IMG/VR virus record: IMGVR_UViG_3300031953_000001
DNA length: 64,000 nt
Reading direction: 5' to 3' (one strand)
DNA from: a virus
Taxonomy: Duplodnaviria; Caudoviricetes
How positions within the stretch are numbered: the first letter of the stretch is position 1; the number at the start of each line of letters is the position of its first letter. Positions 1-64,000 of the stretch are shown piece after piece. The notes below the pieces were generated by a model that saw only the letters and a program-made list of their open reading frames with translations, was not told the origin of the DNA and made no database searches. The translations under genes and the position numbers were made by a program.

Positions 1-270
1 ATGAGTCTACCCAGAGCCATTGGGTTTATCAAAGTGGTTAAACGCCATCGATTGGGCATGCTCGGCGATGTGCAGGATGCTTTGCTAAAGTGCTGGAACA
101 AACCCGGCTACGACGACGCCATGATTGACCTGCCGTCCTTTGGGCGGTGGCTGAAAGAACATCACGGCAACGGCTTACGTCCGGAACAACGGCGGGCGGC
201 GTTTGAGTTGATGCCGAAAATTCAACGAGTGATGAGCAAGGACTTCAGCACTAAGCGCACCACCGCATGA
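1..270 (+). CDS. hypothetical protein (possibly the 3' part of a gene starting upstream of the window)
   Basis: ORF at the window edge, followed directly by a terminator hairpin at 271-307. Confidence 0.6.
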   Translation: MSLPRAIGFIKVVKRHRLGMLGDVQDALLKCWNKPGYDDAMIDLPSFGRWLKEHHGNGLRPEQRRAAFELMPKIQRVMSKDFSTKRTTA

Positions 271-307
271 CGGCATAGGGGAGGGCTTGCGCCCTCCCCG
301 TATGCTG
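271..307. terminator. bidirectional intrinsic terminator with CGGCATA/TATGCTG flanks
   Basis: gcata-gggg-agggc-ttgc-gccct-cccc-g-tatgc hairpin between convergent genes. Confidence 0.8.
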
Positions 308-321
308 CTTTGCCAACACGC

Positions 322-942
322 CTACTCCGGAGGTGGCAGTAGGTTGTTGTCTATTACTAACTGCTCCAGCGTCTGGAGACGTTCAATCAGATCGCTGTTC
401 AGTTGCAATTGATGCAAGTACTTGGCTCGGTCGGTGGTTCGAAACTCAATGTTGGCCAAGCGAGACGCTTCCAACACCTGATGTTCAGTAGGAGTGACTG
501 CCCCTGAGACCGGAGCCACGGCTTCTTTCACTTCGGGTTCTTTACCGATGATCTTACTGCCGACGGTTTCCATCTCCTGACGGATGTAGTCCAGGTCTAG
601 GAAATCGGGCAACACCCCAAAGTCCACAGACAAAACCACCCGTTGGTAGTTCACCACCCCCAAATCCGGGTAGGACACTATGTAGGTGTCCGGCACATAG
701 ACGATGTCGAAGTCGTCAGAGATCAGGGTAATGATGGCCGTATGGGCTTGTTGGTCTGCGTTGAAAACGCTTTGACTCAACCCCTTGGGTTCGTAATATC
801 GACGGTAGACATCTTCACCCAACTCATAGATGTCTTGAAAGGATCGGATTGCCTGACAGGTGTACACCTTAGCCGCTGAGACTTCCCAGGGCTGGCGCAG
901 CTGATAGATCCCACGAGCCGCGAGCGGTGGGGTTATTCTCAT
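322..942 (-). CDS. conserved phiKZ-like protein, putative virion structural protein
   Basis: 206 aa ORF co-oriented with the upstream gene; resembles Chimalliviridae structural proteins (recall). Confidence 0.6.
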   Translation of the reverse strand: MRITPPLAARGIYQLRQPWEVSAAKVYTCQAIRSFQDIYELGEDVYRRYYEPKGLSQSVFNADQQAHTAIITLISDDFDIVYVPDTYIVSYPDLGVVNYQRVVLSVDFGVLPDFLDLDYIRQEMETVGSKIIGKEPEVKEAVAPVSGAVTPTEHQVLEASRLANIEFRTTDRAKYLHQLQLNSDLIERLQTLEQLVIDNNLLPPPE

Positions 943-984
943 ATGACTACCTCATCAGTCCGGTTGAGGAAACAGTGGATCGCC

Positions 985-2346
985 TTAACCGACGATGTCG
1001 ACAGGCTCTACGGTGGGATCAATCTCCCCAAACAGATCTTCGTACGCCAGACGCGAGACCACCAGATACTGGAACTCCGCATGAGAGGCCACCAAGTACA
1101 ACACACCGTCGCGCTCAAGGCGAGACATGCCGATGGGTAGGTCGGAGTACTCAGTCATGTCGTCGGCAACCCGCATCATGTTTGACAACAACACCGTCCA
1201 GTTTTGAGTGTCTGGCGACATACGACCAAACTCACCGGAGTCCGTTGGGATGGCGATGTAGTCTGGGAACTTCTGCGACAGTGTGTTGATGGCGTCCCGA
1301 TTGTCTGGACCGCCCACGGCCAAGAACCCCATAGACCGCCAGTTAGCGACTGAGGTCTCTACCACGTCGTCTACGTGTGCTGACGGGTAACGGGTGGCGG
1401 TGAGCCTAGCTATGGCCAACACGGTCTTGTGTCGAATCGTGGGGCTGTATAAGCCTTTCACCAAAGTTTCGTTAGGAATGCTGAAGTTGGCCCACAAAGG
1501 GGTGATGATAAACTCAGTGGCCTTAAACAAGTCGGGAATGAACTCTTCCCAAGCAGCACGGTCGCGGGCGGAGTTGGCTAGAATGTACGAGGACAACGTG
1601 GCTTTGATGTTGTCGATGTTGTTGCCCGCAGGACCGTAGATAACCAGCGTCCAGGGGGTGGTCAACTCGTAATCCGGTTGAATCGGATTCGCCCAAGTGT
1701 ACAGCTCTACTCGCTGGTGCGTAGGAGGCTTATCACCGATGACGGCTTGAATGCGTTGCATGCGTTCTGTGTCGTTGTACTGATCCAACAGCGCTTTGAC
1801 TTCCACCGCAGTCTTAAAGAAGTCGTCCAGTGCGTCGATGGGAGGTACCACTTCGATGGTGTACTCATCATACTGTGCACGAAACGCTTGATCGCTTAAC
1901 CACAAACGGATGAAGTTTTCAGCATCCACGCCTGGAGCAACCACTTTAAAATCAAGATACTGTGGCAACCAGGTAGTGGTGTCGCCCTCTTGAACCATCT
2001 GTCCCACATTGAGATCGGTCAGGCGGTCGGAGAACTCGGCCAGCAACAAACTGCTGAACTCACTTTCACTGCCGTTAAAAAAGCCGCCTATGGCGTTGGT
2101 GTATAGCCATTGACCCAACTCCAGGATCGGGTCGCGGTAAGCCACACGGATTTCGGTTTGAACGCCGTCGTCGATTTGACTGTGGAAGACCATCAGGTCT
2201 ACGTCTGGCTCAGCGCTGCGGCTGTAATGCCCAATGTCTTTGCTGAAGGTTTTGGCGTAAGTGGATAGTTCGCCCAGCTGGGCAATGGCGCCTGGGGTGT
2301 TGTCGGCCAATGGCTGGATGACCATAAAGCCTTTCATAACGTACAT
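985..2346 (-). CDS. putative virion structural protein (phiKZ-like)
   Basis: Long ORF; start moved to the ATG at 2346 (MYVMKG), which has AGGAG just upstream on the minus strand. Confidence 0.65.
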   Translation of the reverse strand: MYVMKGFMVIQPLADNTPGAIAQLGELSTYAKTFSKDIGHYSRSAEPDVDLMVFHSQIDDGVQTEIRVAYRDPILELGQWLYTNAIGGFFNGSESEFSSLLLAEFSDRLTDLNVGQMVQEGDTTTWLPQYLDFKVVAPGVDAENFIRLWLSDQAFRAQYDEYTIEVVPPIDALDDFFKTAVEVKALLDQYNDTERMQRIQAVIGDKPPTHQRVELYTWANPIQPDYELTTPWTLVIYGPAGNNIDNIKATLSSYILANSARDRAAWEEFIPDLFKATEFIITPLWANFSIPNETLVKGLYSPTIRHKTVLAIARLTATRYPSAHVDDVVETSVANWRSMGFLAVGGPDNRDAINTLSQKFPDYIAIPTDSGEFGRMSPDTQNWTVLLSNMMRVADDMTEYSDLPIGMSRLERDGVLYLVASHAEFQYLVVSRLAYEDLFGEIDPTVEPVDIVG

Positions 2347-2516
2347 ACGCGAGCTCCTAGTTACTAATTCTATGACTATTGACGCAGGACTGGGCGTGCG
2401 TTTAAGTGGGCACACCTGCCCCTAGGCACCCGCGTACAACTGCGTATTGTGGGAGAAAACAACCATATCATGACGGTCATGCGTCGATGATTCTCCCGTT
2501 GAAACTCAGGAGTGCC

Positions 2517-2981
2517 ATGAACTTACTTAAGATATTCAAGGTCCTGGAAGTTATGTGGCCATTTATTAAAGAGATCTTACTGGATAAAGATACGCCGGCA
2601 CCGGATCGCAGAAAGAAAGGGATGGCTCTGGTGCTTACCTTGGCGTTTATCTTTGTTGGTTCGGGGGGGTGGACCATGGTTCACGCGTATGTGACACCGT
2701 TCCTACCGCCCAATCAAACCAGCACGCCCTCCGACACGGACCGAGACGATCAATGGGTTCGGTTTTTAGAAGACCGCCTGACTGAGAACCTCGGTCAGAT
2801 CACCCAACTTCGACGTGAAGTGGCCACCTTAACGGTTAACCACAAGCGCGAATTGGCCCGCGCCAACCAACTGCAAGTGGAGATCGATGAGTTGATTCAA
2901 GATTTTGATCACCCAGTTGAGGAACGGGTGACCAAGAACCGCATACTGGATCGACTGGAGTCTCTGAGGAATGTTCAATGA
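2517..2981 (+). CDS. putative inner-membrane spanin (Rz-like)
   Basis: One hydrophobic segment (GMALVLTLAFIFVGSGGWTMV) then a coiled-coil region; AGGAG before the ATG at 2517; ATGA overlap with the downstream lipoprotein gene. Confidence 0.65.
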   Translation: MNLLKIFKVLEVMWPFIKEILLDKDTPAPDRRKKGMALVLTLAFIFVGSGGWTMVHAYVTPFLPPNQTSTPSDTDRDDQWVRFLEDRLTENLGQITQLRREVATLTVNHKRELARANQLQVEIDELIQDFDHPVEERVTKNRILDRLESLRNVQ

Positions 2982-3409
2982 GATACTTTGTTCTGATGTG
3001 TGCCCTGCTGGCTGGGTGTGTGGCGCCTCCTATTACCATCACTCAGGGCGCACGAGAGGCGAGTAAACGCGAGGTAGATAAGGTTGAGCGGGTGATCGTT
3101 ATGGTGTATCACCACGAGGTGGTTAAACCGTCACAGATGACGATGGCGCCAACCGCAGCACCCTTACTCTCTAACGCCAGTGTGTCGGCGGTGGTGTCCT
3201 CCGAGTGTCCTCGATTTAAACGGCCCAGATACACCAACCTCCCAAGTGTACCGGTTATAGACCCAAGTCGCAGCGACGACTACCAACACATCGCGGAGGT
3301 CCTTCTGGACCATGTAGAAGCATTGATACAACACGCCGCGGACGTTAAACGTCGAAGTGCGGTTGCGTACAATCAATACGTTCAAGCCTGTGAGTTAAAC
3401 GTGGATTAA
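2978..3409 (+). CDS. putative outer-membrane spanin lipoprotein (Rz1-like)
   Basis: Signal peptide with lipobox MRYFVLMCALLAG-C; Pro-rich segment CPRFKRPRYTNLPSVPV; extra Cys near the C-terminus. Confidence 0.7.
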   Translation: MRYFVLMCALLAGCVAPPITITQGAREASKREVDKVERVIVMVYHHEVVKPSQMTMAPTAAPLLSNASVSAVVSSECPRFKRPRYTNLPSVPVIDPSRSDDYQHIAEVLLDHVEALIQHAADVKRRSAVAYNQYVQACELNVD

Positions 3410-3455
3410 TCCTGACGGAGTCGACTCATCTAATGATGGGCGGCTCTGTTAGGGC

Positions 3456-4994
3456 ATGTATTCTCAGCTTACCAACTCGGATGTAGTTATGACCGAAGAA
3501 ACCAAAACCACCAAAAATGAACCCCCTATAGAAGAGTCGTTGAACTTCATCGTCTACACCGACGGGGGCAGTAAACCGTCTCGAGGTCGAGGCGGGTATG
3601 GCTTTCACGGGTATCTCTATCGCGATGAGGTGCCTAAGCAAGGTTCTGGGGCCAAAGCCACCCCCACGAAGAACGGCTATGTTCCTTCAGCCCCAAAAGA
3701 CCAAGCGGTTGAAGTGGTTGAGTACGCCGATCTGTACGCGTCTATGGCTGATGAAACCACCAACAACGCTATGGAGTTGATGGCTGCGATTGAGGCTTTG
3801 GAGTTTGCTGACCGTAAGAACGTTCGGTACATGAAGTTGTATTACGACAGTCAGTACGTCGGCAATGGGTTGGCCGAATGGGTCTCTGGCTGGCAGGCGA
3901 ACGATTGGAAGAAGTCAGACGGCACCGACGTACAGAATCGTGAGTTGTGGCAGCGCATGCTCAAAGCAAAAGGCAACCTTGAGATCAAGAAGGTCACCAT
4001 CGACTTGCAATGGGTACGAGGACACAACGGCGATTTGGGCAACACCTTGGCTGATGCACACGCCAGTCGAGGGGTCTTATTGGCGCAGAAGCGCATCGTT
4101 GATCGGCAGCTGCTGGAAAGCAGTGGCAAAGGGTATTGGAACATCAAAGCTGAGTACAATCGCATGCTCTCTAAGAGCTGTTGGTATTTTAACACCAACG
4201 TAGGCGACAGCTTTAAAACCGAAGACGGACGGGTGGTGTATCACCTAGGGAAGCATGGGGACAATGATAATATGTTGGGCAAGCGAATGTCCGATGCCAG
4301 CTTCTCCGTGGTGTACCTGAAAGAACCCAGTCCGGTCCTTGAGACCTTGCGACACTATCAGGACCAAGTGAGCGATGGCACGAGCAATCGGGTCATCATC
4401 GGACGTTTGGACGCCATCCACCAACCTCGCAACTACCTGGACATCCACGATAATGGGGATAAGTTCTTAACGCGCGGGGGACGGCATTTGGATCTGACCA
4501 ACGTCGACGCTGTTCAGTTGACCAAAGAAATGCGCCCGGCACGTCTGGCGTTCCGCGCCATTGAAACCCTGGTGGGGCTCGAGGCGTTTTTGGAGGACTA
4601 CGTCTTTGATCGTAAAGACAACCCCCAACGCATCGATTATATAACCAAAGACATCACCGACCATCTGTTTGACAAGGAGACAAACGGTAAAGGGAAAGTG
4701 AAGTGTAAAATGAAGAAAGAGTTGGGTACTTCTACCCGCGCCCTTGAAGTGGACGTAGATTACGCCACTGGGACACATCAAGGGACGATGGCCATTGCCT
4801 TGGCGTTCGATCTGGACCTACCGAGCCGTAACGCGCTCTCCGCGCTGGCCGATCGCGATCCGGTGGTGAAAGTCATGACGTGGCGTGAGTCCGATGCGTC
4901 TTTCCGATACGCCACGTTGGTGGAGGCGGGAGACGACGTCGGGATCTGGTCGTCCGTGTACTCTAACCTGAAACTCGTCAACGGCGCCGCTTAA
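3456..4994 (+). CDS. rnhA: ribonuclease HI with long C-terminal extension (phiKZ gp155-like)
   Basis: RNase HI motifs VYTDGG, TNNAMEL, YYDSQYV, NRELW, WVRGHNGDLGNTLAD. Confidence 0.9.
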   Translation: MYSQLTNSDVVMTEETKTTKNEPPIEESLNFIVYTDGGSKPSRGRGGYGFHGYLYRDEVPKQGSGAKATPTKNGYVPSAPKDQAVEVVEYADLYASMADETTNNAMELMAAIEALEFADRKNVRYMKLYYDSQYVGNGLAEWVSGWQANDWKKSDGTDVQNRELWQRMLKAKGNLEIKKVTIDLQWVRGHNGDLGNTLADAHASRGVLLAQKRIVDRQLLESSGKGYWNIKAEYNRMLSKSCWYFNTNVGDSFKTEDGRVVYHLGKHGDNDNMLGKRMSDASFSVVYLKEPSPVLETLRHYQDQVSDGTSNRVIIGRLDAIHQPRNYLDIHDNGDKFLTRGGRHLDLTNVDAVQLTKEMRPARLAFRAIETLVGLEAFLEDYVFDRKDNPQRIDYITKDITDHLFDKETNGKGKVKCKMKKELGTSTRALEVDVDYATGTHQGTMAIALAFDLDLPSRNALSALADRDPVVKVMTWRESDASFRYATLVEAGDDVGIWSSVYSNLKLVNGAA

Positions 4995-5027
4995 CCGCAC
5001 GCCTTGGTGAACTAGCTGGACTTTGTT

Positions 5028-5471
5028 ATGATTGTCTTACGTAAAGCACTGCTGTTGATACTCAAACCTCTGATCTTGATACTGACGTCTGTGTGTGGGT
5101 TGCTTTTACCCGCTCGAGGAAAGCGGATTATCTTTGCGGCATCTTTGTACACGCATCTGAACCGAATCGACCCCAGTCAACTGGATCAGGCCGCCATGGC
5201 GGAATACCTGGACGAGCTTAACCGCTTGTTTCAATTGACCGGACGAGAGCATCGCGCGTTGCTCATGCCGTTGATGTTGCACGAGTTGATTTGGGCGGAC
5301 GTAGACCTGCCCGACAACGAGCGACTGACTAAGCAAACGGTGCAAAGTAACTGTGAGGTTTTACTCAAACGCATTCCGCAATGGCTAAAGTACGATCACA
5401 AGGTGATGCGTGATGACGCGTCTTTGATCGTGCGGCGCTGTGCGGGCCGACATTTACGTTTACAGTCTTGA
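5028..5471 (+). CDS. hypothetical protein with hydrophobic N-terminus
   Basis: 147 aa ORF in an operon-like run between RNase H and NADAR. Confidence 0.65.
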   Translation: MIVLRKALLLILKPLILILTSVCGLLLPARGKRIIFAASLYTHLNRIDPSQLDQAAMAEYLDELNRLFQLTGREHRALLMPLMLHELIWADVDLPDNERLTKQTVQSNCEVLLKRIPQWLKYDHKVMRDDASLIVRRCAGRHLRLQS

Positions 5472-5514
5472 CCCTCAGTGGGTGTGAGGGCAGTCGAGAA
5501 TAAGGAGATAGGCA

Positions 5515-5979
5515 ATGATGTACGATCCAACGCTCCCAGAGGTCTTTGGGTATCGCGGTGAATTCTTCTTCTTAAGCAACTTCTACCCCCACATGAACCC
5601 TCTGATAGAAACGTTTCAAGGAACCTCTATCTGTTACCCTACCGCCGAACACGCCTATCAAGCGTCTAAGTCACTGCGTCTGGCCTCAAGATTGACGGTC
5701 GCCAACGCCCCCACTCCCGGGAAATCCAAAGTGGCAGGTCGCAGTTTGGCCTTGCGACTGGATTGGGATAAGGTTCACCTCGACGTCATGCGTCACTGGG
5801 TGCGAGAAAAGTTCGCACAGGAGCACTTGGCACAGAAGTTGATCGAGACCTACCCCAGGAAGCTGGTAGAAGCCAATAGCCATGGGGATCAGTACTGGGG
5901 CACTGATGAGTTTGGCGACGGTCTGAACTGGCTTGGAGAGCTTCAGATGGAGTTTCGTTTGGAATTGATTGAACGTTAA
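5515..5979 (+). CDS. NADAR (YbiA-like) family protein
   Basis: Motifs FLSNFY, PTAEHAYQASK, REKFAQ, LVEAN..DQYWG, G.NWLG..LM. Confidence 0.9.
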   Translation: MMYDPTLPEVFGYRGEFFFLSNFYPHMNPLIETFQGTSICYPTAEHAYQASKSLRLASRLTVANAPTPGKSKVAGRSLALRLDWDKVHLDVMRHWVREKFAQEHLAQKLIETYPRKLVEANSHGDQYWGTDEFGDGLNWLGELQMEFRLELIER

Positions 5980-5981
5980 AA

Positions 5982-6024
5982 CAGCATAAACAGAGGAGGC
6001 CTTTTGGGCCTCCTCTTATTCGGT
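5982..6024. terminator. bidirectional terminator between NADAR and DUF285 paralog A
   Basis: agaggaggcc-tttt-gggcctcctct hairpin, with CAGCATA on the 5' side. Confidence 0.8.
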
Positions 6025-6039
6025 CCTACTTAGTTGAAG

Positions 6040-7569
6040 TTACAAGATGCCAAGTTGGGCATTGCTTGGGCGTTGGTTAACAGTCAAGTTAGACCCACCT
6101 GAGAAGGCACTGGCAGTCACAACGTTATCGACATTCCACATGGAGATGTTCTGACCGAACGTCGATGCACTAAAGAACATCGTAGCCATGTCCGTAACAC
6201 TAGACGTGTTCCAAGCATTTAGTGGTTGATTAAAGGCCCCTGCGGATCTGAACATGGAACTCATGTCAGTGACGTTCGACACGTTCCAGTTATTCAGCGG
6301 ACGGTTAAAAGTAATTGCATCAAAAAACATGGAGTCCATACTGGTCACGTTAATTGTGTTCCACGTGTTCAACGTGCCATTAAAGGCTGACGCGCCGCGG
6401 AACATGCGAACCATGTCAGTGACCTTGGAAACATTAAAGTGATCTATCGATTGGATAAACGAGATGGCAGTATTGAACATCTCCCTCATGGTTGTCACGT
6501 TGCCTGTATTCCACCCAGCTAACGAACCATTGAACACGCTGGCGCCGAGGAACATACGAGACATGTCCGTAACCGCACTCACATTCCAAGTGTTCAGGTG
6601 CCGGTTGAACGCGCTGGCGTTGTAGAACATGTTACTCGTGTTAAGACAGCTGCTCAGGTTCCAGTCGTTTACCGAGCCGTTGAAACTCAACGCATGTGAG
6701 AACATGTGTCTCGCGTCTACCACATTACTGACATTCCAAGTATTCAAGGCTTGATTGAAGGTACTGGCGTAAATGAACATCTGTTCCGTCTTAGTGACAC
6801 CACTCACATCCCATGAGTTCAGCGGTTGGTTGAAGACGGTGGCCTGGGCGAACATCGACGTCATATCAACGACGTTAGACACATCCCAATGGTTGATGTT
6901 GCTGTTGAAGTCACCGGCAGCCTGGAACATGCTAATGCAGCTTGCGCCCGGCAAGAAGGTCGGTTCGTCACTGGCACTGATCACAAACCCAGTACGATCA
7001 CGGAACATGCTCTCAGTAGACGCGAACGTGGCCACGCCCCACTGCATGACGTCTTTGATCTGTTTCCGGTTGGCGATCAACGATCTTGTGAAACCATTGA
7101 TCATACCGTGGACTTCTACGGTATATTGACCTGGCGCGGAGTAAGTGTGAGAGGCAGCGCCGGTATAAGACTGATACCCAGAGTTATCGCCCCAGTCAAT
7201 GGTGATGTCGGAGCCAGTCTCAAACGACAGGATGACGTTGGTGGCACCTACGGTGGTGGCTTCGGTATCCACCAACAGTTTCATACCTTGACCGAACATT
7301 TTACCGGTCGTGACGATAGTGGCGATGTCGCCGCGGACCAAGGCGTTCATCCGCCCTGGATTGGAGAACAACTGATCGTCGTTGGTGACGGCTGGGTCGT
7401 CTTGCTTAACCTGAGAGATGAGCTTCGCGTACTCATCGCCTTTGGCTTGTGCCGCAGCGCGAGTGGCATCTATGTCTACTTGAACCCCAGAGACGACGGC
7501 TGCCGTGTGGTTTTCAATGGCGGTGTTCAGTTCTAGGCGTTTTGCGTTTAAGTCGTTTAAATCGGCCAC
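6040..7569 (-). CDS. DUF285/BspA-type repeat protein, paralog A (N-terminal family module + PKD-like domain + 11 repeats)
   Basis: About 25-aa repeats FNxxLNxWNVSNVTDMxxMF; ITIDWGDN...HTYSAPGQYTVEV PKD-like motif; GTG start with AAAGGA upstream. Confidence 0.85.
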   Translation of the reverse strand: MADLNDLNAKRLELNTAIENHTAAVVSGVQVDIDATRAAAQAKGDEYAKLISQVKQDDPAVTNDDQLFSNPGRMNALVRGDIATIVTTGKMFGQGMKLLVDTEATTVGATNVILSFETGSDITIDWGDNSGYQSYTGAASHTYSAPGQYTVEVHGMINGFTRSLIANRKQIKDVMQWGVATFASTESMFRDRTGFVISASDEPTFLPGASCISMFQAAGDFNSNINHWDVSNVVDMTSMFAQATVFNQPLNSWDVSGVTKTEQMFIYASTFNQALNTWNVSNVVDARHMFSHALSFNGSVNDWNLSSCLNTSNMFYNASAFNRHLNTWNVSAVTDMSRMFLGASVFNGSLAGWNTGNVTTMREMFNTAISFIQSIDHFNVSKVTDMVRMFRGASAFNGTLNTWNTINVTSMDSMFFDAITFNRPLNNWNVSNVTDMSSMFRSAGAFNQPLNAWNTSSVTDMATMFFSASTFGQNISMWNVDNVVTASAFSGGSNLTVNQRPSNAQLGIL

Positions 7570-7630
7570 GTGGGTATCCTTTTAAGTAGGAGAATAAGAG
7601 GACAAGGTGTCCTCTGTATTTGGGCTAACG

Positions 7631-8455
7631 TTATTCGGTGGCCAAGGCACCGGCGGCTTCGATCGAGGCTTGCAATTGCTCGATCATGAACGTGTGGGTG
7701 GCGTAGAACTCTACCTCTTGAGCCATGACGAAACTGACCTTGGCCAACTCGGAAATGCTAACACCGGAGGCGGCGTAGGTCTCTGGGTCGGACTCCATAC
7801 GTTGCAGGAGCTTATCCAAATGCTCGCTGATCGTTTTCACCAAGTCCAGTACCGTCTTCCGCGGGACCCGAGCCAGACGTTCTACCAGATCGTTGTACTC
7901 ACTGGCAATTTTAGGCCATTCCGCTTGACGGGTGATCAGATCCCCGTACGGACGGCGTTCGGCACCATCGCGAGAGAAGTCTTTGGCGATCAAGTCGCGG
8001 ATCGACTCTATGTCGTGAGTAACCACCTTATCCACTATTTTGGATTCACGTTGGGACTGCAAAGTCGAGGGGTCGGTGAGTAGTACAGCTAAGTGCTTCT
8101 CAAACGGTTCAAGGGTCTCTTGAATCAACCCGTCTACAGCGTCCTGAGCCTTATTGAGCGTGCTTAAGTGTTTAAGGTACGTGGTAGCCAGGCCTTTGGG
8201 AACCATCACTGGGGTGCGTCTGAGCAGCATGTAGTTGGATTTCTTAGACAGCTGATAGTGTTTGCTTTCGTTCAGCAGGTCCAGCTCCACGTCAACGTCG
8301 CTCAGCGAGTTGGAAACGAACTCGGTGACTTTGCTGAAATACGCCGGAAGTTTCTGTCGGAGGTAGTCAAAAGAACCCCGAAACGACAGAGCCTCGGTAG
8401 TCAATTCCAGTGCTGCTTGTTCAAGAACGCCCAGGTCGATGGGTTGCTCAGACAT
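7631..8455 (-). CDS. conserved phiKZ-like hypothetical protein
   Basis: 274 aa helical ORF divergent from uvsX; GGAG upstream; TATG motif at 8494-8497 on the minus strand. Confidence 0.7.
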   Translation of the reverse strand: MSEQPIDLGVLEQAALELTTEALSFRGSFDYLRQKLPAYFSKVTEFVSNSLSDVDVELDLLNESKHYQLSKKSNYMLLRRTPVMVPKGLATTYLKHLSTLNKAQDAVDGLIQETLEPFEKHLAVLLTDPSTLQSQRESKIVDKVVTHDIESIRDLIAKDFSRDGAERRPYGDLITRQAEWPKIASEYNDLVERLARVPRKTVLDLVKTISEHLDKLLQRMESDPETYAASGVSISELAKVSFVMAQEVEFYATHTFMIEQLQASIEAAGALATE

Positions 8456-8586
8456 AAGTTACTCCGATTATACTCGAAAGGTTGGATACGGTTCATAAAA
8501 TTTAACGGTACTCGGCTATGGTTTGACCTGAAGCATCGCACTTAGCCGCGGTATCTACAACGAACATACCATTTTAGGAGTCTTAC

Positions 8587-10041
8587 ATGACAGGCTTTAC
8601 TCCTGCCCCACACATTCGCCCTCGGCCTTGCCTTGGTTCCCTGATGGACATTCCCGCAGGCCGTTACCACAAAGGTAAACTGGGCGATATGATTTTGAAT
8701 GGGGGATTCAGTAATTTCGTTGGCATTGGCGGACGAGGCAACACTTTCAAGACAGCATTAGGATTGTCCAACGCACTGACCGTCTTGGACCGATACACCA
8801 ACGCTGAGCTGGTGGTGTACGATGCAGAGATCACGTTTGCGTGGGACCGCATTGAAGACATGTGCGCACGGTATCGAAACATTGACTGGGCCGAAGCAGC
8901 CGATGCGGGACGTATCGTTCTGACGTCAGCGGCAGAGCACAGCGGCAATGCTTGGTGGCAGCTTATTCGGGATCAAGCCGAAGAGCGTGTTAAACAAATG
9001 AAGAAGATGAAGACCAACACGCCGTTCATCGATCGACAAGGCACTCCCATCAAAGCCTTCCCCCCGATGATCCATTTCCTGGACTCTATGAGTCAGCTGC
9101 AAACGGACGCCGTGGAAGAGATTTATAAGAAGCACGAAATCGACGCAGGTGCCGCCAACACCGACGCCCTTAGAGGGGCGGCGATCAAGACGCGTCTGGT
9201 CATGCAAGTTCCTCAAGTCACGTCGGGTGCGGGCATGACGCTGATTGCCACCGCCCACGTGGGCGATGAGATGAAGCTGGACCCTTACGCCCCCGCCAAG
9301 CAACAGTTGGCGTTCTTGAAGAAAGGCTTGAAGTTTAAGAACTGCCCGGAGAAGTTTACCTTCTTGACCTCAAACTGCTGGGTCGTCTCTGATGCCTCGC
9401 CGTTGTTGAACAAGAGCACCAAGTCGCCTGAGTACCCACTGCCGGGTATGAACGATGCGGTAGGCGATACCGATCTACAAGAGCTGACGGTCATTAACGT
9501 GCGCTCCAAGTCAGGACCCACAGGACACACCTTTAAACTGATCATCTCTCAAACCGAAGGACTGCTCTCAAGTCTGAGTGAGTTCCACTACCTTAAGTCT
9601 AGGAAAGACAAGTTCGGACTGGAAGGTCCTGAGGGCGTGACTAAAGACTATCGATTGATCCTGTACCCAGAGCCAATTCTTAAACGGACTAAGGTGCGCG
9701 ACACCATCGATGAGCTCCCACGTCTGCGACGGGCTTTGGAAATCACGTCGGAACTAGGCCAGATCTATGACTACTGGCCGGATTTCCCAAGAGACGATGT
9801 GGTGCAGCCAAAAGCGCTGTACGACAAATTAACGGCACAAGGATACGATTGGGACGTGTTGTTGGACACCCGTGGGTATTGGACGTTCGACCATTACGAA
9901 AACGAAGTCCACCCACTGTCCACCATGGACCTGATCAACATGTATCATGAGCGGTACATCCCGTTCTGGTACCCCGACAAAGACAAATTGAAAGTCACAC
10001 TAAAACCAAATGGTGATACCGATGGCGAGATCAACGCGTGA
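8587..10041 (+). CDS. uvsX: UvsX/RecA-like recombinase (phiKZ gp152-like)
   Basis: P-loop GIGGRGNTFKT, YDAE, HFLDSMS, LIATAHV; AGGAG upstream; position between RNase H and the virion RNAP beta-C gene. Confidence 0.85.
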   Translation: MTGFTPAPHIRPRPCLGSLMDIPAGRYHKGKLGDMILNGGFSNFVGIGGRGNTFKTALGLSNALTVLDRYTNAELVVYDAEITFAWDRIEDMCARYRNIDWAEAADAGRIVLTSAAEHSGNAWWQLIRDQAEERVKQMKKMKTNTPFIDRQGTPIKAFPPMIHFLDSMSQLQTDAVEEIYKKHEIDAGAANTDALRGAAIKTRLVMQVPQVTSGAGMTLIATAHVGDEMKLDPYAPAKQQLAFLKKGLKFKNCPEKFTFLTSNCWVVSDASPLLNKSTKSPEYPLPGMNDAVGDTDLQELTVINVRSKSGPTGHTFKLIISQTEGLLSSLSEFHYLKSRKDKFGLEGPEGVTKDYRLILYPEPILKRTKVRDTIDELPRLRRALEITSELGQIYDYWPDFPRDDVVQPKALYDKLTAQGYDWDVLLDTRGYWTFDHYENEVHPLSTMDLINMYHERYIPFWYPDKDKLKVTLKPNGDTDGEINA

Positions 10042-10360
10042 TCTAGCGGCAGAGTTGTTTGCTCTGCTGGGTTCACGCTCACCCGATCATGCGGAGCGTT
10101 GGAAAGCGCTCTTCATCAACCGACACCCGTGGTGGACAACTGGTCCACTGCCGGATGTAAGCATTCAGATTCGTGAGATCAATGAGTTTTGGCGTGTGCA
10201 GTTAGGTATGCTCCTGGGAGACACCTTGCACGCTCGGAGTTGCATTGTAGACAACCTGGAGCCAGATGTGTGGCTGGGTAACTTCAAACGTTACGTCATG
10301 GAGGCTGTATTATACGAACCATTACCCAACCAGCGGTGGCAAGGACATTGCTGCGCGTAA
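10010..10360 (+). CDS. hypothetical protein
   Basis: ORF overlapping the uvsX 3' end and the next gene. Confidence 0.55.
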   Translation: MVIPMARSTRDLAAELFALLGSRSPDHAERWKALFINRHPWWTTGPLPDVSIQIREINEFWRVQLGMLLGDTLHARSCIVDNLEPDVWLGNFKRYVMEAVLYEPLPNQRWQGHCCA

Positions 10361-10767
10361 TCGTGGCGGGTTCACGGACGGTGAAGGATTATCTTTACGT
10401 TCGTGATCGCCTCTTAACGTTTGTGCGAGATCATCCGGATTGTGAGATTGTGTGGGTGAGCGGTATGGCCGCCGAAGGTCCCGATGACATGGCGTATCAC
10501 TTCGCGCGCTGGGACATGCCCGGTCAGTGGGTTGAGATGGCCGCGGATTGGGATTCTTACGGCAAAAGCGCAGGCTACATCCGCAACGCCGAAATGGCTA
10601 AGTTGGCCGATGAACTGCTGTTGTTCTGGGACGGGCGCTCTAACGGCTCCCGCCACATGCGTGAGACCATGAACAAACAAGGTAAGCCGGTTACCACTCA
10701 CGTGCTGGACGTAACCACGTCTGAAGGCGACTTTGAGATCTTCGACTTTAGGACCATTGCCCTGTAA
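10336..10767 (+). CDS. SLOG superfamily protein (DUF2493/YspA-like)
   Basis: RVIVAGSR, SGMAAEGPD, W..YGKSAGYIRNAEM, LLLFWDGRSNGSRHM. Confidence 0.8.
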   Translation: MARTLLRVIVAGSRTVKDYLYVRDRLLTFVRDHPDCEIVWVSGMAAEGPDDMAYHFARWDMPGQWVEMAADWDSYGKSAGYIRNAEMAKLADELLLFWDGRSNGSRHMRETMNKQGKPVTTHVLDVTTSEGDFEIFDFRTIAL

Positions 10768-10879
10768 CTGTCCGAGTTCGCTCGGGTGGTTGCAGGGCCT
10801 TATGGCGTCTGTGATGATCGTTATCCTATGTCAGTTTCCATGCACACACGCCACGGCCAGCGACCTAGGGTAAAGTTAT

Positions 10880-11959
10880 ATGAGCACTATATCAGATCTT
10901 AATATCAAACGCGATGAGTTGAACGCAGCCATCAACGACTACAAGCAAGCGGTCGGCGACTTTGCCGCCAGCACCATCACACAGCAAGCCTTGAATGATG
11001 CTAAAGCGTTGGCTATTTTAACGGGTGATGAGTATGCTAAGCTGATCTCTCAAGTCAAGCAAGACGATCCCAACGTGACCAACGACGATCAGCTGTTCAG
11101 TCGTCCGTCGGCGATGAACGCCCTGGTAAGAGACGACGTGGCGGTCATCCTGACCACCGGGTCATTCTTTGGGTCTGGCCTGAAGCTTTTAATCGACACC
11201 GAAGCCACCACCGTCGGGGCCACCAACGTTGTCCTGCCTTTCGCCGTAGGCAGTGATGTCACCATCGAGTGGGGAGACGCAACCGCGCGTCAGTCGTTCA
11301 CAGGCGCCGCCAGCCACAACTACGCCACGCCTGGGCAGTATGAAATTCAGATCATCGGTACGGTGAATGGGTTTACCGCCCCAGCAGTGATCGATCGTCG
11401 TACCATCAAAGATGTTCTACAGTGGGGAAATGTTGAGTTTCAGTCCACAGAGCTTATGTTCCGCGACCGTACGGGCTTTGTGATCTCAGCTTCGGATTTC
11501 CCACGCTTCCTACCCGGCGCCTTCATGCGAGCGATGTTTGAGAACGCCAGTGACTTCAATAGCAACATCGAACACTGGGACACGAGTAACGTAGTGGACA
11601 TGATGAGGGTATTTAAAGGAAATACCGTGTTCAACCAACCGTTGAATGCATGGGAGGTGGGTAACGTTATTAACATGGATGAAATGTTTCGGCTGGCTCT
11701 CGCGTTCAATCAAAACATCAACGACTGGGACGTCGGTAAGGTTGAGCGGATGAGACTGATGTTTATGGACACGGATTCCTACAGTCAAGGCATGTCCCGT
11801 TGGAACACAGAATCGGCCGTTGAGATGACCGGCATGTTCCGTAACGCGGGTGTGTTTAACGAGAATCTGTCTTCGTGGAATGTGAGTAACGTCCTTTACT
11901 ACACTCAGTTCAGCGATGGTACTCCTATGTTTACATCGAATTTACCTAACTTCCAATAA
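10880..11959 (+). CDS. DUF285/BspA-type repeat protein, paralog B (5 repeats)
   Basis: Same N-terminal module (GDEYAKLISQVKQDDP.VTNDDQLFS), PKD-like domain and repeats; TATG at 10827-10830. Confidence 0.85.
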   Translation: MSTISDLNIKRDELNAAINDYKQAVGDFAASTITQQALNDAKALAILTGDEYAKLISQVKQDDPNVTNDDQLFSRPSAMNALVRDDVAVILTTGSFFGSGLKLLIDTEATTVGATNVVLPFAVGSDVTIEWGDATARQSFTGAASHNYATPGQYEIQIIGTVNGFTAPAVIDRRTIKDVLQWGNVEFQSTELMFRDRTGFVISASDFPRFLPGAFMRAMFENASDFNSNIEHWDTSNVVDMMRVFKGNTVFNQPLNAWEVGNVINMDEMFRLALAFNQNINDWDVGKVERMRLMFMDTDSYSQGMSRWNTESAVEMTGMFRNAGVFNENLSSWNVSNVLYYTQFSDGTPMFTSNLPNFQ

Positions 11960-11960
11960 C

Positions 11961-11998
11961 CGAATAAGAGGAGGCCCAAAGGCCTCCTCTGTTTGTTT
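11961..11998 (+). terminator. intrinsic terminator
   Basis: agaggaggcc-caaa-ggcctcctct followed by gtttgttt. Confidence 0.8.
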
Positions 11999-12035
11999 CA
12001 TCCATTAAGAATACGCAACTAGGAAATCGATCGTC

Positions 12036-13193
12036 ATGGCGACTTTACAAGACTTAGACTTAAAGCGGGTTGAACTCAACAGCGCGATTAACGATTACAA
12101 GCAAGCGGTGGTGGATTTCAGAAACGCCACAAACACCCAAGGTGACGTAGACGCCGCTAAAGCCTTAGCCGTCACCAAAGGCGATGAGTACGCTAAGCTG
12201 ATCTCTCAAGTCAAGCAAGACGATCCCAACGTGACCAACGATGATCAGCTGTTCAGCCGCCCTGCGGCCATGAACGCCTTGGTGCGGGACGATGTGGCGA
12301 CCATCGTTCGTACCGGACGCCTGTTTGGCGACGGCATGAAGCTTTTAATCGACACCGAAGGCAACGCGGCTAACGCCACCAACGTCATCCTGTCCTTTGC
12401 CACAGGCAGTGCGATTGATGTGGATTGGGGCGATGGCAGCAACATTCAGGCGTTTACAGGTGCAGCCAGCCACAATTACGCCATTCCAGGACAGTACACT
12501 GTCGAGGTTCACGGCACCGTCAACGGTTTCACCTCACCGCTGGTGGAGAGTCGTCAACAACTTAAGGATGTGATGCAGTGGGGTGAGCTGGAATTTGCCA
12601 ATGCGAACCTCATGTTCCGATCTCGCACTGGGTTTGTGATCAGCGCAGCCGATGGTCCGACCTTCTTACCCGGATGTTCGTGCACGACTATGTTTTATGG
12701 GGCATCTGACTTTAACTCAAACATCAATCATTGGGATGTGAGCAACGTTGTCGATATGGCCTCAATGTTCGCCTCAACCGACGCTTTCAATCAACCCTTG
12801 AATTTGTGGAATGTGGGTAACGTTGTCAATATGGCCTCAATGTTCTACTATGCCAGCTTATTCAATCAGCCCTTGAACAGCTGGAACGTGTCGAAAGTAA
12901 CGAATTTCGCATCCATGTTCAGAGACGCCGCGGCCTTTAATCAGCCGTTGAGTCCTTGGGTCGTTTCTTCAGCAGTAGACATGAGGGCCATGTTTATGTA
13001 CGCCAGCGCCTTCAATCAGAATCTGGGCCCCTGGAATGTGAGTAATGTCATCACCCTGTTCCGCATGTTCTACAAAGCCACGGTGTTCAACAAGAACATC
13101 GCCGCTTGGAACGTGAGTAGCGTTACAGATACTAATAGTTACAATGATTTTGCGTATCTATCGAGTTTGGCCGGTAGCAACTCGCCGTTTTAA
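12036..13193 (+). CDS. DUF285/BspA-type repeat protein, paralog C (6 repeats)
   Basis: Same architecture as paralogs A, B and D. Confidence 0.85.
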   Translation: MATLQDLDLKRVELNSAINDYKQAVVDFRNATNTQGDVDAAKALAVTKGDEYAKLISQVKQDDPNVTNDDQLFSRPAAMNALVRDDVATIVRTGRLFGDGMKLLIDTEGNAANATNVILSFATGSAIDVDWGDGSNIQAFTGAASHNYAIPGQYTVEVHGTVNGFTSPLVESRQQLKDVMQWGELEFANANLMFRSRTGFVISAADGPTFLPGCSCTTMFYGASDFNSNINHWDVSNVVDMASMFASTDAFNQPLNLWNVGNVVNMASMFYYASLFNQPLNSWNVSKVTNFASMFRDAAAFNQPLSPWVVSSAVDMRAMFMYASAFNQNLGPWNVSNVITLFRMFYKATVFNKNIAAWNVSSVTDTNSYNDFAYLSSLAGSNSPF

Positions 13194-13220
13194 CGCATAA
13201 CGACGGGACATTCAGCCACG

Positions 13221-13249
13221 AGGGAGACCTTCGGGTCTCCCTTTATTTT
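13221..13249 (+). terminator. intrinsic terminator
   Basis: agggagacc-ttcg-ggtctccct followed by ttatttt. Confidence 0.85.
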
Positions 13250-13298
13250 GCAATCACTATGACCCATAGGGTGAGACTAACCGTTACGGGAGAGCACT

Positions 13299-13967
13299 AT
13301 GAATGCGGCGCGTAAAGAAGCCACCGACTACGCGATTAAATTGCTCAGTAAATTCGCCGGTAAGAACGAATCGGTTGCCGAGATGCAAACGATGTTGGAC
13401 GCTTTAAGCGATGAGCGGTTTGATGCGTACATGCAACAACTGGCCAGTGGGGATGAGGTCTTGTCCTACATAGTGCCGAACCTGGGTACAGTGCGATTGA
13501 GTGTGGATACGAACCTGAAGATTGCGGAAGAACTGAAGCACGAGTTCTTTGAGCGCTTGTGGTTGACCGATCCCGCCACAGGTCAGACCTATCTTACCCC
13601 AGAGAAATATCTGATCATCGATTTGCCGTTGAAACGTTTGGCGCAGCATCTGCACAAGAAGATCTCGATTCCCGAAGACAACACCCACATCGACGAACTG
13701 ACCGGGCAAGCCACAGGCAACTCCAAAGGCAGCGGCTTGTCGTTCCCAGAGTTGCAGATCATGTACTCTCACGGACTAGAGAACGCCATACGTGAGTTGT
13801 TCAAGTTTCGGGGGGGTGATACTGAGGCCTACAAATCGCTAACCCGAGAGATCCTCTCCGGCGGCCTGCCCAGTATGGACGCGGTTGACACGGGTGAAAC
13901 TCGAGCCCGTTCCACAGACGTATTGCAAATTCTGTTGAAGTCCGCGCACCTCGACAACAATCTGTAA
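13299..13967 (+). CDS. virion RNA polymerase beta subunit, C-terminal part (phiKZ gp149 / SPN3US gp218-like)
   Basis: LAQHLHKKISIP..IDELTGQATGNSKGSGLSFPE aligns by eye with RpoB [37 protein letters not shown]. Confidence 0.8.
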   Translation: MNAARKEATDYAIKLLSKFAGKNESVAEMQTMLDALSDERFDAYMQQLASGDEVLSYIVPNLGTVRLSVDTNLKIAEELKHEFFERLWLTDPATGQTYLTPEKYLIIDLPLKRLAQHLHKKISIPEDNTHIDELTGQATGNSKGSGLSFPELQIMYSHGLENAIRELFKFRGGDTEAYKSLTREILSGGLPSMDAVDTGETRARSTDVLQILLKSAHLDNNL

Positions 13968-14002
13968 TACTACAATAACGATAAAGATCTAGGAGCAGTA
14001 CC

Positions 14003-14596
14003 GTGCTTAATATTCCACAAATCAACCACATTAAGACCACCGCTAAAGAACTGTTTGTGCAGTCCTACCTGACCCCCATTCATCTTCGCAGTAGCTCTGA
14101 GATGATGGTCACTAATCCGGAGTTGGTAGAAGCCATCATGTCCGTGGTGGGCGATGCAGGTATGATCTACCTGTCTGTCTGGGAAAACGTCAGTGGGCTT
14201 TGGGCCAAGTTTCGGGAACAGGATGACGCTGGGGTGTGTCAGTGGTTGCTGCAGGCCGCCACGACGTTTCGAATCTTAGCCTTCACCAATGGAAACGAGT
14301 ATCAGAATTGGGTTGAACATCTGGTGTCCAGCTATTGCTCGCACGCAGTAGCGTCGGGTAGCGTAGGACAGTCCAGTCAGAAAGAGCTGGAAGAAGCCGT
14401 GGCCATTGACGATGAGTACGCCGATCGTATTCCTCGGGCAACAGAGTACCGTGCGTTGATGTACGCCAATCCTTGGTTTGTGTACTTGGCGTCGTTGCAG
14501 TTGAGTTACCATGAAATCTATTCTGAAATACTCACCTCCCAGTTCACCGATGACTTGAAGTCACAACTGACCGGTTCACGAGGAGTTCCCCAATGA
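14003..14596 (+). CDS. hypothetical protein
   Basis: GTG start with AGGAG; coupled to the next ORF by an ATGA overlap. Confidence 0.7.
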   Translation: MLNIPQINHIKTTAKELFVQSYLTPIHLRSSSEMMVTNPELVEAIMSVVGDAGMIYLSVWENVSGLWAKFREQDDAGVCQWLLQAATTFRILAFTNGNEYQNWVEHLVSSYCSHAVASGSVGQSSQKELEEAVAIDDEYADRIPRATEYRALMYANPWFVYLASLQLSYHEIYSEILTSQFTDDLKSQLTGSRGVPQ

Positions 14597-14985
14597 CCCA
14601 AGTCCTGACCAACCATTTTGACGCGGTGATCTCTGTGTTGTTGTCCGATCCGTTTAACGATTGGGAGCAGTGGCGTGCGGTGGAAACGGGGAGAGACTCG
14701 TTATGTGTCAACCCCCGTGACTTGCACGACAGTCTGGATGAGTTCCGAGGGAAGTTTGACGTTGCCATCGTCGACCACATGTCATACGTGGGCCATAAGC
14801 TCATGCGCGATGTGAACAAAGGCGATGTGGGTGCCACTAGAGGCTTTCAGAGGTGCTTAACGCGCTGGTGTGAGATGCCCTACTTTACCCGTACACCGGA
14901 ACCGATCACCCACAGTGAATTGAACGCCGTCTTCTTTCGCTATCCGTGGTTCTTTTATCTGTTGTTCACGGACCCTGCGTTATGA
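14593..14985 (+). CDS. hypothetical protein
   Basis: ATGA overlaps at both ends. Confidence 0.65.
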   Translation: MTQVLTNHFDAVISVLLSDPFNDWEQWRAVETGRDSLCVNPRDLHDSLDEFRGKFDVAIVDHMSYVGHKLMRDVNKGDVGATRGFQRCLTRWCEMPYFTRTPEPITHSELNAVFFRYPWFFYLLFTDPAL

Positions 14986-15686
14986 AGCGCCGGTTGTATG
15001 TGGAGTTGGATGGACTGCTGGACACGCGCTTGGCCACGTTGATCCTACTGGATGAGGCCGAAGCTGCCAAAGCGTTGGACTTAGGGTACCGGACCCGATT
15101 GAGCGACGATTGGGTCAAGTTGGGACTTGCGGTGGATCAGGCGACTTACGATGAACGGTATCGACTCCGTGATCGAAAGACGCTTCAAGCCGCGCGTCCC
15201 ACCGGCATTGTACCCATGGTGCATCAGTTGGTAGGGGCCTTGGGAAAGATGGCTGACAACACCCCGTTTGTCGAAGCGGTGACCTTGGACATCAACTTCT
15301 GGCCTTACCAAGTCAGCGAAGCCGAGCGGCAGGAGATTCTAACAGCGGTGAGTTTCTCGGTGGGGGGGACTGTACAGATCGATTCAGTCTACTTCTCTCC
15401 TGGGGAGTTGTCGCCCAAACTCATCGAGCAGTGCTGGGATGGGGTGATCGTGTACGACTTCAACCGCTGGCTGGTGGAGAATGAGGAGAAACTCAAGACC
15501 GATCGCATGCCGTCGGTGGCGTTCATTGCCCCAACGCTCTACGCCAATCGCGAACCCACCGACAAAGAGACTTACGTTGAGGAGATGGGCGAGGTCTCGC
15601 CGTTTGCGGCTTTGGAGGCGGTGTTGGTGGAATACTTGATGTTGCATATGACCGATACCGAGTACTTCAGCTTTGTAAAGGTCTGA
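14982..15686 (+). CDS. conserved phiKZ-like hypothetical protein (HAD-like N-terminus LYVELDGLLDTRL)
   Basis: ATG at 14982 overlaps the upstream stop; followed by a terminator. Confidence 0.7.
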   Translation: MKRRLYVELDGLLDTRLATLILLDEAEAAKALDLGYRTRLSDDWVKLGLAVDQATYDERYRLRDRKTLQAARPTGIVPMVHQLVGALGKMADNTPFVEAVTLDINFWPYQVSEAERQEILTAVSFSVGGTVQIDSVYFSPGELSPKLIEQCWDGVIVYDFNRWLVENEEKLKTDRMPSVAFIAPTLYANREPTDKETYVEEMGEVSPFAALEAVLVEYLMLHMTDTEYFSFVKV

Positions 15687-15723
15687 CGGCATAAGGGGAG
15701 GCCACTGGCCTCCCCGTTATGCT
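15687..15723. terminator. bidirectional terminator
   Basis: cggcataa-ggggaggcc-act-ggcctcccc-gttatgc between convergent genes. Confidence 0.8.
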
Positions 15724-15770
15724 CCCTGCCGTTGCTGTAACAGTTTACATAGGACAGCGATCTTATAGCA

Positions 15771-16235
15771 CTATTTTGATTCCATACGCTCTAGAAATTC
15801 CTTCGAGGTCTCCTGACGCACACCGATGTCGGTTTCCCCATCGCCGACGTTGGTCTCAGGGATCTCACCGAGAGCGGGGGTAGGAATGCGGTCGACTTCT
15901 TCTCCTGGAGTGACGGACAAACCGCGAGGGTTGATCTGAGCCAAACGCTCAACCAACTCTTGCACGGCTTTACCGCTGGCGGTGTTCTCACGATCCACGT
16001 CCAACTTCAGTCGGTTAACGGAGGTCTGATCCATGTCGTGCAAGGCTTGCAGTAATACTTGTCGATCGGCCTTGTCCTCAGGCAGGCCTCTGGTGGTCAT
16101 GGACTTGACCAGATTCTTACGTACCCCTTGAGAATACCGCAACAGACCTTCAGCGCTTAAGTCTTCGTCTGAATCGATTTCATCGCCCGGTGGTTTGTTG
16201 GGGATAAACTCACCCTCGTACTCGTGCTCGCTCAT
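15771..16235 (-). CDS. hypothetical acidic protein
   Basis: 154 aa ORF with GGAGG upstream on the minus strand. Confidence 0.7.
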   Translation of the reverse strand: MSEHEYEGEFIPNKPPGDEIDSDEDLSAEGLLRYSQGVRKNLVKSMTTRGLPEDKADRQVLLQALHDMDQTSVNRLKLDVDRENTASGKAVQELVERLAQINPRGLSVTPGEEVDRIPTPALGEIPETNVGDGETDIGVRQETSKEFLERMESK

Positions 16236-16252
16236 GCGTAACCTCCAAATAG

Positions 16253-16276
16253 TTTCAGGGATATATCATCCAAAGG
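16253..16276 (+). promoter_or_regulatory. putative early (virion RNAP) promoter TTTCA-GGG-ATATATCATCC
   Basis: Motif recurs at 38346, 60233 and 62090; resembles the reported phiKZ early consensus TTTaA...TATATTAC. Confidence 0.7.
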
Positions 16277-16288
16277 TAGCTTCCAGGA

Positions 16289-16852
16289 ATGATCCAATGG
16301 ATTACTCGAATGTTAAAAGATATGTACTATCGTTATCGGTACAATCGTCTGTTGCTGTTCGAAACAAACCCGCAGAGTCGATGTCTGCAGCTGTTAGAAC
16401 GGTATCATCGATTGTGTCGTATAGTCTCATTTAATAAGGTCGCCTACCGACGCCGTATTCGGTATTCGGTCTCCACCAAAACCCGTCACTTAGGAGAGTT
16501 ACTGGATCTCTTAGACACCGTCTTAAAACACGTTGAAGTCCGTTCTATCGATCTGGATACCCTAGCAATTCGGTACGTCGATCGAGAACAGCGTTCGGTA
16601 GACATGTGGTTGGTGAACAAAAACCAAGTCGCCTACGCGGAAGACCAAGCGGTGGTGGAGTTGATCCAACGTACGGACTTACTGATTCAAGGGGTCGGTG
16701 ATTTTAAGAAGAACAAACCGTCGCTGTACACGTACTATAATCAAAACATGCAGTTCGTCTTGTACGACGTCTTAGAAGTACTGGATGCCTTGCTAGCGAT
16801 GCAACTGTCGGTGGATCGAGTCTGTACAATAAAAACCCTGACCGGCCACTGA
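16289..16852 (+). CDS. hypothetical protein
   Basis: 187 aa ORF directly after the early-promoter motif, with AGGA upstream. Confidence 0.7.
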   Translation: MIQWITRMLKDMYYRYRYNRLLLFETNPQSRCLQLLERYHRLCRIVSFNKVAYRRRIRYSVSTKTRHLGELLDLLDTVLKHVEVRSIDLDTLAIRYVDREQRSVDMWLVNKNQVAYAEDQAVVELIQRTDLLIQGVGDFKKNKPSLYTYYNQNMQFVLYDVLEVLDALLAMQLSVDRVCTIKTLTGH

Positions 16853-16873
16853 TTGAACCTTTAGGAGTTGACA

Positions 16874-17566
16874 ATGTCCGAGGAGATTCACAAGATCCTC
16901 TCCCTAGATGATCGCGGAGTACCCGAAGCCCGAGACGCCCCTGCAAAACTGTTTCGAGGTATCTTGTACGACGTGCGAATCGAGCGGATGACTTGGGATC
17001 GATTGATGCGCGATTTCTTAACCAATCCCCGCAGTGGGATTCCCGATAACCCCACCAAACGCTCCAGCGAGCGCAGTAACCTGAACCGCGCCTTGGCCAA
17101 ACCGAACATCACATGGAAGATGTTTCGTAAAGCCATTCAGGTACTTAACCCCAAAAGCGTATCCTACGAATTGGAAATTGTCTGGTCTAAAGACTACATC
17201 TTCCCGAATGAGAAGCCCCATACTCTGAGTTACAGCCCGCAAGCCAAAGAGAACGAGCTGGCGCAGATGTTTCGGATCTTGAACCGAGATCTTGGGATCA
17301 CTCCGCAAATCTGGAAACGGTTGGTGGAGAGGTACTTGGATTCGGTGAGTAACCGGGTTCGTGACAACCCACCGGATCGGTCCACGGTGCGGGGAAATCT
17401 AAGCAAGGCCTTGTTGGCCAAAGACGAGTTTACTTGGTCGACATTCTGTAAGGGCATGCGGATCTTGGGGATTAAAGAGGCCACGTTGACGGTGACTCTG
17501 CATTGGTCTAAGAAAGCCACCCAACACAGACACCACTTCACTACCGGGATTGGAACTAAAGAATGA
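16874..17566 (+). CDS. hypothetical protein with an internal two-fold domain duplication
   Basis: AGGAG before the ATG at 16874; two similar halves (W..L...L....DNP..RS..R.NL..AL....TW..F.K...L). Confidence 0.75.
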   Translation: MSEEIHKILSLDDRGVPEARDAPAKLFRGILYDVRIERMTWDRLMRDFLTNPRSGIPDNPTKRSSERSNLNRALAKPNITWKMFRKAIQVLNPKSVSYELEIVWSKDYIFPNEKPHTLSYSPQAKENELAQMFRILNRDLGITPQIWKRLVERYLDSVSNRVRDNPPDRSTVRGNLSKALLAKDEFTWSTFCKGMRILGIKEATLTVTLHWSKKATQHRHHFTTGIGTKE

Positions 17567-18018
17567 CTAAGATCGATCACACGCAAGATGGGGTCACGCA
17601 TATCTGTGTGGGGCCAAACGGAAAGACAACGCTGGGGCGTCTTCTGTACATCGGGGCACATCGACCGTTCGTTGATCCTCAGTATGGATTCTTTGCCAGT
17701 GTCATTGCGTTTTGGGTCTGGTACGACAGCGGTCGTCACGACTCTTTGCGCGAGATTCATCACGACACTATGATTCGCTCCAGTTTGAGCGGTCTGCCGG
17801 ATATACCCGGTAACCGTCAAGAAGTCATGGGGGTTCTTAACCGCAGCATCAAACAGGACACAACCTTGGCGACCCAACTGGCTCAATCAACTCTGCCCTT
17901 AGTGGCGTATGAGACGATTGAGTACGAGGGACGTCAAGCGCCTGTCAGCTACCCGTTGCCAGATCGCGAGTGGTACGTGCACGTGTTAGAGAAGATACGC
18001 CACGAACTTCAGGCGTAG
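17563..18018 (+). CDS. hypothetical phage protein
   Basis: ATGA overlap with the upstream gene; hairpin follows at 18031-18060. Confidence 0.7.
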   Translation: MTKIDHTQDGVTHICVGPNGKTTLGRLLYIGAHRPFVDPQYGFFASVIAFWVWYDSGRHDSLREIHHDTMIRSSLSGLPDIPGNRQEVMGVLNRSIKQDTTLATQLAQSTLPLVAYETIEYEGRQAPVSYPLPDREWYVHVLEKIRHELQA

Positions 18019-18114
18019 ATGAATTGGCTGTGGGGAGGGCTTCGGCTCTCCCCTATGCCGTCATTTTATGACACGTCCATTATTTTTTCTGAGCGTAAGT
18101 AGCGGGAGAGCATT

Positions 18115-19329
18115 ATGATTAAAGTCACTGGTCGGGGGTCACGCTCGTTGGGGACGGGTAAAAACGTATCCGGTGCGGCCGACACGTTTGTAGAGACAGG
18201 ACCCAAAGACGAATTGACCACGGTGGATGCTTACGCAGGGTCCTTACCCAACGATCGCCCTGTAAGTATAGATAGTGCCTCCACAACGAGCGCTCAAGCC
18301 GTAACCTCCACCGATGGGGGGGATAGCATCAGTGAACGACTCAGTGGCTCTGGAGGCACCTCAGAGCGTGTAACGGCTACTCTCTGGGAAGCCTTATTGT
18401 GCGGCTCACTCAGTCCCAACGCCGAATCCGATGGTAACCGTCGAGCTCGGATGAATCGTCTGGCGCTGTGGATGCGATCCACGGGATGTGGGGCTGAGAA
18501 TCTGATTGGATTGTTGGCCGTAGAAGGAGGTCGTGCGGGCATCAATCGTGAGGAGTTGCAACGGCGCTTAGATGCAGCTTTGGACAACTCGATCGCGGTG
18601 TTGGATGAGGAAGAACGCGACAACCTGATCAACCTGCTGGCTGAAACCACCGGTTCTGATCCTGGGGTGATTCGAGCGTCTATGAACGCCGGGGCTGAGT
18701 ACAGTGAATTGCCGGTGTCGGAGCGAGAAGAAACCGAGCGCTTCTCTGAGCTGTTAGGGCAATACGCGGGGGTGAACGACGCCGTTCAGATCTTAGACTT
18801 GCATGCCGAGGCGGCCATTTTGGATTCGTTGGTCAGTAAGGCCATCGCCTTAGGTTTGCCTCAAGCGTACGATTCCATTTTAGACCAGATACAAGATGAC
18901 ACCCTAAAAACACGGGTAGCGTTAAGATCGTTGCGTCAAGCGGCTTTGATGAGTAATCTGGAGACCGTGCAAAAGACGGTGGACCGCACTGGGCGCTCTC
19001 AAGCCTTGGCCGAGGTACCGGATTTGATCTCGTTGATTTTGCAGTTCTACAACTGGGGCGCCCGCACTACCGCGGGACAATACCCAGAAAAGCGTACCCA
19101 ACTGCTGGAGACCTTGGCGGCGGTCGATCCCAATTGGGCCAAACACCAACGACGTGGTGTGTGGGTGGACAATCTAGAACCCTTTACCAACGCATCGCAT
19201 CAGGCCTTGACTTTGTTAAAAGATTCCCCATACGCGGTACAGGCTATGATCGCCCAACCGTTTGTGGAGATAGACTACCGCAGTGTAGCACGCAAGTACC
19301 ATCCCTGGGCTTTAGACTTTACCGCCTAG
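18115..19329 (+). CDS. putative virion structural protein
   Basis: 404 aa ORF with TATG at 18067-18070; convergent with the gp182 homolog as in SPN3US-like gene order (recall). Confidence 0.65.
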   Translation: MIKVTGRGSRSLGTGKNVSGAADTFVETGPKDELTTVDAYAGSLPNDRPVSIDSASTTSAQAVTSTDGGDSISERLSGSGGTSERVTATLWEALLCGSLSPNAESDGNRRARMNRLALWMRSTGCGAENLIGLLAVEGGRAGINREELQRRLDAALDNSIAVLDEEERDNLINLLAETTGSDPGVIRASMNAGAEYSELPVSEREETERFSELLGQYAGVNDAVQILDLHAEAAILDSLVSKAIALGLPQAYDSILDQIQDDTLKTRVALRSLRQAALMSNLETVQKTVDRTGRSQALAEVPDLISLILQFYNWGARTTAGQYPEKRTQLLETLAAVDPNWAKHQRRGVWVDNLEPFTNASHQALTLLKDSPYAVQAMIAQPFVEIDYRSVARKYHPWALDFTA

Positions 19330-19330
19330 A

Positions 19331-19372
19331 CGGCATAGGAGGAGGGCTCTTGCCCCCCTCCTGTTTTTTTTT
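19331..19372 (+). terminator. intrinsic terminator
   Basis: cggcata-ggaggaggg-ctcttg-ccccctcc-tg then a long T run. Confidence 0.8.
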
Positions 19373-19376
19373 TGTT

Positions 19377-21344
19377 TTAGCGAGACGCTTCCCTGGCAAA
19401 GGCGTTTAACATTTGTCCGGGGATGGTGTTCGCTGCCCACATACCGTACTTAGCCGGTGACGACCACTGGCGCCAACTGGCCATCTTCCGGGTCAGACTC
19501 AACCGTAAACGAGACCCTGCGTAAAACTGATCCGCTAACGACAAGCTGCCTAAGACGGCTAGGTAGTCGGTGTAGGCGTTGTCCTCATCAAAGATGCCTG
19601 GAGAGGCGTTCATGGGCATGTGCAAAATGCTGGACAGATCCAACACCGAGAAGGTGACGTCTATACCCAACGGCTCTTGGTTGCGAGTCCAACCCACGTT
19701 ACCCACACCACGGGTGATCTGCAAGCTGTCAATCACACCCAATCGAACCTGCTGGCGGCCTTTGTCAAAGATCTCCACTAAGAACGGCGAGTCGTACGAA
19801 TGCTTACCCGTAGACTTCGGTAACGCACCGGCTAGGATCATGCTCAAGGGCACGTACAGATTCATAAACCGAGACATCTTGTTGCCGTACGGGGTACGCA
19901 GGTGCATGGTGTAAGTGGACTTAGGCAGATCCGCGGTGGAGTTTTGCCACACTTGTGGGATGTCCACAAAAGCGTTGCCCATCAAAGCCCCAAGACCTGA
20001 GACCCCAAGCGACTCGCCCACGCCTCCAACAAACTCTTTTGCTGAGTTAAGTACCCCCCCAACCAAAGCCCCCACGGCGCCGTCGGAGATGTTGCCATCG
20101 GCAAAGCTGAATCGTCCTGAACGTGCACCGGACGACATGCCGTTGATCTTACTGGCAATTTGAGATTCACCAGCGGAGTTGCTAAACGATTCTCCGATGT
20201 CACCGGTGTGGTTGACTCGGAACGTGGCGAACTGACTGCCGTCTCGAATCTCCGCTTCGGCGAATTCGATGAAACTTGAAAACCAACTGGCGTTCTCCTC
20301 AGGCTTATCGAAAATCCCTTTCTCCATGCTGTCGCCTGCGGTGCTCCCTTCCTTAGGGGTACCCGGGGCTTGATCCATCCAATGCGCCAAGTAAGTCTGC
20401 GCACCAGGATCGACTCCCGGAATGGCTTCGAACTGATGGGCTGGGACTTTCATGGTCGTCACTTCATTGATGTGGTCGATCATGTTCCCTTGCAGGTCAC
20501 CAACGGTCTCGGTTTTGGCGATGACATCGTTTAACTTCTCCCGCGCTCGATCTGCCAGACGCTGTGCTCGACTGGCCACAGCGTAGACATCGATGCCCCC
20601 ACCTTCGTGATAAATGTCTGGCAGTAAGTTGTGGTACGCGGCTATGTCGTCTGGACCGTAAGTGGCGCCGTCGTTTTGATCCACGATGGCGCCTGAGTTG
20701 TATTCCTCCCCTTCCGCGGCGTCGTCTGGACGAGTGGCGGTGGCTTGGTTTTTATCCGAGGCAAACACCCGCGGGATGATGCCCATGTTCACCGCTATGC
20801 CGTTGGCAATCGAGTTGACGGCGCTCCAGTACAGCGGCATCGCCGGTTTGAGGTAATAGAACTTACTGGACGGTTTGCGGGCCAAGTAACGGTACACGCG
20901 ACCTGCCATGATCAGGGGGAGCAAGGGTAGCGTCACCACAAACCCACTGACTCGACCTAGGTTGTAAAAGAACCCTGGACTGCGCCCGGTACGAGACAAG
21001 ATAGAGGCACCTGAATCGTAGAACCCGGTAAAGAACGTCATCAACGAATTGAACTGAGGCAAACCAAACCGCATGTGGATCAGCTGGCCGTTGTCGTCGA
21101 TGGCTTCGCTGTACTTACGGCCCATGCCTTTTGAGCGCCCACCGCGGACATTAACCTTCAGATCCGCAGTGCGTGTGAATTGGGGTGGGGGGTTGATTGC
21201 AAAGTTGCCCCCCAGGGTGGTGTCTGTGAACTTGGAATAAGCACCGCTGAGTCGAGACCGTTGAGCGGCCATCTGATCCGCCGCGTGGGACGGAATCATA
21301 AAACTGGATTTAACCCATTTACTGTCTTCAATTGGGCTGGTCAT
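19377..21344 (-). CDS. virion/baseplate structural protein (phiKZ gp182-like)
   Basis: 655 aa; immediately downstream of the gp181 homolog; GGNFAINPPPQFTRTAD and YDSPFLVEIFDKGR motifs recalled from phiKZ-like phages. Confidence 0.7.
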   Translation of the reverse strand: MTSPIEDSKWVKSSFMIPSHAADQMAAQRSRLSGAYSKFTDTTLGGNFAINPPPQFTRTADLKVNVRGGRSKGMGRKYSEAIDDNGQLIHMRFGLPQFNSLMTFFTGFYDSGASILSRTGRSPGFFYNLGRVSGFVVTLPLLPLIMAGRVYRYLARKPSSKFYYLKPAMPLYWSAVNSIANGIAVNMGIIPRVFASDKNQATATRPDDAAEGEEYNSGAIVDQNDGATYGPDDIAAYHNLLPDIYHEGGGIDVYAVASRAQRLADRAREKLNDVIAKTETVGDLQGNMIDHINEVTTMKVPAHQFEAIPGVDPGAQTYLAHWMDQAPGTPKEGSTAGDSMEKGIFDKPEENASWFSSFIEFAEAEIRDGSQFATFRVNHTGDIGESFSNSAGESQIASKINGMSSGARSGRFSFADGNISDGAVGALVGGVLNSAKEFVGGVGESLGVSGLGALMGNAFVDIPQVWQNSTADLPKSTYTMHLRTPYGNKMSRFMNLYVPLSMILAGALPKSTGKHSYDSPFLVEIFDKGRQQVRLGVIDSLQITRGVGNVGWTRNQEPLGIDVTFSVLDLSSILHMPMNASPGIFDEDNAYTDYLAVLGSLSLADQFYAGSRLRLSLTRKMASWRQWSSPAKYGMWAANTIPGQMLNAFAREASR

Positions 21345-21399
21345 GGGGACTCCTACTGAGAAAAAGACTGGGGGCCCGAAGACCCCCAGAGTCGTTTCA

Positions 21400-24300
21400 T
21401 TACGTCAAAGGCACACCCGCCGGTAGAGGTTTGTCAGACTCACCTCCGCTCCGACTCAAGGTGCCCCGACCACTGGCCGGTTGCTTGCGGGTTTCCAGGT
21501 CCCGTTGTTTCTTGTGGTCTTGGAAGTACGCGTTGATTTCCTTAAGCGAGTGATCCATGCTTTGCTGCGTCGTGTGACTGGCGGTTAGAACGGTGACCAT
21601 CCGAGACATTTCCTCAGACATCCGCACGCTGGCGGTGTTGGCTTGCACCGCCGTTTGACGGGCGATCCGTTCTTGCCGGGCGCGTTGCGACACAGCGCGG
21701 TCCGATGCGCCGTCGGTGACCTCGATTTGACGGCCTTGTGACATAGCCTCGCTTTCTGCGGCCAGACGTGCTTCGGTCGATTTCTCAACCCAAGGGTCGG
21801 AGATACCGGACGCTGCTGCGATAGGTACCTTTGAAGCACTCTGAGAGGCTGCTGGTACAGGACTTGTTACTATCCTAACCGGACGCCCATTGCGATTTGT
21901 CTTAGGCGCCACAGCTCTCTGAGTGGCCTTCATCGCTGCACTCGCAGAAACCACAGCTTCAGGCGTTGGTCGATTGCCCGTGCGTCTATCGGTTTCCGCT
22001 TCCGCCAGTGCGTCGGTGCGATCGGCTTCTGAGGGTGGGGGTAGGGTCTTGAGTGCTTTCTCAAGCTCCTCGTTGACCTTCTCCACCCCTGGAAGACGCG
22101 ACACGGCGACGAACGGCGATACTGAGCCATACGGCATCTGGTCGCCTTTGAACTGGGTCCGGCGCAAGTAACTGCGTTTAAGGTCCGAGTCCATGTCGTC
22201 GGTTTCCGTCAAGTCAGCCGAGCCTGTCATGTCTTTCGCTATCACAGCGTGACTTAAGTACACCGGCTTAAACCTTTCTTGAAACCACATCAACCAGCGA
22301 CTGACTGCGACTTGATCGCTGATGTCCACGCCGAAGTCGTCCATAACCTCTTCCAGATCGATGCCTTTACCCAAAGTGGCTAAGCGCTTGCCGTCGAACT
22401 GAACTTCGTCTTCCATGGCGTCTTCCACCAACGCGATCTGACCGACCTGATCTTTGTCGTCCGGGTTGGCGCCGTATTGCGCTAACCGCACCCGATGCAA
22501 GGGACCGTCAGGCTGCCGTGAAAAGTGACGGTACGCAAGGTAACCGCCCACTCCTACAGCTGCGACTGCGCCTGCGGCTAAAACCACCGGTGCGCTGAGC
22601 ACACTGGCGGCCGCTGACCCCAGACCTAACAGCGCCTTACCAGCACCGATCGCTAACGCCTTACCGCCCATCAAAGCTGCGGGTATCGCAAACTTAGCCG
22701 CCGTGCCGATACCTCGACCCACTGAACCACCGACTTTCTTAAGACCGCCCCACAAACGCCCCAATTTACTGGTAGGACGCGCAGGAGGAGTAGCCGGCGG
22801 ACGTGCGCCGGGCAGTAAGCCGCCAGCCACATCCAGACCTGCACCCACAGCCGCGGCACCGGCGCCGCCCAAACCGAGCATGCCTTTTAGCTTATCCAAC
22901 ATACCGCCACCGGCAGAGTCTCGGTCTCGGGCTTTGGCCTTCTCTCGAGCCGACCTGGGTGCAGACGACGCTTCTTGATCGTCGCCGTACAGCTGCGACC
23001 GCCAGCCGCCTTTGCGCAGCGGCTTTTCCATCCGGTCATCCAGTATGTCACGGATCTCTTTCAACAGCGACACTTGCTGTTTACTGGACGATCCCAACAA
23101 ACTAAACCCTCCGCCTTCCTCAGCCTCGCCACCGCCACCGCCACGGGTTAAGTTAAAGGCACCCTTGGCCAAACCGCCCATGGCTTTGTAAGCCCCAGAC
23201 AGATAACCGGTCACGCCCTTAACCACGCCCTTGACAGCACTCTTAGCCCCACTGAGAAGTCCTCGGATGGCTTTGCCGCGCCAATCGGTCAGTCCTTGTT
23301 GAATGTCGGCGTGCGATAACACCACGTTGCCCTGTCGGTCTTTGACCTCACCGTCTATGTCTCGGAGGCTGTTGATCACTTTACCACTGGCGGCGGATAC
23401 GTAACCGCCGTTTTTCATGATCACCGCTAAGAGCCGAGGTTTGTTTTCCCCTTTGACGTATATGTCTCTGGGACGAGTGAGCCAACTTTTGCCGGTACTG
23501 AGTACAGAGCCCGCCACTGAAAACATTGCCCGATAAGGCGACGTCATGGCGCTGGTCAAGCCGCCCGTAAGCGACTTGATGCGATCCATCACGGACGCGC
23601 CTTCACGATTGACCAGAAGACCTTCGTCTAAATCGTACTGACTGATCACCACGTCGCCTTTGTCGTCGATGACTGGACCTGTGATCTCATCAATGCGTTG
23701 GACTATGTCTCCGGTTTGCTGATCGAAGTAACGACCCAACCGCAGATCGCGAGCCAGCATGACGGGTCGGTTTTGTCCTTGAAGGTAAATGTCCATGACC
23801 CCGTCGCTTTCTGAGCGACCGCCTGAGAACATCTTCCCCGCAAGGTTGCCCAACATGCCGGTACCGCCTTTGGCCAGATTACCGACCGACGACCAGACCC
23901 CACCGTAAAAGCTCATGATACCACCGACGCCCGATGCGGCGCCTCGCCCTAACCGTTTAAGCATGCCCGGTTCGGTAGACGCTCCGGCCATCTCGGCCAA
24001 CGTCAGGTTCTCAATGGAGGTTTGCAGTTGTTCCGTCTTACGGTCTAGGTGCGACATCAGTTGATCCAACAATCCCTGAGCGCGTGCCCAGTAACCGTCG
24101 CCGCTGTCACCGCCTGTGCCGTCGTTATCAGAACCACCACCATCACCGCCGCCGGATGAGATCATGCGCCGCTGCACCTGCTCCACCACCCGATTTAAGA
24201 CGTCTCGACCCAACTGCGCTGAGGCTTTTGATTTCTGAGCGACTTTCTCACTCAGTTCGCCGCCTGCGATGTTGAGTCTGGTCATGACCGTGTCTGTGGT

Positions 24301-27168
24301 GTCGGCACCCAACACGCTTAACTGCTGCGTCTTGTCCGACAACCCAGACCGCAGTTGCCGTCCTTTGTCTTTCCCACGGTTCAGCAGATCGCTCAGTTGT
24401 TGACGCGAATCCTCGTCGGGTAGGTGCCCTTGCAGGTACTTCTTAATGTCCCCCATCTTTGAGTCGTAACGCTGATCGTTCATAGACACAGACGCACTGC
24501 CGGCCACTCGACCCATCCCTGTGTCCATCGACTGTCCATACACCGTGCTGTCTTCCCCGACTGCCGAGGCTCGAGCTTGTGCCCCGCCAAACATGCTTTT
24601 CATTTTTACAGGAAGCATGTTCAGTTCTCGGCGACCGCGCGCAGCGTCTAATTGCGACACTGACCCTCGGGTTGACCCTAAGACATCACCCCACCGATCT
24701 TGTTGTCGCTCAGTCAGACCGGTACGAGCGTTTTTAGGTTGATCTCGACGTGAAGGACCTTGGGGTCCAGAGGGACCGCCACTAGGACCACCGCCAGGAC
24801 CGCCACCTAGACTGTCTTTCAAGAGGGTGTATATGTCTTTCAACCAGCGTGCGTTCAGATCCAGATGTTTCAGCGGGTTGATCTTCCCGATGGCGTCTAG
24901 GACGTGTTCGAATTGTCTCCGGAGGTCGTCGCTTCTTTGAACCTCCACAAGTCGTTCCAGAACCCCCACAACTCGATCAAGACCCCGAGGGTCAACGCCA
25001 GAGCCGCCACCAAGACCGTGACGGCCAAACGACCCACCCGTCTCGTCCTCAGCTGCACCATCGCGACGACGTACGTCAGATACCTCATCCGTCGGTTCTC
25101 CTCGATTGGACGTTTCGCCCAGGTTGATGTAATCCAAGATACTGGCCGTGTCGGCTCGCGTCTCTCCTGGGGCTTGATCCTGGGTCACCAGTCCCGCTTC
25201 TCTGAGCGTTCTGGCGCCGTATAAAGGCATCAGTCGAGCAATGGTCTCCTGGTAGTTGGGTATGTCTTCTTTAGCCCGGTTAAAGACCCGCGCGGAGTCG
25301 GATCTTAACGCCACCGCGTGTCGGTCGTATTTGCGGAAGCCCCCGTCGTCTCGAAGAAACCCTTCTTTGATCAGGTGGCGTATTTCTCCGACCAAGTCCT
25401 CATCGGCGACTTCGTACAAACCACCCGGCTCAAAGTAACGGACAGGGTCGAACCTGCGTCCTTGAGACGCATCGCTCAACATCTGCCGAGTAAAGGCCAT
25501 CCGAGCGTCGTCCGACAAACGGCGGTCTGGGTCTATGCGATCGACAATGGTAGTCAGATCGTCACGGATCGATTCCATCCGACCTTCGGGTAATGCCCGC
25601 TTAACCAACCGACGTTGCGTGGCGCCTTGGGTGCTGATCTCACCGGTTTCAAAATCGAACCCACGTCTGGGAGTGCTGGCGTCTGAAGTGCGCATCATCT
25701 CCGTTTCGTGCAAGATCTCACCCAAGAGTCCGGGGATGATCTCAGTGATCGACTTGTCCGCTAAGCTGGTGTAAGGCGATGCTTCGCTGGCCAACTCAGT
25801 GGCGTCTCGACCAAACGATGCTTCTGGTGATTTGCTGCCCATGAACCCAAGCATCATCTCAGCCAAACTGCCTTTAGTCGCATCCACAGCTCCGCCAAAG
25901 CCGGTGCGTTCCATGCTGTCGCGTTGACCCATCAGGTAATCGCGAACCATCTCAGACTTGTTGTCGCTGTAATACTCCAGGTTGTTGCCAATCCGAGAGA
26001 CGGTGTCGTTGCGACCCAAGGTCATGCCAAGCTTCTTAGCCAAGGCCGCCATGCCACTGGAGCCCGCCACATCGCCACCAATCTGACCGCCGAGTTCGGC
26101 TTGGTCGATGGGAACGTCGTCTACCATGTCCATGGTGTTGGACGCGGAGCGAATGCCCTCAGCAAAGTTCCCAGTGACGTTACCCACCGCCTTCGTCAGT
26201 TTCTCTTTTAAGCCCGCGGTTTTGTTTTGAACCATACCGCCGACTTTACCCAACATCCGTTCACGCAACATCGCCCGTGCGGCTTCGTTGGTCTGGGTCT
26301 TGACAAACTCCGGCATAGCGGTGTTCTTGACCACCGCGTTCAGATGTTCATTGGTCTGCTTAACAAACGCCTGACTTAAGGCATAATGGTCCCGAGCAAC
26401 AAAGAACTGTCTGTATTGAAGTTCCAAAGACTTGCGTTGATAAGATGCGGTTACGCGGTCTTGATAATCCACCAGCCGCTCAACACCCGAACGCATCATG
26501 TTCAACAGATTGGATTCGGTCTTCCAACGGGCTTCACTGATCAGGTCTTCTTTGAACCGCTCGCCGTTGTCGCGCTGGTCGCGCTGCATGGCCAGGTCTA
26601 ACTGAGCGCCCAACAGATTGCGAGTGCGGACCTCACTGCGTAACCGCTTGGATTGATCGTCTTTCTGTTTCTGTGATTGATCGGCCAAGAAGTCCCCGAA
26701 GACTTCGGACACCGCTGAGGTCATCTCTACCTTATTCAGATCGATCTGCGCCAGACGTTCGTCGACCACATCCTCAGGTGCAACCAACTCCTCCAATCGA
26801 GCCTGAAGGCCCGGTGGAAAGATGTCTTTGGTTTTTCCAGCGACGTAACGACCGATTTTCTTCAGGTCACGTCGTACGGGGACAAGGTTTTCTCTCGCCG
26901 TATCGTATAGATCCTGGCCAAGATCGACCGCACTTTCAGCGTCTCCGACCGCTTTGCCATAACCCGCCGGTAAGGCGTTGCGGATCATCTCTCGCTGATT
27001 GCTGCGGTTGAGCGCAGCGGTTTTCAAGCCGTTGTAAAAGCCACCGGTAACTTTATCGATGGGGGTGCGTTTGTCGTTACCCCCATCCAGCATTGAATCG
27101 TCAAAATCTGGAATGTCGAGATCGTCATCCAGGTCTGGCTTATCGAGATCTGGGTCTTTACTGGCCAT
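21400..27168 (-). CDS. very large tail protein (phiKZ gp181 / SPN3US gp239-like; tape-measure-like)
   Basis: About 1920 aa; start moved to MASKDP at 27168 with AGGAG upstream; divergent from the virion RNAP beta' gene; two DIY.xG...P.L...G.Y repeats; RLAQYG block. Confidence 0.75.
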   Translation of the reverse strand: MASKDPDLDKPDLDDDLDIPDFDDSMLDGGNDKRTPIDKVTGGFYNGLKTAALNRSNQREMIRNALPAGYGKAVGDAESAVDLGQDLYDTARENLVPVRRDLKKIGRYVAGKTKDIFPPGLQARLEELVAPEDVVDERLAQIDLNKVEMTSAVSEVFGDFLADQSQKQKDDQSKRLRSEVRTRNLLGAQLDLAMQRDQRDNGERFKEDLISEARWKTESNLLNMMRSGVERLVDYQDRVTASYQRKSLELQYRQFFVARDHYALSQAFVKQTNEHLNAVVKNTAMPEFVKTQTNEAARAMLRERMLGKVGGMVQNKTAGLKEKLTKAVGNVTGNFAEGIRSASNTMDMVDDVPIDQAELGGQIGGDVAGSSGMAALAKKLGMTLGRNDTVSRIGNNLEYYSDNKSEMVRDYLMGQRDSMERTGFGGAVDATKGSLAEMMLGFMGSKSPEASFGRDATELASEASPYTSLADKSITEIIPGLLGEILHETEMMRTSDASTPRRGFDFETGEISTQGATQRRLVKRALPEGRMESIRDDLTTIVDRIDPDRRLSDDARMAFTRQMLSDASQGRRFDPVRYFEPGGLYEVADEDLVGEIRHLIKEGFLRDDGGFRKYDRHAVALRSDSARVFNRAKEDIPNYQETIARLMPLYGARTLREAGLVTQDQAPGETRADTASILDYINLGETSNRGEPTDEVSDVRRRDGAAEDETGGSFGRHGLGGGSGVDPRGLDRVVGVLERLVEVQRSDDLRRQFEHVLDAIGKINPLKHLDLNARWLKDIYTLLKDSLGGGPGGGPSGGPSGPQGPSRRDQPKNARTGLTERQQDRWGDVLGSTRGSVSQLDAARGRRELNMLPVKMKSMFGGAQARASAVGEDSTVYGQSMDTGMGRVAGSASVSMNDQRYDSKMGDIKKYLQGHLPDEDSRQQLSDLLNRGKDKGRQLRSGLSDKTQQLSVLGADTTDTVMTRLNIAGGELSEKVAQKSKASAQLGRDVLNRVVEQVQRRMISSGGGDGGGSDNDGTGGDSGDGYWARAQGLLDQLMSHLDRKTEQLQTSIENLTLAEMAGASTEPGMLKRLGRGAASGVGGIMSFYGGVWSSVGNLAKGGTGMLGNLAGKMFSGGRSESDGVMDIYLQGQNRPVMLARDLRLGRYFDQQTGDIVQRIDEITGPVIDDKGDVVISQYDLDEGLLVNREGASVMDRIKSLTGGLTSAMTSPYRAMFSVAGSVLSTGKSWLTRPRDIYVKGENKPRLLAVIMKNGGYVSAASGKVINSLRDIDGEVKDRQGNVVLSHADIQQGLTDWRGKAIRGLLSGAKSAVKGVVKGVTGYLSGAYKAMGGLAKGAFNLTRGGGGGEAEEGGGFSLLGSSSKQQVSLLKEIRDILDDRMEKPLRKGGWRSQLYGDDQEASSAPRSAREKAKARDRDSAGGGMLDKLKGMLGLGGAGAAAVGAGLDVAGGLLPGARPPATPPARPTSKLGRLWGGLKKVGGSVGRGIGTAAKFAIPAALMGGKALAIGAGKALLGLGSAAASVLSAPVVLAAGAVAAVGVGGYLAYRHFSRQPDGPLHRVRLAQYGANPDDKDQVGQIALVEDAMEDEVQFDGKRLATLGKGIDLEEVMDDFGVDISDQVAVSRWLMWFQERFKPVYLSHAVIAKDMTGSADLTETDDMDSDLKRSYLRRTQFKGDQMPYGSVSPFVAVSRLPGVEKVNEELEKALKTLPPPSEADRTDALAEAETDRRTGNRPTPEAVVSASAAMKATQRAVAPKTNRNGRPVRIVTSPVPAASQSASKVPIAAASGISDPWVEKSTEARLAAESEAMSQGRQIEVTDGASDRAVSQRARQERIARQTAVQANTASVRMSEEMSRMVTVLTASHTTQQSMDHSLKEINAYFQDHKKQRDLETRKQPASGRGTLSRSGGESDKPLPAGVPLT

Positions 27169-27218
27169 GAGCTCGCTCCTTTTAACTTGTGTCATAGGAT
27201 TCGAAATGGTGACCATCG

Positions 27219-28847
27219 ATGGCAACTGAACGAGCACCGTTTAATGTTAAGCTTCTAAAGCTGACGCCGGCGCAATTGCGCCTTATAAACCCAATCGCAA
27301 GTCTGGATCGCTTTGACGGTGCAGGCTCCGCCAACTTCCATGCGCATGGGTTGTTCTCCACCGAGATCTTCGGTCGTGTGGGCGATGAGGCCCGTGATCA
27401 GAACTTCGGGTACATTCCTTTAAAGACGGCCATACTCCACCCGGTCATCTACCAGCGCTTGGAACGCTTGAAACGTTTGTACATCGGTATCCTCTCAGGG
27501 AAAGAGTTTGCCGTTTGGGATACCGCCGAGAAAGACTTTGTGGCGTCTGATGAGTTGGATGGCCAGACCGGTTTTCAATTCTTCATGGAACACTGGGAAG
27601 AGTTGACCTTCCGTGACGGTGCCTCGGAAATCCGCAAGATGCGGATATCGTTGATTGATAAGTTCCGAGACGAGGCGGTGTTGAACAACGTGTTGGTTAT
27701 GCCCGCAGGCTTAAGAGACGCTGAGGTGGACAGTCTAGGTCGCACTCGAGAAGATGAGATCAACGACCACTACCGCAGCCTCATTCGAATCTCCAACACC
27801 ATTGCCAAGTCCACTAAAGGCGATTCCGAGGTCTTGAACGCCCCTCGCTGGTCAATGCAACAAGCGTTCAACGAAGTGTACGTGACCATCGAAAACATGC
27901 TTTCAGGTAAGAAGGGTTTCTTACAGGATAAGTGGGGCTCGCGGAACATCATGGACGGCACGCGAAACGTGATCTCCTCTATGGACATCTCCGCACCCGA
28001 CTTGGACAGCAAGGACTACCCAGGGCCGGACGATACCGTCTTAGGGCTGTGGCAGGTCTCACGAGGGGCTTTACCGGTCACCCTTGCGCGTCTACGTCAG
28101 AACTTGTTGGACGACGTCTTTGGCGATGTGGAAGGCAACGTTCGTCTGGTAGACACCAAAACCCGAGAGGCTGAGTTTGTACAAGTCTCCGCTCAAACGT
28201 ACGATCGCTGGACCACCACTGAGGGGTTGGAGAAAGTGGTTGGTATGCAGAAGATGATTGAGATGCGGGCCAAGCCGGTGATGATTGAAGGGCGCTACTT
28301 GATGTTGGTGTACAAGCCCAAATCCGATCTGGTGTTTAAGCTGTTCAACGACATCCGCGAATTGCCTGAAGGCCTCAGTAAGAAAGACGTCTACCCACTG
28401 ACCTACGAGGAACTGATCTACCTATCCAACTACCGAGAATGGAACAGCCTTAGGGTCATCTCCACTCGGTATCCGGTAGCGGAGGAAGGCAGTACTTATC
28501 CGTCGCGGGTCTTTCTAAGAACCACAGTAACGTCAGAGGCGCGGGTTGAGTTGGGGATGGATTGGCAACCGTTGCCTGCTGAGGACAACACCGCTAAGGT
28601 GTATCCGGTGTTTGATCCTGAGTCGTACATCGACTCCGCCATGGTGCACCCATACCGCGTTAAGGGCCTCAATGCTGATTACGATGGTGACATGATTTCT
28701 AACAACATCCTGTATACCAAAGAATCGATCGAGGAGATTGACCGTTACCTCAACTCGAAGTCGGCACACATAGATCCTGCCGGTGGCCTTAGAGCCAGCG
28801 CTTCGATCGATACGACTAATCTGGTCATGTACAACATCACCGGCTAA
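27219..28847 (+). CDS. virion RNA polymerase beta' subunit, N-terminal part (phiKZ gp180-like)
   Basis: GLFSTEIFG, VMPAGLRD, KKG...WGSR and catalytic GLNADYDGD motif. Confidence 0.9.
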   Translation: MATERAPFNVKLLKLTPAQLRLINPIASLDRFDGAGSANFHAHGLFSTEIFGRVGDEARDQNFGYIPLKTAILHPVIYQRLERLKRLYIGILSGKEFAVWDTAEKDFVASDELDGQTGFQFFMEHWEELTFRDGASEIRKMRISLIDKFRDEAVLNNVLVMPAGLRDAEVDSLGRTREDEINDHYRSLIRISNTIAKSTKGDSEVLNAPRWSMQQAFNEVYVTIENMLSGKKGFLQDKWGSRNIMDGTRNVISSMDISAPDLDSKDYPGPDDTVLGLWQVSRGALPVTLARLRQNLLDDVFGDVEGNVRLVDTKTREAEFVQVSAQTYDRWTTTEGLEKVVGMQKMIEMRAKPVMIEGRYLMLVYKPKSDLVFKLFNDIRELPEGLSKKDVYPLTYEELIYLSNYREWNSLRVISTRYPVAEEGSTYPSRVFLRTTVTSEARVELGMDWQPLPAEDNTAKVYPVFDPESYIDSAMVHPYRVKGLNADYDGDMISNNILYTKESIEEIDRYLNSKSAHIDPAGGLRASASIDTTNLVMYNITG

Positions 28848-28881
28848 AGGTCGGTCGACCCACATTCGCTCGGAGTGCGTT

Positions 28882-31865
28882 ATGCAACCGTATGCTACGT
28901 TTTACCGCAATCACGGCATTCGCCTGAAGGCGCAGTTAACCAACCCGCCTCTGGGGGCGGTCAGCGACTTGATGTTGCCTAAAGACAGCATTGTTCATCA
29001 TCTAAGTATGGACGATGTGGCCTTAGGGCCAGAGCCGGAAGACGCGCTGTTCAAACACCACGATGGCCGTGTGTTGGTTGAGCACGTGGCGGAACTGAGT
29101 GGTCCTGTAGGTGGCCCTAGACCCAACCGCAGCACCCCACAAACCCAACTGTCACGCAATTACCACCGGCGCTTTCGCACCATGCGTCCGTTGCACGACT
29201 TTGATAAGTCTCTGCGCGATCCTCGCACGTTGATTGTTGAGAACTATGCCCACTTAAATCAGCTGTGGCAGTACATGCGTTCGGTCTACGCAGGTTACTA
29301 CAAGTGGCACAACATCTTAAAGACCCTGGTAGAAACCGTCAGTCTGCGGTGTGAGAACAACGACCGCCAACACTTCATCGCTATGAAGGCCCCTAATCGC
29401 CTGCCCACTCGTGCCATGCTAATGAAAGCCGAGCAAGGGCATAAAGCCATGCCTAAGGATTTGGTGGAGATCTTTGCCCGGCCGGAACAGATGTTCCTAT
29501 TGGAGCTGTGGACTTGGTTGGGGGAATCCTCAGACCAGTCGGTGTTCAGTGCGTTAAAACCCGAACATTACCACAAGATCAATCTGGTCTATGTCGAGAG
29601 TGGGTCTTGGTTTGTGGTCAACCTGGGGAAGTTGCTGGAAGTCTTTGGGGAAGAAGCCGATGACAGTGACGGCAGCACTCAGATGCAACGCTATTTCATG
29701 CGTCTGATGATCTCGGTGTTTGAATTGCGCACGGCGGTGATTAACGAAACCGACGACACTCAAGGTGAGGTCTCAACCGTAGTAACCAAAGACCCTGAGA
29801 ACCGTGTGGACGAGCAAGCCATCGACGAGGACTTGGAACAACTGGAAAAGTTGTCTGAGACCATCGCTGAGAAAGAAAGCACTCAGCCGCGTCAAGAAGC
29901 CCCAGAAGATTCTTCCGATGCTCTGTTACAACGTGTGGAGGAGATGGGCGAGAATGGCAAACTCTCACCCTCACAACAGAAACGCTTTATCAAACTGGTG
30001 GAACGGCATCGTCAGATCCCAAGCCCTTATGGTGAAGGTACCTTAGATGAGTACCGTAAGATCAGCCCTAAGGATTTGGAACTGAACCCTGAGTTGATCA
30101 AACTGCCAAAGATGGCGGGGGTGACGGATGAGTCCATGTTGGAATCCACACTCATGGCCTTTGACAGTCAGTACCTGAGCACGGTCTTTAACAAAGACGT
30201 TATTAATGCCGCCATGGCGGTGCAGAACGCTGGGGTGATTGTTACTGACTACGAGGTTGAGGAAATTGAGGACGCCGCGAATCACTTTCAACAAGTGACC
30301 ATGCGCCTGACGCCGATCGACGGAGAGCCGTCTACTGTTAGGTTCCGCTTACCGGTGGTGGATAAGGATGGGGTGTTTGTCGCCAACAACGTCAAGTACC
30401 GACTGCGCAAACAACGTGCCGATAAACCGATCCGTAAGACCACGCCGAGCAAAGTGGCCCTGACCTCGTACTACGCCAAAGCGTTTGTCGAACGGTCTCA
30501 GAAAAGCGTGGTCAACTACCCTAAGTGGTTGTCCAAGCAGATCGAGTTGAAAGGCATGGACAGTGAGGATGAGTCGGTCACCGACCTGAAACACATCAAG
30601 ACCTTTGTGTCAGATCAAACTCTGCCACGGATTTACACCATCTTGTCACACCACTTTCGTGAGTTTACCGTCGACGGTAAGTACCAAATCTACGTGGACT
30701 ACACTCGTCGCCTAACGCGTTTTACCGACGCGGTTGTCTTGGCGGTGGAAACGGATGGGTTTGTGTTTGTGGGGATGAGTGGGAATGATCCGTTGGTGGT
30801 GGATCAGAACAACACCTTCTATTTGGTGAAGAACGGGAAGCGAGAGATCCTGGGGCGCATTGAAGACCTGTTGGGGTTGGATGCCAGTAAAGCACCGGTG
30901 GAGATTGCTGAGTTGCAATTGTTCAGTAGAACCATCCCGGTGGGCATTGTGTTAGGTCATCGGATGGGCTTGAGTGAGCTGATGTCGTTGTTGGAGGTGG
31001 TGCCGCGGCGAGTCCCGGTTGGGGAGCGTTTAACGCTCACCGATGATGAGTACGCTCTGAGGTTTGCCGATGAGTCGTTGGTCTTTAATAAAGACAACCA
31101 GAAAGCGCAGTTGGTCTTAGCGGGGTTTAACCGCTATCATCGCAGCATCCGTCAGTACAATGTGGATACGTTCGATGATTCTGAAGTCTACGTCAATGTG
31201 ATGGAGGATAGTGGCATTCGGGTAGGGTCGGTGCGCGAACTGGAACTGACCATGGACATGTTCGTTGATCCGATCACTCGCGATTTGCTGGTAGAGATGA
31301 ATGAGCCTACCACCTTAGCGGGGTTGTTGATACGGTCGTGTGAGTTGCTGATGTTGGACTGGCATCCGGATGAGACCGACATGTCAGCGATGCGCATTCG
31401 GGGTTATGAGCGTATGGCGGGGGCGGTTTACAGCGAGTTGTTGAAAGGCGTTCGGCGTTACCGCTCACGAGGCGTTGGCAGTGCCGCTAAAGTGGACATC
31501 AACCCAGAAGCGGTGTGGATGAACATCAACAAAGACGCGAGCATCTCTCAGATTGAGGAATCCAACCCTATCCAGAACTTGAAGGAGAAAGAGTTGGTGA
31601 CCTACATGGGCACCGGTGGGCGAGGAACTCGCAGCATGGTCAAGCACACTCGAGCGTTTCACAAGAACGACTTGGGGGTGATCTCTGAGGCCACGGTGGA
31701 TTCATCCGCAGTCGGGGTGAACGCCTACCTCTCAGCCAACCCACAACTGAAAAGCCTGCGGGGTATTACCGGGCAGTACGTCTCTGGAGAAACCCCAAAC
31801 TCAGCCATGATCAGCACCTCAGCGTTGTTGGCTCCGGCCGCCGACGTGGATGATCCAAAGCGTGT
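28882..31865 (+). CDS. virion RNA polymerase beta subunit (phiKZ gp178-like), exon 1
   Basis: RpoB-like motifs (SNPIQNLKEKELVTYMGTGGR, HKNDLGVISE); coding similarity stops at DDPKRV and resumes after the intron. Confidence 0.85.
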
Positions 31866-33264
31866 TAACCTTAGCACCCTTGCGTTGTAAGACGCATTGA
31901 ATAACTTCCCTAAAACGGGAAACTCTTACTTTTGAACGAGTATGAAGTAGTTTGACATATGGTATGTGATATCAATAGAGTACGTACCCATGTCAGAACC
32001 AAAGAGAATACCAGGCTATAGTCGCTATGGAATAACTGAAAGCGGCAAACTGTTTAATCTAACGACCGGAAAAGAACTTAAGACCAGTGCAGATCCACGA
32101 GGTTATCACCGGACCGCATTGGTGAACGATGACGGAGTGCAAAAGGGCGTTAAACGCCATCGCTTGGTTGCACTTGCTCATCTTAAGTACCCGGAAGGAA
32201 ATATTGAGGAGTTTGTCGTTAATCACAAAGACTCCACCCCAGGGAACGATTGGAAAGATAACTTGGAGTGGTGTACCCAACAGTGGAACGTGGATCATTG
32301 GAAAAGGAATGGCGTTAAGAAGAAAACCATTCCATTGGAAGTCCTAAACAATCAAGACGGTACGCTTGTGAGATACTCGTCCATCGGCGAGTGTGCGAGT
32401 GCCTTAAATATCGAACGATACTCGATATGTCTCAGATTGAACCGGGGTCCGGAATACGTTTGGCCGGAAGGTGAGCGTTATCGATACGGACACAGTAATG
32501 ATCCTTGGCCAGAAATCGAACCGATGAAATACGGTAGATCTAGGGACGTGATCATTAGGGACTTAAGATGCAATAAATCCATTGTGTTTGGGAAGCTCAG
32601 CGACGTTCTACCGTACGTTGGGTTTAAACTTGCTGCGGTGTGGGGATGGGCAAACGATTCATCTCAGCCCGTCGTCTCTGGTCTGTTTCAAATACAGTTT
32701 ATGGACGACTTTGCACCTTGGCGAGAAGTGAGTGATGTGTACGAAGAGTTACAACGTGGAATGAACTGTAAGGTTGTTTTCGTGTTTGACTCAAACTGGT
32801 GCGACCCAGTCTGGTATCAATCGGCGTCTCTATGCGCCGAACTCAACGGTTTGAAGCCTACGGGTTTGAACTACCGATTGAAAATAAAAGGACAACGTGT
32901 CTTCAGTGATGGTAAACGATACTGTTACTACGACGATCTGTCCGACGTTCAAAAGAAGACAATCCGTTACGAAGTCCCTCCTGAGGGATGCGTTCAACGG
33001 CCATCGAAAGCTGCGGCCCGATTCTGGGTTCAGTGACATCCGTATAAAACCGGGTGGTTGTCAACACTGGCAATTAAAGCAAGTAGAGTACAGCCCAAGC
33101 GATTGGGGTTCAGGTCTGGGGTAATCACCCACTAATGCCTGATTAAATGGAAACGGGAAGCTTCCTGATACACTCAGGAAGATGAGATGGTCTGACCCTT
33201 ACGGTAACGTAGGGCGGGTGCCTAAGCGCACCGGCTTCGAGTAGCGATCGAAGTGGACATAGTG
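31866..33264 (+). mobile_element. group I self-splicing intron with HNH homing endonuclease
   Basis: 5' splice after U31865 (U.G pair in P1 gtgt/gcac); terminal G33264; P2 31881-31896; P3 cttccc(31905-31910)/gggaag; P4 aacgg/ccgtt; P7 ggccat/atggtc; P8 ttcctga/tcaggaa; three P9 hairpins. Splicing restores in-frame DPKRVNFISIQNTHM. Confidence 0.9.
31966..33036 (+). CDS. intron-encoded NUMOD4-HNH homing endonuclease
   Basis: PGYSRYGITESG, RHRLVALAHL, VNHKDSTPGNDWKDNLEWCT; visibly AT-richer than flanks; likely ATG at 31990. Confidence 0.9.
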   Translation: MISIEYVPMSEPKRIPGYSRYGITESGKLFNLTTGKELKTSADPRGYHRTALVNDDGVQKGVKRHRLVALAHLKYPEGNIEEFVVNHKDSTPGNDWKDNLEWCTQQWNVDHWKRNGVKKKTIPLEVLNNQDGTLVRYSSIGECASALNIERYSICLRLNRGPEYVWPEGERYRYGHSNDPWPEIEPMKYGRSRDVIIRDLRCNKSIVFGKLSDVLPYVGFKLAAVWGWANDSSQPVVSGLFQIQFMDDFAPWREVSDVYEELQRGMNCKVVFVFDSNWCDPVWYQSASLCAELNGLKPTGLNYRLKIKGQRVFSDGKRYCYYDDLSDVQKKTIRYEVPPEGCVQRPSKAAARFWVQ

Positions 33265-34384
33265 TAATTTTATCTCAATTCAGAACACCCATATGGTTTC
33301 CGCCGAAGGCTATCGCCCGAACCCGGTACGTACGGGGTATGAACGGATGATGCCGCATCGGGTAGACGATCTGTTTGCCTACACTGCAAAGCAAGATGGG
33401 GAAGTCGTTAAGAAAGACAAGTACCACGTGACTGTGCGGTACGCGGACGATTCGGAGGTCAAGATTGAGTTGGGTCGGCGGTTTGGAACGGTGCCTGGAA
33501 CTATTGTGCCCCACGAGGTGGTGTGCAATCTGTCCGTGGGTGACACACTCAAAGACGGGGACGTGGTGTGTTACAACCGCGACTTCTTTGAACCCGATCC
33601 GTTAAACGCCAATCAGGTGTTGATGCGCACTGGGATCATGGCTAAGACCGCCATCGTTGAGCGCTCGCACACTTGGGAAGACGCGTCGGTCATCTCAGAG
33701 AAAGTGGCCAAGGCGTTGGGGACTAAGATCACCAAGATCCGAACCATTCTGGTGCGTTTCGATCAGACGATTCGCAACCTAGTGGCGGTGGGTACCGAGG
33801 TGGATTTGGAAACTATCCTATGTACGATTGAGGACTCAGTCACAGCGGACAACGATCTATTCGACGAAGAAAGTCTGGACAGTTTGCGCTTGATGTCTTC
33901 CAACACCCCCAAAGCCAAAGTGCACGGGGTGGTCGAACGCATCGACGTGTTCTATCACGGCGATCTGGAAGATATGTCGGAATCTCTGTTGGGCATTGCC
34001 GAAGTGGGCGATAAAGAACGCAAACAGAAACTCAAAGCGTTGGGTAAGAAAGTCACGTCTGGACACGTCGACGGGAACGTGAGGATCGATAAAGACCCTC
34101 TGGACCTGGACAGCATGGCCATTCGAGTGTACATCACTGAACGTATGGGTGCCGGCATAGGCGATAAAGGCGTGTTCGGCAATCAAATGAAAACGGTCTT
34201 CAGCAACGTGATGACTGGGATGAATGAATCCGAAAGTGGGGTAGAGCTGGATGCGATGTTCAGTTACCTAAGCATATCCAACCGTATAGTCTTGAGTCCT
34301 GAGGTGGTGGGTACTACCGCTACCTTACTTCGAATCATGTCCAAGAAAGTGGCTGAACGCTATTTCTCCAAGAAGGGGCAATAA
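33265..34384 (+). CDS. virion RNA polymerase beta subunit (phiKZ gp178-like), exon 2
   Basis: PVRTGYE, WEDASVIS, GIGDKGVFGNQMK, ISNRIV correspond to RpoB motifs (EDS, GDK, GNKG). Confidence 0.85.
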
Positions 34385-34387
34385 ACC

Positions 34388-34603
34388 ATGAGTAGCAGTG
34401 AAGAAATGAAAGCGCGCGAATACGAGACCTCAGCGGTCTTGGCCAATGCGATACAAGCCGGGGCAAACGTGATCCGACGTGTGGCAGGCAACGACATTGC
34501 CGATGGATTTGACGGTGAGCAAATCACCTCCGACGAATTGAATTCCACGTTGGCCGCTAAAATCAACAGTTACTTGATGAACCCGACAGGAGGTCAGCGA
34601 TGA
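34388..34603 (+). CDS. small hypothetical protein (SPN3US gp242-like position)
   Basis: 71 aa ORF packed between the RNAP beta gene and the next gene (ATGA overlap). Confidence 0.65.
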   Translation: MSSSEEMKAREYETSAVLANAIQAGANVIRRVAGNDIADGFDGEQITSDELNSTLAAKINSYLMNPTGGQR

Positions 34604-36051
34604 TTACGGAAAAAGTCCTGGCGGCGGTTCATCCCCTCCAAGCGCAGTTGTCTGAAAAAGGGCACTACCTGAGTGTGGCAAGCGGCAGTCCGTTGGCGGA
34701 GTTGTTGGACGCGAACTTGTCTCCAATGGCGTCGGCCATGGCCACCACCCCTGAGTCGCCGATTCCAAGTGCCTTACTGGTGGAAGATTCCAAACGGATG
34801 GGTCCGGATGGGGAACGTCAACACGATCATTCCATGAAGGAACTGGTGGATTTGGCGTCTTCCGCCGTCACTGGTAGTTTCCACATTACCCGCAACGACG
34901 TGATACCTGCTACTAAAGCGGTGCACGAGGTGTACGCGGCGCGTTTGCAAGAGATGGAGATTGATGCTAAGCAACCGGTCACCATCCTGCCAAACATCTA
35001 CCACGCCATTTGGGGTAGCGCGGAACTGAACGGATTGGTAGAACGGTTTGAAGACGTACCTCTGAACGAAGCCAAGTCCACGTACAGTCTGCCAAAGGTA
35101 GACGGTGCAACGCTCATGGCAATGTTGAAAACCGGCATTGCTCAGTTTGATGCCTTGACTGACGATTGGATGGCCAATCAGCCGGTGGATAAACCGATGG
35201 AGACCTATAACCGGTTCTTCGTGGGGGGTGAGATGGCCATAGGTCGTCCAACCAACGCCGTTCACCTGACCAACACCGGGATGCTGGATCGCAACGATCT
35301 GTTGCTCGTCTTTCTGGTGGCCAGTAACTTTGAAGAACACATGCCCGATGGCATGACCGTGGCTTTGGATCAACTGCGACTGATGCTGTCACGCATTCGT
35401 GAGCAGGCCGGTCGGGCCGTTGCCGGGGAACTGACCCGTCGTGATCGGGATCGTCGTAACAAAGTCTTGGTGTACGAAGTCAATAAGCACGACTGGCACT
35501 TCAGCACCGATGGTCGGACCGTGGTCAAAGTCAACAACGACGTCTATAAAGCCTATTTAGAAGAGAACGGTACGCCGGAAGCTATCTATGGGGCCGTCAC
35601 CTCAGGTGCCAGCACAGCCTATCAGGCGCTGTTGGACGAGGGCGATAAGAACGCCGCTCGTTGGGCGCGGCACGTGGGTCTGCACACGCAAAAGGTCTCA
35701 GCTCAAATCTTCACCAGTCAACGGGAAGCGGCGCGCTTGGCAATGGTTCGTTACATCAACGAGCAAGACGAAGAGGAATTGATTCGTCCTCGGGCAGAAT
35801 TGCACAAGAACACCGTGGACGCTCTAGGGAAGATGCAACCCAAAGACTTCTCCGACGACATGGCTGCCTTGCGACGGGTGGTGTGTGAGGTGCTCTTCTG
35901 TCACACCAACGCTAAGATGGTGCTGGATGCCATGGACACCGCGGAGATGGAAAACCCTGAGATGAACGCACGCGAGTGTGCGTTGTTGGCGTGCATTGAT
36001 CTGGTGGCTCGCTGGATGGCCGCGCAAATCAACGTCAGTTACTCCAAGTGA
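34600..36051 (+). CDS. putative head protein (phiKZ gp177 / SPN3US gp243-like by position)
   Basis: 483 aa; GGAGG upstream; recalled synteny. Confidence 0.6.
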   Translation: MITEKVLAAVHPLQAQLSEKGHYLSVASGSPLAELLDANLSPMASAMATTPESPIPSALLVEDSKRMGPDGERQHDHSMKELVDLASSAVTGSFHITRNDVIPATKAVHEVYAARLQEMEIDAKQPVTILPNIYHAIWGSAELNGLVERFEDVPLNEAKSTYSLPKVDGATLMAMLKTGIAQFDALTDDWMANQPVDKPMETYNRFFVGGEMAIGRPTNAVHLTNTGMLDRNDLLLVFLVASNFEEHMPDGMTVALDQLRLMLSRIREQAGRAVAGELTRRDRDRRNKVLVYEVNKHDWHFSTDGRTVVKVNNDVYKAYLEENGTPEAIYGAVTSGASTAYQALLDEGDKNAARWARHVGLHTQKVSAQIFTSQREAARLAMVRYINEQDEEELIRPRAELHKNTVDALGKMQPKDFSDDMAALRRVVCEVLFCHTNAKMVLDAMDTAEMENPEMNARECALLACIDLVARWMAAQINVSYSK

Positions 36052-36059
36052 GGTGAAGC

Positions 36060-36776
36060 ATGAACCTGTCTGAGTTTCAACGGGACCCAGCACGGGTTCA
36101 AGCTCAATTGCAAGAGATGGATGATGGGTCGGTGGTGTGCAAGAAAGAAGTTAAGTTGTACATACCGACTCGGTTTCGCGATAAGAATCTGTGTACCATG
36201 GGTAACGAAATCTACGTCCTCGGGATCTTCATGCTCGCGGTAGAAGATCGTTACTACGCGGTGAACAACATCGCCGCGATGATGCGGATTGAGCCGTCGT
36301 CAGTGAACACAGTGGTGCTCGATGACAAAGACTATTTTGAGTTTCTGTTTGAACCGGGCGATCGGGTGTTTGCGGCGACGGATCTGGTGAAAGACGACAA
36401 GTTGATCTATTACATCTTTGATGAGATTGTGGCCAAAGGTAATGTGCCGGTCTATCTTGATTATTTGGATCTGGGGCGTTTGTTTGATTCAGCACCGCAC
36501 TACGCGGGGGTCACACTGGCCAGTACGCCCACCGTTCTACACATGTTGTTGTCGGTAATCGCTCGCAACCCGGACGACTTGAACCAGTTCTTCCGGCAGG
36601 TCACTACAGGAAAAGATCTGGAGCGGGTAAAGTTCATTCAGTTACGCAGCAGTACGCACGGGGCGAACAACACCACCGCTCGCTTACTGGGCTCTCACTT
36701 CTCGGACAACCTGACCAGCGCGTTGGTAAACCCGAGCGATCGTGAGGAAAACATCGAACGCATTCTGAGAATGTAA
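36060..36776 (+). CDS. putative virion RNAP beta' middle subunit (phiKZ gp176 / SPN3US gp244-like)
   Basis: 238 aa; sits just before the prohead protease, where this subunit lies in related phages (recall); assignment rests on position and size. Confidence 0.55.
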   Translation: MNLSEFQRDPARVQAQLQEMDDGSVVCKKEVKLYIPTRFRDKNLCTMGNEIYVLGIFMLAVEDRYYAVNNIAAMMRIEPSSVNTVVLDDKDYFEFLFEPGDRVFAATDLVKDDKLIYYIFDEIVAKGNVPVYLDYLDLGRLFDSAPHYAGVTLASTPTVLHMLLSVIARNPDDLNQFFRQVTTGKDLERVKFIQLRSSTHGANNTTARLLGSHFSDNLTSALVNPSDREENIERILRM

Positions 36777-36788
36777 GGAACAACTACT

Positions 36789-37553
36789 ATGACCGAACGC
36801 GTCATGTTCAATAACACGATCCTTAAGGGGATCAACAAAGGAGGTGTCCTCAACGCAGACGAGGACGGCTACTACGATATGGTGCTGGGTGCCTTAGGGG
36901 TAATGAACAGCGCAGGCGAGTTATACGTCAACAGCGCTAACGCCCGTCGTACCTTTGAGCAAAACTCCACGCTGATGCGTCGAGTGTCTCAGGGGTTGTT
37001 ACGAGGCGAGTGGGGACATCCTGACCCAGCGGACAGTCCCAACTTCTTGGCGTTCGAATCTCGGGTGCGGAAGATCAAAGAAGACCGCATCTCCCACCAC
37101 ATCTCCAAAGTGTGGCTGGAAGAGATTGACTATAAGGGAAAGAAGACCTTGGCCATCTTAGGCAAGGTCAAACCCTGCGGTCCTTACGGCAAAGCGTTGG
37201 AAGAATCCATCAACAACCCGCAAGAGAACGTGACCTTCTCAGGTCGTTATTACTCCAACGTGGGTACGGTTGGTGCCATTCGACAACGAGAGATACACAC
37301 AGTTGCGACTTGGGACTTTGTGTCTGAGCCGGGGATTGAGTGCGCCAGCAAGTACGCGTCACCCTCGCTGGAAGATCGGGGTGGAATGATGATTGATGTC
37401 GCTCGTATGCAACAAGCGGTGGCGTTAGAAGCGCGTAACGTGGAAGCGTCTATGTCCATGGAATCTTCGGGTGGGTATCTGGCCAAAGACTTGATGGCGG
37501 ATCTGGGGTTCAAACCTCAAACTCGAACCAAGCATGGGTATTTGGAGTGGTGA
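36789..37553 (+). CDS. prohead protease (phiKZ gp175-like)
   Basis: LRGEWGHP (catalytic His), VKPCGPYG, FSGR, TWDFVSEPGI. Confidence 0.85.
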   Translation: MTERVMFNNTILKGINKGGVLNADEDGYYDMVLGALGVMNSAGELYVNSANARRTFEQNSTLMRRVSQGLLRGEWGHPDPADSPNFLAFESRVRKIKEDRISHHISKVWLEEIDYKGKKTLAILGKVKPCGPYGKALEESINNPQENVTFSGRYYSNVGTVGAIRQREIHTVATWDFVSEPGIECASKYASPSLEDRGGMMIDVARMQQAVALEARNVEASMSMESSGGYLAKDLMADLGFKPQTRTKHGYLEW

Positions 37554-37603
37554 GGGTTGATCTTACCAACCCAAGTTCTCTTTAAGGTGAGTCTCTGGGT
37601 AAA

Positions 37604-37639
37604 CGGCATAAGGGAAGGCGTTTGCCTTCCCTTATGCCG
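37604..37639. terminator. perfect inverted-repeat terminator
   Basis: cggcataagggaaggc-gttt-gccttcccttatgccg, a 16-bp stem. Confidence 0.85.
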
Positions 37640-37724
37640 TCTGGGCGGTGTGATAGAGCACTTATGTGTGTCTCTCAAAGTGCACTGAAATGGACCTATA
37701 CAATGACTTACATCGGAGGTACCT

Positions 37725-38273
37725 GTGACCCAATTCAAAGACTACTCTTACTTAACCCTTGATCGTAATCGCCCTGTGGTCTTCTTAGACTTGTGTGGGG
37801 TGTTAAACAACTATCTCAGTAACCACAGCCCTTGGGCTGAAACCGCAGTCCAGACCCGATGGTTAGGACACGATCACGTGGATGCGTATAAGGCCGATCT
37901 ACTGTTTGCGCTGTTTCGACATTACCGGGTTCAGGTGGTGATGGTGTCTTCCTGGGTGGGAAGCCATTTAGATCAGCGCCATTCGGATATTCAACGACTG
38001 ATCGATTTCTTCGACTACCCAGACGTGGTTGGAAGCGTCAACACCGGCGGTGGTGTCGGCCGTGGTGAGTCGGTGGTGGCTTGTGTGCATCAACATCAAC
38101 TGACGCGCTGGGCGGTGGTGGACGATGCTAATCGATTGTACAACTTGTCGGCATTGGGGGTAGGTCGCCTCTTTTCACCGCACGGGCGGTATGGCATCAC
38201 CGATTGGTTACTGGAATCGCTAGAATGGCAGGCACTCTCAGAGACGCCTGAAGAGATGTTTATTCACCCCTAG
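37725..38273 (+). CDS. HAD-superfamily protein (Swiss-Army-Knife RNA repair-like type)
   Basis: VVFLDLCGVLN, VMVSSW, RG..V, WAVVDD. Confidence 0.7.
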   Translation: MTQFKDYSYLTLDRNRPVVFLDLCGVLNNYLSNHSPWAETAVQTRWLGHDHVDAYKADLLFALFRHYRVQVVMVSSWVGSHLDQRHSDIQRLIDFFDYPDVVGSVNTGGGVGRGESVVACVHQHQLTRWAVVDDANRLYNLSALGVGRLFSPHGRYGITDWLLESLEWQALSETPEEMFIHP

Positions 38274-38345
38274 GCCAACATTGGTCTCAGGTGACATGTG
38301 GCCACCACAGCCAATCTGAGGACCGTACACACCTACTCTAGATTA

Positions 38346-38367
38346 TTTCAACGATATATCATCGAGG
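38346..38367 (+). promoter_or_regulatory. putative early promoter
   Basis: tttcaacgatatatcatcgagg, a variant of the motif at 16253, 60233 and 62090. Confidence 0.6.
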
Positions 38368-38487
38368 TGCCTATACATACGTGGGTCTCGCCGTGCGTAA
38401 TTCGTAACAGGTCGGCCTGCTTTGTATGTCAAGCACAACACGCGTGTTTAGAAATGTACCAACCAAACCAACTAAGGGATATTCCTA

Positions 38488-38958
38488 ATGTCTGACATTA
38501 AACCTCACGTCATCGCACTTGCCGCTAAACTGAAACCGGGTTTGAAACTCGGGGAAGGCGGTGTGATCATTGCTGATAAGGATCTGTACGAACAGAGCCT
38601 GCCAGACGAACTTACCATGGACAGCGTAAACGCGGTGTACGCCCACACCGAGAACCTGGTGGCTGGACTTACCCTGGCTACTGGCGAGATAGCCGAAGAA
38701 GCCATGAAGAAAGATAAAAAGCTGGACAGCGTGTCGTCGGAGCTGAAGATCGGTAAGCATGCCGAAATCAACGTTGGTTACCTAAGGTCGCAGCAGCAAA
38801 AGATCCGCGATCTGCAAAACCCGAAGAACCCACCCCGCGACGTAGTTAAATACGGTGTAACCACCGCGCGCGTTAAGACCCTGGGTCAGAAGAACAAAGG
38901 CGAACTCAAGAAAGTCCGCAGTGAACTCAGCGCCAAAGCCGAAGGGTTGTTTAAGTAG
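38488..38958 (+). CDS. Lys-rich hypothetical protein, possibly DNA-binding
   Basis: Own early-promoter motif and own hairpin (38978-39011); strongly biased codon usage. Confidence 0.75.
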   Translation: MSDIKPHVIALAAKLKPGLKLGEGGVIIADKDLYEQSLPDELTMDSVNAVYAHTENLVAGLTLATGEIAEEAMKKDKKLDSVSSELKIGKHAEINVGYLRSQQQKIRDLQNPKNPPRDVVKYGVTTARVKTLGQKNKGELKKVRSELSAKAEGLFK

Positions 38959-39152
38959 TAAACCTGAGCATCGAACTGGCCTGGGGGTAACAGCCCCCAG
39001 GCTTTATGCCGTGGTCTCTTATACCCGGTGCCATCGGTTGTTTTTTGTGTGTCTGAGTGTGTTTCACTCGGAATTGTATGACACAGACCAACTCGGCCGT
39101 CGCCGGGTACTTGACCACACGACGAGGAGCTACTTTCGTCTGGAGGATTGTC

Positions 39153-39815
39153 ATGATTAATCCACGCATTCGGTTGCTGCTTGACCCTCAATTTATTCGG
39201 TTCTCAGCCGACAGTTATCAATGGGCGCTGACCGCCGATCAAGAATACCACACCCTATCTCCATCGAGTCGTGCTGACATAGATTGTTATCGTCGAGGTG
39301 TGGTGTACACAGACACAGCCGTTGAGCTGATCAACGTTGAATTTAAAGACGTGCTTAAGGCCGATCGGTTAGGTAGAATCGTCGAAGCCGACGCTAAGCG
39401 GTCATGGTTGATCGTCAATCGCGCAACGCCAATCGATCCCCTAGGATTGGCATACACCTGGTTCATCACGCGGATCTCGTTGTACGTTCCAGACCGACAC
39501 GGTCGGGTTCACCGTCCGATACCTGAATCCTTAGACCGCGGGGGAGTGATCGATCATCTGTTCCGTCAGTTTTTAAGTTGGGCGGATAAGAACAATCACT
39601 TAACTGCTTTGAGTCCCACGCCCGAACAACCGGCGTTTATCGATGAGATCGAAGGATTGTTTACCACTACCGTTGATGTCTTGACTGCCAGTAACCCATA
39701 CGTTCAACAGATCTTTAAAGACAACGCCCTGGCCGAGACCTTGATTGCATCCACCCAGATCAAAGATAGTCACACCAGCACAGAGCCGATTGCCCAAATG
39801 GGGACCGGTAACTAA
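39153..39815 (+). CDS. hypothetical protein
   Basis: GGAGG before the ATG at 39153. Confidence 0.65.
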   Translation: MINPRIRLLLDPQFIRFSADSYQWALTADQEYHTLSPSSRADIDCYRRGVVYTDTAVELINVEFKDVLKADRLGRIVEADAKRSWLIVNRATPIDPLGLAYTWFITRISLYVPDRHGRVHRPIPESLDRGGVIDHLFRQFLSWADKNNHLTALSPTPEQPAFIDEIEGLFTTTVDVLTASNPYVQQIFKDNALAETLIASTQIKDSHTSTEPIAQMGTGN

Positions 39816-39833
39816 CGGAGGTACCACCGCCGA

Positions 39834-40298
39834 GTGAACATTCTAGATGCATTGGGTAATGTGTTAGAACGCCGCGTGTCGGTCATAAAGATCGATGTGG
39901 TTTTAGGCATTCGTTTTATTGATGAGGTTCACGACTACACCAGAGTCGACCTCATTGCGCATTACCTAAGTAAACATAACGTCACCCTGTACTGTCACGA
40001 CTTTGAACGGGCAGAACACATTAGACGGTTGCATCAGATGCACATTTTTGATCACGTTAAATCCATGTCCACCTCCACCACCTATTTTGCCGATACTCTG
40101 TCGGTGATGTACGAATGGATCGGACGACACAAATACGTCTATTGTACCGATCAACGCAAGGACGCTTACCGGTTGTTCGTCTTGTTGTGTGAAAGCTATC
40201 GATGTACCAGCGTGTTAAACTTGAAAGAGGATTTGCGTGAATTTATGTTTAACTATATCTACTCGCGGGATTTTATAGACCACAACTTATCTATTTAA
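39834..40298 (+). CDS. hypothetical protein
   Basis: 154 aa ORF in a co-directional run; GGAGG at 39817-39821. Confidence 0.6.
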   Translation: MNILDALGNVLERRVSVIKIDVVLGIRFIDEVHDYTRVDLIAHYLSKHNVTLYCHDFERAEHIRRLHQMHIFDHVKSMSTSTTYFADTLSVMYEWIGRHKYVYCTDQRKDAYRLFVLLCESYRCTSVLNLKEDLREFMFNYIYSRDFIDHNLSI

Positions 40299-40310
40299 GC
40301 GAGTGCTGGT

Positions 40311-40697
40311 ATGTCTCAATGCACCATTTACACCGTTCAGATCAACCACCTACGTGAAGCTATACTGAAAGACATCCCGGCGATTGACATCACCGTGAAA
40401 TCTGGGGAGTTGGCCTTTGCCCCCACTTGGGATATGGTCTGGGGGTCTAAGATGGGAACCTTATCCAACGCCCGGTACGAGGCGGAGTATACCGAGATGA
40501 TGCTTGCCAGTCAGAAAAAGCACCCTGAAGTATGGCAGAAGGCCTTAGCCTTAACCGAAGTGGCCTTAGCGTGTTATTGTCCTCCGGGCAAGTTTTGTCA
40601 TCGTCATTTATTAAAACGTATGCTCATCAATCTCCACTTACGCGAAGGCGTGGACGTGGTGGATGGGGGCGAATTCCTACCACAAGGAACACCGTGA
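40311..40697 (+). CDS. DUF488/DUF4326-like protein
   Basis: IDITVKSG, FAPTWDMV, ALACYC..G.FCHRHLL (C-x-C...C-H-R motif). Confidence 0.6.
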   Translation: MSQCTIYTVQINHLREAILKDIPAIDITVKSGELAFAPTWDMVWGSKMGTLSNARYEAEYTEMMLASQKKHPEVWQKALALTEVALACYCPPGKFCHRHLLKRMLINLHLREGVDVVDGGEFLPQGTP

Positions 40698-41086
40698 TGT
40701 TAAAGAAGACCTTATTTGAAATACACGATGAAGACCGGGCCTTAACCATAGAGCAGCTCGCAGAAGCGGTCCACGAGGCCAACCGCGCCTATTGCCTTGC
40801 ACAAGGCGACCAAAGCCAGCCCTCCTGGGATGCGTGCAGTGAGGACGTCCGTGCAGGCACTCTCGACGGGGTAGTGTTTCATCTGGATAATCCAGAAGCC
40901 ACCGCCGATGGGTCTCATGAGAACTGGATGAACCATAAAACACAAGAAGGTTGGACGTACGGCGAGGTTAAAAGCGAAGCCGATAAGACTCACCCCTCAA
41001 TTGTTGCGTTCAACGACCTTCCTGAAAAGGAAAAGGTCAAAGACTATCTGTTCGAATGTTTGGTACGGACCCTCAGTAGTTTCTGA
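40697..41086 (+). CDS. RyR (ryanodine receptor Repeat12/34) domain protein
   Basis: LAEAVHE...HENWMNHKTQEGWTYGEVKSEADKTHPSIVAFNDLPEKEKVKD; TGATG coupling to the upstream stop. Confidence 0.8.
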   Translation: MLKKTLFEIHDEDRALTIEQLAEAVHEANRAYCLAQGDQSQPSWDACSEDVRAGTLDGVVFHLDNPEATADGSHENWMNHKTQEGWTYGEVKSEADKTHPSIVAFNDLPEKEKVKDYLFECLVRTLSSF

Positions 41087-41090
41087 AAAC

Positions 41091-41127
41091 CGCATAAGAG
41101 GAGAGGCTTCGGCCTCTCCTTATTTTT
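41091..41127 (+). terminator. intrinsic terminator
   Basis: cgcataa-gaggagaggc-ttcg-gcctctcct-tatttttt. Confidence 0.85.
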
Positions 41128-41194
41128 TGTCTCGATAACACGAAGACGTAAAATAGGGGAGCCCTGAGGCTCCCCTGGGTGTGCTTCACTGCGT

Positions 41195-42067
41195 TTAGCT
41201 TTCGCCTACACCGCTCTGCGCTGCCGCTGCAAGATCTTCCTTGTAGCCGCTCTGAACCGCTGCATTGACGTTCGCATCAATCGCGTTAACGAAAGCGGGA
41301 CGTTGCATTGGGCCTGCATTGACGTAACTGAGCTCATCCAGAATGGTCTGGGCAAACCGACGTGTACCTTGGCTGACAACAGGCATGCCTGCAAATTCAA
41401 CCGACAATTCTGGTACGTCAGCACCTGCGGTCAGGTCCATCTGAGACTCAAGTTCCCCTGCGGTCATTGGGAACATGTTGGTTACCAACCAAGCTTCCAC
41501 CACGTGACGACGCAGCGGATCGGGTTCAATGTACAGCGTTGTAAAGCTGTAAATGTCCGCCAGCTGATCCGTCGGGGGGTTTTCCCCACTCATGATGCCA
41601 GGTTGTTTGGTGATGGGTTCTGCGATCAAGTTCCGAATGTAAGCCTGCCAGAAGTTATGGATGGCTCGACCATAGCGCTCATCCCACACGTGTGTGGGAG
41701 TAGACATGGTTTCGGTGACGTTGGTCGGATCGCGTTGCATGTGACCCGCACCGCCTACCGGACGCTCGGATGATTCAACCGTCAACCCGGTCCGAAGACC
41801 GGTGATGTTCTTTGACTGGTTTTCGATCAGAGATTTAAGAACCGCCACCCACTTCTGTGGATTGGGTAGGTTCTGGAAGCCCCGAGGGGCCTCCACTAAG
41901 ATCGGAATCAAGTTCCGGGGCGTATACCCGGTGTTGGATACGTAGGCCCCAAAGTCCGGCTGAAAGCCGTACTGACCGCCGAGCGAAACGTCAATCATAG
42001 GCGTTTGACCATCTCGCCCTTGGTTATACGCCTGCGCGTCGATCAGGGTACCTTTGAGTCGTGACAT
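41195..42067 (-). CDS. tail tube protein (phiKZ gp30-like)
   Basis: 290 aa directly downstream of the sheath gene; GGQYGFQPD, YSFTTLYIEPDP, WLVTNMFP motifs. Confidence 0.8.
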   Translation of the reverse strand: MSRLKGTLIDAQAYNQGRDGQTPMIDVSLGGQYGFQPDFGAYVSNTGYTPRNLIPILVEAPRGFQNLPNPQKWVAVLKSLIENQSKNITGLRTGLTVESSERPVGGAGHMQRDPTNVTETMSTPTHVWDERYGRAIHNFWQAYIRNLIAEPITKQPGIMSGENPPTDQLADIYSFTTLYIEPDPLRRHVVEAWLVTNMFPMTAGELESQMDLTAGADVPELSVEFAGMPVVSQGTRRFAQTILDELSYVNAGPMQRPAFVNAIDANVNAAVQSGYKEDLAAAAQSGVGES

Positions 42068-42092
42068 AATTCAATACTCCGTTGACGATGGA

Positions 42093-44162
42093 TTAACCGG
42101 CGAAGTCGCTGCGGCGACGGGCGACGATGGTGTAGGTACCGACGGTCATCATGTTGTTTAAGTACAACGCGATGTCACAGCTCCAGGAATACCCCAAGGC
42201 ATCATCGAAATCGGTGAAGTAGGTCCGAGGCTCTACAATCACACGATCGTCGAATCGATCTTGCGTCTTGTCGATGATCAGTTGGTTGCTGCGCTCAATG
42301 AACTGCTCGCGTGTCAACTTGCTGGTACCGGTCAGTTCACGCCAAGCCCGCTCGGCGACTTTCTCAATTTCAACGATGATCATCATGTTGATGGCGGAGT
42401 TGAGTACCGAGGTGGAGTCGTCGTACACCGTTTGCACGGCTGGGAAGAACAACGACCGACGGTCAAAGTTCTGTACCCACACCAAACCGGAGTCCCAATC
42501 GCGATCGTACACCCGTTGTGGCTTGTAGGTGCAGTTGACGTCTTTGAACATGGTGATCTGGTTGTACGGCGCAGTATCAAACCCGCGATCGCGTGCCCAG
42601 TAACCGTTGCCGGCGCCCATGAACCGAGACATCTTATCCGCAAGCTCCAAAGTCAAAGGCAGTAAGCCTTTGTATTGACTGTTGAGCATGTGTCCGGAGT
42701 GACCCACCACCAGAGCCCGACACACAGGGGTGCCAAAGACTTCGGATTCTGGGTACATACGTGCAGCAGCACGCAGGGCAATAGCGACGGAGGTCTCTTC
42801 TTCCGCGGTGTTCTGACGGAAACCTGGGGTGGTGACGTCTTGAGTCGAGAGGATCACCGAGATGTCTTTACGACGGCCGATTGGCGTCAGCATCTTCTTC
42901 TTAGTGTCCAACGTGAACCCGGTGTCCCAAATAATGGACTGTGGGTACATGGCACTGTCGAGGAAGTTAAAATCCAGATCGCCGTAGTTGACCAACTGAT
43001 TGGCAACCAACGCATCGAACGTAACGTTGTCCAAAGAACCATCAAATCCGCCGGTGGCGTAATGGTTGGTAGAACCCGTCAATTCAATACCGCCTTCGGC
43101 TTTGCCCAACACCTGGATGGTGTGGTACTCAACGCCGCTGACGGTTTTGCCGCCAACGATGTTGACCAGGTGACGCCCTACGTCTGCATCTGCTGGCCAC
43201 TCAGGTTGATGCACAAGCTCGGTGTTGTACAGCATGTCCAGAATCGTCTGGAGGTTGTCGTGGTAAACGTGTAGGCCGTTGAACGGACCAAACTGCTTGG
43301 GTGCGTTGTCCAGATCGCGGTACGCATCCAGTAAGATCTGATCGATGAACAGTTCACTGTCGGTGCGGGTGTTGATGGCGCCTTCTTTAAACGAGAACTG
43401 CACACTCTGAGAACCGGACATGGTTTGCACCACGTTGGGTTGACTCTTAGCGTCAGGACGCTCGATCATCTGAATGCGATACAAGAACGCATTTTGGTCA
43501 GCGATGACTTCTTCATCGGCGGGGTCGGACGCAGATTCGGTGGTCGGAGCCCAAAGACGGATGCCTTTTAGGTTACCATGAGAACCGAAGTCAGCGACTT
43601 GCAGATCGGCGATGGGGTAAATAGTGGATTGCGCTGTGTCGCCTGCGTTTGACAGAGACCCAGCCATGGATTGACCCGTACCGATGGCATTGTCCGTCAG
43701 CTCACGCAGAACCCAACGGGTTTTGTGGCCAGGGATCATATCGCCAGTAGGAATAGGGTTGCCGTCCTGATCCAGAGTCAGGCTGTCGTCGTCTCCCCGT
43801 TCGTACACCGGGACGTCATCGGCAAGGACTTCCAGCGCCAGACCCAGAGTGGCAGGCGGTGCTGCGTCCTCAGGCTTCATGCGCTGAATCATCATCGCGT
43901 TACCATTGCCATTGACAATGTTGGTCAACAGAGTTTGATGGTTGGCGTACTTACTGCGTACATCAAACGTTTTCGCACCGTACATCCGGGTGGCGGAACC
44001 ACCAGAGACTAACTGGGCGTCTAACGGCCCCTTTTCTGTGAACAGAAAAATATGCGGCAGGTGGGAAGGGATCTGTTCCGGAACAACCGGAAGTATACCT
44101 CCAGATTCGTCCTTAACCCCTTGCAAAATCGCCTTAGGGGCGGCATTCAAGATGGCGCTCAT
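42093..44162 (-). CDS. tail sheath protein (phiKZ gp29-like)
   Basis: 689 aa; PSHLPHIFLFTEKGP, DTGFTLDTK, SEVFGTPVCRA, FFPAVQTVYDDSTSVL. Confidence 0.85.
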   Translation of the reverse strand: MSAILNAAPKAILQGVKDESGGILPVVPEQIPSHLPHIFLFTEKGPLDAQLVSGGSATRMYGAKTFDVRSKYANHQTLLTNIVNGNGNAMMIQRMKPEDAAPPATLGLALEVLADDVPVYERGDDDSLTLDQDGNPIPTGDMIPGHKTRWVLRELTDNAIGTGQSMAGSLSNAGDTAQSTIYPIADLQVADFGSHGNLKGIRLWAPTTESASDPADEEVIADQNAFLYRIQMIERPDAKSQPNVVQTMSGSQSVQFSFKEGAINTRTDSELFIDQILLDAYRDLDNAPKQFGPFNGLHVYHDNLQTILDMLYNTELVHQPEWPADADVGRHLVNIVGGKTVSGVEYHTIQVLGKAEGGIELTGSTNHYATGGFDGSLDNVTFDALVANQLVNYGDLDFNFLDSAMYPQSIIWDTGFTLDTKKKMLTPIGRRKDISVILSTQDVTTPGFRQNTAEEETSVAIALRAAARMYPESEVFGTPVCRALVVGHSGHMLNSQYKGLLPLTLELADKMSRFMGAGNGYWARDRGFDTAPYNQITMFKDVNCTYKPQRVYDRDWDSGLVWVQNFDRRSLFFPAVQTVYDDSTSVLNSAINMMIIVEIEKVAERAWRELTGTSKLTREQFIERSNQLIIDKTQDRFDDRVIVEPRTYFTDFDDALGYSWSCDIALYLNNMMTVGTYTIVARRRSDFAG

Positions 44163-44203
44163 TCGAGCCTCCTTTTTAACTAACCATGGTCAGAGTCAGA
44201 TTC

Positions 44204-44230
44204 TATGATCGATGCCGTCGCATCTTCATA
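44204..44230. promoter_or_regulatory. pair of opposed TATG late-promoter motifs
   Basis: ttcTATGa at 44204-44207 (+) and ttcTATGa at 44230-44227 (-) between divergent structural operons; phiKZ late promoters have TATG at -3..+1. Confidence 0.5.
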
Positions 44231-44297
44231 GAATTACAGACGCATTTGACCGGAATGTGGAAATTAACAGGTCTTTATCTTACATCGGAGTGTAACT

Positions 44298-45194
44298 ATG
44301 TTTATCTCACCCTACCACACGACAGCGTGTCGCAACCATCGGATGGAGGACATCCACCGTGAACTCACCAACCTTTTCTTACAAGACGAACTGCGTCATC
44401 TCAACGGTCGTGTTTATCTGGTAGGCGATGAGCATACACAATTAAAGCCGTTCGCTCACCCCATCGTCATGGCTAATCCACACAACCGGCGCGACACAAT
44501 CATTGTCGCCGACAGCCGGTCGGTGGCTAGGGCCTCACGTGAGACCGGTGAACTTAAAGGCGGTTCCGATTTTGAGTACCTGAAGCTTCGAAGTCAGTTA
44601 ATGGACCTTGCCTGGATCGACGGGACTGGTAACGACCTGCTGAACGCTGGCGACTTTCAAGTCCGCGTGTATTCTCGGTTGATGGCGGAGAACCTGGGTC
44701 GACGTATGAACCTGTCGTTGGATACCCAAGCCACGATACAAGTAATCGCAGCGATGTTTTACATCTCGCTGTTTTACGACGAGCTGCCAGAGGGTGAGGA
44801 ATTCCTTTTGAAGTCGGCCAAACGCATCAGTCGCTCTGTGGGTATTCCCGTGCCGACTGTGTTGGCTCTCATCGAAGAAATCCCGCCCATGAAAGATCTG
44901 ACGGCGTTTACTGAAACACTGGTGACGCACGGTCACAGCGTTCGATTAGAGAAACTCAAGCCTGGGTTCTTGTACACCATGCTTGGGGGGATCTGGTTCG
45001 GGGCCCACAGCGTTGAGAACGTTGCCGTGGCGTTGGAACACCCACCCACCTTTTGTGCCATGCTGCAATTGGTCGTGTTGGATCGCAGTTATCGTAAGAG
45101 TATTCTCGGACAATTGATCCAAAGGATCGACCGCCGCAACGAATTGGGCGAGACCTTTTCATACCATCTGCAAAGGATGGTTTCCGTATCGTAA
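44298..45194 (+). CDS. virion structural protein (phiKZ gp28-like)
   Basis: 298 aa; MFISPYHTT start, W.G....E.VAVALEHPPTF; synteny. Confidence 0.7.
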   Translation: MFISPYHTTACRNHRMEDIHRELTNLFLQDELRHLNGRVYLVGDEHTQLKPFAHPIVMANPHNRRDTIIVADSRSVARASRETGELKGGSDFEYLKLRSQLMDLAWIDGTGNDLLNAGDFQVRVYSRLMAENLGRRMNLSLDTQATIQVIAAMFYISLFYDELPEGEEFLLKSAKRISRSVGIPVPTVLALIEEIPPMKDLTAFTETLVTHGHSVRLEKLKPGFLYTMLGGIWFGAHSVENVAVALEHPPTFCAMLQLVVLDRSYRKSILGQLIQRIDRRNELGETFSYHLQRMVSVS

Positions 45195-45212
45195 CCGACG
45201 TAGGATCGTGGT

Positions 45213-47783
45213 ATGTTAGATTATCTCGTGAAGCACGCGGTGGACAACGTCTGGTGTTCGCCCGAACAAGACCGACAAGTGATCATTCGCCCCAAGCGCC
45301 TGAGCCATCGCTTGGGCGCTCTGGGTCTTCAACAGGTGATGTGGGAGCGCATTAAGTTACCCACCCAAGGCGACTATTACCACGTCTTTCAGATCGGTCA
45401 CGTGCACCCTATACTGCTAGGTCTTCATGGTGTCGATGACGATTGGGTTCGACTGGACAGCATCATCAATACCACCACCTTGATGGCGGAAGTGTATTTT
45501 GGTGACGGCGTGGTCTTACCCAGAACCGAAACCTGGATCAAGTACGATCGACATAAAAACTTGATTGTGGCCATTCCAGACACACGGATCTTCAGGCGAC
45601 TGCGAGACGACGGCATCTACTGCCGAGTTTACAGCAACGCCTACTTCGAATCCCATCGGGCCAACGCCACCACCGAAGGCACCTTCATCGAAGGGTTAAC
45701 CGTCAGTGCGGCCTCCGACGTCTTGACTTTGCAACAGAAGTATCATCTGGCTTTGGTTAAACCTGGAACCGCATACGCGTATCATAACGGCTGGTTAGTC
45801 AACGATCTGAGACCCAGTCGCATCGCAGTGGGAGACAAGATAGAATACGTCTACGACAGTTCTATCTACCGCACCATCAACTTCCCTATTTCAGAACTGG
45901 GGACCTTCGACAGTACCTTAGACCTCAAGCGCAAGTACCTATTGAATTACGCGCTGTTCGACAACGAACGTATCGATTTTGAAGACGACGTCGATATCTA
46001 TCTGGTCAAGCGGGATGAACAAGGTCGGGAACGGGGCATCTACTACCACCGCAATAAGAAAGACGCAATACGCATGTTGTCCCACAAAGACTATGCGATC
46101 CCAGTGTCCTACGTGGACGGCTTCCAGCAAGCCCACGAATCCGTGTGGTCCAACATGAACGATCTGTCGGTACGGGTGTACGTGCGCAAAGCCGGGTTTG
46201 ATCGACCGTTGATTCAAGAACACCACCGGTTGTTTGAATTGTATCGGTTGGACGCTGAAAGTGTGAAGCGGGCTATGTTGGGGGTAGACTCCACCGTCAC
46301 TGTGTGGCAAGCGGCTGCCTTGGAGGCCAGTCCCTACGTAGCGCTGATGCGGGCCAAAGACACCGGTCTTAACTCCTTGTCGGTGCAAGAAGCCTACGGG
46401 TATAACGCCGTGTCGCGGTTGGTGGGGGATACTCCTCAAGCCGTGCGAGTCACTGCCAACGGACCCATGGTGGATCTGAAGCCCGGTCATTGGGAAGAGA
46501 CCACCCTGTACGAGTACAGCGCTCAAGGGAAATTGTTGGGCTACTATTTTCACGCTTCAGGATTGGAATACGTCTGTCGACACCCAGAGACTGCTCTGGT
46601 AGAAGCTGTGGTTGGGGAGGTCTCTGAGTCCTTGGACATGACCTCCGGAGAACTCATGGTCTCAACCGACAAACGGTATAACTACCGAGCGTATCTGTGC
46701 ACCCGCTTAGGTGATCAGTTATTGTGGGATTGGGTCGACGTCAGTAACTCCGAGATCCTGTCGGTGGGTGGTGGTACTCTCAATTTTACAGTGGACTTGC
46801 AGACCGATTACCCAACGGTGATCAGCGACAAACGGTTCATCGGGTACCAAGTACCGGTACCGGTGGCCAACGGTGTCTTGACCTTGACCGTCAGCAGCAA
46901 CGAAACCCATTTGGGTGAAACGGTAAGACGCACCATGACCGTTCCGCCCAGAAGGTTGGATCTGTGGTTGAACGGTCATCCGCTGATCGAGGGGTTGGAT
47001 TACCACGTCGATTTCCCTGAGGTGGTGGTGGTCAATAAGCAATACTTGACCAACGCTGAAAATCAGTACCTCGACGTTCGATGTCAAGGGTTCTGTGCAT
47101 CGGATATGAAAACAGAAGCCCCACGGGAGTCTGGGTTTGTAGAACACGGGTACCTGAGCAAAGACCGTCAGTACAACGTGCGGGATGACAAGGTGGTGTC
47201 TTTCATTGTCGGGGGTAAGTTAACCTTGCGCTCGGAATTGGACTTTGCGGAAGACAACTCCGGTATCTCCGTGTCCCGGGTAGCCAATGGAACGCCTTAC
47301 GTCATACGTGAAACTATAGTACCCATGCGCGGTGAGACCTATTTGGACACCTACAACTTTCGGGCAAGATCCATAGCCGTTGACACGGAGATTGAGGCTT
47401 ACCTGACGTTGAAGTACCCAGAGCCGGTAATCCCAGGGCCCAGTCCTATTCTTGAGCGTTATGCCGTCTACAGTCCGTTTTTAAGTCGAATCATCAACGA
47501 CCTGCAAGAAGGTTACATTGATGAGAGTCGGTTAAAGACACCTTACTCCAACGCTGAGGTTTATGAGCTGGGACGTTACTACGAGTTCTTGTTGCCCTTT
47601 GATCCGGCGAATTTAGGCGTGGACGATCGGTACGTGGCCATACACCCACATCGGTTCTTAACGCCGGTGCCTTTGAGTATTTATCAATACAACTTTGTTC
47701 AACGAATCAACGCGCTGTATTTTGACAACGCCATCTCGCTGAGCCAATTCATTGAAGTTCAACTCCCTCAGACGCAGGAGTAA
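45213..47783 (+). CDS. virion/baseplate structural protein (phiKZ gp27-like)
   Basis: 856 aa; NVWCSPEQDRQ N-terminus; synteny. Confidence 0.75.
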   Translation: MLDYLVKHAVDNVWCSPEQDRQVIIRPKRLSHRLGALGLQQVMWERIKLPTQGDYYHVFQIGHVHPILLGLHGVDDDWVRLDSIINTTTLMAEVYFGDGVVLPRTETWIKYDRHKNLIVAIPDTRIFRRLRDDGIYCRVYSNAYFESHRANATTEGTFIEGLTVSAASDVLTLQQKYHLALVKPGTAYAYHNGWLVNDLRPSRIAVGDKIEYVYDSSIYRTINFPISELGTFDSTLDLKRKYLLNYALFDNERIDFEDDVDIYLVKRDEQGRERGIYYHRNKKDAIRMLSHKDYAIPVSYVDGFQQAHESVWSNMNDLSVRVYVRKAGFDRPLIQEHHRLFELYRLDAESVKRAMLGVDSTVTVWQAAALEASPYVALMRAKDTGLNSLSVQEAYGYNAVSRLVGDTPQAVRVTANGPMVDLKPGHWEETTLYEYSAQGKLLGYYFHASGLEYVCRHPETALVEAVVGEVSESLDMTSGELMVSTDKRYNYRAYLCTRLGDQLLWDWVDVSNSEILSVGGGTLNFTVDLQTDYPTVISDKRFIGYQVPVPVANGVLTLTVSSNETHLGETVRRTMTVPPRRLDLWLNGHPLIEGLDYHVDFPEVVVVNKQYLTNAENQYLDVRCQGFCASDMKTEAPRESGFVEHGYLSKDRQYNVRDDKVVSFIVGGKLTLRSELDFAEDNSGISVSRVANGTPYVIRETIVPMRGETYLDTYNFRARSIAVDTEIEAYLTLKYPEPVIPGPSPILERYAVYSPFLSRIINDLQEGYIDESRLKTPYSNAEVYELGRYYEFLLPFDPANLGVDDRYVAIHPHRFLTPVPLSIYQYNFVQRINALYFDNAISLSQFIEVQLPQTQE

Positions 47784-47786
47784 ATC

Positions 47787-49451
47787 ATGGCTGAAAGTAC
47801 GCTGGTACCCATCGCCGACCCCAACCGTGGGTTTAAGGTCTGGTACATCGACGAGGTCTACGCGGGTGAAACCGGCACGGGTCGTTATGTACCCAACGAA
47901 CGAGATCTGGTGATCTCATACATCGACGGGTGGCTTCGAGTCATCAATGTGGATTACACCACAGGACTGAGTGAACTGCAACCGTTGGACTTCGCCGACA
48001 CCGGAGGCGCTGATGTCGTCACTGATCGGTTGCTGGGCGCCGGACCTGGCCGCATCAGCGAGTCGTTTCGAGTGTTCTTGGACACCTCGGTGGTACCGCA
48101 CACACTGGCGTTCGACGCGCGGATGAAAGTCCACGGCACCACCGTAAAGTACCTCAAGTTGTTTCGAGGCACTAAGATTGAAAACGGTGAAGTCGTCTCA
48201 CGGCAATACAACCAACAAGGCGATCTGCTGGGGGAATCGATTCCTTTGGAGTTGGTGCAAGTTGCGGGGGCAGAGAACCTGGCCATTAAAACCCCTAAGG
48301 TAGGTCATTGTGCGGTGTCTTTACCTGATGGAGAAACGGTCACTGCGGTGATGTACGACGACATGGGTGGGGTGAGGTACACCGCTGTGTTGTTGATCAA
48401 GAACACCGGGTGGATTCGCAGTCTGAACACCGCGGTTAAGTACGTCACCAGCATCGAATTGGAATCGCCGTTCTTGTCAGCGGCAGACGACCGGCTGCTT
48501 GAGTGTCCGGTTAACATTCCGGTAGGAGCCATCACACGTCGGGGGGTAGTGAACTACTCAGACGGTTCAAAGAAGACCTTGCCGATCGACGGCACCAAGT
48601 TTGCACTCTTTGGGTTGCAGCGCTTTGTGTCTACCATCCTGGGTCAGAAACAACCGTTGACGTTGATCTATTACCTGTCTCCGGATGAGGTGTCTTACGG
48701 ATCGGTTCCAGGCGATACCATGCACCTGACCGAGAGTTACCTGGCCACCACGATCAAGGTCGATGGGGCGTACAGCGTTAAGTTGTTCACCTACCCGGCT
48801 TGGATCGACGCCATCAACGGCTACCGACTGACGCACTTCCTGTACAACTTGGAACGGGACGAGGTCTTTGAGGTAACGGCCTTGGTGGAACTGGCAGCCA
48901 ATTCTCCAGCGTTCAATCCGTTGGCGTACGGGGTCAGTCAAGACATCACGTTTGCGTTGGATCTGTCCAAGGTCTCCAGTCGGTTCAAGAACTACCGACA
49001 TCTACAGACCACGCGGATTTCGTTGTTAAGGCCCGGCCTTGATGACAACACCAACTGGACAGTGAACTACGACAACACGCTGCCGGCTTACGGCGTCAGT
49101 GACGAGGGTGCAGGACTTAAGGCGGAGGTTGAGTTCATCAACTCCAATCTGTGGTACCTGAGCATCGACAACGGCTTTGGCAGTGTCGAGCACTGGTTGC
49201 GTGAAGTCTATGAGAAGACGCTGCCTCTGTACGACCAAACCGCTGAGGACAAAGCACCGACGCCCAACTATTTCCGGCTGATCGCAGGGGCGTACACCAT
49301 GGAAGCCCCGGTGAGCATGTGGAACCACAAGTTCACGGTCAACAACCTCTTGGATTCGGGTGAGAACGTTTACCTGCAATTCTTCCGGCGCAACTCACAA
49401 ACCGATCTACAACTAAGCACTGCGGCGCTGATCATGCGTCAAACCAACTGA
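47787..49451 (+). CDS. virion/baseplate structural protein (phiKZ gp26-like)
   Basis: 554 aa; GRYVPNERDLV, YSVKLFTYP.W motifs; synteny. Confidence 0.75.
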   Translation: MAESTLVPIADPNRGFKVWYIDEVYAGETGTGRYVPNERDLVISYIDGWLRVINVDYTTGLSELQPLDFADTGGADVVTDRLLGAGPGRISESFRVFLDTSVVPHTLAFDARMKVHGTTVKYLKLFRGTKIENGEVVSRQYNQQGDLLGESIPLELVQVAGAENLAIKTPKVGHCAVSLPDGETVTAVMYDDMGGVRYTAVLLIKNTGWIRSLNTAVKYVTSIELESPFLSAADDRLLECPVNIPVGAITRRGVVNYSDGSKKTLPIDGTKFALFGLQRFVSTILGQKQPLTLIYYLSPDEVSYGSVPGDTMHLTESYLATTIKVDGAYSVKLFTYPAWIDAINGYRLTHFLYNLERDEVFEVTALVELAANSPAFNPLAYGVSQDITFALDLSKVSSRFKNYRHLQTTRISLLRPGLDDNTNWTVNYDNTLPAYGVSDEGAGLKAEVEFINSNLWYLSIDNGFGSVEHWLREVYEKTLPLYDQTAEDKAPTPNYFRLIAGAYTMEAPVSMWNHKFTVNNLLDSGENVYLQFFRRNSQTDLQLSTAALIMRQTN

Positions 49452-49453
49452 TC

Positions 49454-49481
49454 AAAGGGGGAGGTTCGCCTCCCCCTGTGT
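49454..49481 (+). terminator. intrinsic terminator
   Basis: gggggagg-ttcg-cctccccc then tgtgttt. Confidence 0.7.
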
Positions 49482-49586
49482 TTGGCTTGGGGGTGGCGCA
49501 GTCTACAGGACATTGATGTATGGTGGTCTTCAAGAACGACTAAGTTGTCTAACCTAGTGCTATTAGTATAGTCAAATAAACATCGT

Positions 49587-50831
49587 GTGGTGTTAACTAT
49601 GCTAATTGAAAGCAAGAAGTATCGTGGGTTTTTTGATGTGCCGGGGGCACCGGGATACCTAGTAAACCGAAGTGGCGAATTCATCCTCGCGATAGATGGC
49701 AGTAAAATCAACGTCGGTAGCCGAAAGGTGGGTGTTTTAACAGTAAACTTTAAAATAAATGGGCGTTGGATTAAGCGTAGCGTAGCGAGAATAATTGCAA
49801 AGCTGTTCGTTGATGTACCGACTGAGTTATCTAACCAACGAGACACTCTACTGATCGACTACGTGGATGGAGACCGGTGGAACGTTGCAGTAGATAACCT
49901 TATATGGGTGACGTCGTCTGAACTTCAAAAGGTAGCTTTCAAACGGAAGATAGAACGTTTTCGCCAACAACACCCCGGATCTATTGCGGATGGCAAGAAC
50001 GATAGATATCCGTATGCAATTGAGTGCTTCACGTTACCTGGATACTACTACTTACCGAATTTAAGTAATCCGGTAGTAATATCTAAGTTAGGACAAATTG
50101 TCAATCTGGAAACCGGAGCTGAACATCATACCAGAGTAGATAAGAAAGGATACCTTACCACCGCATTATACAACCAAGATCAAGGCAGATATATACAGGT
50201 TAAGGTTCATAGATTGGTTGCTAGGTTGTTCTCTCCTATTCCGCCTCGACATTCCGAGAGGGCCTACGATGATCTACAGGTTAATCATCTGGATGGAGAT
50301 AAACTAAACAACTACTATGAAAACCTAGAGTGGGTGACTAACGTTGAGAATATGGACCATGCTAGGAAGGCAGGGCTGTTCAGTAATGAAATCACGGTAT
50401 TGGCTAAAAATATCCAAACGGAAGAGATATCTAGATACGTATCGATTTCTGAGTGTGCTAGAACGTTCTTAATGTCCGCTAGTGTATTATGCAAACATCT
50501 TAAATCATCGTCGGCGGGTATGATCCCTAAAGAAAGCCATGTTTTCAAACTTGACGATGATTCTCCATGGCCAAACTCGATAGCTGAAGTAGATACGGAA
50601 AACGGGTTCTATGCCAAATGCGACGTTGTGGCAAAAAACCTAAATACTGGTAAGTCGGTTATTTGCAGCAATTTAGCGCATGGCTGCAGGATATTGGGTT
50701 TAAATAAGTATACTGTCATGAACATTAGATCCCGTCAAGGAGTAGACTGGCCGGTTAAAGGTTGGGTATTTGTGTCGGTAGCCGAATTCAAACGAACAAA
50801 GGGGACGTACGTTGATAATCTTCAAATCTAG
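49587..50831 (+). CDS. free-standing HNH homing endonuclease with two tandem HNH-like units
   Basis: Degenerate unit (IDYVDGDRWNVAVDNLIWV) and intact unit (KVHRLVA...VNHLDGDKLNNYYENLEWVTNVENMDHA); AT-richer than flanks; alternative ATG at 49599. Confidence 0.85.
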   Translation: MVLTMLIESKKYRGFFDVPGAPGYLVNRSGEFILAIDGSKINVGSRKVGVLTVNFKINGRWIKRSVARIIAKLFVDVPTELSNQRDTLLIDYVDGDRWNVAVDNLIWVTSSELQKVAFKRKIERFRQQHPGSIADGKNDRYPYAIECFTLPGYYYLPNLSNPVVISKLGQIVNLETGAEHHTRVDKKGYLTTALYNQDQGRYIQVKVHRLVARLFSPIPPRHSERAYDDLQVNHLDGDKLNNYYENLEWVTNVENMDHARKAGLFSNEITVLAKNIQTEEISRYVSISECARTFLMSASVLCKHLKSSSAGMIPKESHVFKLDDDSPWPNSIAEVDTENGFYAKCDVVAKNLNTGKSVICSNLAHGCRILGLNKYTVMNIRSRQGVDWPVKGWVFVSVAEFKRTKGTYVDNLQI

Positions 50832-52959
50832 TTGGCGAAAATACCCTCGGGCGATTATCGATAGCAAAACACCAAACACCACCTTTTTGCGCTTGGCCTC
50901 GGTCTATCGCGCTATGGGTGTGGATCATTATTACTTTCACTTGGCGTTACTTCAACCTGAGCTTCAGGGGATAGACCCTCACAATGAAGACGCGTTGACG
51001 CTTGAGCAGAAAGCCATGATTTTGTACGAGTGCGATAACAACCCTTGGTATTACCTGAGGGAGATCGTGCTCGATAAAGGCGCAGGTTTGGAAATCGACG
51101 ACTGTCGCTTTCGAGCCAATCGCTCTAACATTGCGGCTATGTGGTTGTTGCTGTCGTGTGTTGACTACATTCAAATACAACCACGGCAGACCGGTAAGTC
51201 CTTTGGTACCGACTGCAACTCTTTGTGGTTGATGTATTTTTGTTATCGCAACACGGCACTGAACCTGATCACTAAAGATGAGTCTTTGCGCAAATCCAAC
51301 ATCGCTCGGTTGAAGAAACTCCGGGATATGTGGCCAGACTTCATTAACCGCAATACGTCCAAAGACGACAACAACCAGATCTCCTTGTCGTGCAACATGT
51401 TGGAGAACAAATACTACACCCACGTCTCCCAAAGTTCTGAGAAAGCCGCGAACAATCTGGGTCGGGGGATGACCAGTCCGTTTATCCACGTGGATGAGGG
51501 TCCGTTCATCAACCACATAGAGACCACGGTCAGCGCGGCTATGGGTTCGACCAACATGGCGCGGGAGATTGCCAAGCGCAAAGGCAAGCCGTATTGCACA
51601 GTGTTCACCACCACAGCCGGCAACCAAGAAGACCGGGATGGGCGTTACGTCTTTAACATGATGGCAGGGTCGGCAATCTGGACCGAGCGTTTCTTTGACT
51701 GTGTGAACCGAGAGGAGCTGGTGGGTTACATCAAAACCAACTCCGATGGGCGGGCCACCATGGTGAACCTGACCATGTCGCATCGTCAGTTGGGGTTGTC
51801 CGATCAGTGGTTGTACGAGGCCTTGGCCAACGCGCGCTCGGAAAGCGACAACATCGACCGAGATTACTTCAACCGTTGGACCAACAGCTCATCGACCTCC
51901 TTGATTCCAGAACACCTAGCTAAGGCCATGCGGCAATCGGAGAAAGAACCCGTCAGCAGTTGGATCTCCTCGGAGAATTACATCTTTCGCTGGTACACCG
52001 AAGTCGATGCGAGTCGCCATTACGTGTTGGTGGTGGATACCTCCGATGCGATCGGACGAGACGACATTGGTGTGGTGTTGTTGGATTCGCACACAGGCGC
52101 TGTGGCCGGTGCCGCGGCGTTCAACGAGACCAACCTCATTCGGTTTGCCCAGTGGTTGAAAGAGTTCTTGTTGAAGTATCGCAACAGCACCATGGTGATC
52201 GAGCGACGTTACAACGCACAAACCATCATCGACTACCTATTGTTAAAACTGCCAGAAGCGGGGGAAGACCCCTTTAAGCGGCTGTTTAACCAAGTGGTGC
52301 AAAAACGCGAAGAGCGGCAGAAGGATTTTGATCGGGTCATGGGTCCTGGTCTTAACCGCCCTAGAAACATGTACGATCAATACCGTCGAGACTTCGGGTT
52401 TGTGACCGATTCGGAAAGTCGGAAGTTGTTGTACTCCAACGTGTTGATGAACGCGGCTAAAGATGCAGGGGACCGTGTCAACGACAAGCAGTTGATTCAA
52501 CAGGTGCTGTCTTTGGTCATTAAGAACAACCGGATAGACCACACCTCCGGTGGACACGATGACATGGTCATTGCGTGGTTGATTGGGCATTGGTTCTTAA
52601 ACCACGGCATCAATCTGGCGGCCTATGGGTTGAACCCAGCAAGCGTCATGACCGACCGGGCTCGAGGGGGTAAAGAACTCACTCCCACGGAGGAGTATGA
52701 GCATCAAGAGCAAAAGGCATTAATGAGTCACATTGAATCCATCCATGAGCAGTTGAAGGTGGTCAGTGGACGAATGGACATTCTTAGACTAGAGGGGGAG
52801 ATGACCGCAGCCATGTCTCGACTTAAGAGCGACGATTCAGACGGTGTGACTTTGGATGCTCTTTTACAAGAAGCCAAGGACACCCGCGATCGACGTTTGT
52901 ATGGGCGCCAAGGTGCCCCTAATCGAACTCGGATGCTGTTGGAACGTTATGGACGTTAA
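50812..52959 (+). CDS. terL: terminase large subunit (phiKZ gp25-like)
   Basis: Walker A QPRQTGKS, Walker B IHVDEGPFI, TTTAG, nuclease VVDTSDA and GHDDMVIAW; TTG start. Confidence 0.92.
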   Translation: MIIFKSSWRKYPRAIIDSKTPNTTFLRLASVYRAMGVDHYYFHLALLQPELQGIDPHNEDALTLEQKAMILYECDNNPWYYLREIVLDKGAGLEIDDCRFRANRSNIAAMWLLLSCVDYIQIQPRQTGKSFGTDCNSLWLMYFCYRNTALNLITKDESLRKSNIARLKKLRDMWPDFINRNTSKDDNNQISLSCNMLENKYYTHVSQSSEKAANNLGRGMTSPFIHVDEGPFINHIETTVSAAMGSTNMAREIAKRKGKPYCTVFTTTAGNQEDRDGRYVFNMMAGSAIWTERFFDCVNREELVGYIKTNSDGRATMVNLTMSHRQLGLSDQWLYEALANARSESDNIDRDYFNRWTNSSSTSLIPEHLAKAMRQSEKEPVSSWISSENYIFRWYTEVDASRHYVLVVDTSDAIGRDDIGVVLLDSHTGAVAGAAAFNETNLIRFAQWLKEFLLKYRNSTMVIERRYNAQTIIDYLLLKLPEAGEDPFKRLFNQVVQKREERQKDFDRVMGPGLNRPRNMYDQYRRDFGFVTDSESRKLLYSNVLMNAAKDAGDRVNDKQLIQQVLSLVIKNNRIDHTSGGHDDMVIAWLIGHWFLNHGINLAAYGLNPASVMTDRARGGKELTPTEEYEHQEQKALMSHIESIHEQLKVVSGRMDILRLEGEMTAAMSRLKSDDSDGVTLDALLQEAKDTRDRRLYGRQGAPNRTRMLLERYGR

Positions 52960-53374
52960 TGTTTGGAGACTTAAAGGTAAGAGCCACTGCCGTCGGTGGT
53001 GGTCGTTGTGGTTGAGGCGACTTGCTACGACGATGTCCAGTACCGTGTGGACCGATCACTACCGCCGGCCAGGAAGTACGGTAGGGGCACCTTACCCATT
53101 ACACGTGGAAGTGCAGTGCGTTCAGCTCAATTACGAGTTTGGCAAACAGATGGGACTTCGGTTGGCAGTGAAGATGACAGCACTGATCGTCATTGAACAC
53201 TACCTTACTGAGGATCTACGTCCACGTCAGTCAATCAACCGATACTACGGCCTCACTCGGTCTCAATTACTCAAGGTGTTGCGTCACGAGTTGCCGTGGG
53301 TGGATGGGTTGCCTAATGGCGCGGCAGGCGAAGACCGTCAGTACGATCGCCGCCCTCCTAGAGATGTTGCTTAA
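52949..53374 (+). CDS. hypothetical protein
   Basis: ORF filling the gap between terL and the HDOD gene; start uncertain. Confidence 0.4.
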   Translation: MDVNVWRLKGKSHCRRWWSLWLRRLATTMSSTVWTDHYRRPGSTVGAPYPLHVEVQCVQLNYEFGKQMGLRLAVKMTALIVIEHYLTEDLRPRQSINRYYGLTRSQLLKVLRHELPWVDGLPNGAAGEDRQYDRRPPRDVA

Positions 53375-53406
53375 TTCAATCCATCAGTACGTTAAAGGAA
53401 TACCGA

Positions 53407-54840
53407 ATGAGTCGTTTCACATCGTTCTTTAAACCCAAGCGACTTTCAAAACAAGTCGCCGAAACGATCGCCCCTCCAACGCGAGCTCCAATCGACGTTC
53501 CGCTACCTTTAAGACGGTACTTTGAGGCATCGACCTACATCCCAGTGTATTTAAGCGACGACGTCTTACACCCGGTGGTGAAGATGGTGCAACTCACGTG
53601 TGAGGACGGTCCCGGGCAGGTGGTGTTTCGAGAAGACAGTTTGTTGGATCTGGATTTGCTCCAGAGACACAGTGGCAAACGGTTTCATCGCATGGATCGG
53701 AGTCAGTATCGTCAGGTGTTGGGTGAGGTGGGGGTGAACCTGATCCCACCCATGCCAAGACTGACCTGTGCCTGTACCTGGGTAGACTACAGAGTCGATG
53801 ACTTAGATAGCGCTTTGGTGGATCTTACAGGGCAACGAGAGTACGCGGTGGTTTCTAAAGTCATGTTGATGGATTGGCTGAAAGATAACCCTAGGGTAGA
53901 TATCGCCATGTCCATGTTACAATTGAACTCTGATGACGGCTCTATACAAAACGACACCGATTGCATCAACGGGGCGATTCGTAAACTGACCAAGCTGCGC
54001 ATAGAACGGCGCCTGGTGGACACTTTGGAATTGCCTCCGTTGCCCGACATCGCTCGTCGATTGATCGAGTTACGCAGCAACCCTCAAGGCAACCTCATGG
54101 ATCTGGTGGAGGCGATTGAAAGCGATCCTATTCTATCAGCGAACGTGCTTCGTTGGGCTAACTCGTCACTCTATGCGACGACAGTCAAGGTCGAGTCCGT
54201 AACCGACGCTGTGGGACGAGTGTTAGGGTATGACATGACCATGAACTTAATGATGGGTCTGGTGTTAGGTCGAGTGATGGACGTCCCTGACCATACCCCT
54301 ACGCATGTGTTGGGGTTTTGGGAACAGTCGATCTGGGTGGCACACGGCGCGCGCGCGGTGAGTAAACTCTTACCCTCAGACCGTCACGTCCCGCACGGCT
54401 TGGCGTATTTAACCGGGTTGTTGCATAATTTTGGGTACTTGATTCTTAACCACGCGTTTCCACCGCATTTCCGTTTGATCACCGAGTCAACTGACATCAA
54501 CCGACACATAGACGTCAGTTTGGTGGATGCGCACATCCTAGGCATCACTCGAGAGCAGATAGGTGCGGAGTTGTTGCGCAACTGGATGATCGGTGAGGAT
54601 GTGGTGACTGGGGTACGTTATCACAAGCGTATTGAGTACACACATGAGGCGACTTACGCCAATCTGATTTACTTGACTCGGGGAGTGTTGATGAAACACG
54701 GGGTTCTGTTGGGGGCTAGATACACCGTTCCTCTGGCTTTATATACTTACTTAGGTCTATCGCCTGAAGCCGTAGACGATTGCATAGTGGCTTTGTTGGA
54801 ACACAAAGACGAGATTTTAGGTATGGCACATCGGGTGTGA
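53407..54840 (+). CDS. YbaK-like + HDOD domain protein, SadB-like
   Basis: HDOD motifs LPPLP, IESDPILSANVLRWANSSLY, FWEQS, AYLTGLLHNFGYLIL, ILGITREQIGAELL..W; N-terminal region resembles the YbaK-like part of Pseudomonas SadB (recall); 477 aa. Confidence 0.8.
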   Translation: MSRFTSFFKPKRLSKQVAETIAPPTRAPIDVPLPLRRYFEASTYIPVYLSDDVLHPVVKMVQLTCEDGPGQVVFREDSLLDLDLLQRHSGKRFHRMDRSQYRQVLGEVGVNLIPPMPRLTCACTWVDYRVDDLDSALVDLTGQREYAVVSKVMLMDWLKDNPRVDIAMSMLQLNSDDGSIQNDTDCINGAIRKLTKLRIERRLVDTLELPPLPDIARRLIELRSNPQGNLMDLVEAIESDPILSANVLRWANSSLYATTVKVESVTDAVGRVLGYDMTMNLMMGLVLGRVMDVPDHTPTHVLGFWEQSIWVAHGARAVSKLLPSDRHVPHGLAYLTGLLHNFGYLILNHAFPPHFRLITESTDINRHIDVSLVDAHILGITREQIGAELLRNWMIGEDVVTGVRYHKRIEYTHEATYANLIYLTRGVLMKHGVLLGARYTVPLALYTYLGLSPEAVDDCIVALLEHKDEILGMAHRV

Positions 54841-54877
54841 CGGCATAGGGGAGGGCTTTCGCCCTCCCCATATGCTG
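54841..54877. terminator. bidirectional terminator
   Basis: cggcata-ggggagggc-tttc-gccctcccc-a-tatgctg between convergent genes. Confidence 0.85.
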
Positions 54878-54889
54878 TCTGTGAGCGCC

Positions 54890-56164
54890 TTAGAAGACGC
54901 TGGAGACAAGTTCATCCGCACGTGACTCCATGGCTCCCCCTTGACTGTAGTAGCTCATGGTGAAGGTCCTAAGGACGATGTAGATCATACATCCCGTTCT
55001 AACAGACGCCAGCAACGATTTGTTGTTTGACCTGACCGCCCGCTTGGTGATGGCCAACGACAAATCACGCATCTTCATCAAGGCCGGATCACTGGAACGT
55101 GACGACATGTACAAACTGCGCAACCGAGAGATCAACACCGACAGATTGATGCTGTTACGAAACACCTGACGATTCTCGCTCATGAACTCAAATGCATGAA
55201 TCAAGGTCTCATCGATCAACTCGCCAATCTTTGGATCACCTCGGCGACCGTAGTTGTCGGCCATGTACTCCAAGGCCGTTATTAGGTGTCGATCGGGCAG
55301 GGTGTGCATGACGTCAGAGACGATCTTCACCAGCTCCGGACGAATGAAGGTCTGACGGTCACTCAGGGCGCTGTGGATGTACCGTTTGAACTGGCTGCTT
55401 TTGCGCGACAGATCACGGACGTGCATCTGACCGTCCAAGTCAATCAACGATGAGCGAGTCTGTACCCGAGAAGAGCTCTTCTTCACCTCGTAAAAGACGT
55501 GTACCATCTTTTTCACGATTTCCCGAATCCGACCTTGGACGTCGGTGAGCACGTAGAGGATGTCCTTGTCGTTGTCGTAGCGTGCAATGGTGTTGGCGTG
55601 TATTGAGTTACGGGATAAGATGTCTTCGCAACGCGCGGTGATCAAGGCTGTCCAGCTGCCTTTTTGTTTCAGTGCAAACTTGTAACTCAAAGCTGCGTAA
55701 GTGGCCTCGACTATCGAGCGATCGGGCTCGTATGGGAAGTTGTGTGCCATCAATGAACTCAAGTACCGGTAATGCAGAATCCTTAGAGTGTCCATCATCC
55801 CCTGCTCCCGTTGTCGGGCAGACAGGGAGCTGCTGGTCATCAACGCGTGCAACATCCACACAATCGAGTGGGAGAACACATCGCTCTGCACGTTTCGTTC
55901 AGGGTGGATGCTTGGCAGCGAGTGCAACTCGGTCTTCAGAGCCACGTCGTCAACTTGCATGATCTCATCGAACCACAGGTTCCGCTCGGAGTTGTGGAAT
56001 CGTAACGCTGGGGTTCCTAAAAGGTTGCCGCCTAAGAAGGCGATGTGGTTTTCGTTTTTGTTCACGAAGTGGCGTTCAAACTGACTGATGGTCTTCACAA
56101 GCTTGAGATCGATCTTCAGGTGTTTCATCTCTTGCTCGAAAACCTCACGGATGGTACTTGCCAT
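54890..56164 (-). CDS. conserved virion protein (phiKZ gp32 / SPN3US gp262-like by position)
   Basis: 424 aa; FLGGNLLG, LK..GSW, YYSQ motifs; lies after the terminase as in SPN3US-like phages (recall). Confidence 0.6.
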   Translation of the reverse strand: MASTIREVFEQEMKHLKIDLKLVKTISQFERHFVNKNENHIAFLGGNLLGTPALRFHNSERNLWFDEIMQVDDVALKTELHSLPSIHPERNVQSDVFSHSIVWMLHALMTSSSLSARQREQGMMDTLRILHYRYLSSLMAHNFPYEPDRSIVEATYAALSYKFALKQKGSWTALITARCEDILSRNSIHANTIARYDNDKDILYVLTDVQGRIREIVKKMVHVFYEVKKSSSRVQTRSSLIDLDGQMHVRDLSRKSSQFKRYIHSALSDRQTFIRPELVKIVSDVMHTLPDRHLITALEYMADNYGRRGDPKIGELIDETLIHAFEFMSENRQVFRNSINLSVLISRLRSLYMSSRSSDPALMKMRDLSLAITKRAVRSNNKSLLASVRTGCMIYIVLRTFTMSYYSQGGAMESRADELVSSVF

Positions 56165-56399
56165 ACGGGGCCTCGTCTCTGGGTTTGTTGTCTATATGAT
56201 CGGGCGTCAACGGCCCCGCGGGGGGACCGGCCAGCTGATCCCCTTGTGAGGGTATCAAAGGTATCACGGGGGGGTGTAGATCTTTGGTCTGTTCTGTATG
56301 GGTTGTTTCTTCTGTGATCGATGCATCCGTTCTGTTACCCTCATCCATACAAAAACCCAACTCATCTATTATTCTTTACAGGACGGATTTATTATTTGC

Positions 56400-56807
56400 T
56401 AGAAAGAGGAGCGTAAGCGACCAGCCTTTCGAGCCCTACGTTTACGTAGGGCGTAGGTGGCAACGTAGTAAGGAGGGGTAGCGATAGTGTGCGTCTACGC
56501 AATATGGGGTTATTGCTAAAGCGTGCACCACGACCCCAAGTTCCTCCTATGGTATAGCGCGTTAAGCGCGCTCGTGCTTAAGGTTATCGTTGGGGTAACG
56601 GGTTTGCGATGACCTTAAGTGTGCTGGTGTCCAGAGAACCCTTTGTTGAATAAACACAAGTTTGTACGGGTTACTTGTGTTTGGGTAAATTACGGCGGTT
56701 ACAGGTTGTGTTTGCCTTGCGTTGGTTCGCGATGGCCGTTACCTACGGGGTTCTCTGGACGGGGCTTAGTAAGTCGCATGAGGAGGCTCAGGCCTCCTCT
56801 TATGCCG
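56400..56807 (+). ncRNA. candidate structured non-coding RNA
   Basis: At least seven helices of 6-13 bp in an ORF-poor region, with G.U pairs that work only on the + strand; ends in a terminator-like hairpin. Boundaries uncertain. Confidence 0.5.
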
Positions 56808-56877
56808 ATTCCAACAAAAGACAGACCTATATAACAAAGGTGAGTTACCCATACGAACCTTTAGAAGGAAGTCCATT

Positions 56878-57057
56878 ATGTCGTTTATAAAGAGCGTTGC
56901 TATAAGTGTTGCTGTGAGTGTTTCTGTCAATGGCGCGTTCGCCGTTGGCCGTAAGCTGAAGACTAAGTACGATCAGCGCAACAAGAAGACCACCGCAACA
57001 CACACCCCCAAACCAGACACCACTACCGATGAGTACGCCAAAGAACGTACACGTTAA
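56878..57057 (+). CDS. small 59-aa protein with hydrophobic N-terminus (below the ORF-track cutoff)
   Basis: AGAAGGA before the ATG; MSFIKSVAISVAVSVSVNGAFAVGRKLKTKYDQRNKK...; its stop abuts the RBS of the next gene. Confidence 0.65.
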   Translation: MSFIKSVAISVAVSVSVNGAFAVGRKLKTKYDQRNKKTTATHTPKPDTTTDEYAKERTR

Positions 57058-57067
57058 GGACAAGACC

Positions 57068-57370
57068 ATGCACGAACTGACGTTGACTAACCTACCGGCC
57101 TACGTTGAACGCGAAGCTCAGCTGGTGACTGTGATGTTTTCCTTGGCGTCGGTGGCGACTCAGTTTGCGTCGGCGGTGGCCCCTAAGCGCATCGACGTCT
57201 GGATCGCCGACACGATACTGGATGTCAATGCGTACGCCAACAGCGTCTTACCCATAGGCCCTGTAGAAGCCACAGATTACTATCTGGTACTGGCCACCAC
57301 CGAAGAGACTTACAGTTACGTCCTCCTTCCCCGGGGGCAGTTGATCCAAAGCGTTCCAAGTTTAAGCTAA
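57068..57370 (+). CDS. hypothetical protein
   Basis: AAGGA before the ATG at 57068. Confidence 0.6.
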   Translation: MHELTLTNLPAYVEREAQLVTVMFSLASVATQFASAVAPKRIDVWIADTILDVNAYANSVLPIGPVEATDYYLVLATTEETYSYVLLPRGQLIQSVPSLS

Positions 57371-57418
57371 ACCCGACGATCTTTACTCCACGAACCCCAC
57401 TACCTTTAGGATTCTATT

Positions 57419-57997
57419 ATGTCTACCGTAACCCTACCTTCGTTTAACAACCTTCTAGGATTCGATTTCACCACTCCCAAGGTCCTCGTCTTAGACGGTA
57501 TTCGGTTCCGCACGGGAATATTTGACGATCATGCAAAAGTAAAGCAACGCATCTATAGCCTAATGGCGTTGTTGTCAGACGACGATGTTAAACTGATGCG
57601 CGAGTCGGGCATTGAGTTCTTGATTCATGACAGCTTCACCAAAGCCAAACACCATGGAGACGTTTCCGCTCACTACGCACAGTCAACGATCGTCCTTACG
57701 ATTGACCCCAAATTTATCGCTCTCGAAGCGATGTTTAAGGGCAAACGGCGCGCCGCCGCCATAAGCGCTCAGATTGAGGTATTGGTGAACCTGGATCTGT
57801 ACACCAAAGAAGCGATCGACTCCCCAACCAGGAACAAGCTGCTGCTTGAATCCGTCGCAACGGCGTACTTGAAACACGGCCTCATCACCAACAAAGAGAA
57901 GTTTATCGCCGCCCGCACCATCAGCGTCAATGTGATGGGGTGTATTGAAAGCGGTGTAAAGCTTGCCGGATCAGTTGTGAGTTTCTTCCGCAAGTAG
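57419..57997 (+). CDS. hypothetical protein
   Basis: TAGGA upstream; followed by a terminator at 57998-58036. Confidence 0.7.
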   Translation: MSTVTLPSFNNLLGFDFTTPKVLVLDGIRFRTGIFDDHAKVKQRIYSLMALLSDDDVKLMRESGIEFLIHDSFTKAKHHGDVSAHYAQSTIVLTIDPKFIALEAMFKGKRRAAAISAQIEVLVNLDLYTKEAIDSPTRNKLLLESVATAYLKHGLITNKEKFIAARTISVNVMGCIESGVKLAGSVVSFFRK

Positions 57998-58089
57998 CGG
58001 CATAGGGGAGGGGCATTCGCCCCTCCTCTTATTTTTTGTCTTAATCCTATGTCCCCACCGGACATTCCACCATTAGGACATAATTACCC

Positions 58090-59301
58090 ATGGCAACTTT
58101 ACAAGACCTTCAGACCAAACGTGACGAGCTTAACTCAGCGATCGTGGCTTACACTCAGGCGGTACAAGCCGGCGTTCAGATCGACATAACCACCACCAAA
58201 GCCGCAGCTCAAGCCAAAGGCGATGAATACGCCAAGTTAATCTCTCAGGTTAAGCAAGACGACCCAGCCGTCACCAACGACGATCAGCTGTTCAGCCGCC
58301 CTGCGGCCATGAACGCCTTAGCACGTCAAGATGTGGCAACGATTATGACGACAGGCCGAATGTTCGGCGCTGGCATGAAGTTACTCGTTGACACCGAAGG
58401 CAATGCATCAGGTGCTACTAATGTGATCTTGTCGTTTGCCGCCGGTAGCGACGTCACCATCGATTGGGGTGACGGTACTGGCTATCAGGCGTACACTGGA
58501 GCTGCATCTCACAACTACGCGACTCCAGGTCAGTACACCGTGGAAGTCCACGGCACCGTCAACGGTTTCACCACCGCACTAAGTGAAAACCGTCAACAGA
58601 TCAAAGACGTCATGCAATGGGGTTTGTTAGAGTTTGCTTCTACTGCCATGATGTTTCAACAACGCCTTGGGTTTGTGATCAGCGCTTCCGATGGGCCGAC
58701 GATCTTACCAGGCGCCAGTTGCGCTCAGATGTTCTACAACGCTAATGATTTCAACAGCAACATCGACCATTGGGACATGGGCAACGTCGTTAACATGTAC
58801 TACATGTTTAGTTTCGCCACGAACTTCAACCAACCACTCAACGGTTGGAACGTCAGCAACGTCACTGACATGGCCGGGATGTTCTTTAACACACTCGGGT
58901 TCAATCGACCGATCGGTAACTGGGACGTCAGCAACGTCACTGACATGTCTCGCATGTTCTACAAAGCCAACGCCTTCAACCAAGCTCTGAACGCCTGGAA
59001 CGTCGGTAGTGTTACTAACATGTTATTCATGTTCAGAGACGCCACGAACTTCAACCAACCACTCAACGGTTGGAACGTCAGCAACGTCACTGTCATGAGC
59101 GATATGTTCAATCAAGCCGACGCTTTCAATCAACCGTTGTACTTGTGGGATGTAAGTAGTGTTACTAGCATGCCATATATGTTCGCCAACGCTGACTCCT
59201 TCAACCAAAACCTCAGTGGTTGGAATGTGAGTCAAGTGACTTCGTACACCGGGTTTAATGTTAACAGCGCATTGGTCGCTGGTAACGTACCTAACTTCTA
59301 A
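58090..59301 (+). CDS. DUF285/BspA-type repeat protein, paralog D (7 repeats)
   Basis: Same N-terminal module, PKD-like domain and repeats; TATG at 58048-58051; terminators on both sides. Confidence 0.85.
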   Translation: MATLQDLQTKRDELNSAIVAYTQAVQAGVQIDITTTKAAAQAKGDEYAKLISQVKQDDPAVTNDDQLFSRPAAMNALARQDVATIMTTGRMFGAGMKLLVDTEGNASGATNVILSFAAGSDVTIDWGDGTGYQAYTGAASHNYATPGQYTVEVHGTVNGFTTALSENRQQIKDVMQWGLLEFASTAMMFQQRLGFVISASDGPTILPGASCAQMFYNANDFNSNIDHWDMGNVVNMYYMFSFATNFNQPLNGWNVSNVTDMAGMFFNTLGFNRPIGNWDVSNVTDMSRMFYKANAFNQALNAWNVGSVTNMLFMFRDATNFNQPLNGWNVSNVTVMSDMFNQADAFNQPLYLWDVSSVTSMPYMFANADSFNQNLSGWNVSQVTSYTGFNVNSALVAGNVPNF

Positions 59302-59302
59302 C

Positions 59303-59338
59303 CGACATAGAGGAGGGCTTGCGCCCTCCTCGTATTTT
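59303..59338. terminator. terminator between convergent genes
   Basis: cgacata-gaggagggc-ttgc-gccctcctc-gtatttt. Confidence 0.8.
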
Positions 59339-59357
59339 GCCTTAACATCTAGCTGCT

Positions 59358-60176
59358 TTATTTACCGCGCCCGATCATCGATGAGATGAACGAGTGCATT
59401 CGTGGTCTATCATTTGTGAAGCTGGCTTTACCCCAGTTCTCTCGGTAGTACTCCATGTACATCTCGTTCGCATCGACGTAGTTATCCACCGTCTCACGAA
59501 TGCGCCCCAGAGGCACGCCACCACTCAACACCCCTTGATCCATGGCGATGTTGGTGTTGTTGTAGATGTAGGCTTTGGTGGCCAATTCCACCAACCGCCC
59601 GTAGACCTGAAAGATCCCTGGGTTGAGGTTCATCATTCCCTGGTCGTTCTCCACCAAACAGGTCAGCCCCAACTGATCCGACAGGTGGGTGATGTCGTCT
59701 CGGATCATCACGGTGTTGTCACCAATTAACTGACAGTTGGCGGTGGACACGACGGGCATGCTGGCTAAAGCCCGATACATGTCTTGCGCCGCGGCCAGAA
59801 GCTGATTCGACTGCCCTTGGTAGTAACTGGGTTGGCCGTGGTGGTTGATGTAGTTCAAGGTGCGGATGGAGACAATGCTACGTCCCCCGGTTGCCTCATG
59901 GGGTACACGCACCACGCGAGTAGCGTAGTCGATCTGCTCGTACGAAAAAGGACGTAGGTCAATACCGATCATGGTACCCCCCACCAGATTGCAGTCGATG
60001 TTGACACGGCCTTCAATGACTTTGTCACGAATGGAGGCGTCGATGGACACGTTCTGCTCGTTACCGCGCCAGCGTGCGCCGAAGGAGGTAATGGCTTGTG
60101 GTGAGAAGGCCAGTCGCAATACCGAGTCGGGAATGCTGTGACGGACATTGTTCAAAGCGTAGGTAATAGCGTTCAT
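59358..60176 (-). CDS. conserved phiKZ-like virion protein divergent from PhuZ
   Basis: 272 aa; MNAITYALNNV start, LVELATKAYIYN; AGGAG upstream and TATG at 60203-60200 (-). Confidence 0.65.
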   Translation of the reverse strand: MNAITYALNNVRHSIPDSVLRLAFSPQAITSFGARWRGNEQNVSIDASIRDKVIEGRVNIDCNLVGGTMIGIDLRPFSYEQIDYATRVVRVPHEATGGRSIVSIRTLNYINHHGQPSYYQGQSNQLLAAAQDMYRALASMPVVSTANCQLIGDNTVMIRDDITHLSDQLGLTCLVENDQGMMNLNPGIFQVYGRLVELATKAYIYNNTNIAMDQGVLSGGVPLGRIRETVDNYVDANEMYMEYYRENWGKASFTNDRPRMHSFISSMIGRGK

Positions 60177-60232
60177 GAGATAGGCTCCTTAAGTCGGGTC
60201 ATAAGATGCTCTGTGATTGGAACCCTCAGAAT

Positions 60233-60256
60233 CTTAGGGATATATCATCCAAGGGT
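60233..60256 (+). promoter_or_regulatory. putative early promoter upstream of phuZ
   Basis: cttagggatatatcatccaagggtag. Confidence 0.7.
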
Positions 60257-60407
60257 AGTTGTATTCACCCCACCCGGAGACTTATACTGAGACCCACACA
60301 TCCGACACCCCTGTGTCCAACGTACCCTGATGGTTTTTACTAACAGGCAATGACCAATAACATGCAAGTATTGCGCAATACTTCAATCGAAACTTTAGGA
60401 GTTATAC

Positions 60408-61367
60408 ATGTCTAAGAAATTACGAGTATTTGGCTGTGGCGGTGCGGGTATTAACCTGGTGACTCATTACTTCGGTAAAGACGCCGAAGCGGGCATGGCC
60501 GAGATGGCCCCAGCGCTGATCGACACCAGTCGCTCTAACCTTATGGGCCGTAAGATTGACGAGGACTCCACGTACTTGGTAGAAGGCTTGGATGGCTCCG
60601 GTAAGATCCGCTCCGAGAACTACGACTCTATCAATAAGACCATCAAACAGATCCTGGTTCAAATCCCCCCCTGCGATATGAACGTAGTGGTGTTCAGTGC
60701 CTCAGGCGGCTCCGGGTCAGTCATCGGTCCGCTGATCATTAAGCACCTGAACGAGAAACAGATCCCTGTAATCGCGATGGTCATCGGCAGCGACGAATCC
60801 ACCATCGCCGCAGAAAACACCCTCAAAACCATCAAGTCGTTGGAACTGGTGGCTAAGAACTCCAACATGCCGGTCATCATGTCGTTCCACAAAAACGATT
60901 TGGCTGGTCGGCGTTCTGACGTGGATCGTTCCGTGTGGTCAGTGATTTCATGCTTGAGCATTCTGTCGTCTGGCCAAAACGCTGAGATGGACTACCGTGA
61001 TCTGGTGCATTGGGTACAGTACACTAAGATCAACGGCGGCCGCGCTCAACTGGCAACCATGCACGTGGCTACTTCAGCCGAGCACATGAAACGCATCACC
61101 TCACCTTTGTCGGTTGCCAGCTTGTACGGCAACCCGGATCAGGAACACCTGGCCACCTCGGCGGATTACCAGTCAGTGGGTTACACCGATCTGTCCAACA
61201 CCGATTTCGATCAGATCCACTTCGTCATCGGCGTGAACGACTTGTCCCGTATAGGACGGGATTTAAAGTCACAGGTAAGTCAGCTGTTAGAAGAACGAGG
61301 CGCTCGGTTGGACGTTGATTCCATCCTCGACTCAGAAGACAACACCGATCAAGACGTTGTGCTATGA
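60408..61367 (+). CDS. phuZ: PhuZ phage tubulin
   Basis: GCGGAGINL, IDTS.SN, GLDGSGK.R, tubulin signature SASGGSGS, acidic C-terminal tail; AGGAG upstream. Confidence 0.93.
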   Translation: MSKKLRVFGCGGAGINLVTHYFGKDAEAGMAEMAPALIDTSRSNLMGRKIDEDSTYLVEGLDGSGKIRSENYDSINKTIKQILVQIPPCDMNVVVFSASGGSGSVIGPLIIKHLNEKQIPVIAMVIGSDESTIAAENTLKTIKSLELVAKNSNMPVIMSFHKNDLAGRRSDVDRSVWSVISCLSILSSGQNAEMDYRDLVHWVQYTKINGGRAQLATMHVATSAEHMKRITSPLSVASLYGNPDQEHLATSADYQSVGYTDLSNTDFDQIHFVIGVNDLSRIGRDLKSQVSQLLEERGARLDVDSILDSEDNTDQDVVL

Positions 61368-61384
61368 TGCCACCGCTTCTGTGG

Positions 61385-61955
61385 TTGGGGTATCGGATGT
61401 TCTGGGGGGTTGTTGTCTTGCCCTCCTGGTGTAGAGAAGGACTCTTAGTTCTTATCCTCACTCGCGATCCCTACCCTACCCCGAGCACTAAGGACGTCCT
61501 CCAAGCACGTCCTTATGCAGATGTGAGGGACAGACTGGAGTCGCCGTATTGTGGGTTCGGTAAGACTTGTCTGACACCCGCCTAAGGTTACTGGAGTCGC
61601 CATGCGACGTTTAGTGCTCTCAATGGGACTGTCGTGGGTTCAACCGTCTGACCTAGGGGTATTGCTCTGGTCGTGTATAGGCGTTGAACTTCCACCGGCG
61701 CCATCGAGTGATTATGAGCGGGTGCAAGAGAGTTTGATCCGAGTGACCTCTTTAAAAGTTCCGGCTTTTAAAGCATCAACTCACACCGTTTGGGTCGGTG
61801 GATTGATTCTGGCGCACCCACCGTACTGAGATAGACTCAATAGGGCCCCATTTTTGTGGCTCTCGCCGTTGATTCGGTTGGAGGTTGAACCGTCTGTGGA
61901 CAATGCGATTCGTTCGTGTTGGTTCCACGTGGCGGTTCAACCTCCTTTATTTTTT
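61385..61955 (+). ncRNA. candidate structured non-coding RNA region downstream of phuZ
   Basis: Several 5-13 bp helices, a repeated 12-mer, and a final 13-bp perfect stem with a U-tract; no convincing ORF. Confidence 0.35.
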
Positions 61956-62089
61956 GTCTATCTCTTGAGTAAACGGTGCGTATAATACCCGTACAACGCT
62001 CTGAGACTAACGTGAATAGGCGTTACTCTATCAATTGGTACATAGATGGCTATTCCTATGTAAAGGGCCATAGAAAGCACTCCAGACGT

Positions 62090-62113
62090 TTTCAGGGATA
62101 TATTATCCAAGTG
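62090..62113 (+). promoter_or_regulatory. putative early promoter
   Basis: tttcagggatatattatccaagtg. Confidence 0.7.
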
Positions 62114-62147
62114 TTATCTTATCCTTGACCAGAAGCGAGAGACCCCT

Positions 62148-62573
62148 GTGATCTTAATCTTTGACGTGCACGAGCATCTCTATCGCTTGGAGCAACGCTC
62201 TCGGCGACCAGAGTCTCTACTGTTGCACATGGTTGGCCACCATTTGTATCGGGAATACCATTTGAACACCGTACACCGAATCCTGTCGGTCGAACACATC
62301 AAGCACTACCCGGAGTTTCACCGCCTGTTCAGAATTGAGCTGAGTCTGGTGGGAACCTCCATTGTCCGCACAGGCTCGTTCGATGGCCACTTAACCTTAA
62401 TCAACAATGACCTCTGCGTCACCTTAGAAACGACCAGGATTGGAGCACATGCACCCACACACCAAATCTCAGATCATCACCTTGAGCGGCTGGGCCGATA
62501 TCGCCACTGCCTTGATCCACAGTTTTCTATACACCCAACTCGAAGAGTACAGTCCCGACCCCGAGGTGGTTGA
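62148..62573 (+). CDS. hypothetical protein
   Basis: First ORF after the early-promoter motif; overlaps the next ORF, so the extent is uncertain. Confidence 0.5.
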   Translation: MILIFDVHEHLYRLEQRSRRPESLLLHMVGHHLYREYHLNTVHRILSVEHIKHYPEFHRLFRIELSLVGTSIVRTGSFDGHLTLINNDLCVTLETTRIGAHAPTHQISDHHLERLGRYRHCLDPQFSIHPTRRVQSRPRGG

Positions 62574-62979
62574 GAAGTTAAGTCTTAAGTGGACCATCAA
62601 AGACAGCACTCACTGGGTTGGCGTGATGTTGGACGATGAGTTCAACCGTCAGATGGCGTGGGCCGATGGCACCGATGTGGCGTTTGATTCGATCATGCTC
62701 CAGATGAGCGAGAAGTACGGTTCGGCCTTACCTCAGATACTGCACCTGGACAAACCGAACAAAACCCAACGGACCTTGTTCTTAGAAGATCTGATTGTGA
62801 CCTTGGACCCCGTTACGGTGGTGATCGGTGAGTTCGTCTCGGACTTGGTCAAGCAAAACCCTTGGTGGGTCTGGTCGATTCACGGTCGTGGCGATGTGGT
62901 CTTATTGGAGTCGGATGAGGATTTCCGCATCAAGATGTTTAATCAAAAAATAGAAACGGGCGAATGGTCCATTAAGTGA
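62440..62979 (+). CDS. hypothetical protein
   Basis: 179 aa ORF in the early cluster. Confidence 0.65.
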   Translation: MEHMHPHTKSQIITLSGWADIATALIHSFLYTQLEEYSPDPEVVEKLSLKWTIKDSTHWVGVMLDDEFNRQMAWADGTDVAFDSIMLQMSEKYGSALPQILHLDKPNKTQRTLFLEDLIVTLDPVTVVIGEFVSDLVKQNPWWVWSIHGRGDVVLLESDEDFRIKMFNQKIETGEWSIK

Positions 62980-62985
62980 GGGCGT

Positions 62986-63354
62986 ATGGTTTACGAGTAT
63001 CGCCACCAATTAAAACTCTATGAGGTAGGGTCGTATCTGATCGACTACCTTGATGAGTACGCCATCGTGCCCTTTGCAGGCACCATTCACAACAGTCTGG
63101 AATCGTACGTGCGCTTCTTGCTGATGAACGACTACCATCAAGCGTCTCAACTCAAAGCCACGCTCACTCGCCTACTGCCCCCGGAGTGTGTAGAACCGCT
63201 CGCCGACACCATCCACGACCTGCTGTTGTCTCAGCTCCGCCCTTTCCTCAATCTGGATGAGGGCGAATCGGTGGTGTCGGTGCGGGTGCAGCGCAACTAC
63301 GACATTGAGGTCATTGTGGAAGAGCTGGACGGCGCCCATTTGATTCAGGCTTAA
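62986..63354 (+). CDS. hypothetical protein
   Basis: GAGG before the ATG; tight spacing to the upstream gene. Confidence 0.7.
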   Translation: MVYEYRHQLKLYEVGSYLIDYLDEYAIVPFAGTIHNSLESYVRFLLMNDYHQASQLKATLTRLLPPECVEPLADTIHDLLLSQLRPFLNLDEGESVVSVRVQRNYDIEVIVEELDGAHLIQA

Positions 63355-63375
63355 CCCTAAACGTAAAGGACGGTT

Positions 63376-63930
63376 TTGGCCGTCCTTTATTCACAGAAGG
63401 CAATCTATATGACCAGTCATTCGACGTTGATGGATTTGTATTCGGTGCATCAGATCTTCCGCGACCGTATGCTGGAGATCATCCACACACACCCCACCAC
63501 GGTAGCGCCTTTGGTAGTTGTGGACGATTTCTTTGATATCTGCACCCACCGCGCTTCTGATGCGGTACAGTTCTTTGACGACGCCGGTACCCAACGCCGA
63601 CACCTAGATCCCAACAAGATTCATCGGGTGATGGTCAGTGGGCATATGCAAGACATCTTCTTTGATGAAATCGGCGACTACGTCTTTGAGGCCAACTACT
63701 TCGACAACGACGCGATCGAGAACAAGTTCGTTCACCACGACATCGCCTCTGTCTGTTGTAACGCCGTGGGGGAGATCCTACGAGTGATCATGGGTGTAGT
63801 GGTACAGTTCCCTGAGGGCCGCCGGTTCTTTCATCCTGACAACACCAAATTGAATCTGGCCATGACCGATTTGATCATCGAACAGATTCCCCATCGACGT
63901 GATGTAAAGGTCACCGTTAGGTTTGAGTGA
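63376..63930 (+). CDS. hypothetical protein
   Basis: 184 aa; alternative ATG at 63409 with GAAGG upstream. Confidence 0.7.
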   Translation: MAVLYSQKAIYMTSHSTLMDLYSVHQIFRDRMLEIIHTHPTTVAPLVVVDDFFDICTHRASDAVQFFDDAGTQRRHLDPNKIHRVMVSGHMQDIFFDEIGDYVFEANYFDNDAIENKFVHHDIASVCCNAVGEILRVIMGVVVQFPEGRRFFHPDNTKLNLAMTDLIIEQIPHRRDVKVTVRFE

Positions 63931-63931
63931 T

Positions 63932-64000
63932 ATGAGCAGATCCCCATTACTTATCCTGTCTATGTACGAGTCGTTGGGTTTCTTAAAGGAATCCCTACAG
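63932..64000 (+). CDS. start of a gene running off the window
   Basis: ATG one base after the previous stop; frame open to the window end. Confidence 0.4.
   Translation, partial: MSRSPLLILSMYESLGFLKESLQ

Follow-up and report, generated by a model that had tools for sequence, protein, structure and literature searches.

A DUF285-repeat protein family with a common helical N-terminal module in an uncultured phiKZ-like giant phage: candidate accessory virion adhesins

Analysis of the complete, 222-kb genome of an uncultured, nucleus-forming, phiKZ-like giant phage from brines (IMG/VR record IMGVR_UViG_3300031953_000001) revealed a family of nine genes, comprising (i) seven full-length members (A–G) and (ii) two anchor-only ORFs (s1 and s2). 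We lean towards reading the seven long proteins, which contain every one of the 18 PF03382 (DUF285)-matching stretches of the genome, as accessory adhesins of the virion that share a docking module; their presence in the virion, docking site, ligands and late timing are what we infer from sequence and predicted structure. The original prediction described a family of four in a 64,000-nt stretch of this genome (the window). ORF calling located these four genes (A–D; Table 1) where they had been proposed, but a family size of four proved too low, since further copies were found elsewhere in the genome, the full-length members E, F and G lying outside the window.

Table 1. Coordinates of family genes, domains of protein D and transcription signals in the window.
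Feature	Position	Strand	Description	Basis
Paralogue A	6040..7569	(-)	509 aa; N-module, Ig-like sandwich, 11 DUF285 repeats	ORF, alignment, Pfam, repeat parsing
Paralogue B	10880..11959	(+)	359 aa; N-module, Ig-like sandwich, 5 DUF285 repeats	ORF, alignment, Pfam, repeat parsing
Paralogue C	12036..13193	(+)	385 aa; N-module, Ig-like sandwich, 6 DUF285 repeats	ORF, alignment, Pfam, repeat parsing
Paralogue D	58090..59301	(+)	403 aa; N-module, Ig-like sandwich, 7 DUF285 repeats	ORF, alignment, Pfam, AlphaFold2, repeat parsing
N-module of D	58090..58356	(+)	residues 1-89	AlphaFold2 model; alignment of 32 modules
Core of D N-module	58219..58323	(+)	near-invariant, 35 residues (GDEYAKL...MNAL)	alignment; pN/pS 0.20 with pS 0.66
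Ig/PKD-like beta-sandwich of D	58375..58560	(+)	residues 96-157, motif IDWGDG	AlphaFold2; sub-threshold PKD scores; alignment to Goslar gp161 266-320
LRR-like DUF285 solenoid of D	58603..59298	(+)	cap from ~residue 172, seven 25-aa repeats from residue 221	Pfam, AlphaFold2, repeat parsing
CCTATG motif	58046..58051	(+)	42 nt before D start; context AATCCTATGTC, common to B and G (G outside the window)	
CCTATG motif	10825..10830	(+)	53 nt before B start	upstream sequence comparison
Terminator-like hairpin + T run	58004..58029	(+)	upstream of D	terminator scan
Terminator-like hairpin + T run	59310..59331	(+)	downstream of D	terminator scan
Terminator-like hairpin	11967..11990	(+)	between B and C	terminator scan
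Terminator-like hairpin	13220..13243	(+)	after C	terminator scan
Terminator-like hairpin	5992..6016	(-)	after A; nearly identical to those after B and E (E outside the window)	

The alignment gave identities to A of 55–63% across the four proteins, among which C is encoded in tandem with B and A has a GTG start codon. It also supported the predicted near-invariant N-terminal block, with GDEYAKLISQVKQDDP[A/N]VTNDDQLFS.P..MNAL unchanged in A–D. The AlphaFold2 model of D, the family member chosen for modelling (pLDDT 91), consists, in order, of a helical hairpin (residues 4–57), a conserved loop (58–75), a helix (76–88), a low-confidence hinge (88–91), a confidently predicted β-sandwich and the solenoid. 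PKD scores of the β-sandwich were 13–22 bits, under the Pfam gathering scores of 23.5 (PF00801) and 27 (PF18911); the label “Ig/PKD-like” describes its fold and not membership of the PKD family.

No match to the N-module was found in Pfam, PHROGs, PDB sequences or 50,697 deposited phage genomes, and a profile search of 1.84 billion proteins returned it in only about 25 clusters, confined, among the proteins searched, to a small clade of uncultured phages. In other metagenomic phages it joins its heads at one fixed hinge, at about residue 90, and it was also found standing alone, headless. At least four unrelated head types are mounted on it: (i) Ig-like plus DUF285, (ii) a ConA-like jelly roll (VIA Z 15–18 to GH16 glucanases, PL7 lyases and lectins, with ~180 residues aligned at an rmsd of ~3 Å and a head model pLDDT of only 67), (iii) LamG (PF13385, E = 7e-8) and (iv) a β-propeller (TM 0.76–0.82). 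DUF285, jelly-roll, LamG and propeller heads are typical of phage receptor-binding and carbohydrate-binding proteins, and sequence and fold comparison identified in the N-module fusions a conserved attachment-type part combined with exchangeable distal binding domains. The design is known; its anchor, a helical module of ~90 residues described in no database, is new.

The same module could instead be a capsid-targeting propeptide, possibly removed by the prohead protease, of proteins that are packaged in the capsid and ejected into the host, where their solenoids would bind host proteins. Prohead proteases of the phiKZ type cut after S/A/G-x-E, and the core block includes an invariant G-D-E (A-D-E in s2); furthermore, s2 comes after the major capsid gene, and LRR-type folds commonly bind proteins. 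However, predicted helix 2 (H30–57) has the G-D-E at its centre, which would make the site a poor target for a protease, and by chance alone several matches to the tripeptide pattern are to be expected in each protein. The alternative heads (jelly rolls of the lectin/glycanase type, LamG and a propeller) are suited to glycans outside the cell, and the homologous cassette of phage Goslar (see below) sits on a baseplate-filament module. We consider packaging and ejection very unlikely.

All four proteins encoded in the window match DUF285 (PF03382) with 147–307 bits (E = 3e-43 to 8e-93; gathering score 25 bits). Repeat parsing yielded 48 repeats at a spacing of exactly 25 aa; the numbers in A, B, C and D (11, 5, 6 and 7) and the approximate repeat length agree with those originally proposed, and per-position entropy substantiated the distinction drawn there between constant scaffold and variable intervening residues. 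The scaffold is fixed at F1, N2, L5, W8, V10, V13, M16, M19, F20 and A23 (entropy ≤0.8 bits at F1, N2, W8, V13 and F20), and positions 7, 17, 18, 21, 22 and 24 are hypervariable (>3.3 bits each). The D solenoid gave weak structural matches to LRR ectodomains, including an LGR4–hagfish VLR fusion (4qxe), and is resembled by models of viral BspA/DUF285 proteins, with many viral matches in BFVD. Together with the 110 phage records that match DUF285, these contradict the assumption that the domain is mostly bacterial: DUF285 proteins are common in jumbo phages and giant viruses.

With the DUF285/PARCEL/“BspA-like” (PF03382) proteins of Mollicutes, Listeria, jumbo phages and the giant virus AaV, the family shares 25–26-residue repeats with the scaffold FN..L..W.V..V..M..MF, and multi-copy families of this kind occur in many large viruses. 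It differs from other DUF285 proteins in its clade-restricted helical N-module, and from the bacterial ones, which carry signal peptides or lipoprotein anchors, in having neither. As predicted, no signal peptide was detected in A–D: apolar runs within the N-terminal 40 residues reach a length of 4 at most, the first 20 residues include 5–6 charged ones, and the N-terminus is predicted (AlphaFold2) to be an amphipathic helix. Assignment to the secreted or lipoprotein BspA-type surface proteins was rejected, given the lack of a signal peptide or lipobox.

Comparison of the paralogues gave pS values of 0.65–0.78 in every region, the invariant core included, and pN/pS above 1 was found in no region. 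Since synonymous sites are near saturation throughout while pN/pS in the core is 0.20, the 35-residue core is held by function, through purifying selection and not recent gene conversion. The paralogues are ancient. In four orthologue pairs with a related phage, the repeat number is unchanged, and hypervariable-residue identity is 30–81% between orthologues versus 13% between paralogues; the repertoire is old and stable, and the surface of each paralogue is individually conserved. The suggested likeness to VLRs and other constant/variable LRR receptors holds for the fixed solenoid scaffold with variable solvent-facing positions. It fails for a diversifying repertoire, because orthologues retain their repeat number and much of the variable surface, and the family has neither a diversification mechanism nor a sign of ongoing diversification.

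Residues 86–403 of D align to residues 266–480 of Goslar gp161 (E = 1e-15), whose homologous Ig-like plus DUF285 cassette follows an N-terminal DUF7941 domain (E = 1e-24). All ten DUF7941 proteins of Goslar, gp161 included, are reported in a preprint to be virion-associated by mass spectrometry, and the family is placed there at the peripheral baseplate (bioRxiv 10.64898/2026.04.21.720040). The likeness is that of a multi-gene chimallivirus family in which one N-terminal module carries carbohydrate-binding, glycosidase or LRR heads. The modules themselves are unrelated: DUF7941 is globular, ~190–270 residues long and forms head-to-tail filaments, whereas the present anchor is helical and ~90 residues long. 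Proteins A–D gave no match to PF25613 (DUF7941) at E up to 0.1, with gp161 (E = 1e-24) as control, and were therefore rejected as members of the DUF7941 “fibre cloud”; the only DUF7941 ORF of the present genome is a separate, headless 281-aa gene. In Citrobacter phage Tr1 a 351-aa protein consists of the same cassette, and its gene immediately follows one annotated “tail assembly protein”; two DUF285 proteins are present in purified AaV particles. Hoc of phage T4 is a non-essential Ig-like decoration protein of the virion surface, which has its own attachment part and for which weak adhesion has been proposed as a role. The present family resembles it in combining an Ig-like domain with a separate, putative attachment part, but Hoc attaches to the capsid, via its C-terminal part, and has no LRR-type head.

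In phiKZ, the N-terminal segments of gp131, gp133, gp134 and gp135 were fitted as a hetero-hexamer that has its helical bundle beneath gp130, gp132 is a short paralogue, and gp131 carries a β-propeller (Nat Commun 2026, PMC13250141). Both families have a common N-terminal region for attachment (proposed in the present case), differing C-terminal parts and short members (one in phiKZ). They differ in that the phiKZ genes are in tandem in the tail module, whereas the present ones are scattered, and in that the brine phage encodes gp130 and gp131 homologues separate from its DUF285 family. Profile–profile comparison of the N-module with phiKZ gp131–135 and the local gp131 homologue gave an hhalign probability of 0.6%, and membership of the gp131-type fibre paralogues was rejected for this lack of homology between N-regions. 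In a variant of the adhesin reading, the N-modules would bundle among paralogues into mixed fibres, like the phiKZ six-helix bundle, and the core would be invariant since all must fit. The phiKZ hetero-hexamer with its short paralogue, the helical N-terminus and short members of the present family and a relative that is propeller-headed like gp131 are consistent with such fibres. They are nevertheless unlikely, as sequence comparison does not relate the module to N-domains of the gp131 type, and the phage's own gp130 and gp131 homologues indicate that this attachment system is already taken by another family.

The family genes are scattered among those for DNA polymerase, a UvsX-like recombinase, an RNA polymerase subunit and PhuZ, and are not grouped in the tail module. 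Member E adjoins homologues of phiKZ gp130 (fibre platform; E-value 3e-49) and gp131, and s1 precedes a tail-fibre gene; the anchor-only genes have no conserved neighbour across the phages compared and so give no clue to the docking partner. A (GAT[CG][CG])TATG-type motif lies 24–53 nt upstream of B, D, G, s2 and E. Its TATG, which we take to be the late-promoter core of phiKZ promoters, had been anticipated before B and D, as had the terminators on both sides of D; both are present, the latter as predicted hairpins with T runs (Table 1). The terminator scan covered the surroundings of A–D only; the downstream sequences read contain a GC-rich inverted repeat at most ~100 nt past the stop codon in all members except F.

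This dispersal among non-structural genes, as moron-like units with their own terminators, argues against a virion location, as do the lack of any detectable N-module relative among proteins of known location and the frequent binding of proteins by LRR-like solenoids, which would also suit an intracellular role. Copy number and position of such genes vary between related phages, as in accessory genes. The products could thus be late, soluble, non-virion binders that act inside the infected cell or are set free when it lyses; they might, for instance, mask receptors or bind debris or polymers of the envelope, and the N-module would be an oligomerisation or regulatory domain. We consider this improbable: strict conservation of one module across proteins with different heads suggests that they have a partner in common, gp161, which has the nearest cassette to have been characterised, and the two AaV proteins are found in particles, and no signal peptide or other export signal was detected.

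As virion adhesins, the long proteins would use the three-helix N-module (~90 residues) as a common attachment piece, binding one conserved particle site or bundling with other paralogues, and the flexible hinge plus Ig-like sandwich as a spacer. The solenoid of 5 to 11 repeats would present a paralogue-specific surface, with six hypervariable positions per repeat, and the ligand of this surface would lie on the host envelope. Each gene would form a separate unit of late transcription, placed between core genes, and related phages gain, lose and re-head such units; docking would more probably be at the tail periphery than on the capsid. The original idea of a common docking-type module with a variable head is thus retained in its architecture, for which head swapping, purifying selection and gp161 homology argue, and abandoned in its likeness to diversifying immune receptors. 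A more specific proposal, which we put forward tentatively and with some doubt, is that the N-module is a new plug by which a small clade of nucleus-forming phages can mount any of several unrelated heads (LRR-like, lectin-like, propeller) on a single particle site, with the two anchor-only proteins competing for it and setting the number and kind of heads per virion. This would be a tunable combinatorial display, distinct from the DUF7941 filaments and gp131 fibres of the same phage.

Jumbo phages carry many unexplained paralogue families, and their host recognition is only now emerging, via the phiKZ and Goslar structures of 2026. With the present family, chimalliviruses would have a third, independent solution for combining exchangeable binding heads with a constant attachment piece. 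The family also defines a compact domain, its anchor, that is absent from existing databases, and it corrects the idea of rapid diversification in such repeat families, each paralogue here being old and individually conserved. If its docking site is found, the module might account for the way in which uncultured brine phages broaden or change their host binding, and it could serve as a small natural tag for displaying foreign binding domains on jumbo-phage particles.

The four ORFs (A–D) originally predicted to form a family were all found in the window (see the table below), and their products align end to end (55–63% identity to A). Each protein comprises an approximately 90-residue N-terminal part (the N-module), a domain of approximately 60 residues and a DUF285 region (E values from 3e-43 to 8e-93). 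The middle domain had been described as PKD-like; its PKD matches are weak and below threshold. Parsing of the repeats yielded the predicted numbers (A – 11, B – 5, C – 6 and D – 7) with a spacing of exactly 25 residues; of the positions in the repeat unit, ten belong to a fixed scaffold and another six (7, 17, 18, 21, 22 and 24) are near random. As had also been claimed, a signal peptide is absent from all four proteins, a TATG motif (in the form CCTATG) is present before B and D, and hairpin terminators flank D on both sides. Gene D contains an exact 43-nt duplicate, the two copies of which are 225 nt (three repeat units) apart. As all seven repeats of D are also in a 75-nt register, it is possible that recombination adds or removes three of them in frame.

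The window corresponds to the reverse strand of bases 14133–78132 of a viral contig of 222,493 bp, which is complete and bears direct terminal repeats. The contig encodes a PhuZ tubulin, phiKZ-type RNA polymerase subunits, a phiKZ-type major capsid protein and homologs of phiKZ gp130 and gp131, a predicted gene content which marks the virus as a phiKZ-like jumbo phage that forms a nucleus. In genome coordinates, the gp130 homolog lies at 87378–88661, the gp131 homolog at 88734–91415, a tail-fiber protein at 112210–114432 and the major capsid protein at 148860–151022. The search for further copies proposed in the original prediction, for which the entire genome was queried with D and with a profile built on the first 100 residues, identified three more full-length members (E, F and G) and two ORFs encoding the N-module alone (s1 and s2). 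All DUF285 stretches of the genome lie within the seven long members, and the family genes are scattered over the genome. Constant linkage of an anchor-only gene with the capsid gene was rejected, since the short gene of another phage follows an SbcC-like gene, unrelated to the capsid protein.

Coordinates of the family members and associated features (window positions unless otherwise indicated)
Feature	Coordinates	Strand	Description	Neighborhood
A	6040-7569	-	full-length member	adjoins UvsX-like recombinase gene
B	10880-11959	+	full-length member	upstream of RNA polymerase subunit gene
C	12036-13193	+	full-length member	upstream of RNA polymerase subunit gene
D	58090-59301	+	full-length member	between PhuZ and conserved gene without assigned function
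E	genome 86172-87326		full-length member (D and N-terminal-profile search)	adjoins gp130 and gp131 homologs
F	genome 119451-120665		full-length member (D and N-terminal-profile search)	two genes ahead of endolysin gene
G	genome 197033-198172		full-length member (D and N-terminal-profile search)	adjoins DNA polymerase gene
s1	genome 111018-111299		93 aa, N-module alone	ahead of tail-fiber gene
s2	genome 148437-148727		96 aa, N-module alone	directly after major capsid gene
DUF7941 gene	genome 140555-141361		281-aa frame
Duplicate in D	58824-58866 and 59049-59091		exact 43-nt copies
Hairpin after A	5992-6016	-
Hairpin after B	11967-11990	+
Hairpin after E	genome ~87330-87365
TATG-type motifs	58046-58051 and 10825-10830		examples
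Contig breaks	7390-7401, 11056-11065, 12221-12365		at conserved block of A, B, C
Extra member	L015:1808-2869	-	contig of related phage; site empty in this genome	
Extra member	L015:9770-10999	+	contig of related phage; site empty in this genome	

The terminator scan was run on A–D only; reading of the downstream sequences revealed that, with the exception of F, the stop codon of each member is followed within approximately 100 nt by a separate GC-rich inverted repeat. The hairpins following A, B and E have nearly the same sequence (AGAGGAGGCC...GGCCTCCTCT), indicating either that the terminator was copied together with the duplicated unit or that one terminator type is reused. A (GAT[CG][CG])TATG-type motif occurs 24–53 nt upstream of five of the nine members and precedes other phage genes as well: across the genome, approximate GAT[CG][CG]TATG sequences are found 24–100 nt upstream of many genes, including these five and genes of the fiber cluster. 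The core of phiKZ late promoters is TATG, and GAT[CG][CG]TATG may be considered a candidate late-promoter consensus of this phage.

Structure prediction for D (AlphaFold2, 18-row family alignment) resulted in a model with a mean pLDDT of 91. The N-module is composed of a helical hairpin (residues 4–57), a lower-confidence loop (58–75), which is the most conserved sequence, and a third helix (76–88). It is followed by a hinge (88–91; pLDDT <50), a beta-sandwich (96–157) and a solenoid in which a short strand recurs every 25 residues. Foldseek comparison of the solenoid with the PDB gave only weak matches to LRR ectodomains (best E value 4.5e-3); among predicted viral structures it matched many “BspA/DUF285” proteins, from jumbo phages and from the giant virus AaV. 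Atlas structure matches of the N-module are generic helical bundles, and its novelty refers to the sequence level.

Among the seven paralogs, synonymous differences amount to 0.65–0.78 in every region, i.e. they are near saturation. In the nearly invariant 35-residue core of the N-module (pS 0.66) non-synonymous differences are few (pN/pS 0.20), and third-position identity is raised only slightly. The duplicates are therefore old and the core is kept by selection on the protein, as would be expected if it formed a shared binding interface. The pS value of the core led us largely to reject recent gene conversion as an explanation of the invariant block; exact runs of 48–50 nt shared within the block by two pairs (A–D and B–C) indicate that some local conversion has happened. 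Positive selection on the variable positions was not found: the hypervariable positions have the highest pN/pS in the protein, 0.61, which is below 1 in a test weakened by half-saturated synonymous sites.

The N-module has no match in Pfam, PDB sequences or PHROGs, and tblastn against 50,697 deposited phage genomes (E value up to 10) returned three matches, all with E values of at least 3, i.e. at chance level. Searching 1.84 billion representative proteins with a profile yielded 33 matches, approximately 25 of which are convincing, and the inspected contigs carrying them are chimallivirus-like. Six matches (P0022 and P0025–P0029; 765–1427 aa) align with profile positions 4–54 only, in 5–8 repeated stretches, and their similarity is probably of coiled-coil type rather than homology. 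A single-sequence scan of viral contigs with the N-module detected only two contigs, both of one related phage.

The end of the N-module is constant across the matches (...TG, at approximately residue 90), and unrelated domains begin after it: (i) the cassette of Ig-like sandwich and DUF285 solenoid, (ii) a domain of approximately 190 residues whose model (modest pLDDT of 67) resembles the ConA-like jelly rolls of GH16 glucanases, PL7 lyases and lectins (Z 15–18), (iii) LamG domains (PF13385) or (iv) a beta-propeller (TM 0.76–0.82 to LVIVD/DUF6923 propellers). Several short proteins consist of the N-module alone. Phage receptor-binding proteins usually combine a constant front part with lectin-, propeller- or LRR-type domains that can be exchanged behind it. 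Alignment of the N-modules distinguished two loop subtypes, DDPxVTNDDQLFS in A–G and K(D/A)NPxxxxxD(F/L)FS in s1, s2 and many metagenomic relatives, which may represent two docking specificities.

In a BLASTP alignment, residues 86–403 of D match residues 266–480 of Goslar gp161, a protein with an N-terminal DUF7941 domain, and the aligned region contains the IDWGDG motif of the sandwich. A preprint reports that ten DUF7941 proteins of Goslar, gp161 among them, are virion-associated by mass spectrometry, shows that gp22 forms filaments and places the family at the peripheral baseplate (bioRxiv 10.64898/2026.04.21.720040). In Citrobacter phage Tr1 this cassette constitutes a 351-aa protein whose gene immediately follows a “tail assembly protein” gene, and two DUF285 proteins are present in purified AaV particles. 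The predicted virion-displayed binding proteins would on balance be accessory virion adhesins with a shared docking module, a reading we hold to be somewhat better than even; that they are instead late binding proteins outside the virion seems unlikely.

Whereas Goslar has ten DUF7941 proteins, the phage studied here has a single DUF7941 gene (E value 1e-30) without a head domain. It also encodes gp130 and gp131 homologs, and Pfam and profile comparisons ruled out homology of the N-module with DUF7941 or the gp131 N-domains. With the N-module unrelated to either of these anchors, the family represents, as judged from these comparisons, a third anchor system following the same logic. The modules might assemble into a bundle of their own, like those of phiKZ gp131–135, an arrangement of low probability which overlaps the adhesin reading. 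Prediction of an N-module homotrimer (32-row alignment, three copies) gave a score of 0.01 and a fold pLDDT of approximately 50, values that bear on oligomerization in neither direction. For adhesins, docking at the tail periphery is somewhat favored by the parallels with Goslar and Tr1 and by where E and s1 lie, while the location of s2 beside the capsid gene points in the opposite direction. Packaged and ejected proteins, for which the module would be a targeting propeptide, are rather improbable. Both the anchor domain and the clade-restricted family are absent from the libraries searched; the overall design has precedents in the DUF7941 family of Goslar and the gp131 paralogs of phiKZ.

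Contig depths of 100–600 in several metagenome runs show the phage to be abundant in brines. Brine and aquatic metagenome runs of several studies include contigs that carry this DNA unchanged, and in the A–C region the contigs of four brine runs are identical, although contigs lose rare variants and microdiversity cannot be read from them. Differences listed at 12072–12411 in public-run contigs result from paralog cross-mapping, outside which none were observed within 5500–13500 in run contigs of four studies (record years 2019, 2022 and 2024). The phage population looks very uniform over time, in contigs that drop rare variants. RNA-library contigs cover A, B, C and neighboring genes equally, but possible DNA carry-over means that this is not evidence of transcription. 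In each of four independent public runs, the contigs are interrupted where A, B and C carry the conserved block of the N-module. As this paralogous block splits short-read assemblies, counts of family members in phage genomes assembled from metagenomes are probably too low.

A related phage (core proteins approximately 52–79% identical) is known from several metagenome and IMG/VR contigs, assumed to represent one phage. Five members having the same core block lie on one 62%-complete IMG/VR contig of it, and three members on another contig, from a metagenome. Two members on the metagenome contig L015 lack counterparts in our genome: one, just upstream of the G ortholog, has a propeller head, and the other, between two core genes that adjoin each other in our genome, is also headed. 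The anchor of the latter is of the KxNP...DFFSN subtype, found in our genome only in the headless s1 and s2. Since their sites are empty here, members are gained and lost as single-gene units. In four ortholog pairs the repeat numbers are identical, and 30–81% of the hypervariable residues are kept between orthologs, compared to 13% between paralogs within the genome. Such conservation of the surface of each paralog argues that the repertoire is a set of fixed specificities, each member with its own conserved surface, rather than a diversifying one.

Follow-up and report, generated by a model that had tools for sequence, protein, structure and literature searches.

A SadB-family gene behind terL in a phiKZ-like jumbo phage, probably derived from the Marinobacter lineage

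SadB of Pseudomonas aeruginosa (PA5346; Protein Data Bank entry 9QZK) has been described as an adaptor that binds the C-terminal motif of the master regulator AmrZ and thereby triggers its degradation, mainly by Lon (Ben-David et al. 2025, PMC12075610). Trace amounts of SadB were enough, both of its domains were required, and Lon, AsrA and PepA were recovered in a SadB pull-down (PMC12075610). The same paper draws an analogy to SmiA of Bacillus subtilis, the Lon adaptor for SwrA; like SadB, SmiA guides Lon to a master regulator of motility/biofilm, a likeness at the level of mechanism. With respect to c-di-GMP, binding by Pseudomonas fluorescens SadB was reported in 2019 from SPR (Kd 0.23 µM; PMC6543031). 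This is contradicted by the P. aeruginosa study, in which no c-di-GMP binding was observed by Biacore, the HDOD pocket was occluded with one His left, and 13 HDOD-pocket mutants stayed functional (PMC12075610). A preliminary description of the locus reported here, made from the sequence alone, had presented the c-di-GMP link as established biology, which is dated in view of the later work. Both SadB papers treat the protein as non-enzymatic (PMC12075610, PMC6543031).

Analysis of a 64,000-nucleotide stretch of phage DNA (the window) revealed an open reading frame for a SadB-like protein of 477 aa (P0001), running from ATG 53407 to TGA 54838-54840 on the + strand. Its features are as follows.

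53395-53399, + strand: Shine-Dalgarno sequence AAGGA, 7 nt 5' of the ATG, read from the sequence.
53407-54840, + strand: SadB-like gene (P0001), 477 aa, assigned by ORF, Pfam, phmmer homology and AlphaFold2 (AF2) model.
53407-53490, + strand: N-terminal extension, residues 1-28, basic/hydrophobic, specific to the phage clade and predicted to be disordered.
53491-53931, + strand: YbaK/ProRS-like N-domain, residues ~29-175, aligned with the N-domains of 3mem and 9qzk; alpha/beta fold in the model; Foldseek.
54031-54630, + strand: HDOD core, residues 209-408 (Pfam PF08668, E 5.9e-42).
54418-54435, + strand: LLHNFG, a degenerate HD motif (HN), residues 338-343, from family alignments, 3mem and 9qzk.

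The open reading frame, the Pfam match and the LLHNFG motif bear out the earlier reading of a 477-aa protein with a full HDOD domain carrying HN. The YbaK-like N-terminal domain, likewise proposed before, was confirmed by homology to two solved structures, by the AF2 model and by weak matches to PF04073 in 16 of 30 relatives; P0001 itself was not matched by PF04073 in the Pfam search, and searches of NCBIfam and PHROGs gave no match for it. The AF2 model has a pLDDT of 84.9, with values below 50 at residues 1-21. When the N-domain of the model was searched alone, Foldseek matched it to ProX/YbaK folds (TMt ~0.55-0.6), and the helical C-domain runs on past the HDOD core to the C-terminus. Neither of the features by which an HD-GYP/HD phosphohydrolase is recognized was found in P0001: the catalytic HD dyad is replaced by HN, and Pfam HD and HD_5 gave no match. 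Foldseek comparison of the model with HD-GYP/PgpH gave weak matches (TMq ~0.2). Across the SadB-family alignments, N341 and G343 never vary and H340 is kept in at least 90% of sequences; HN in place of HD is thus a trait of the whole family and not decay in the phage. LLHNFG is also present in 3mem and 9qzk.

The SadB family consists of YbaK-like plus HDOD adaptor proteins from Gammaproteobacteria of the Pseudomonadales/Oceanospirillales type; full-length homology to it, its two-domain fold and its HN motif are all present in P0001. The phmmer matches cover residues 50-468 for P. aeruginosa SadB (9qzk; E 1.8e-78) and residues 57-474 for Maqu_0641 (3mem; E 1.9e-97), and of the candidates scored, 858 are relatives at E<=1e-10. 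Superposition of the AF2 model on 9qzk gave TM 0.86/0.89 and an rmsd of 2.1 Å over 432 columns. P. aeruginosa SadB has the same two-domain architecture and fold, LLHNFG and a similar length, at 33% identity over ~430 residues. Maqu_0641 of Marinobacter nauticus/aquaeolei VT8 (3MEM, a structural-genomics entry; TM 0.82/0.86) and its Marinobacter orthologs are the closest cellular relatives, with 39-43% identity. Cellular SadB proteins have 112 columns with a conservation of 90% or more, and the phage protein retains 93 of these (83%), across both domains. P0001 is almost certainly a functional phage protein of the SadB family. The homology and the phylogeny described below agree with the SadB identity given in the preliminary description and not with an unrelated HDOD family. 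Stand-alone HDOD proteins (3HC1, 3M1T, 3I7A and Xanthomonas GsmR/HdpA) have the HDOD helical domain in common with the phage protein, and HDOD-only genes occur in Dolichospermum phage Dfl-JY45, phage NCTB, Pseudomonas phage Y10, Microcystis phage MaAM05 and a further locus (L139); such proteins lack the YbaK-like domain and are 22-33% identical to the phage protein in the HDOD part alone. 3HC1 retains a di-iron site lost from SadB-type proteins (PMC12075610).

The phage protein differs from cellular SadB by a ~28-residue N-terminal extension, a long branch and clade-specific substitutions. The extension follows the pattern M-S-R-F..F..K-L-F-G-x-K and was found in all seven phage-clade proteins, whereas it is missing from nearly all aligned cellular proteins. 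Substitutions are fixed in the phage clade at 19 otherwise conserved positions; for example, SLAAQVVSWA is changed to TLAANV(M/L)RWA. The cellular Marinobacter genes, in contrast, are inherited vertically, follow recG, encode 453-459 aa without the extension and have branches 5 to 10 times shorter than that of the phage. The phage gene is found between terL and the phrog_2921 gene and not at this recG-following locus. It is therefore a xenolog of both Marinobacter Maqu_0641 and Pseudomonas SadB (PA5346): a relative by descent within the family, not their positional ortholog.

The window belongs to a record of 222,493 bp with direct terminal repeats, rated 100% complete, which is the published Arctic cryopeg-brine phage vOTU43_CB18_222366, a phiKZ-like phage encoding PhuZ (PMC10405475). 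The PhuZ gene was located at 60408-61367 (phrog_4733, E 6e-90). The core genes DUF7193, phrog_3430, DUF7484 and terL are present, and phiKZ_gp29PR and PhiKZ_VTX were found in syntenic relatives; by gene content, the carrier can be classed as a phiKZ-like, PhuZ-encoding (chimallivirus-type) jumbo phage, probably one that forms a nucleus. As the preliminary description had supposed, no such gene appears to have been described in jumbo phages: neither INPHARED phage records nor the searchable literature yielded a description of a SadB-type phage gene. Pseudomonas phage YMC12/01/R24 was considered as a cultured-phage precedent and rejected. Over 419 aligned residues, its protein and P. aeruginosa SadB differ at only two, and the ~46-kb record is that of a Mu-like Casadabanvirus, so that the gene is most likely host flanking DNA.

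Eight contigs of related phages, obtained from different samples, carry an intact ortholog of 476-478 aa at the same position. The terL gene of the window is 79-82% identical to terL of SadB-carrying relatives; in one carrier (L142), terL is much more divergent. The SadB-like gene was missing from all 32 more distant terL relatives (terL identity <=71%) reaching past terL. Since dS is saturated and dN/dS therefore unreliable, pN and pS were compared; pN was 0.20-0.34 against a saturated pS of ~0.72, which shows purifying selection. The rate of evolution of the gene is nonetheless roughly double that of core genes. At least 19 sequencing runs, drawn from several studies, contain the gene. Contigs 100% identical to the gene were found in a brine metatranscriptome, in which depth varies ~200-fold across neighbouring phage genes; this variation argues for RNA and not carried-over DNA. 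In one RNA run, contig depth was ~5-12 over the SadB-like gene compared with ~182 over PhuZ; this run does not show high expression, and its contig depths, which allow no ranking of genes, were used for presence and uneven cover. Among the genes with most transcripts, the genome paper names a "signal transduction gene" and says no more about it (PMC10405475). Because no other signalling-type gene or domain was found in the phage genome, we infer that this entry is the SadB-like open reading frame.

A maximum-likelihood (ML) tree recovered the phage clade with support of 100/100 and separated phage plus Marinobacter from the rest with 99/100; this grouping was reproduced with thinned sampling. 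The result supports the earlier view of a host regulator captured by a jumbo phage. A long stem of 1.4-1.6 substitutions per site leads to the phage clade. This stem and the phage-specific features indicate that the gene is not a recent capture. The tree is best accounted for by a single capture, from a Marinobacter-lineage bacterium, by an ancestor of the phiKZ-like, PhuZ-encoding phage clade. The placement of the phage clade beside Marinobacter makes Marinobacter, and not Pseudomonas, the probable host. An earlier hint at a Pseudomonadales/Oceanospirillales host was right and is sharpened by the tree to the Marinobacter lineage, and for this cryopeg phage, which is published and transcriptionally active, the likely host is thereby corrected from Pseudomonas to Marinobacter.

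A second phiKZ-like phage with a SadB-family gene (L138; IMG/VR UViG_3300048591_000242) was found by a profile scan of IMG/VR; a single-sequence pattern scan of the same collection had found nothing, and the profile was required. This ~200-kb, DUF7193-containing phage encodes a full-length SadB-family protein of 458 aa with LLHNFG, also on a long branch. Unlike the window gene, it lies after thyA-folA among nucleotide-metabolism genes and lacks both the N-terminal extension and the small open reading frame that precedes the window gene. The L138 protein nests with Oleiphilaceae/Hahellaceae (support 97/91), which points to an independent capture from an Oleiphilaceae/Hahellaceae-like donor. Changes at conserved positions common to both phage lineages number ~3 (F194L, Q217R and L377I), too few to interpret. 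Two independent captures by jumbo phages argue for an adaptive value of the gene; together with the selection on it, they make it probable that the gene serves to reprogram the infected cell.

The insertion site comprises the following features.

50812-52959, + strand: terL, first gene of the apparent operon (PHROG phrog_2/phrog_32359); its stop adjoins the start of the small open reading frame.
52961-53374, + strand: small ORFan (P0269), 137 aa, between terL and the SadB-like gene, in the same insertion slot.
54848-54869, no strand assigned: perfect 9-bp GC hairpin GGGGAGGGC-tttc-GCCCTCCCC, 8 nt past the SadB-like stop, between convergent genes.
54890-56164, - strand: convergent conserved chimallivirus gene phrog_2921 (PHROG, E 4.7e-135).

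The gene had been described as inserted after terL. It does lie 3' of terL, but the 137-aa ORFan stands between the two. The ORFan has no Pfam or PHROG match, and no homolog but itself was found in 5.8 billion proteins. Counterparts 34-39% identical occur in four relatives that carry the SadB-like gene, with three distinct sequences among them; the 32 terL relatives without this gene whose sequences extend beyond terL have no counterpart. An obligatory pair of the ORFan and the SadB-like gene was considered and dropped: in one relative (L143), the ORFan is reduced to stop-containing remnants beside an intact SadB-like gene. The predicted complex of the two proteins scored 0.00, which is no evidence either way. 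In distant relatives, phrog_2921 lies close 3' of terL, with one small open reading frame between them in the two cases examined in detail; on the right, the insertion site was originally bordered by this gene. The spacing of terL, ORFan and SadB-like gene is tight and conserved in relatives (in L143 with the ORFan only as remnants), and because of this spacing the three apparently form one + strand operon, which would end at the hairpin behind the SadB-like gene. Host transcription is largely bypassed by phiKZ-like phages. The coupling to terL suggests expression alongside packaging genes, which would leave little time and counts against a switch that acts via host transcription.

By analogy with cellular SadB, the phage protein would be non-catalytic and would act through protein-protein contacts of both domains. 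It would bind a host regulator and hand this regulator to host AAA+ proteases, mainly Lon. Phage-made SadB would in this way force the host's SadB-controlled switch whatever the host signals; in the direction taken in Pseudomonas, motility would go down, and exopolysaccharide and attachment would go up. We give an adaptor-type mechanism together with an effect on surface behaviour a probability of roughly 0.45. The shutdown of flagella or pili, the superinfection exclusion and the push into biofilm that had been proposed for the gene are hypothetical effects. Phage "auxiliary" genes are mostly metabolic; much less has been recorded of regulators taken from hosts that change behaviour, and the searchable literature describes none of the SadB/HDOD type. 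If the phage makes its own SadB, the decision of the host to swim or settle could be overridden, which touches receptor display, exopolysaccharide (a cryoprotectant in brine) and local host density.

AmrZ, the sole known client of SadB, is missing from the likely host lineage: no AmrZ/Arc-family protein was found in the three Marinobacter genomes searched, all of which have SadB. The Pseudomonas wiring is for this reason not simply transferable to the phage host, and the client in a Marinobacter host would not be AmrZ. That the only demonstrated client is absent from the donor lineage also counts against an adaptor role. Marinobacter SadB without AmrZ implies that the SadB family must have other clients, which phage copies and their hosts could help to find. 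The fast-evolving phage clade may have retuned its choice of client; given the long stem, the 19 fixed substitutions and the added extension, function may have shifted.

A more far-reaching proposal is that giant phiKZ-like phages of marine Gammaproteobacteria repeatedly took the SadB of their hosts as a protease adaptor, by which Lon-type proteolysis in the host would be turned on a selected host protein (a surface-behaviour regulator or another factor, e.g., a defence or stress regulator), locking the cell in a non-motile, exopolysaccharide-coated, attached state in subzero brine. This proposal is tentative, and we regard it as doubtful in its full extent. If the Lon-redirecting reading is true, the protein would be the first phage-encoded adaptor of such kind and would offer a second, experimentally tractable client system for the poorly understood HDOD/SadB family.

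The contact of the SadB scaffold with proteases, evident from the recovery of Lon, AsrA and PepA with host SadB (PMC12075610), would also serve a phage copy of opposite sign, a decoy or anti-adaptor that competes with host SadB or occupies Lon or another protease without client delivery, blocking the pathway or shielding phage proteins from Lon. The long stem, the clade-fixed changes at otherwise invariant positions and the phage-only extension are in line with such a role. However, the retention of 83% of the family-conserved columns over both domains fits a retained function, and the L138 capture lacks the extension; a decoy is unlikely.

An improbable alternative to the adaptor-type mechanism is that the protein is a receptor or sink for c-di-GMP, by which the phage reads or buffers the level of the host second messenger. 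HDOD domains are similar to HD-GYP phosphodiesterases, and the P. fluorescens measurement (PMC6543031) agrees with this idea, but P. aeruginosa SadB, with its occluded pocket and functional pocket mutants, did not bind the nucleotide (PMC12075610), and the phage protein carries the same degenerate HN motif.

The place of the gene in the terL operon would be explained if the SadB scaffold had been neofunctionalised to work on phage proteins, e.g., by assisting packaging or assembly in the manner of a chaperone or an adaptor. This role is quite improbable, although the tight conserved spacing and the rapid evolution relative to core genes accord with it: the absence of the gene from 32 of 32 more distant terL relatives indicates that it is no part of the packaging machinery, the L138 copy lies away from terL, and the protein belongs to no PHROG family.

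Many relatives are named "aminoacyl-tRNA deacylase and HDOD domain-containing protein" by NCBI, and the YbaK/ProX-like fold and the weak PF04073 matches among relatives agree with this name, but deacylation by the YbaK-like domain is highly improbable given that P0001 has no PF04073 match and that no such activity has been reported for SadB, which the SadB papers treat as non-enzymatic. Inert passenger DNA or an assembly artefact is effectively refuted by a gene that is intact and syntenic in eight diverged contigs, has pN far below pS and recurs in the sequencing runs.

The preliminary description had also given the gene its own terminator. A hairpin is indeed present behind the stop codon, but it has no T-run, so that it was not called in a classical terminator scan, and it is shared with the convergent gene. 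On the + strand the hairpin is followed by aTATGCT, and on the - strand by TATGCC. This combination of GC hairpin and TATGC recurs in the phage: TATGC follows 10 of 31 hairpin cores on one strand and 14 of 31 on the other, compared with a background of 1%. The hairpin would be a terminator that works in both directions, of the phage's own kind, common to the SadB-like gene and the convergent downstream gene.

The SadB-like open reading frame was found to be real, and it lies among the following features of the window.

53407-54840 (+), SadB-like gene encoding 477 aa
AAGGA, 7 nt 5' of the SadB-like ATG, Shine-Dalgarno motif read from the sequence
52961-53374, ORFan of 137 aa whose start abuts the terL stop
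54848-54869, perfect 9-bp GC hairpin that begins 8 nt past the SadB-like stop

In the Pfam analysis, residues 209-408 of the deduced protein matched a complete HDOD domain (E 5.9e-42); NCBIfam and PHROGs gave no match. A search of the PDB revealed two 457-aa chains that align to the whole protein past its first 50 to 57 residues, with an E of 1.8e-78 for 9QZK, deposited as Pseudomonas aeruginosa SadB by Ben-David et al. 2025 (PMC12075610). A confident AlphaFold2 model (pLDDT 84.9, pTM 0.82), generated from a 30-sequence alignment, superposed on 9QZK with TM 0.86/0.89 (2.1 A) and on the Marinobacter structure 3MEM with TM 0.82/0.86, and its N-domain taken alone matched YbaK/ProX trans-editing folds. 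The full-length alignment, the model and the fold matches therefore indicate that the two-domain description, YbaK-like plus HDOD, was right. The HN in place of HD (LLHNFG) was also seen as claimed. The same motif is present in 3MEM and 9QZK, and the family alignment shows no variation at N341; HN for HD is a family-defining trait and no phage lesion. The best matches in the similarity check were of the SadB family (9QZK, 3MEM and Marinobacter proteins), not of unrelated HDOD families.

The closest proteins among 5.8 billion searched were metagenomic (476-478 aa, 48-61% identity), followed by a tier of Marinobacter proteins (37-43% identity). A maximum-likelihood tree of 82 sequences (LG+C20), which supplied the proposed phylogeny against SadB orthologs, placed the seven phage proteins in one clade (100/100; stem 1.6 substitutions per site) and separated phage plus Marinobacter from every other genus at 99/100. 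Elsewhere in the tree the cellular sequences tracked taxonomy, and the phage-Marinobacter grouping was upheld with thinned sampling. The topology and the thinned sampling together suggest that the phage clade stems from a single ancient capture, with a donor of the Marinobacter lineage.

In a profile scan of IMG/VR, a 202-kb DTR phage in which DUF7193 is also present (L138, a phiKZ-like phage) was found to have another SadB-like gene of full length. Its product (458 aa) contains LLHNFG and has no N-terminal extension, and the gene is positioned downstream of thymidylate synthase and dihydrofolate reductase genes. The protein nested with Oleiphilaceae/Hahellaceae (97/91), with several strongly supported branches between it and the first phage clade; attraction between the long branches of the two phage lineages was not seen. 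By its place in the tree, this gene is a second, independent capture. The only "cultured phage" match, Pseudomonas phage YMC12/01/R24, was rejected as a SadB carrier: the gene is P. aeruginosa sadB with 2 mismatches in 419 residues, within an over-long Mu-like record, and is most likely host DNA. In this 46-kb Casadabanvirus record (MH643778.1; locus 36672-46148), P. aeruginosa chromosomal genes fill at least ~5 kb at the end, among them an HU-beta gene and sadB, with 2 mismatches to 9QZK, so that host flanking DNA is evidently part of the record.

The order terL, small ORF, SadB-like gene and convergent phrog_2921 was found in the eight related contigs traced, one of them a Tara Oceans scaffold with a terL C-terminus only 55% identical; DUF7484 or PhuZ is also on five of the eight. 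Among 39 IMG/VR terL relatives, the SadB-like gene was present in all four complete loci with terL ~80-82% identical (a fifth locus in this group is cut at terL) and absent from two phages with terL at 71% and all phages with terL at <=45%. Many distant terL relatives have phrog_2921 close downstream of terL, with one small ORF alone between them in both relatives checked in detail. This distribution argues that the SadB-like gene is an insertion and not core equipment. Insertion after terL held, and the slot recurs in relatives; the ORFan lies between the two genes, followed by a gap of 32 nt. The ORFan was detected only in SadB-carrying phages (5/8 loci), and had no relative elsewhere in the search of 5.8 billion proteins; in one relative with the SadB-like gene retained, all that is left of it is decayed remnants with stops in them. 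On the other side of terL, after the phrog_3430 virion gene, a 414-aa HNH endonuclease ORF (PF13392; phrog_59; 49587-50831, +) lies in a low-GC patch (0.47). It was not found by tblastn in the 39 terL relatives, and at loci L002 and L003 the genes flanking its position are only ~70 nt apart; the ORF has the look of a free-standing homing endonuclease that arrived recently.

The terminator ascribed to the SadB-like gene would be only partly its own: the hairpin follows the stop by 8 nt, but it is common to the convergent phrog_2921 gene and was not called by a classical terminator scan because it has no T-run. It is flanked by aTATGCT on the plus side and TATGCC on the minus side. In the window, TATG occurred within 7 nt after GC-hairpin cores in 10/31 (+) and 14/31 (-) cases, versus a 1% background, and the hairpin appears to be a member of the phage's own punctuation. 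Throughout the window, (C/T)TATGC(C/T) takes the place of a T-run after GC-rich GGGAGGGC-loop-GCCCTCCC hairpins, often on both strands; examples are as follows.

279-298, GC hairpin
15695-15715, GC hairpin
37612-37631, GC hairpin
54848-54869, GC hairpin after the SadB-like gene
56780-56799, GC hairpin
58007-58026, GC hairpin
59311-59330, GC hairpin

These hairpin plus TATGC elements are enriched 30- to 45-fold over background and probably serve the phage as punctuation of its own, either as terminators or as terminator-promoters. The match of DNA contigs of a large brine metagenome (run X20) to the window is confined to the hairpin region, with divergence to either side of it (54838, 54877), which suggests a co-occurring related phage with the hairpin in common and flanking genes of <90% identity, perhaps the 230-kb sister vOTU105.

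The IMG/VR record containing the window is 222,493 bp with direct terminal repeats of exactly 127 bp, which leaves 222,366 bp of unique sequence. The carrier is vOTU43_CB18_222366, described by Zhong et al. 2023 (PMC10405475) as a complete circular phage with a fatty-acid desaturase, from cryopeg brine in Alaska. The genes near the SadB-like gene (DUF7193, phrog_3430 virion protein, terL, phrog_2921, DUF7484 and PhuZ tubulin) mark it as a phiKZ-like jumbo phage. Pseudomonas was the host predicted by Zhong et al. (PMC10405475). Marinobacter is more likely, because it makes up 53% of the cryopeg community (PMC7300359) and the tree points to a donor of its lineage; the donor need not equal the present host. 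The carrier has a single HDOD gene and no response regulator, histidine kinase, GGDEF or Ser/Thr kinase domain, and the closest named homologs of the SadB-like ORF are annotated "signal transduction protein". The transcribed "signal transduction gene" of PMC10405475 is thus most plausibly this ORF.

P. aeruginosa SadB binds AmrZ at a conserved motif (Q91, A94, L95) close to the C-terminus of AmrZ and causes its rapid, mainly Lon-dependent degradation; SadB acts at barely detectable levels, requires both domains and tolerates 13 pocket mutations (PMC12075610). These findings make a non-catalytic adaptor working through protein-protein contacts the best reading of the phage protein, which, when expressed, would trip the host's SadB-controlled switch. 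sadB is present after recG in three Marinobacter genomes, directly so at a Marinobacter nauticus locus (L017:799-4281). No Arc/AmrZ-family protein was found in the three genomes by a search that finds it in two Pseudomonas controls, so the Pseudomonas wiring cannot be assumed for the phage protein. By this gene content, Marinobacter SadB must have a client other than AmrZ, and in the phage copies, which evolve fast, the client may have changed again. For effects needing host transcription, the operon coupling of the gene to terL poses a further question, that of timing. For these two reasons, the adaptor/surface-behaviour mechanism is given a probability of about 0.45.

The phage protein kept 93 of the 112 columns conserved in >=90% of cellular SadB proteins and replaced 19, several clade-fixed (Q246N, S249R, C359T, E374D); that it serves as a decoy or anti-adaptor is doubtful. 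The c-di-GMP link of SadB is disputed: an affinity of 0.23 uM was reported for P. fluorescens SadB (PMC6543031), but this is contradicted by PMC12075610, where P. aeruginosa SadB showed no Biacore binding and an occluded HDOD pocket with a single His. A c-di-GMP-binding phage protein is unlikely, and a phage-internal role is slightly more so. Deacylase activity, suggested by the YbaK/ProX fold of the N-domain, is very improbable, and an inert passenger is scarcely credible.

The gene is very probably functional, to judge by its sequence, its conservation and its presence in a brine metatranscriptome. All orthologs were intact, with pN 0.20-0.34 against a saturated pS of ~0.72; neighbouring core genes showed pN 0.07-0.22. 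The gene is constrained, yet evolves about twice as fast as these neighbours. All seven phage-clade proteins have a basic/hydrophobic N-terminal extension of ~28 residues (M-S-R-F..F..K-L-F-G), predicted disordered and missing from nearly all aligned cellular proteins. The SadB family was already known, with two crystal structures. New are a jumbo-phage clade of the family that is conserved under selection yet evolves fast, the phage-specific extension, recurrent independent capture by phages, and the deduction that AmrZ cannot be the only client of SadB-family proteins. The literature searched, with subscription journals outside its scope and absence not provable, held no description of a phage SadB or HDOD regulator, in line with the preliminary description, which knew of no such gene in jumbo phages.

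In one brine metatranscriptome run, 71% of the gene's k-mers were found in 100%-identical contigs. Contig depth ranged from ~1 to ~195 across a 19-kb stretch, a spread not expected from DNA carry-over, and was modest (~5-12) over the SadB-like gene. The peak in run X18 (~195, versus 1-20 over most neighbours) is at 56046-56679, between phrog_2921 and the next gene, where only short ORFs lie (56045-56317, 56284-56481, 56619-56834); the peak may mark a small gene with high expression, or a non-coding RNA. A PKD plus DUF285-repeat gene (58090-59301, +) showed population variants in several metagenomes and the RNA run, with eight linked substitutions clustered at 58475-58513, joints skipping 137 and 200 nt, and numerous loose ends; the pattern resembles that of a hypervariable repeat-array gene.

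58270-58600, variable stretch of the PKD plus DUF285-repeat gene
58838-59039, variable stretch of the same gene

HDOD-only proteins of ~296 aa, without a YbaK-like domain, were found in other large phages.

L139:7995-8885 (UViG_3300036762_000065), HDOD-only gene in a 242-kb DTR phage with no DUF7193 match
Dolichospermum phage Dfl-JY45, phage NCTB, Pseudomonas phage Y10 and Microcystis phage MaAM05, further carriers

The MaAM05 protein carries the annotation ribonuclease Y. Phages may have acquired HDOD domains more widely.
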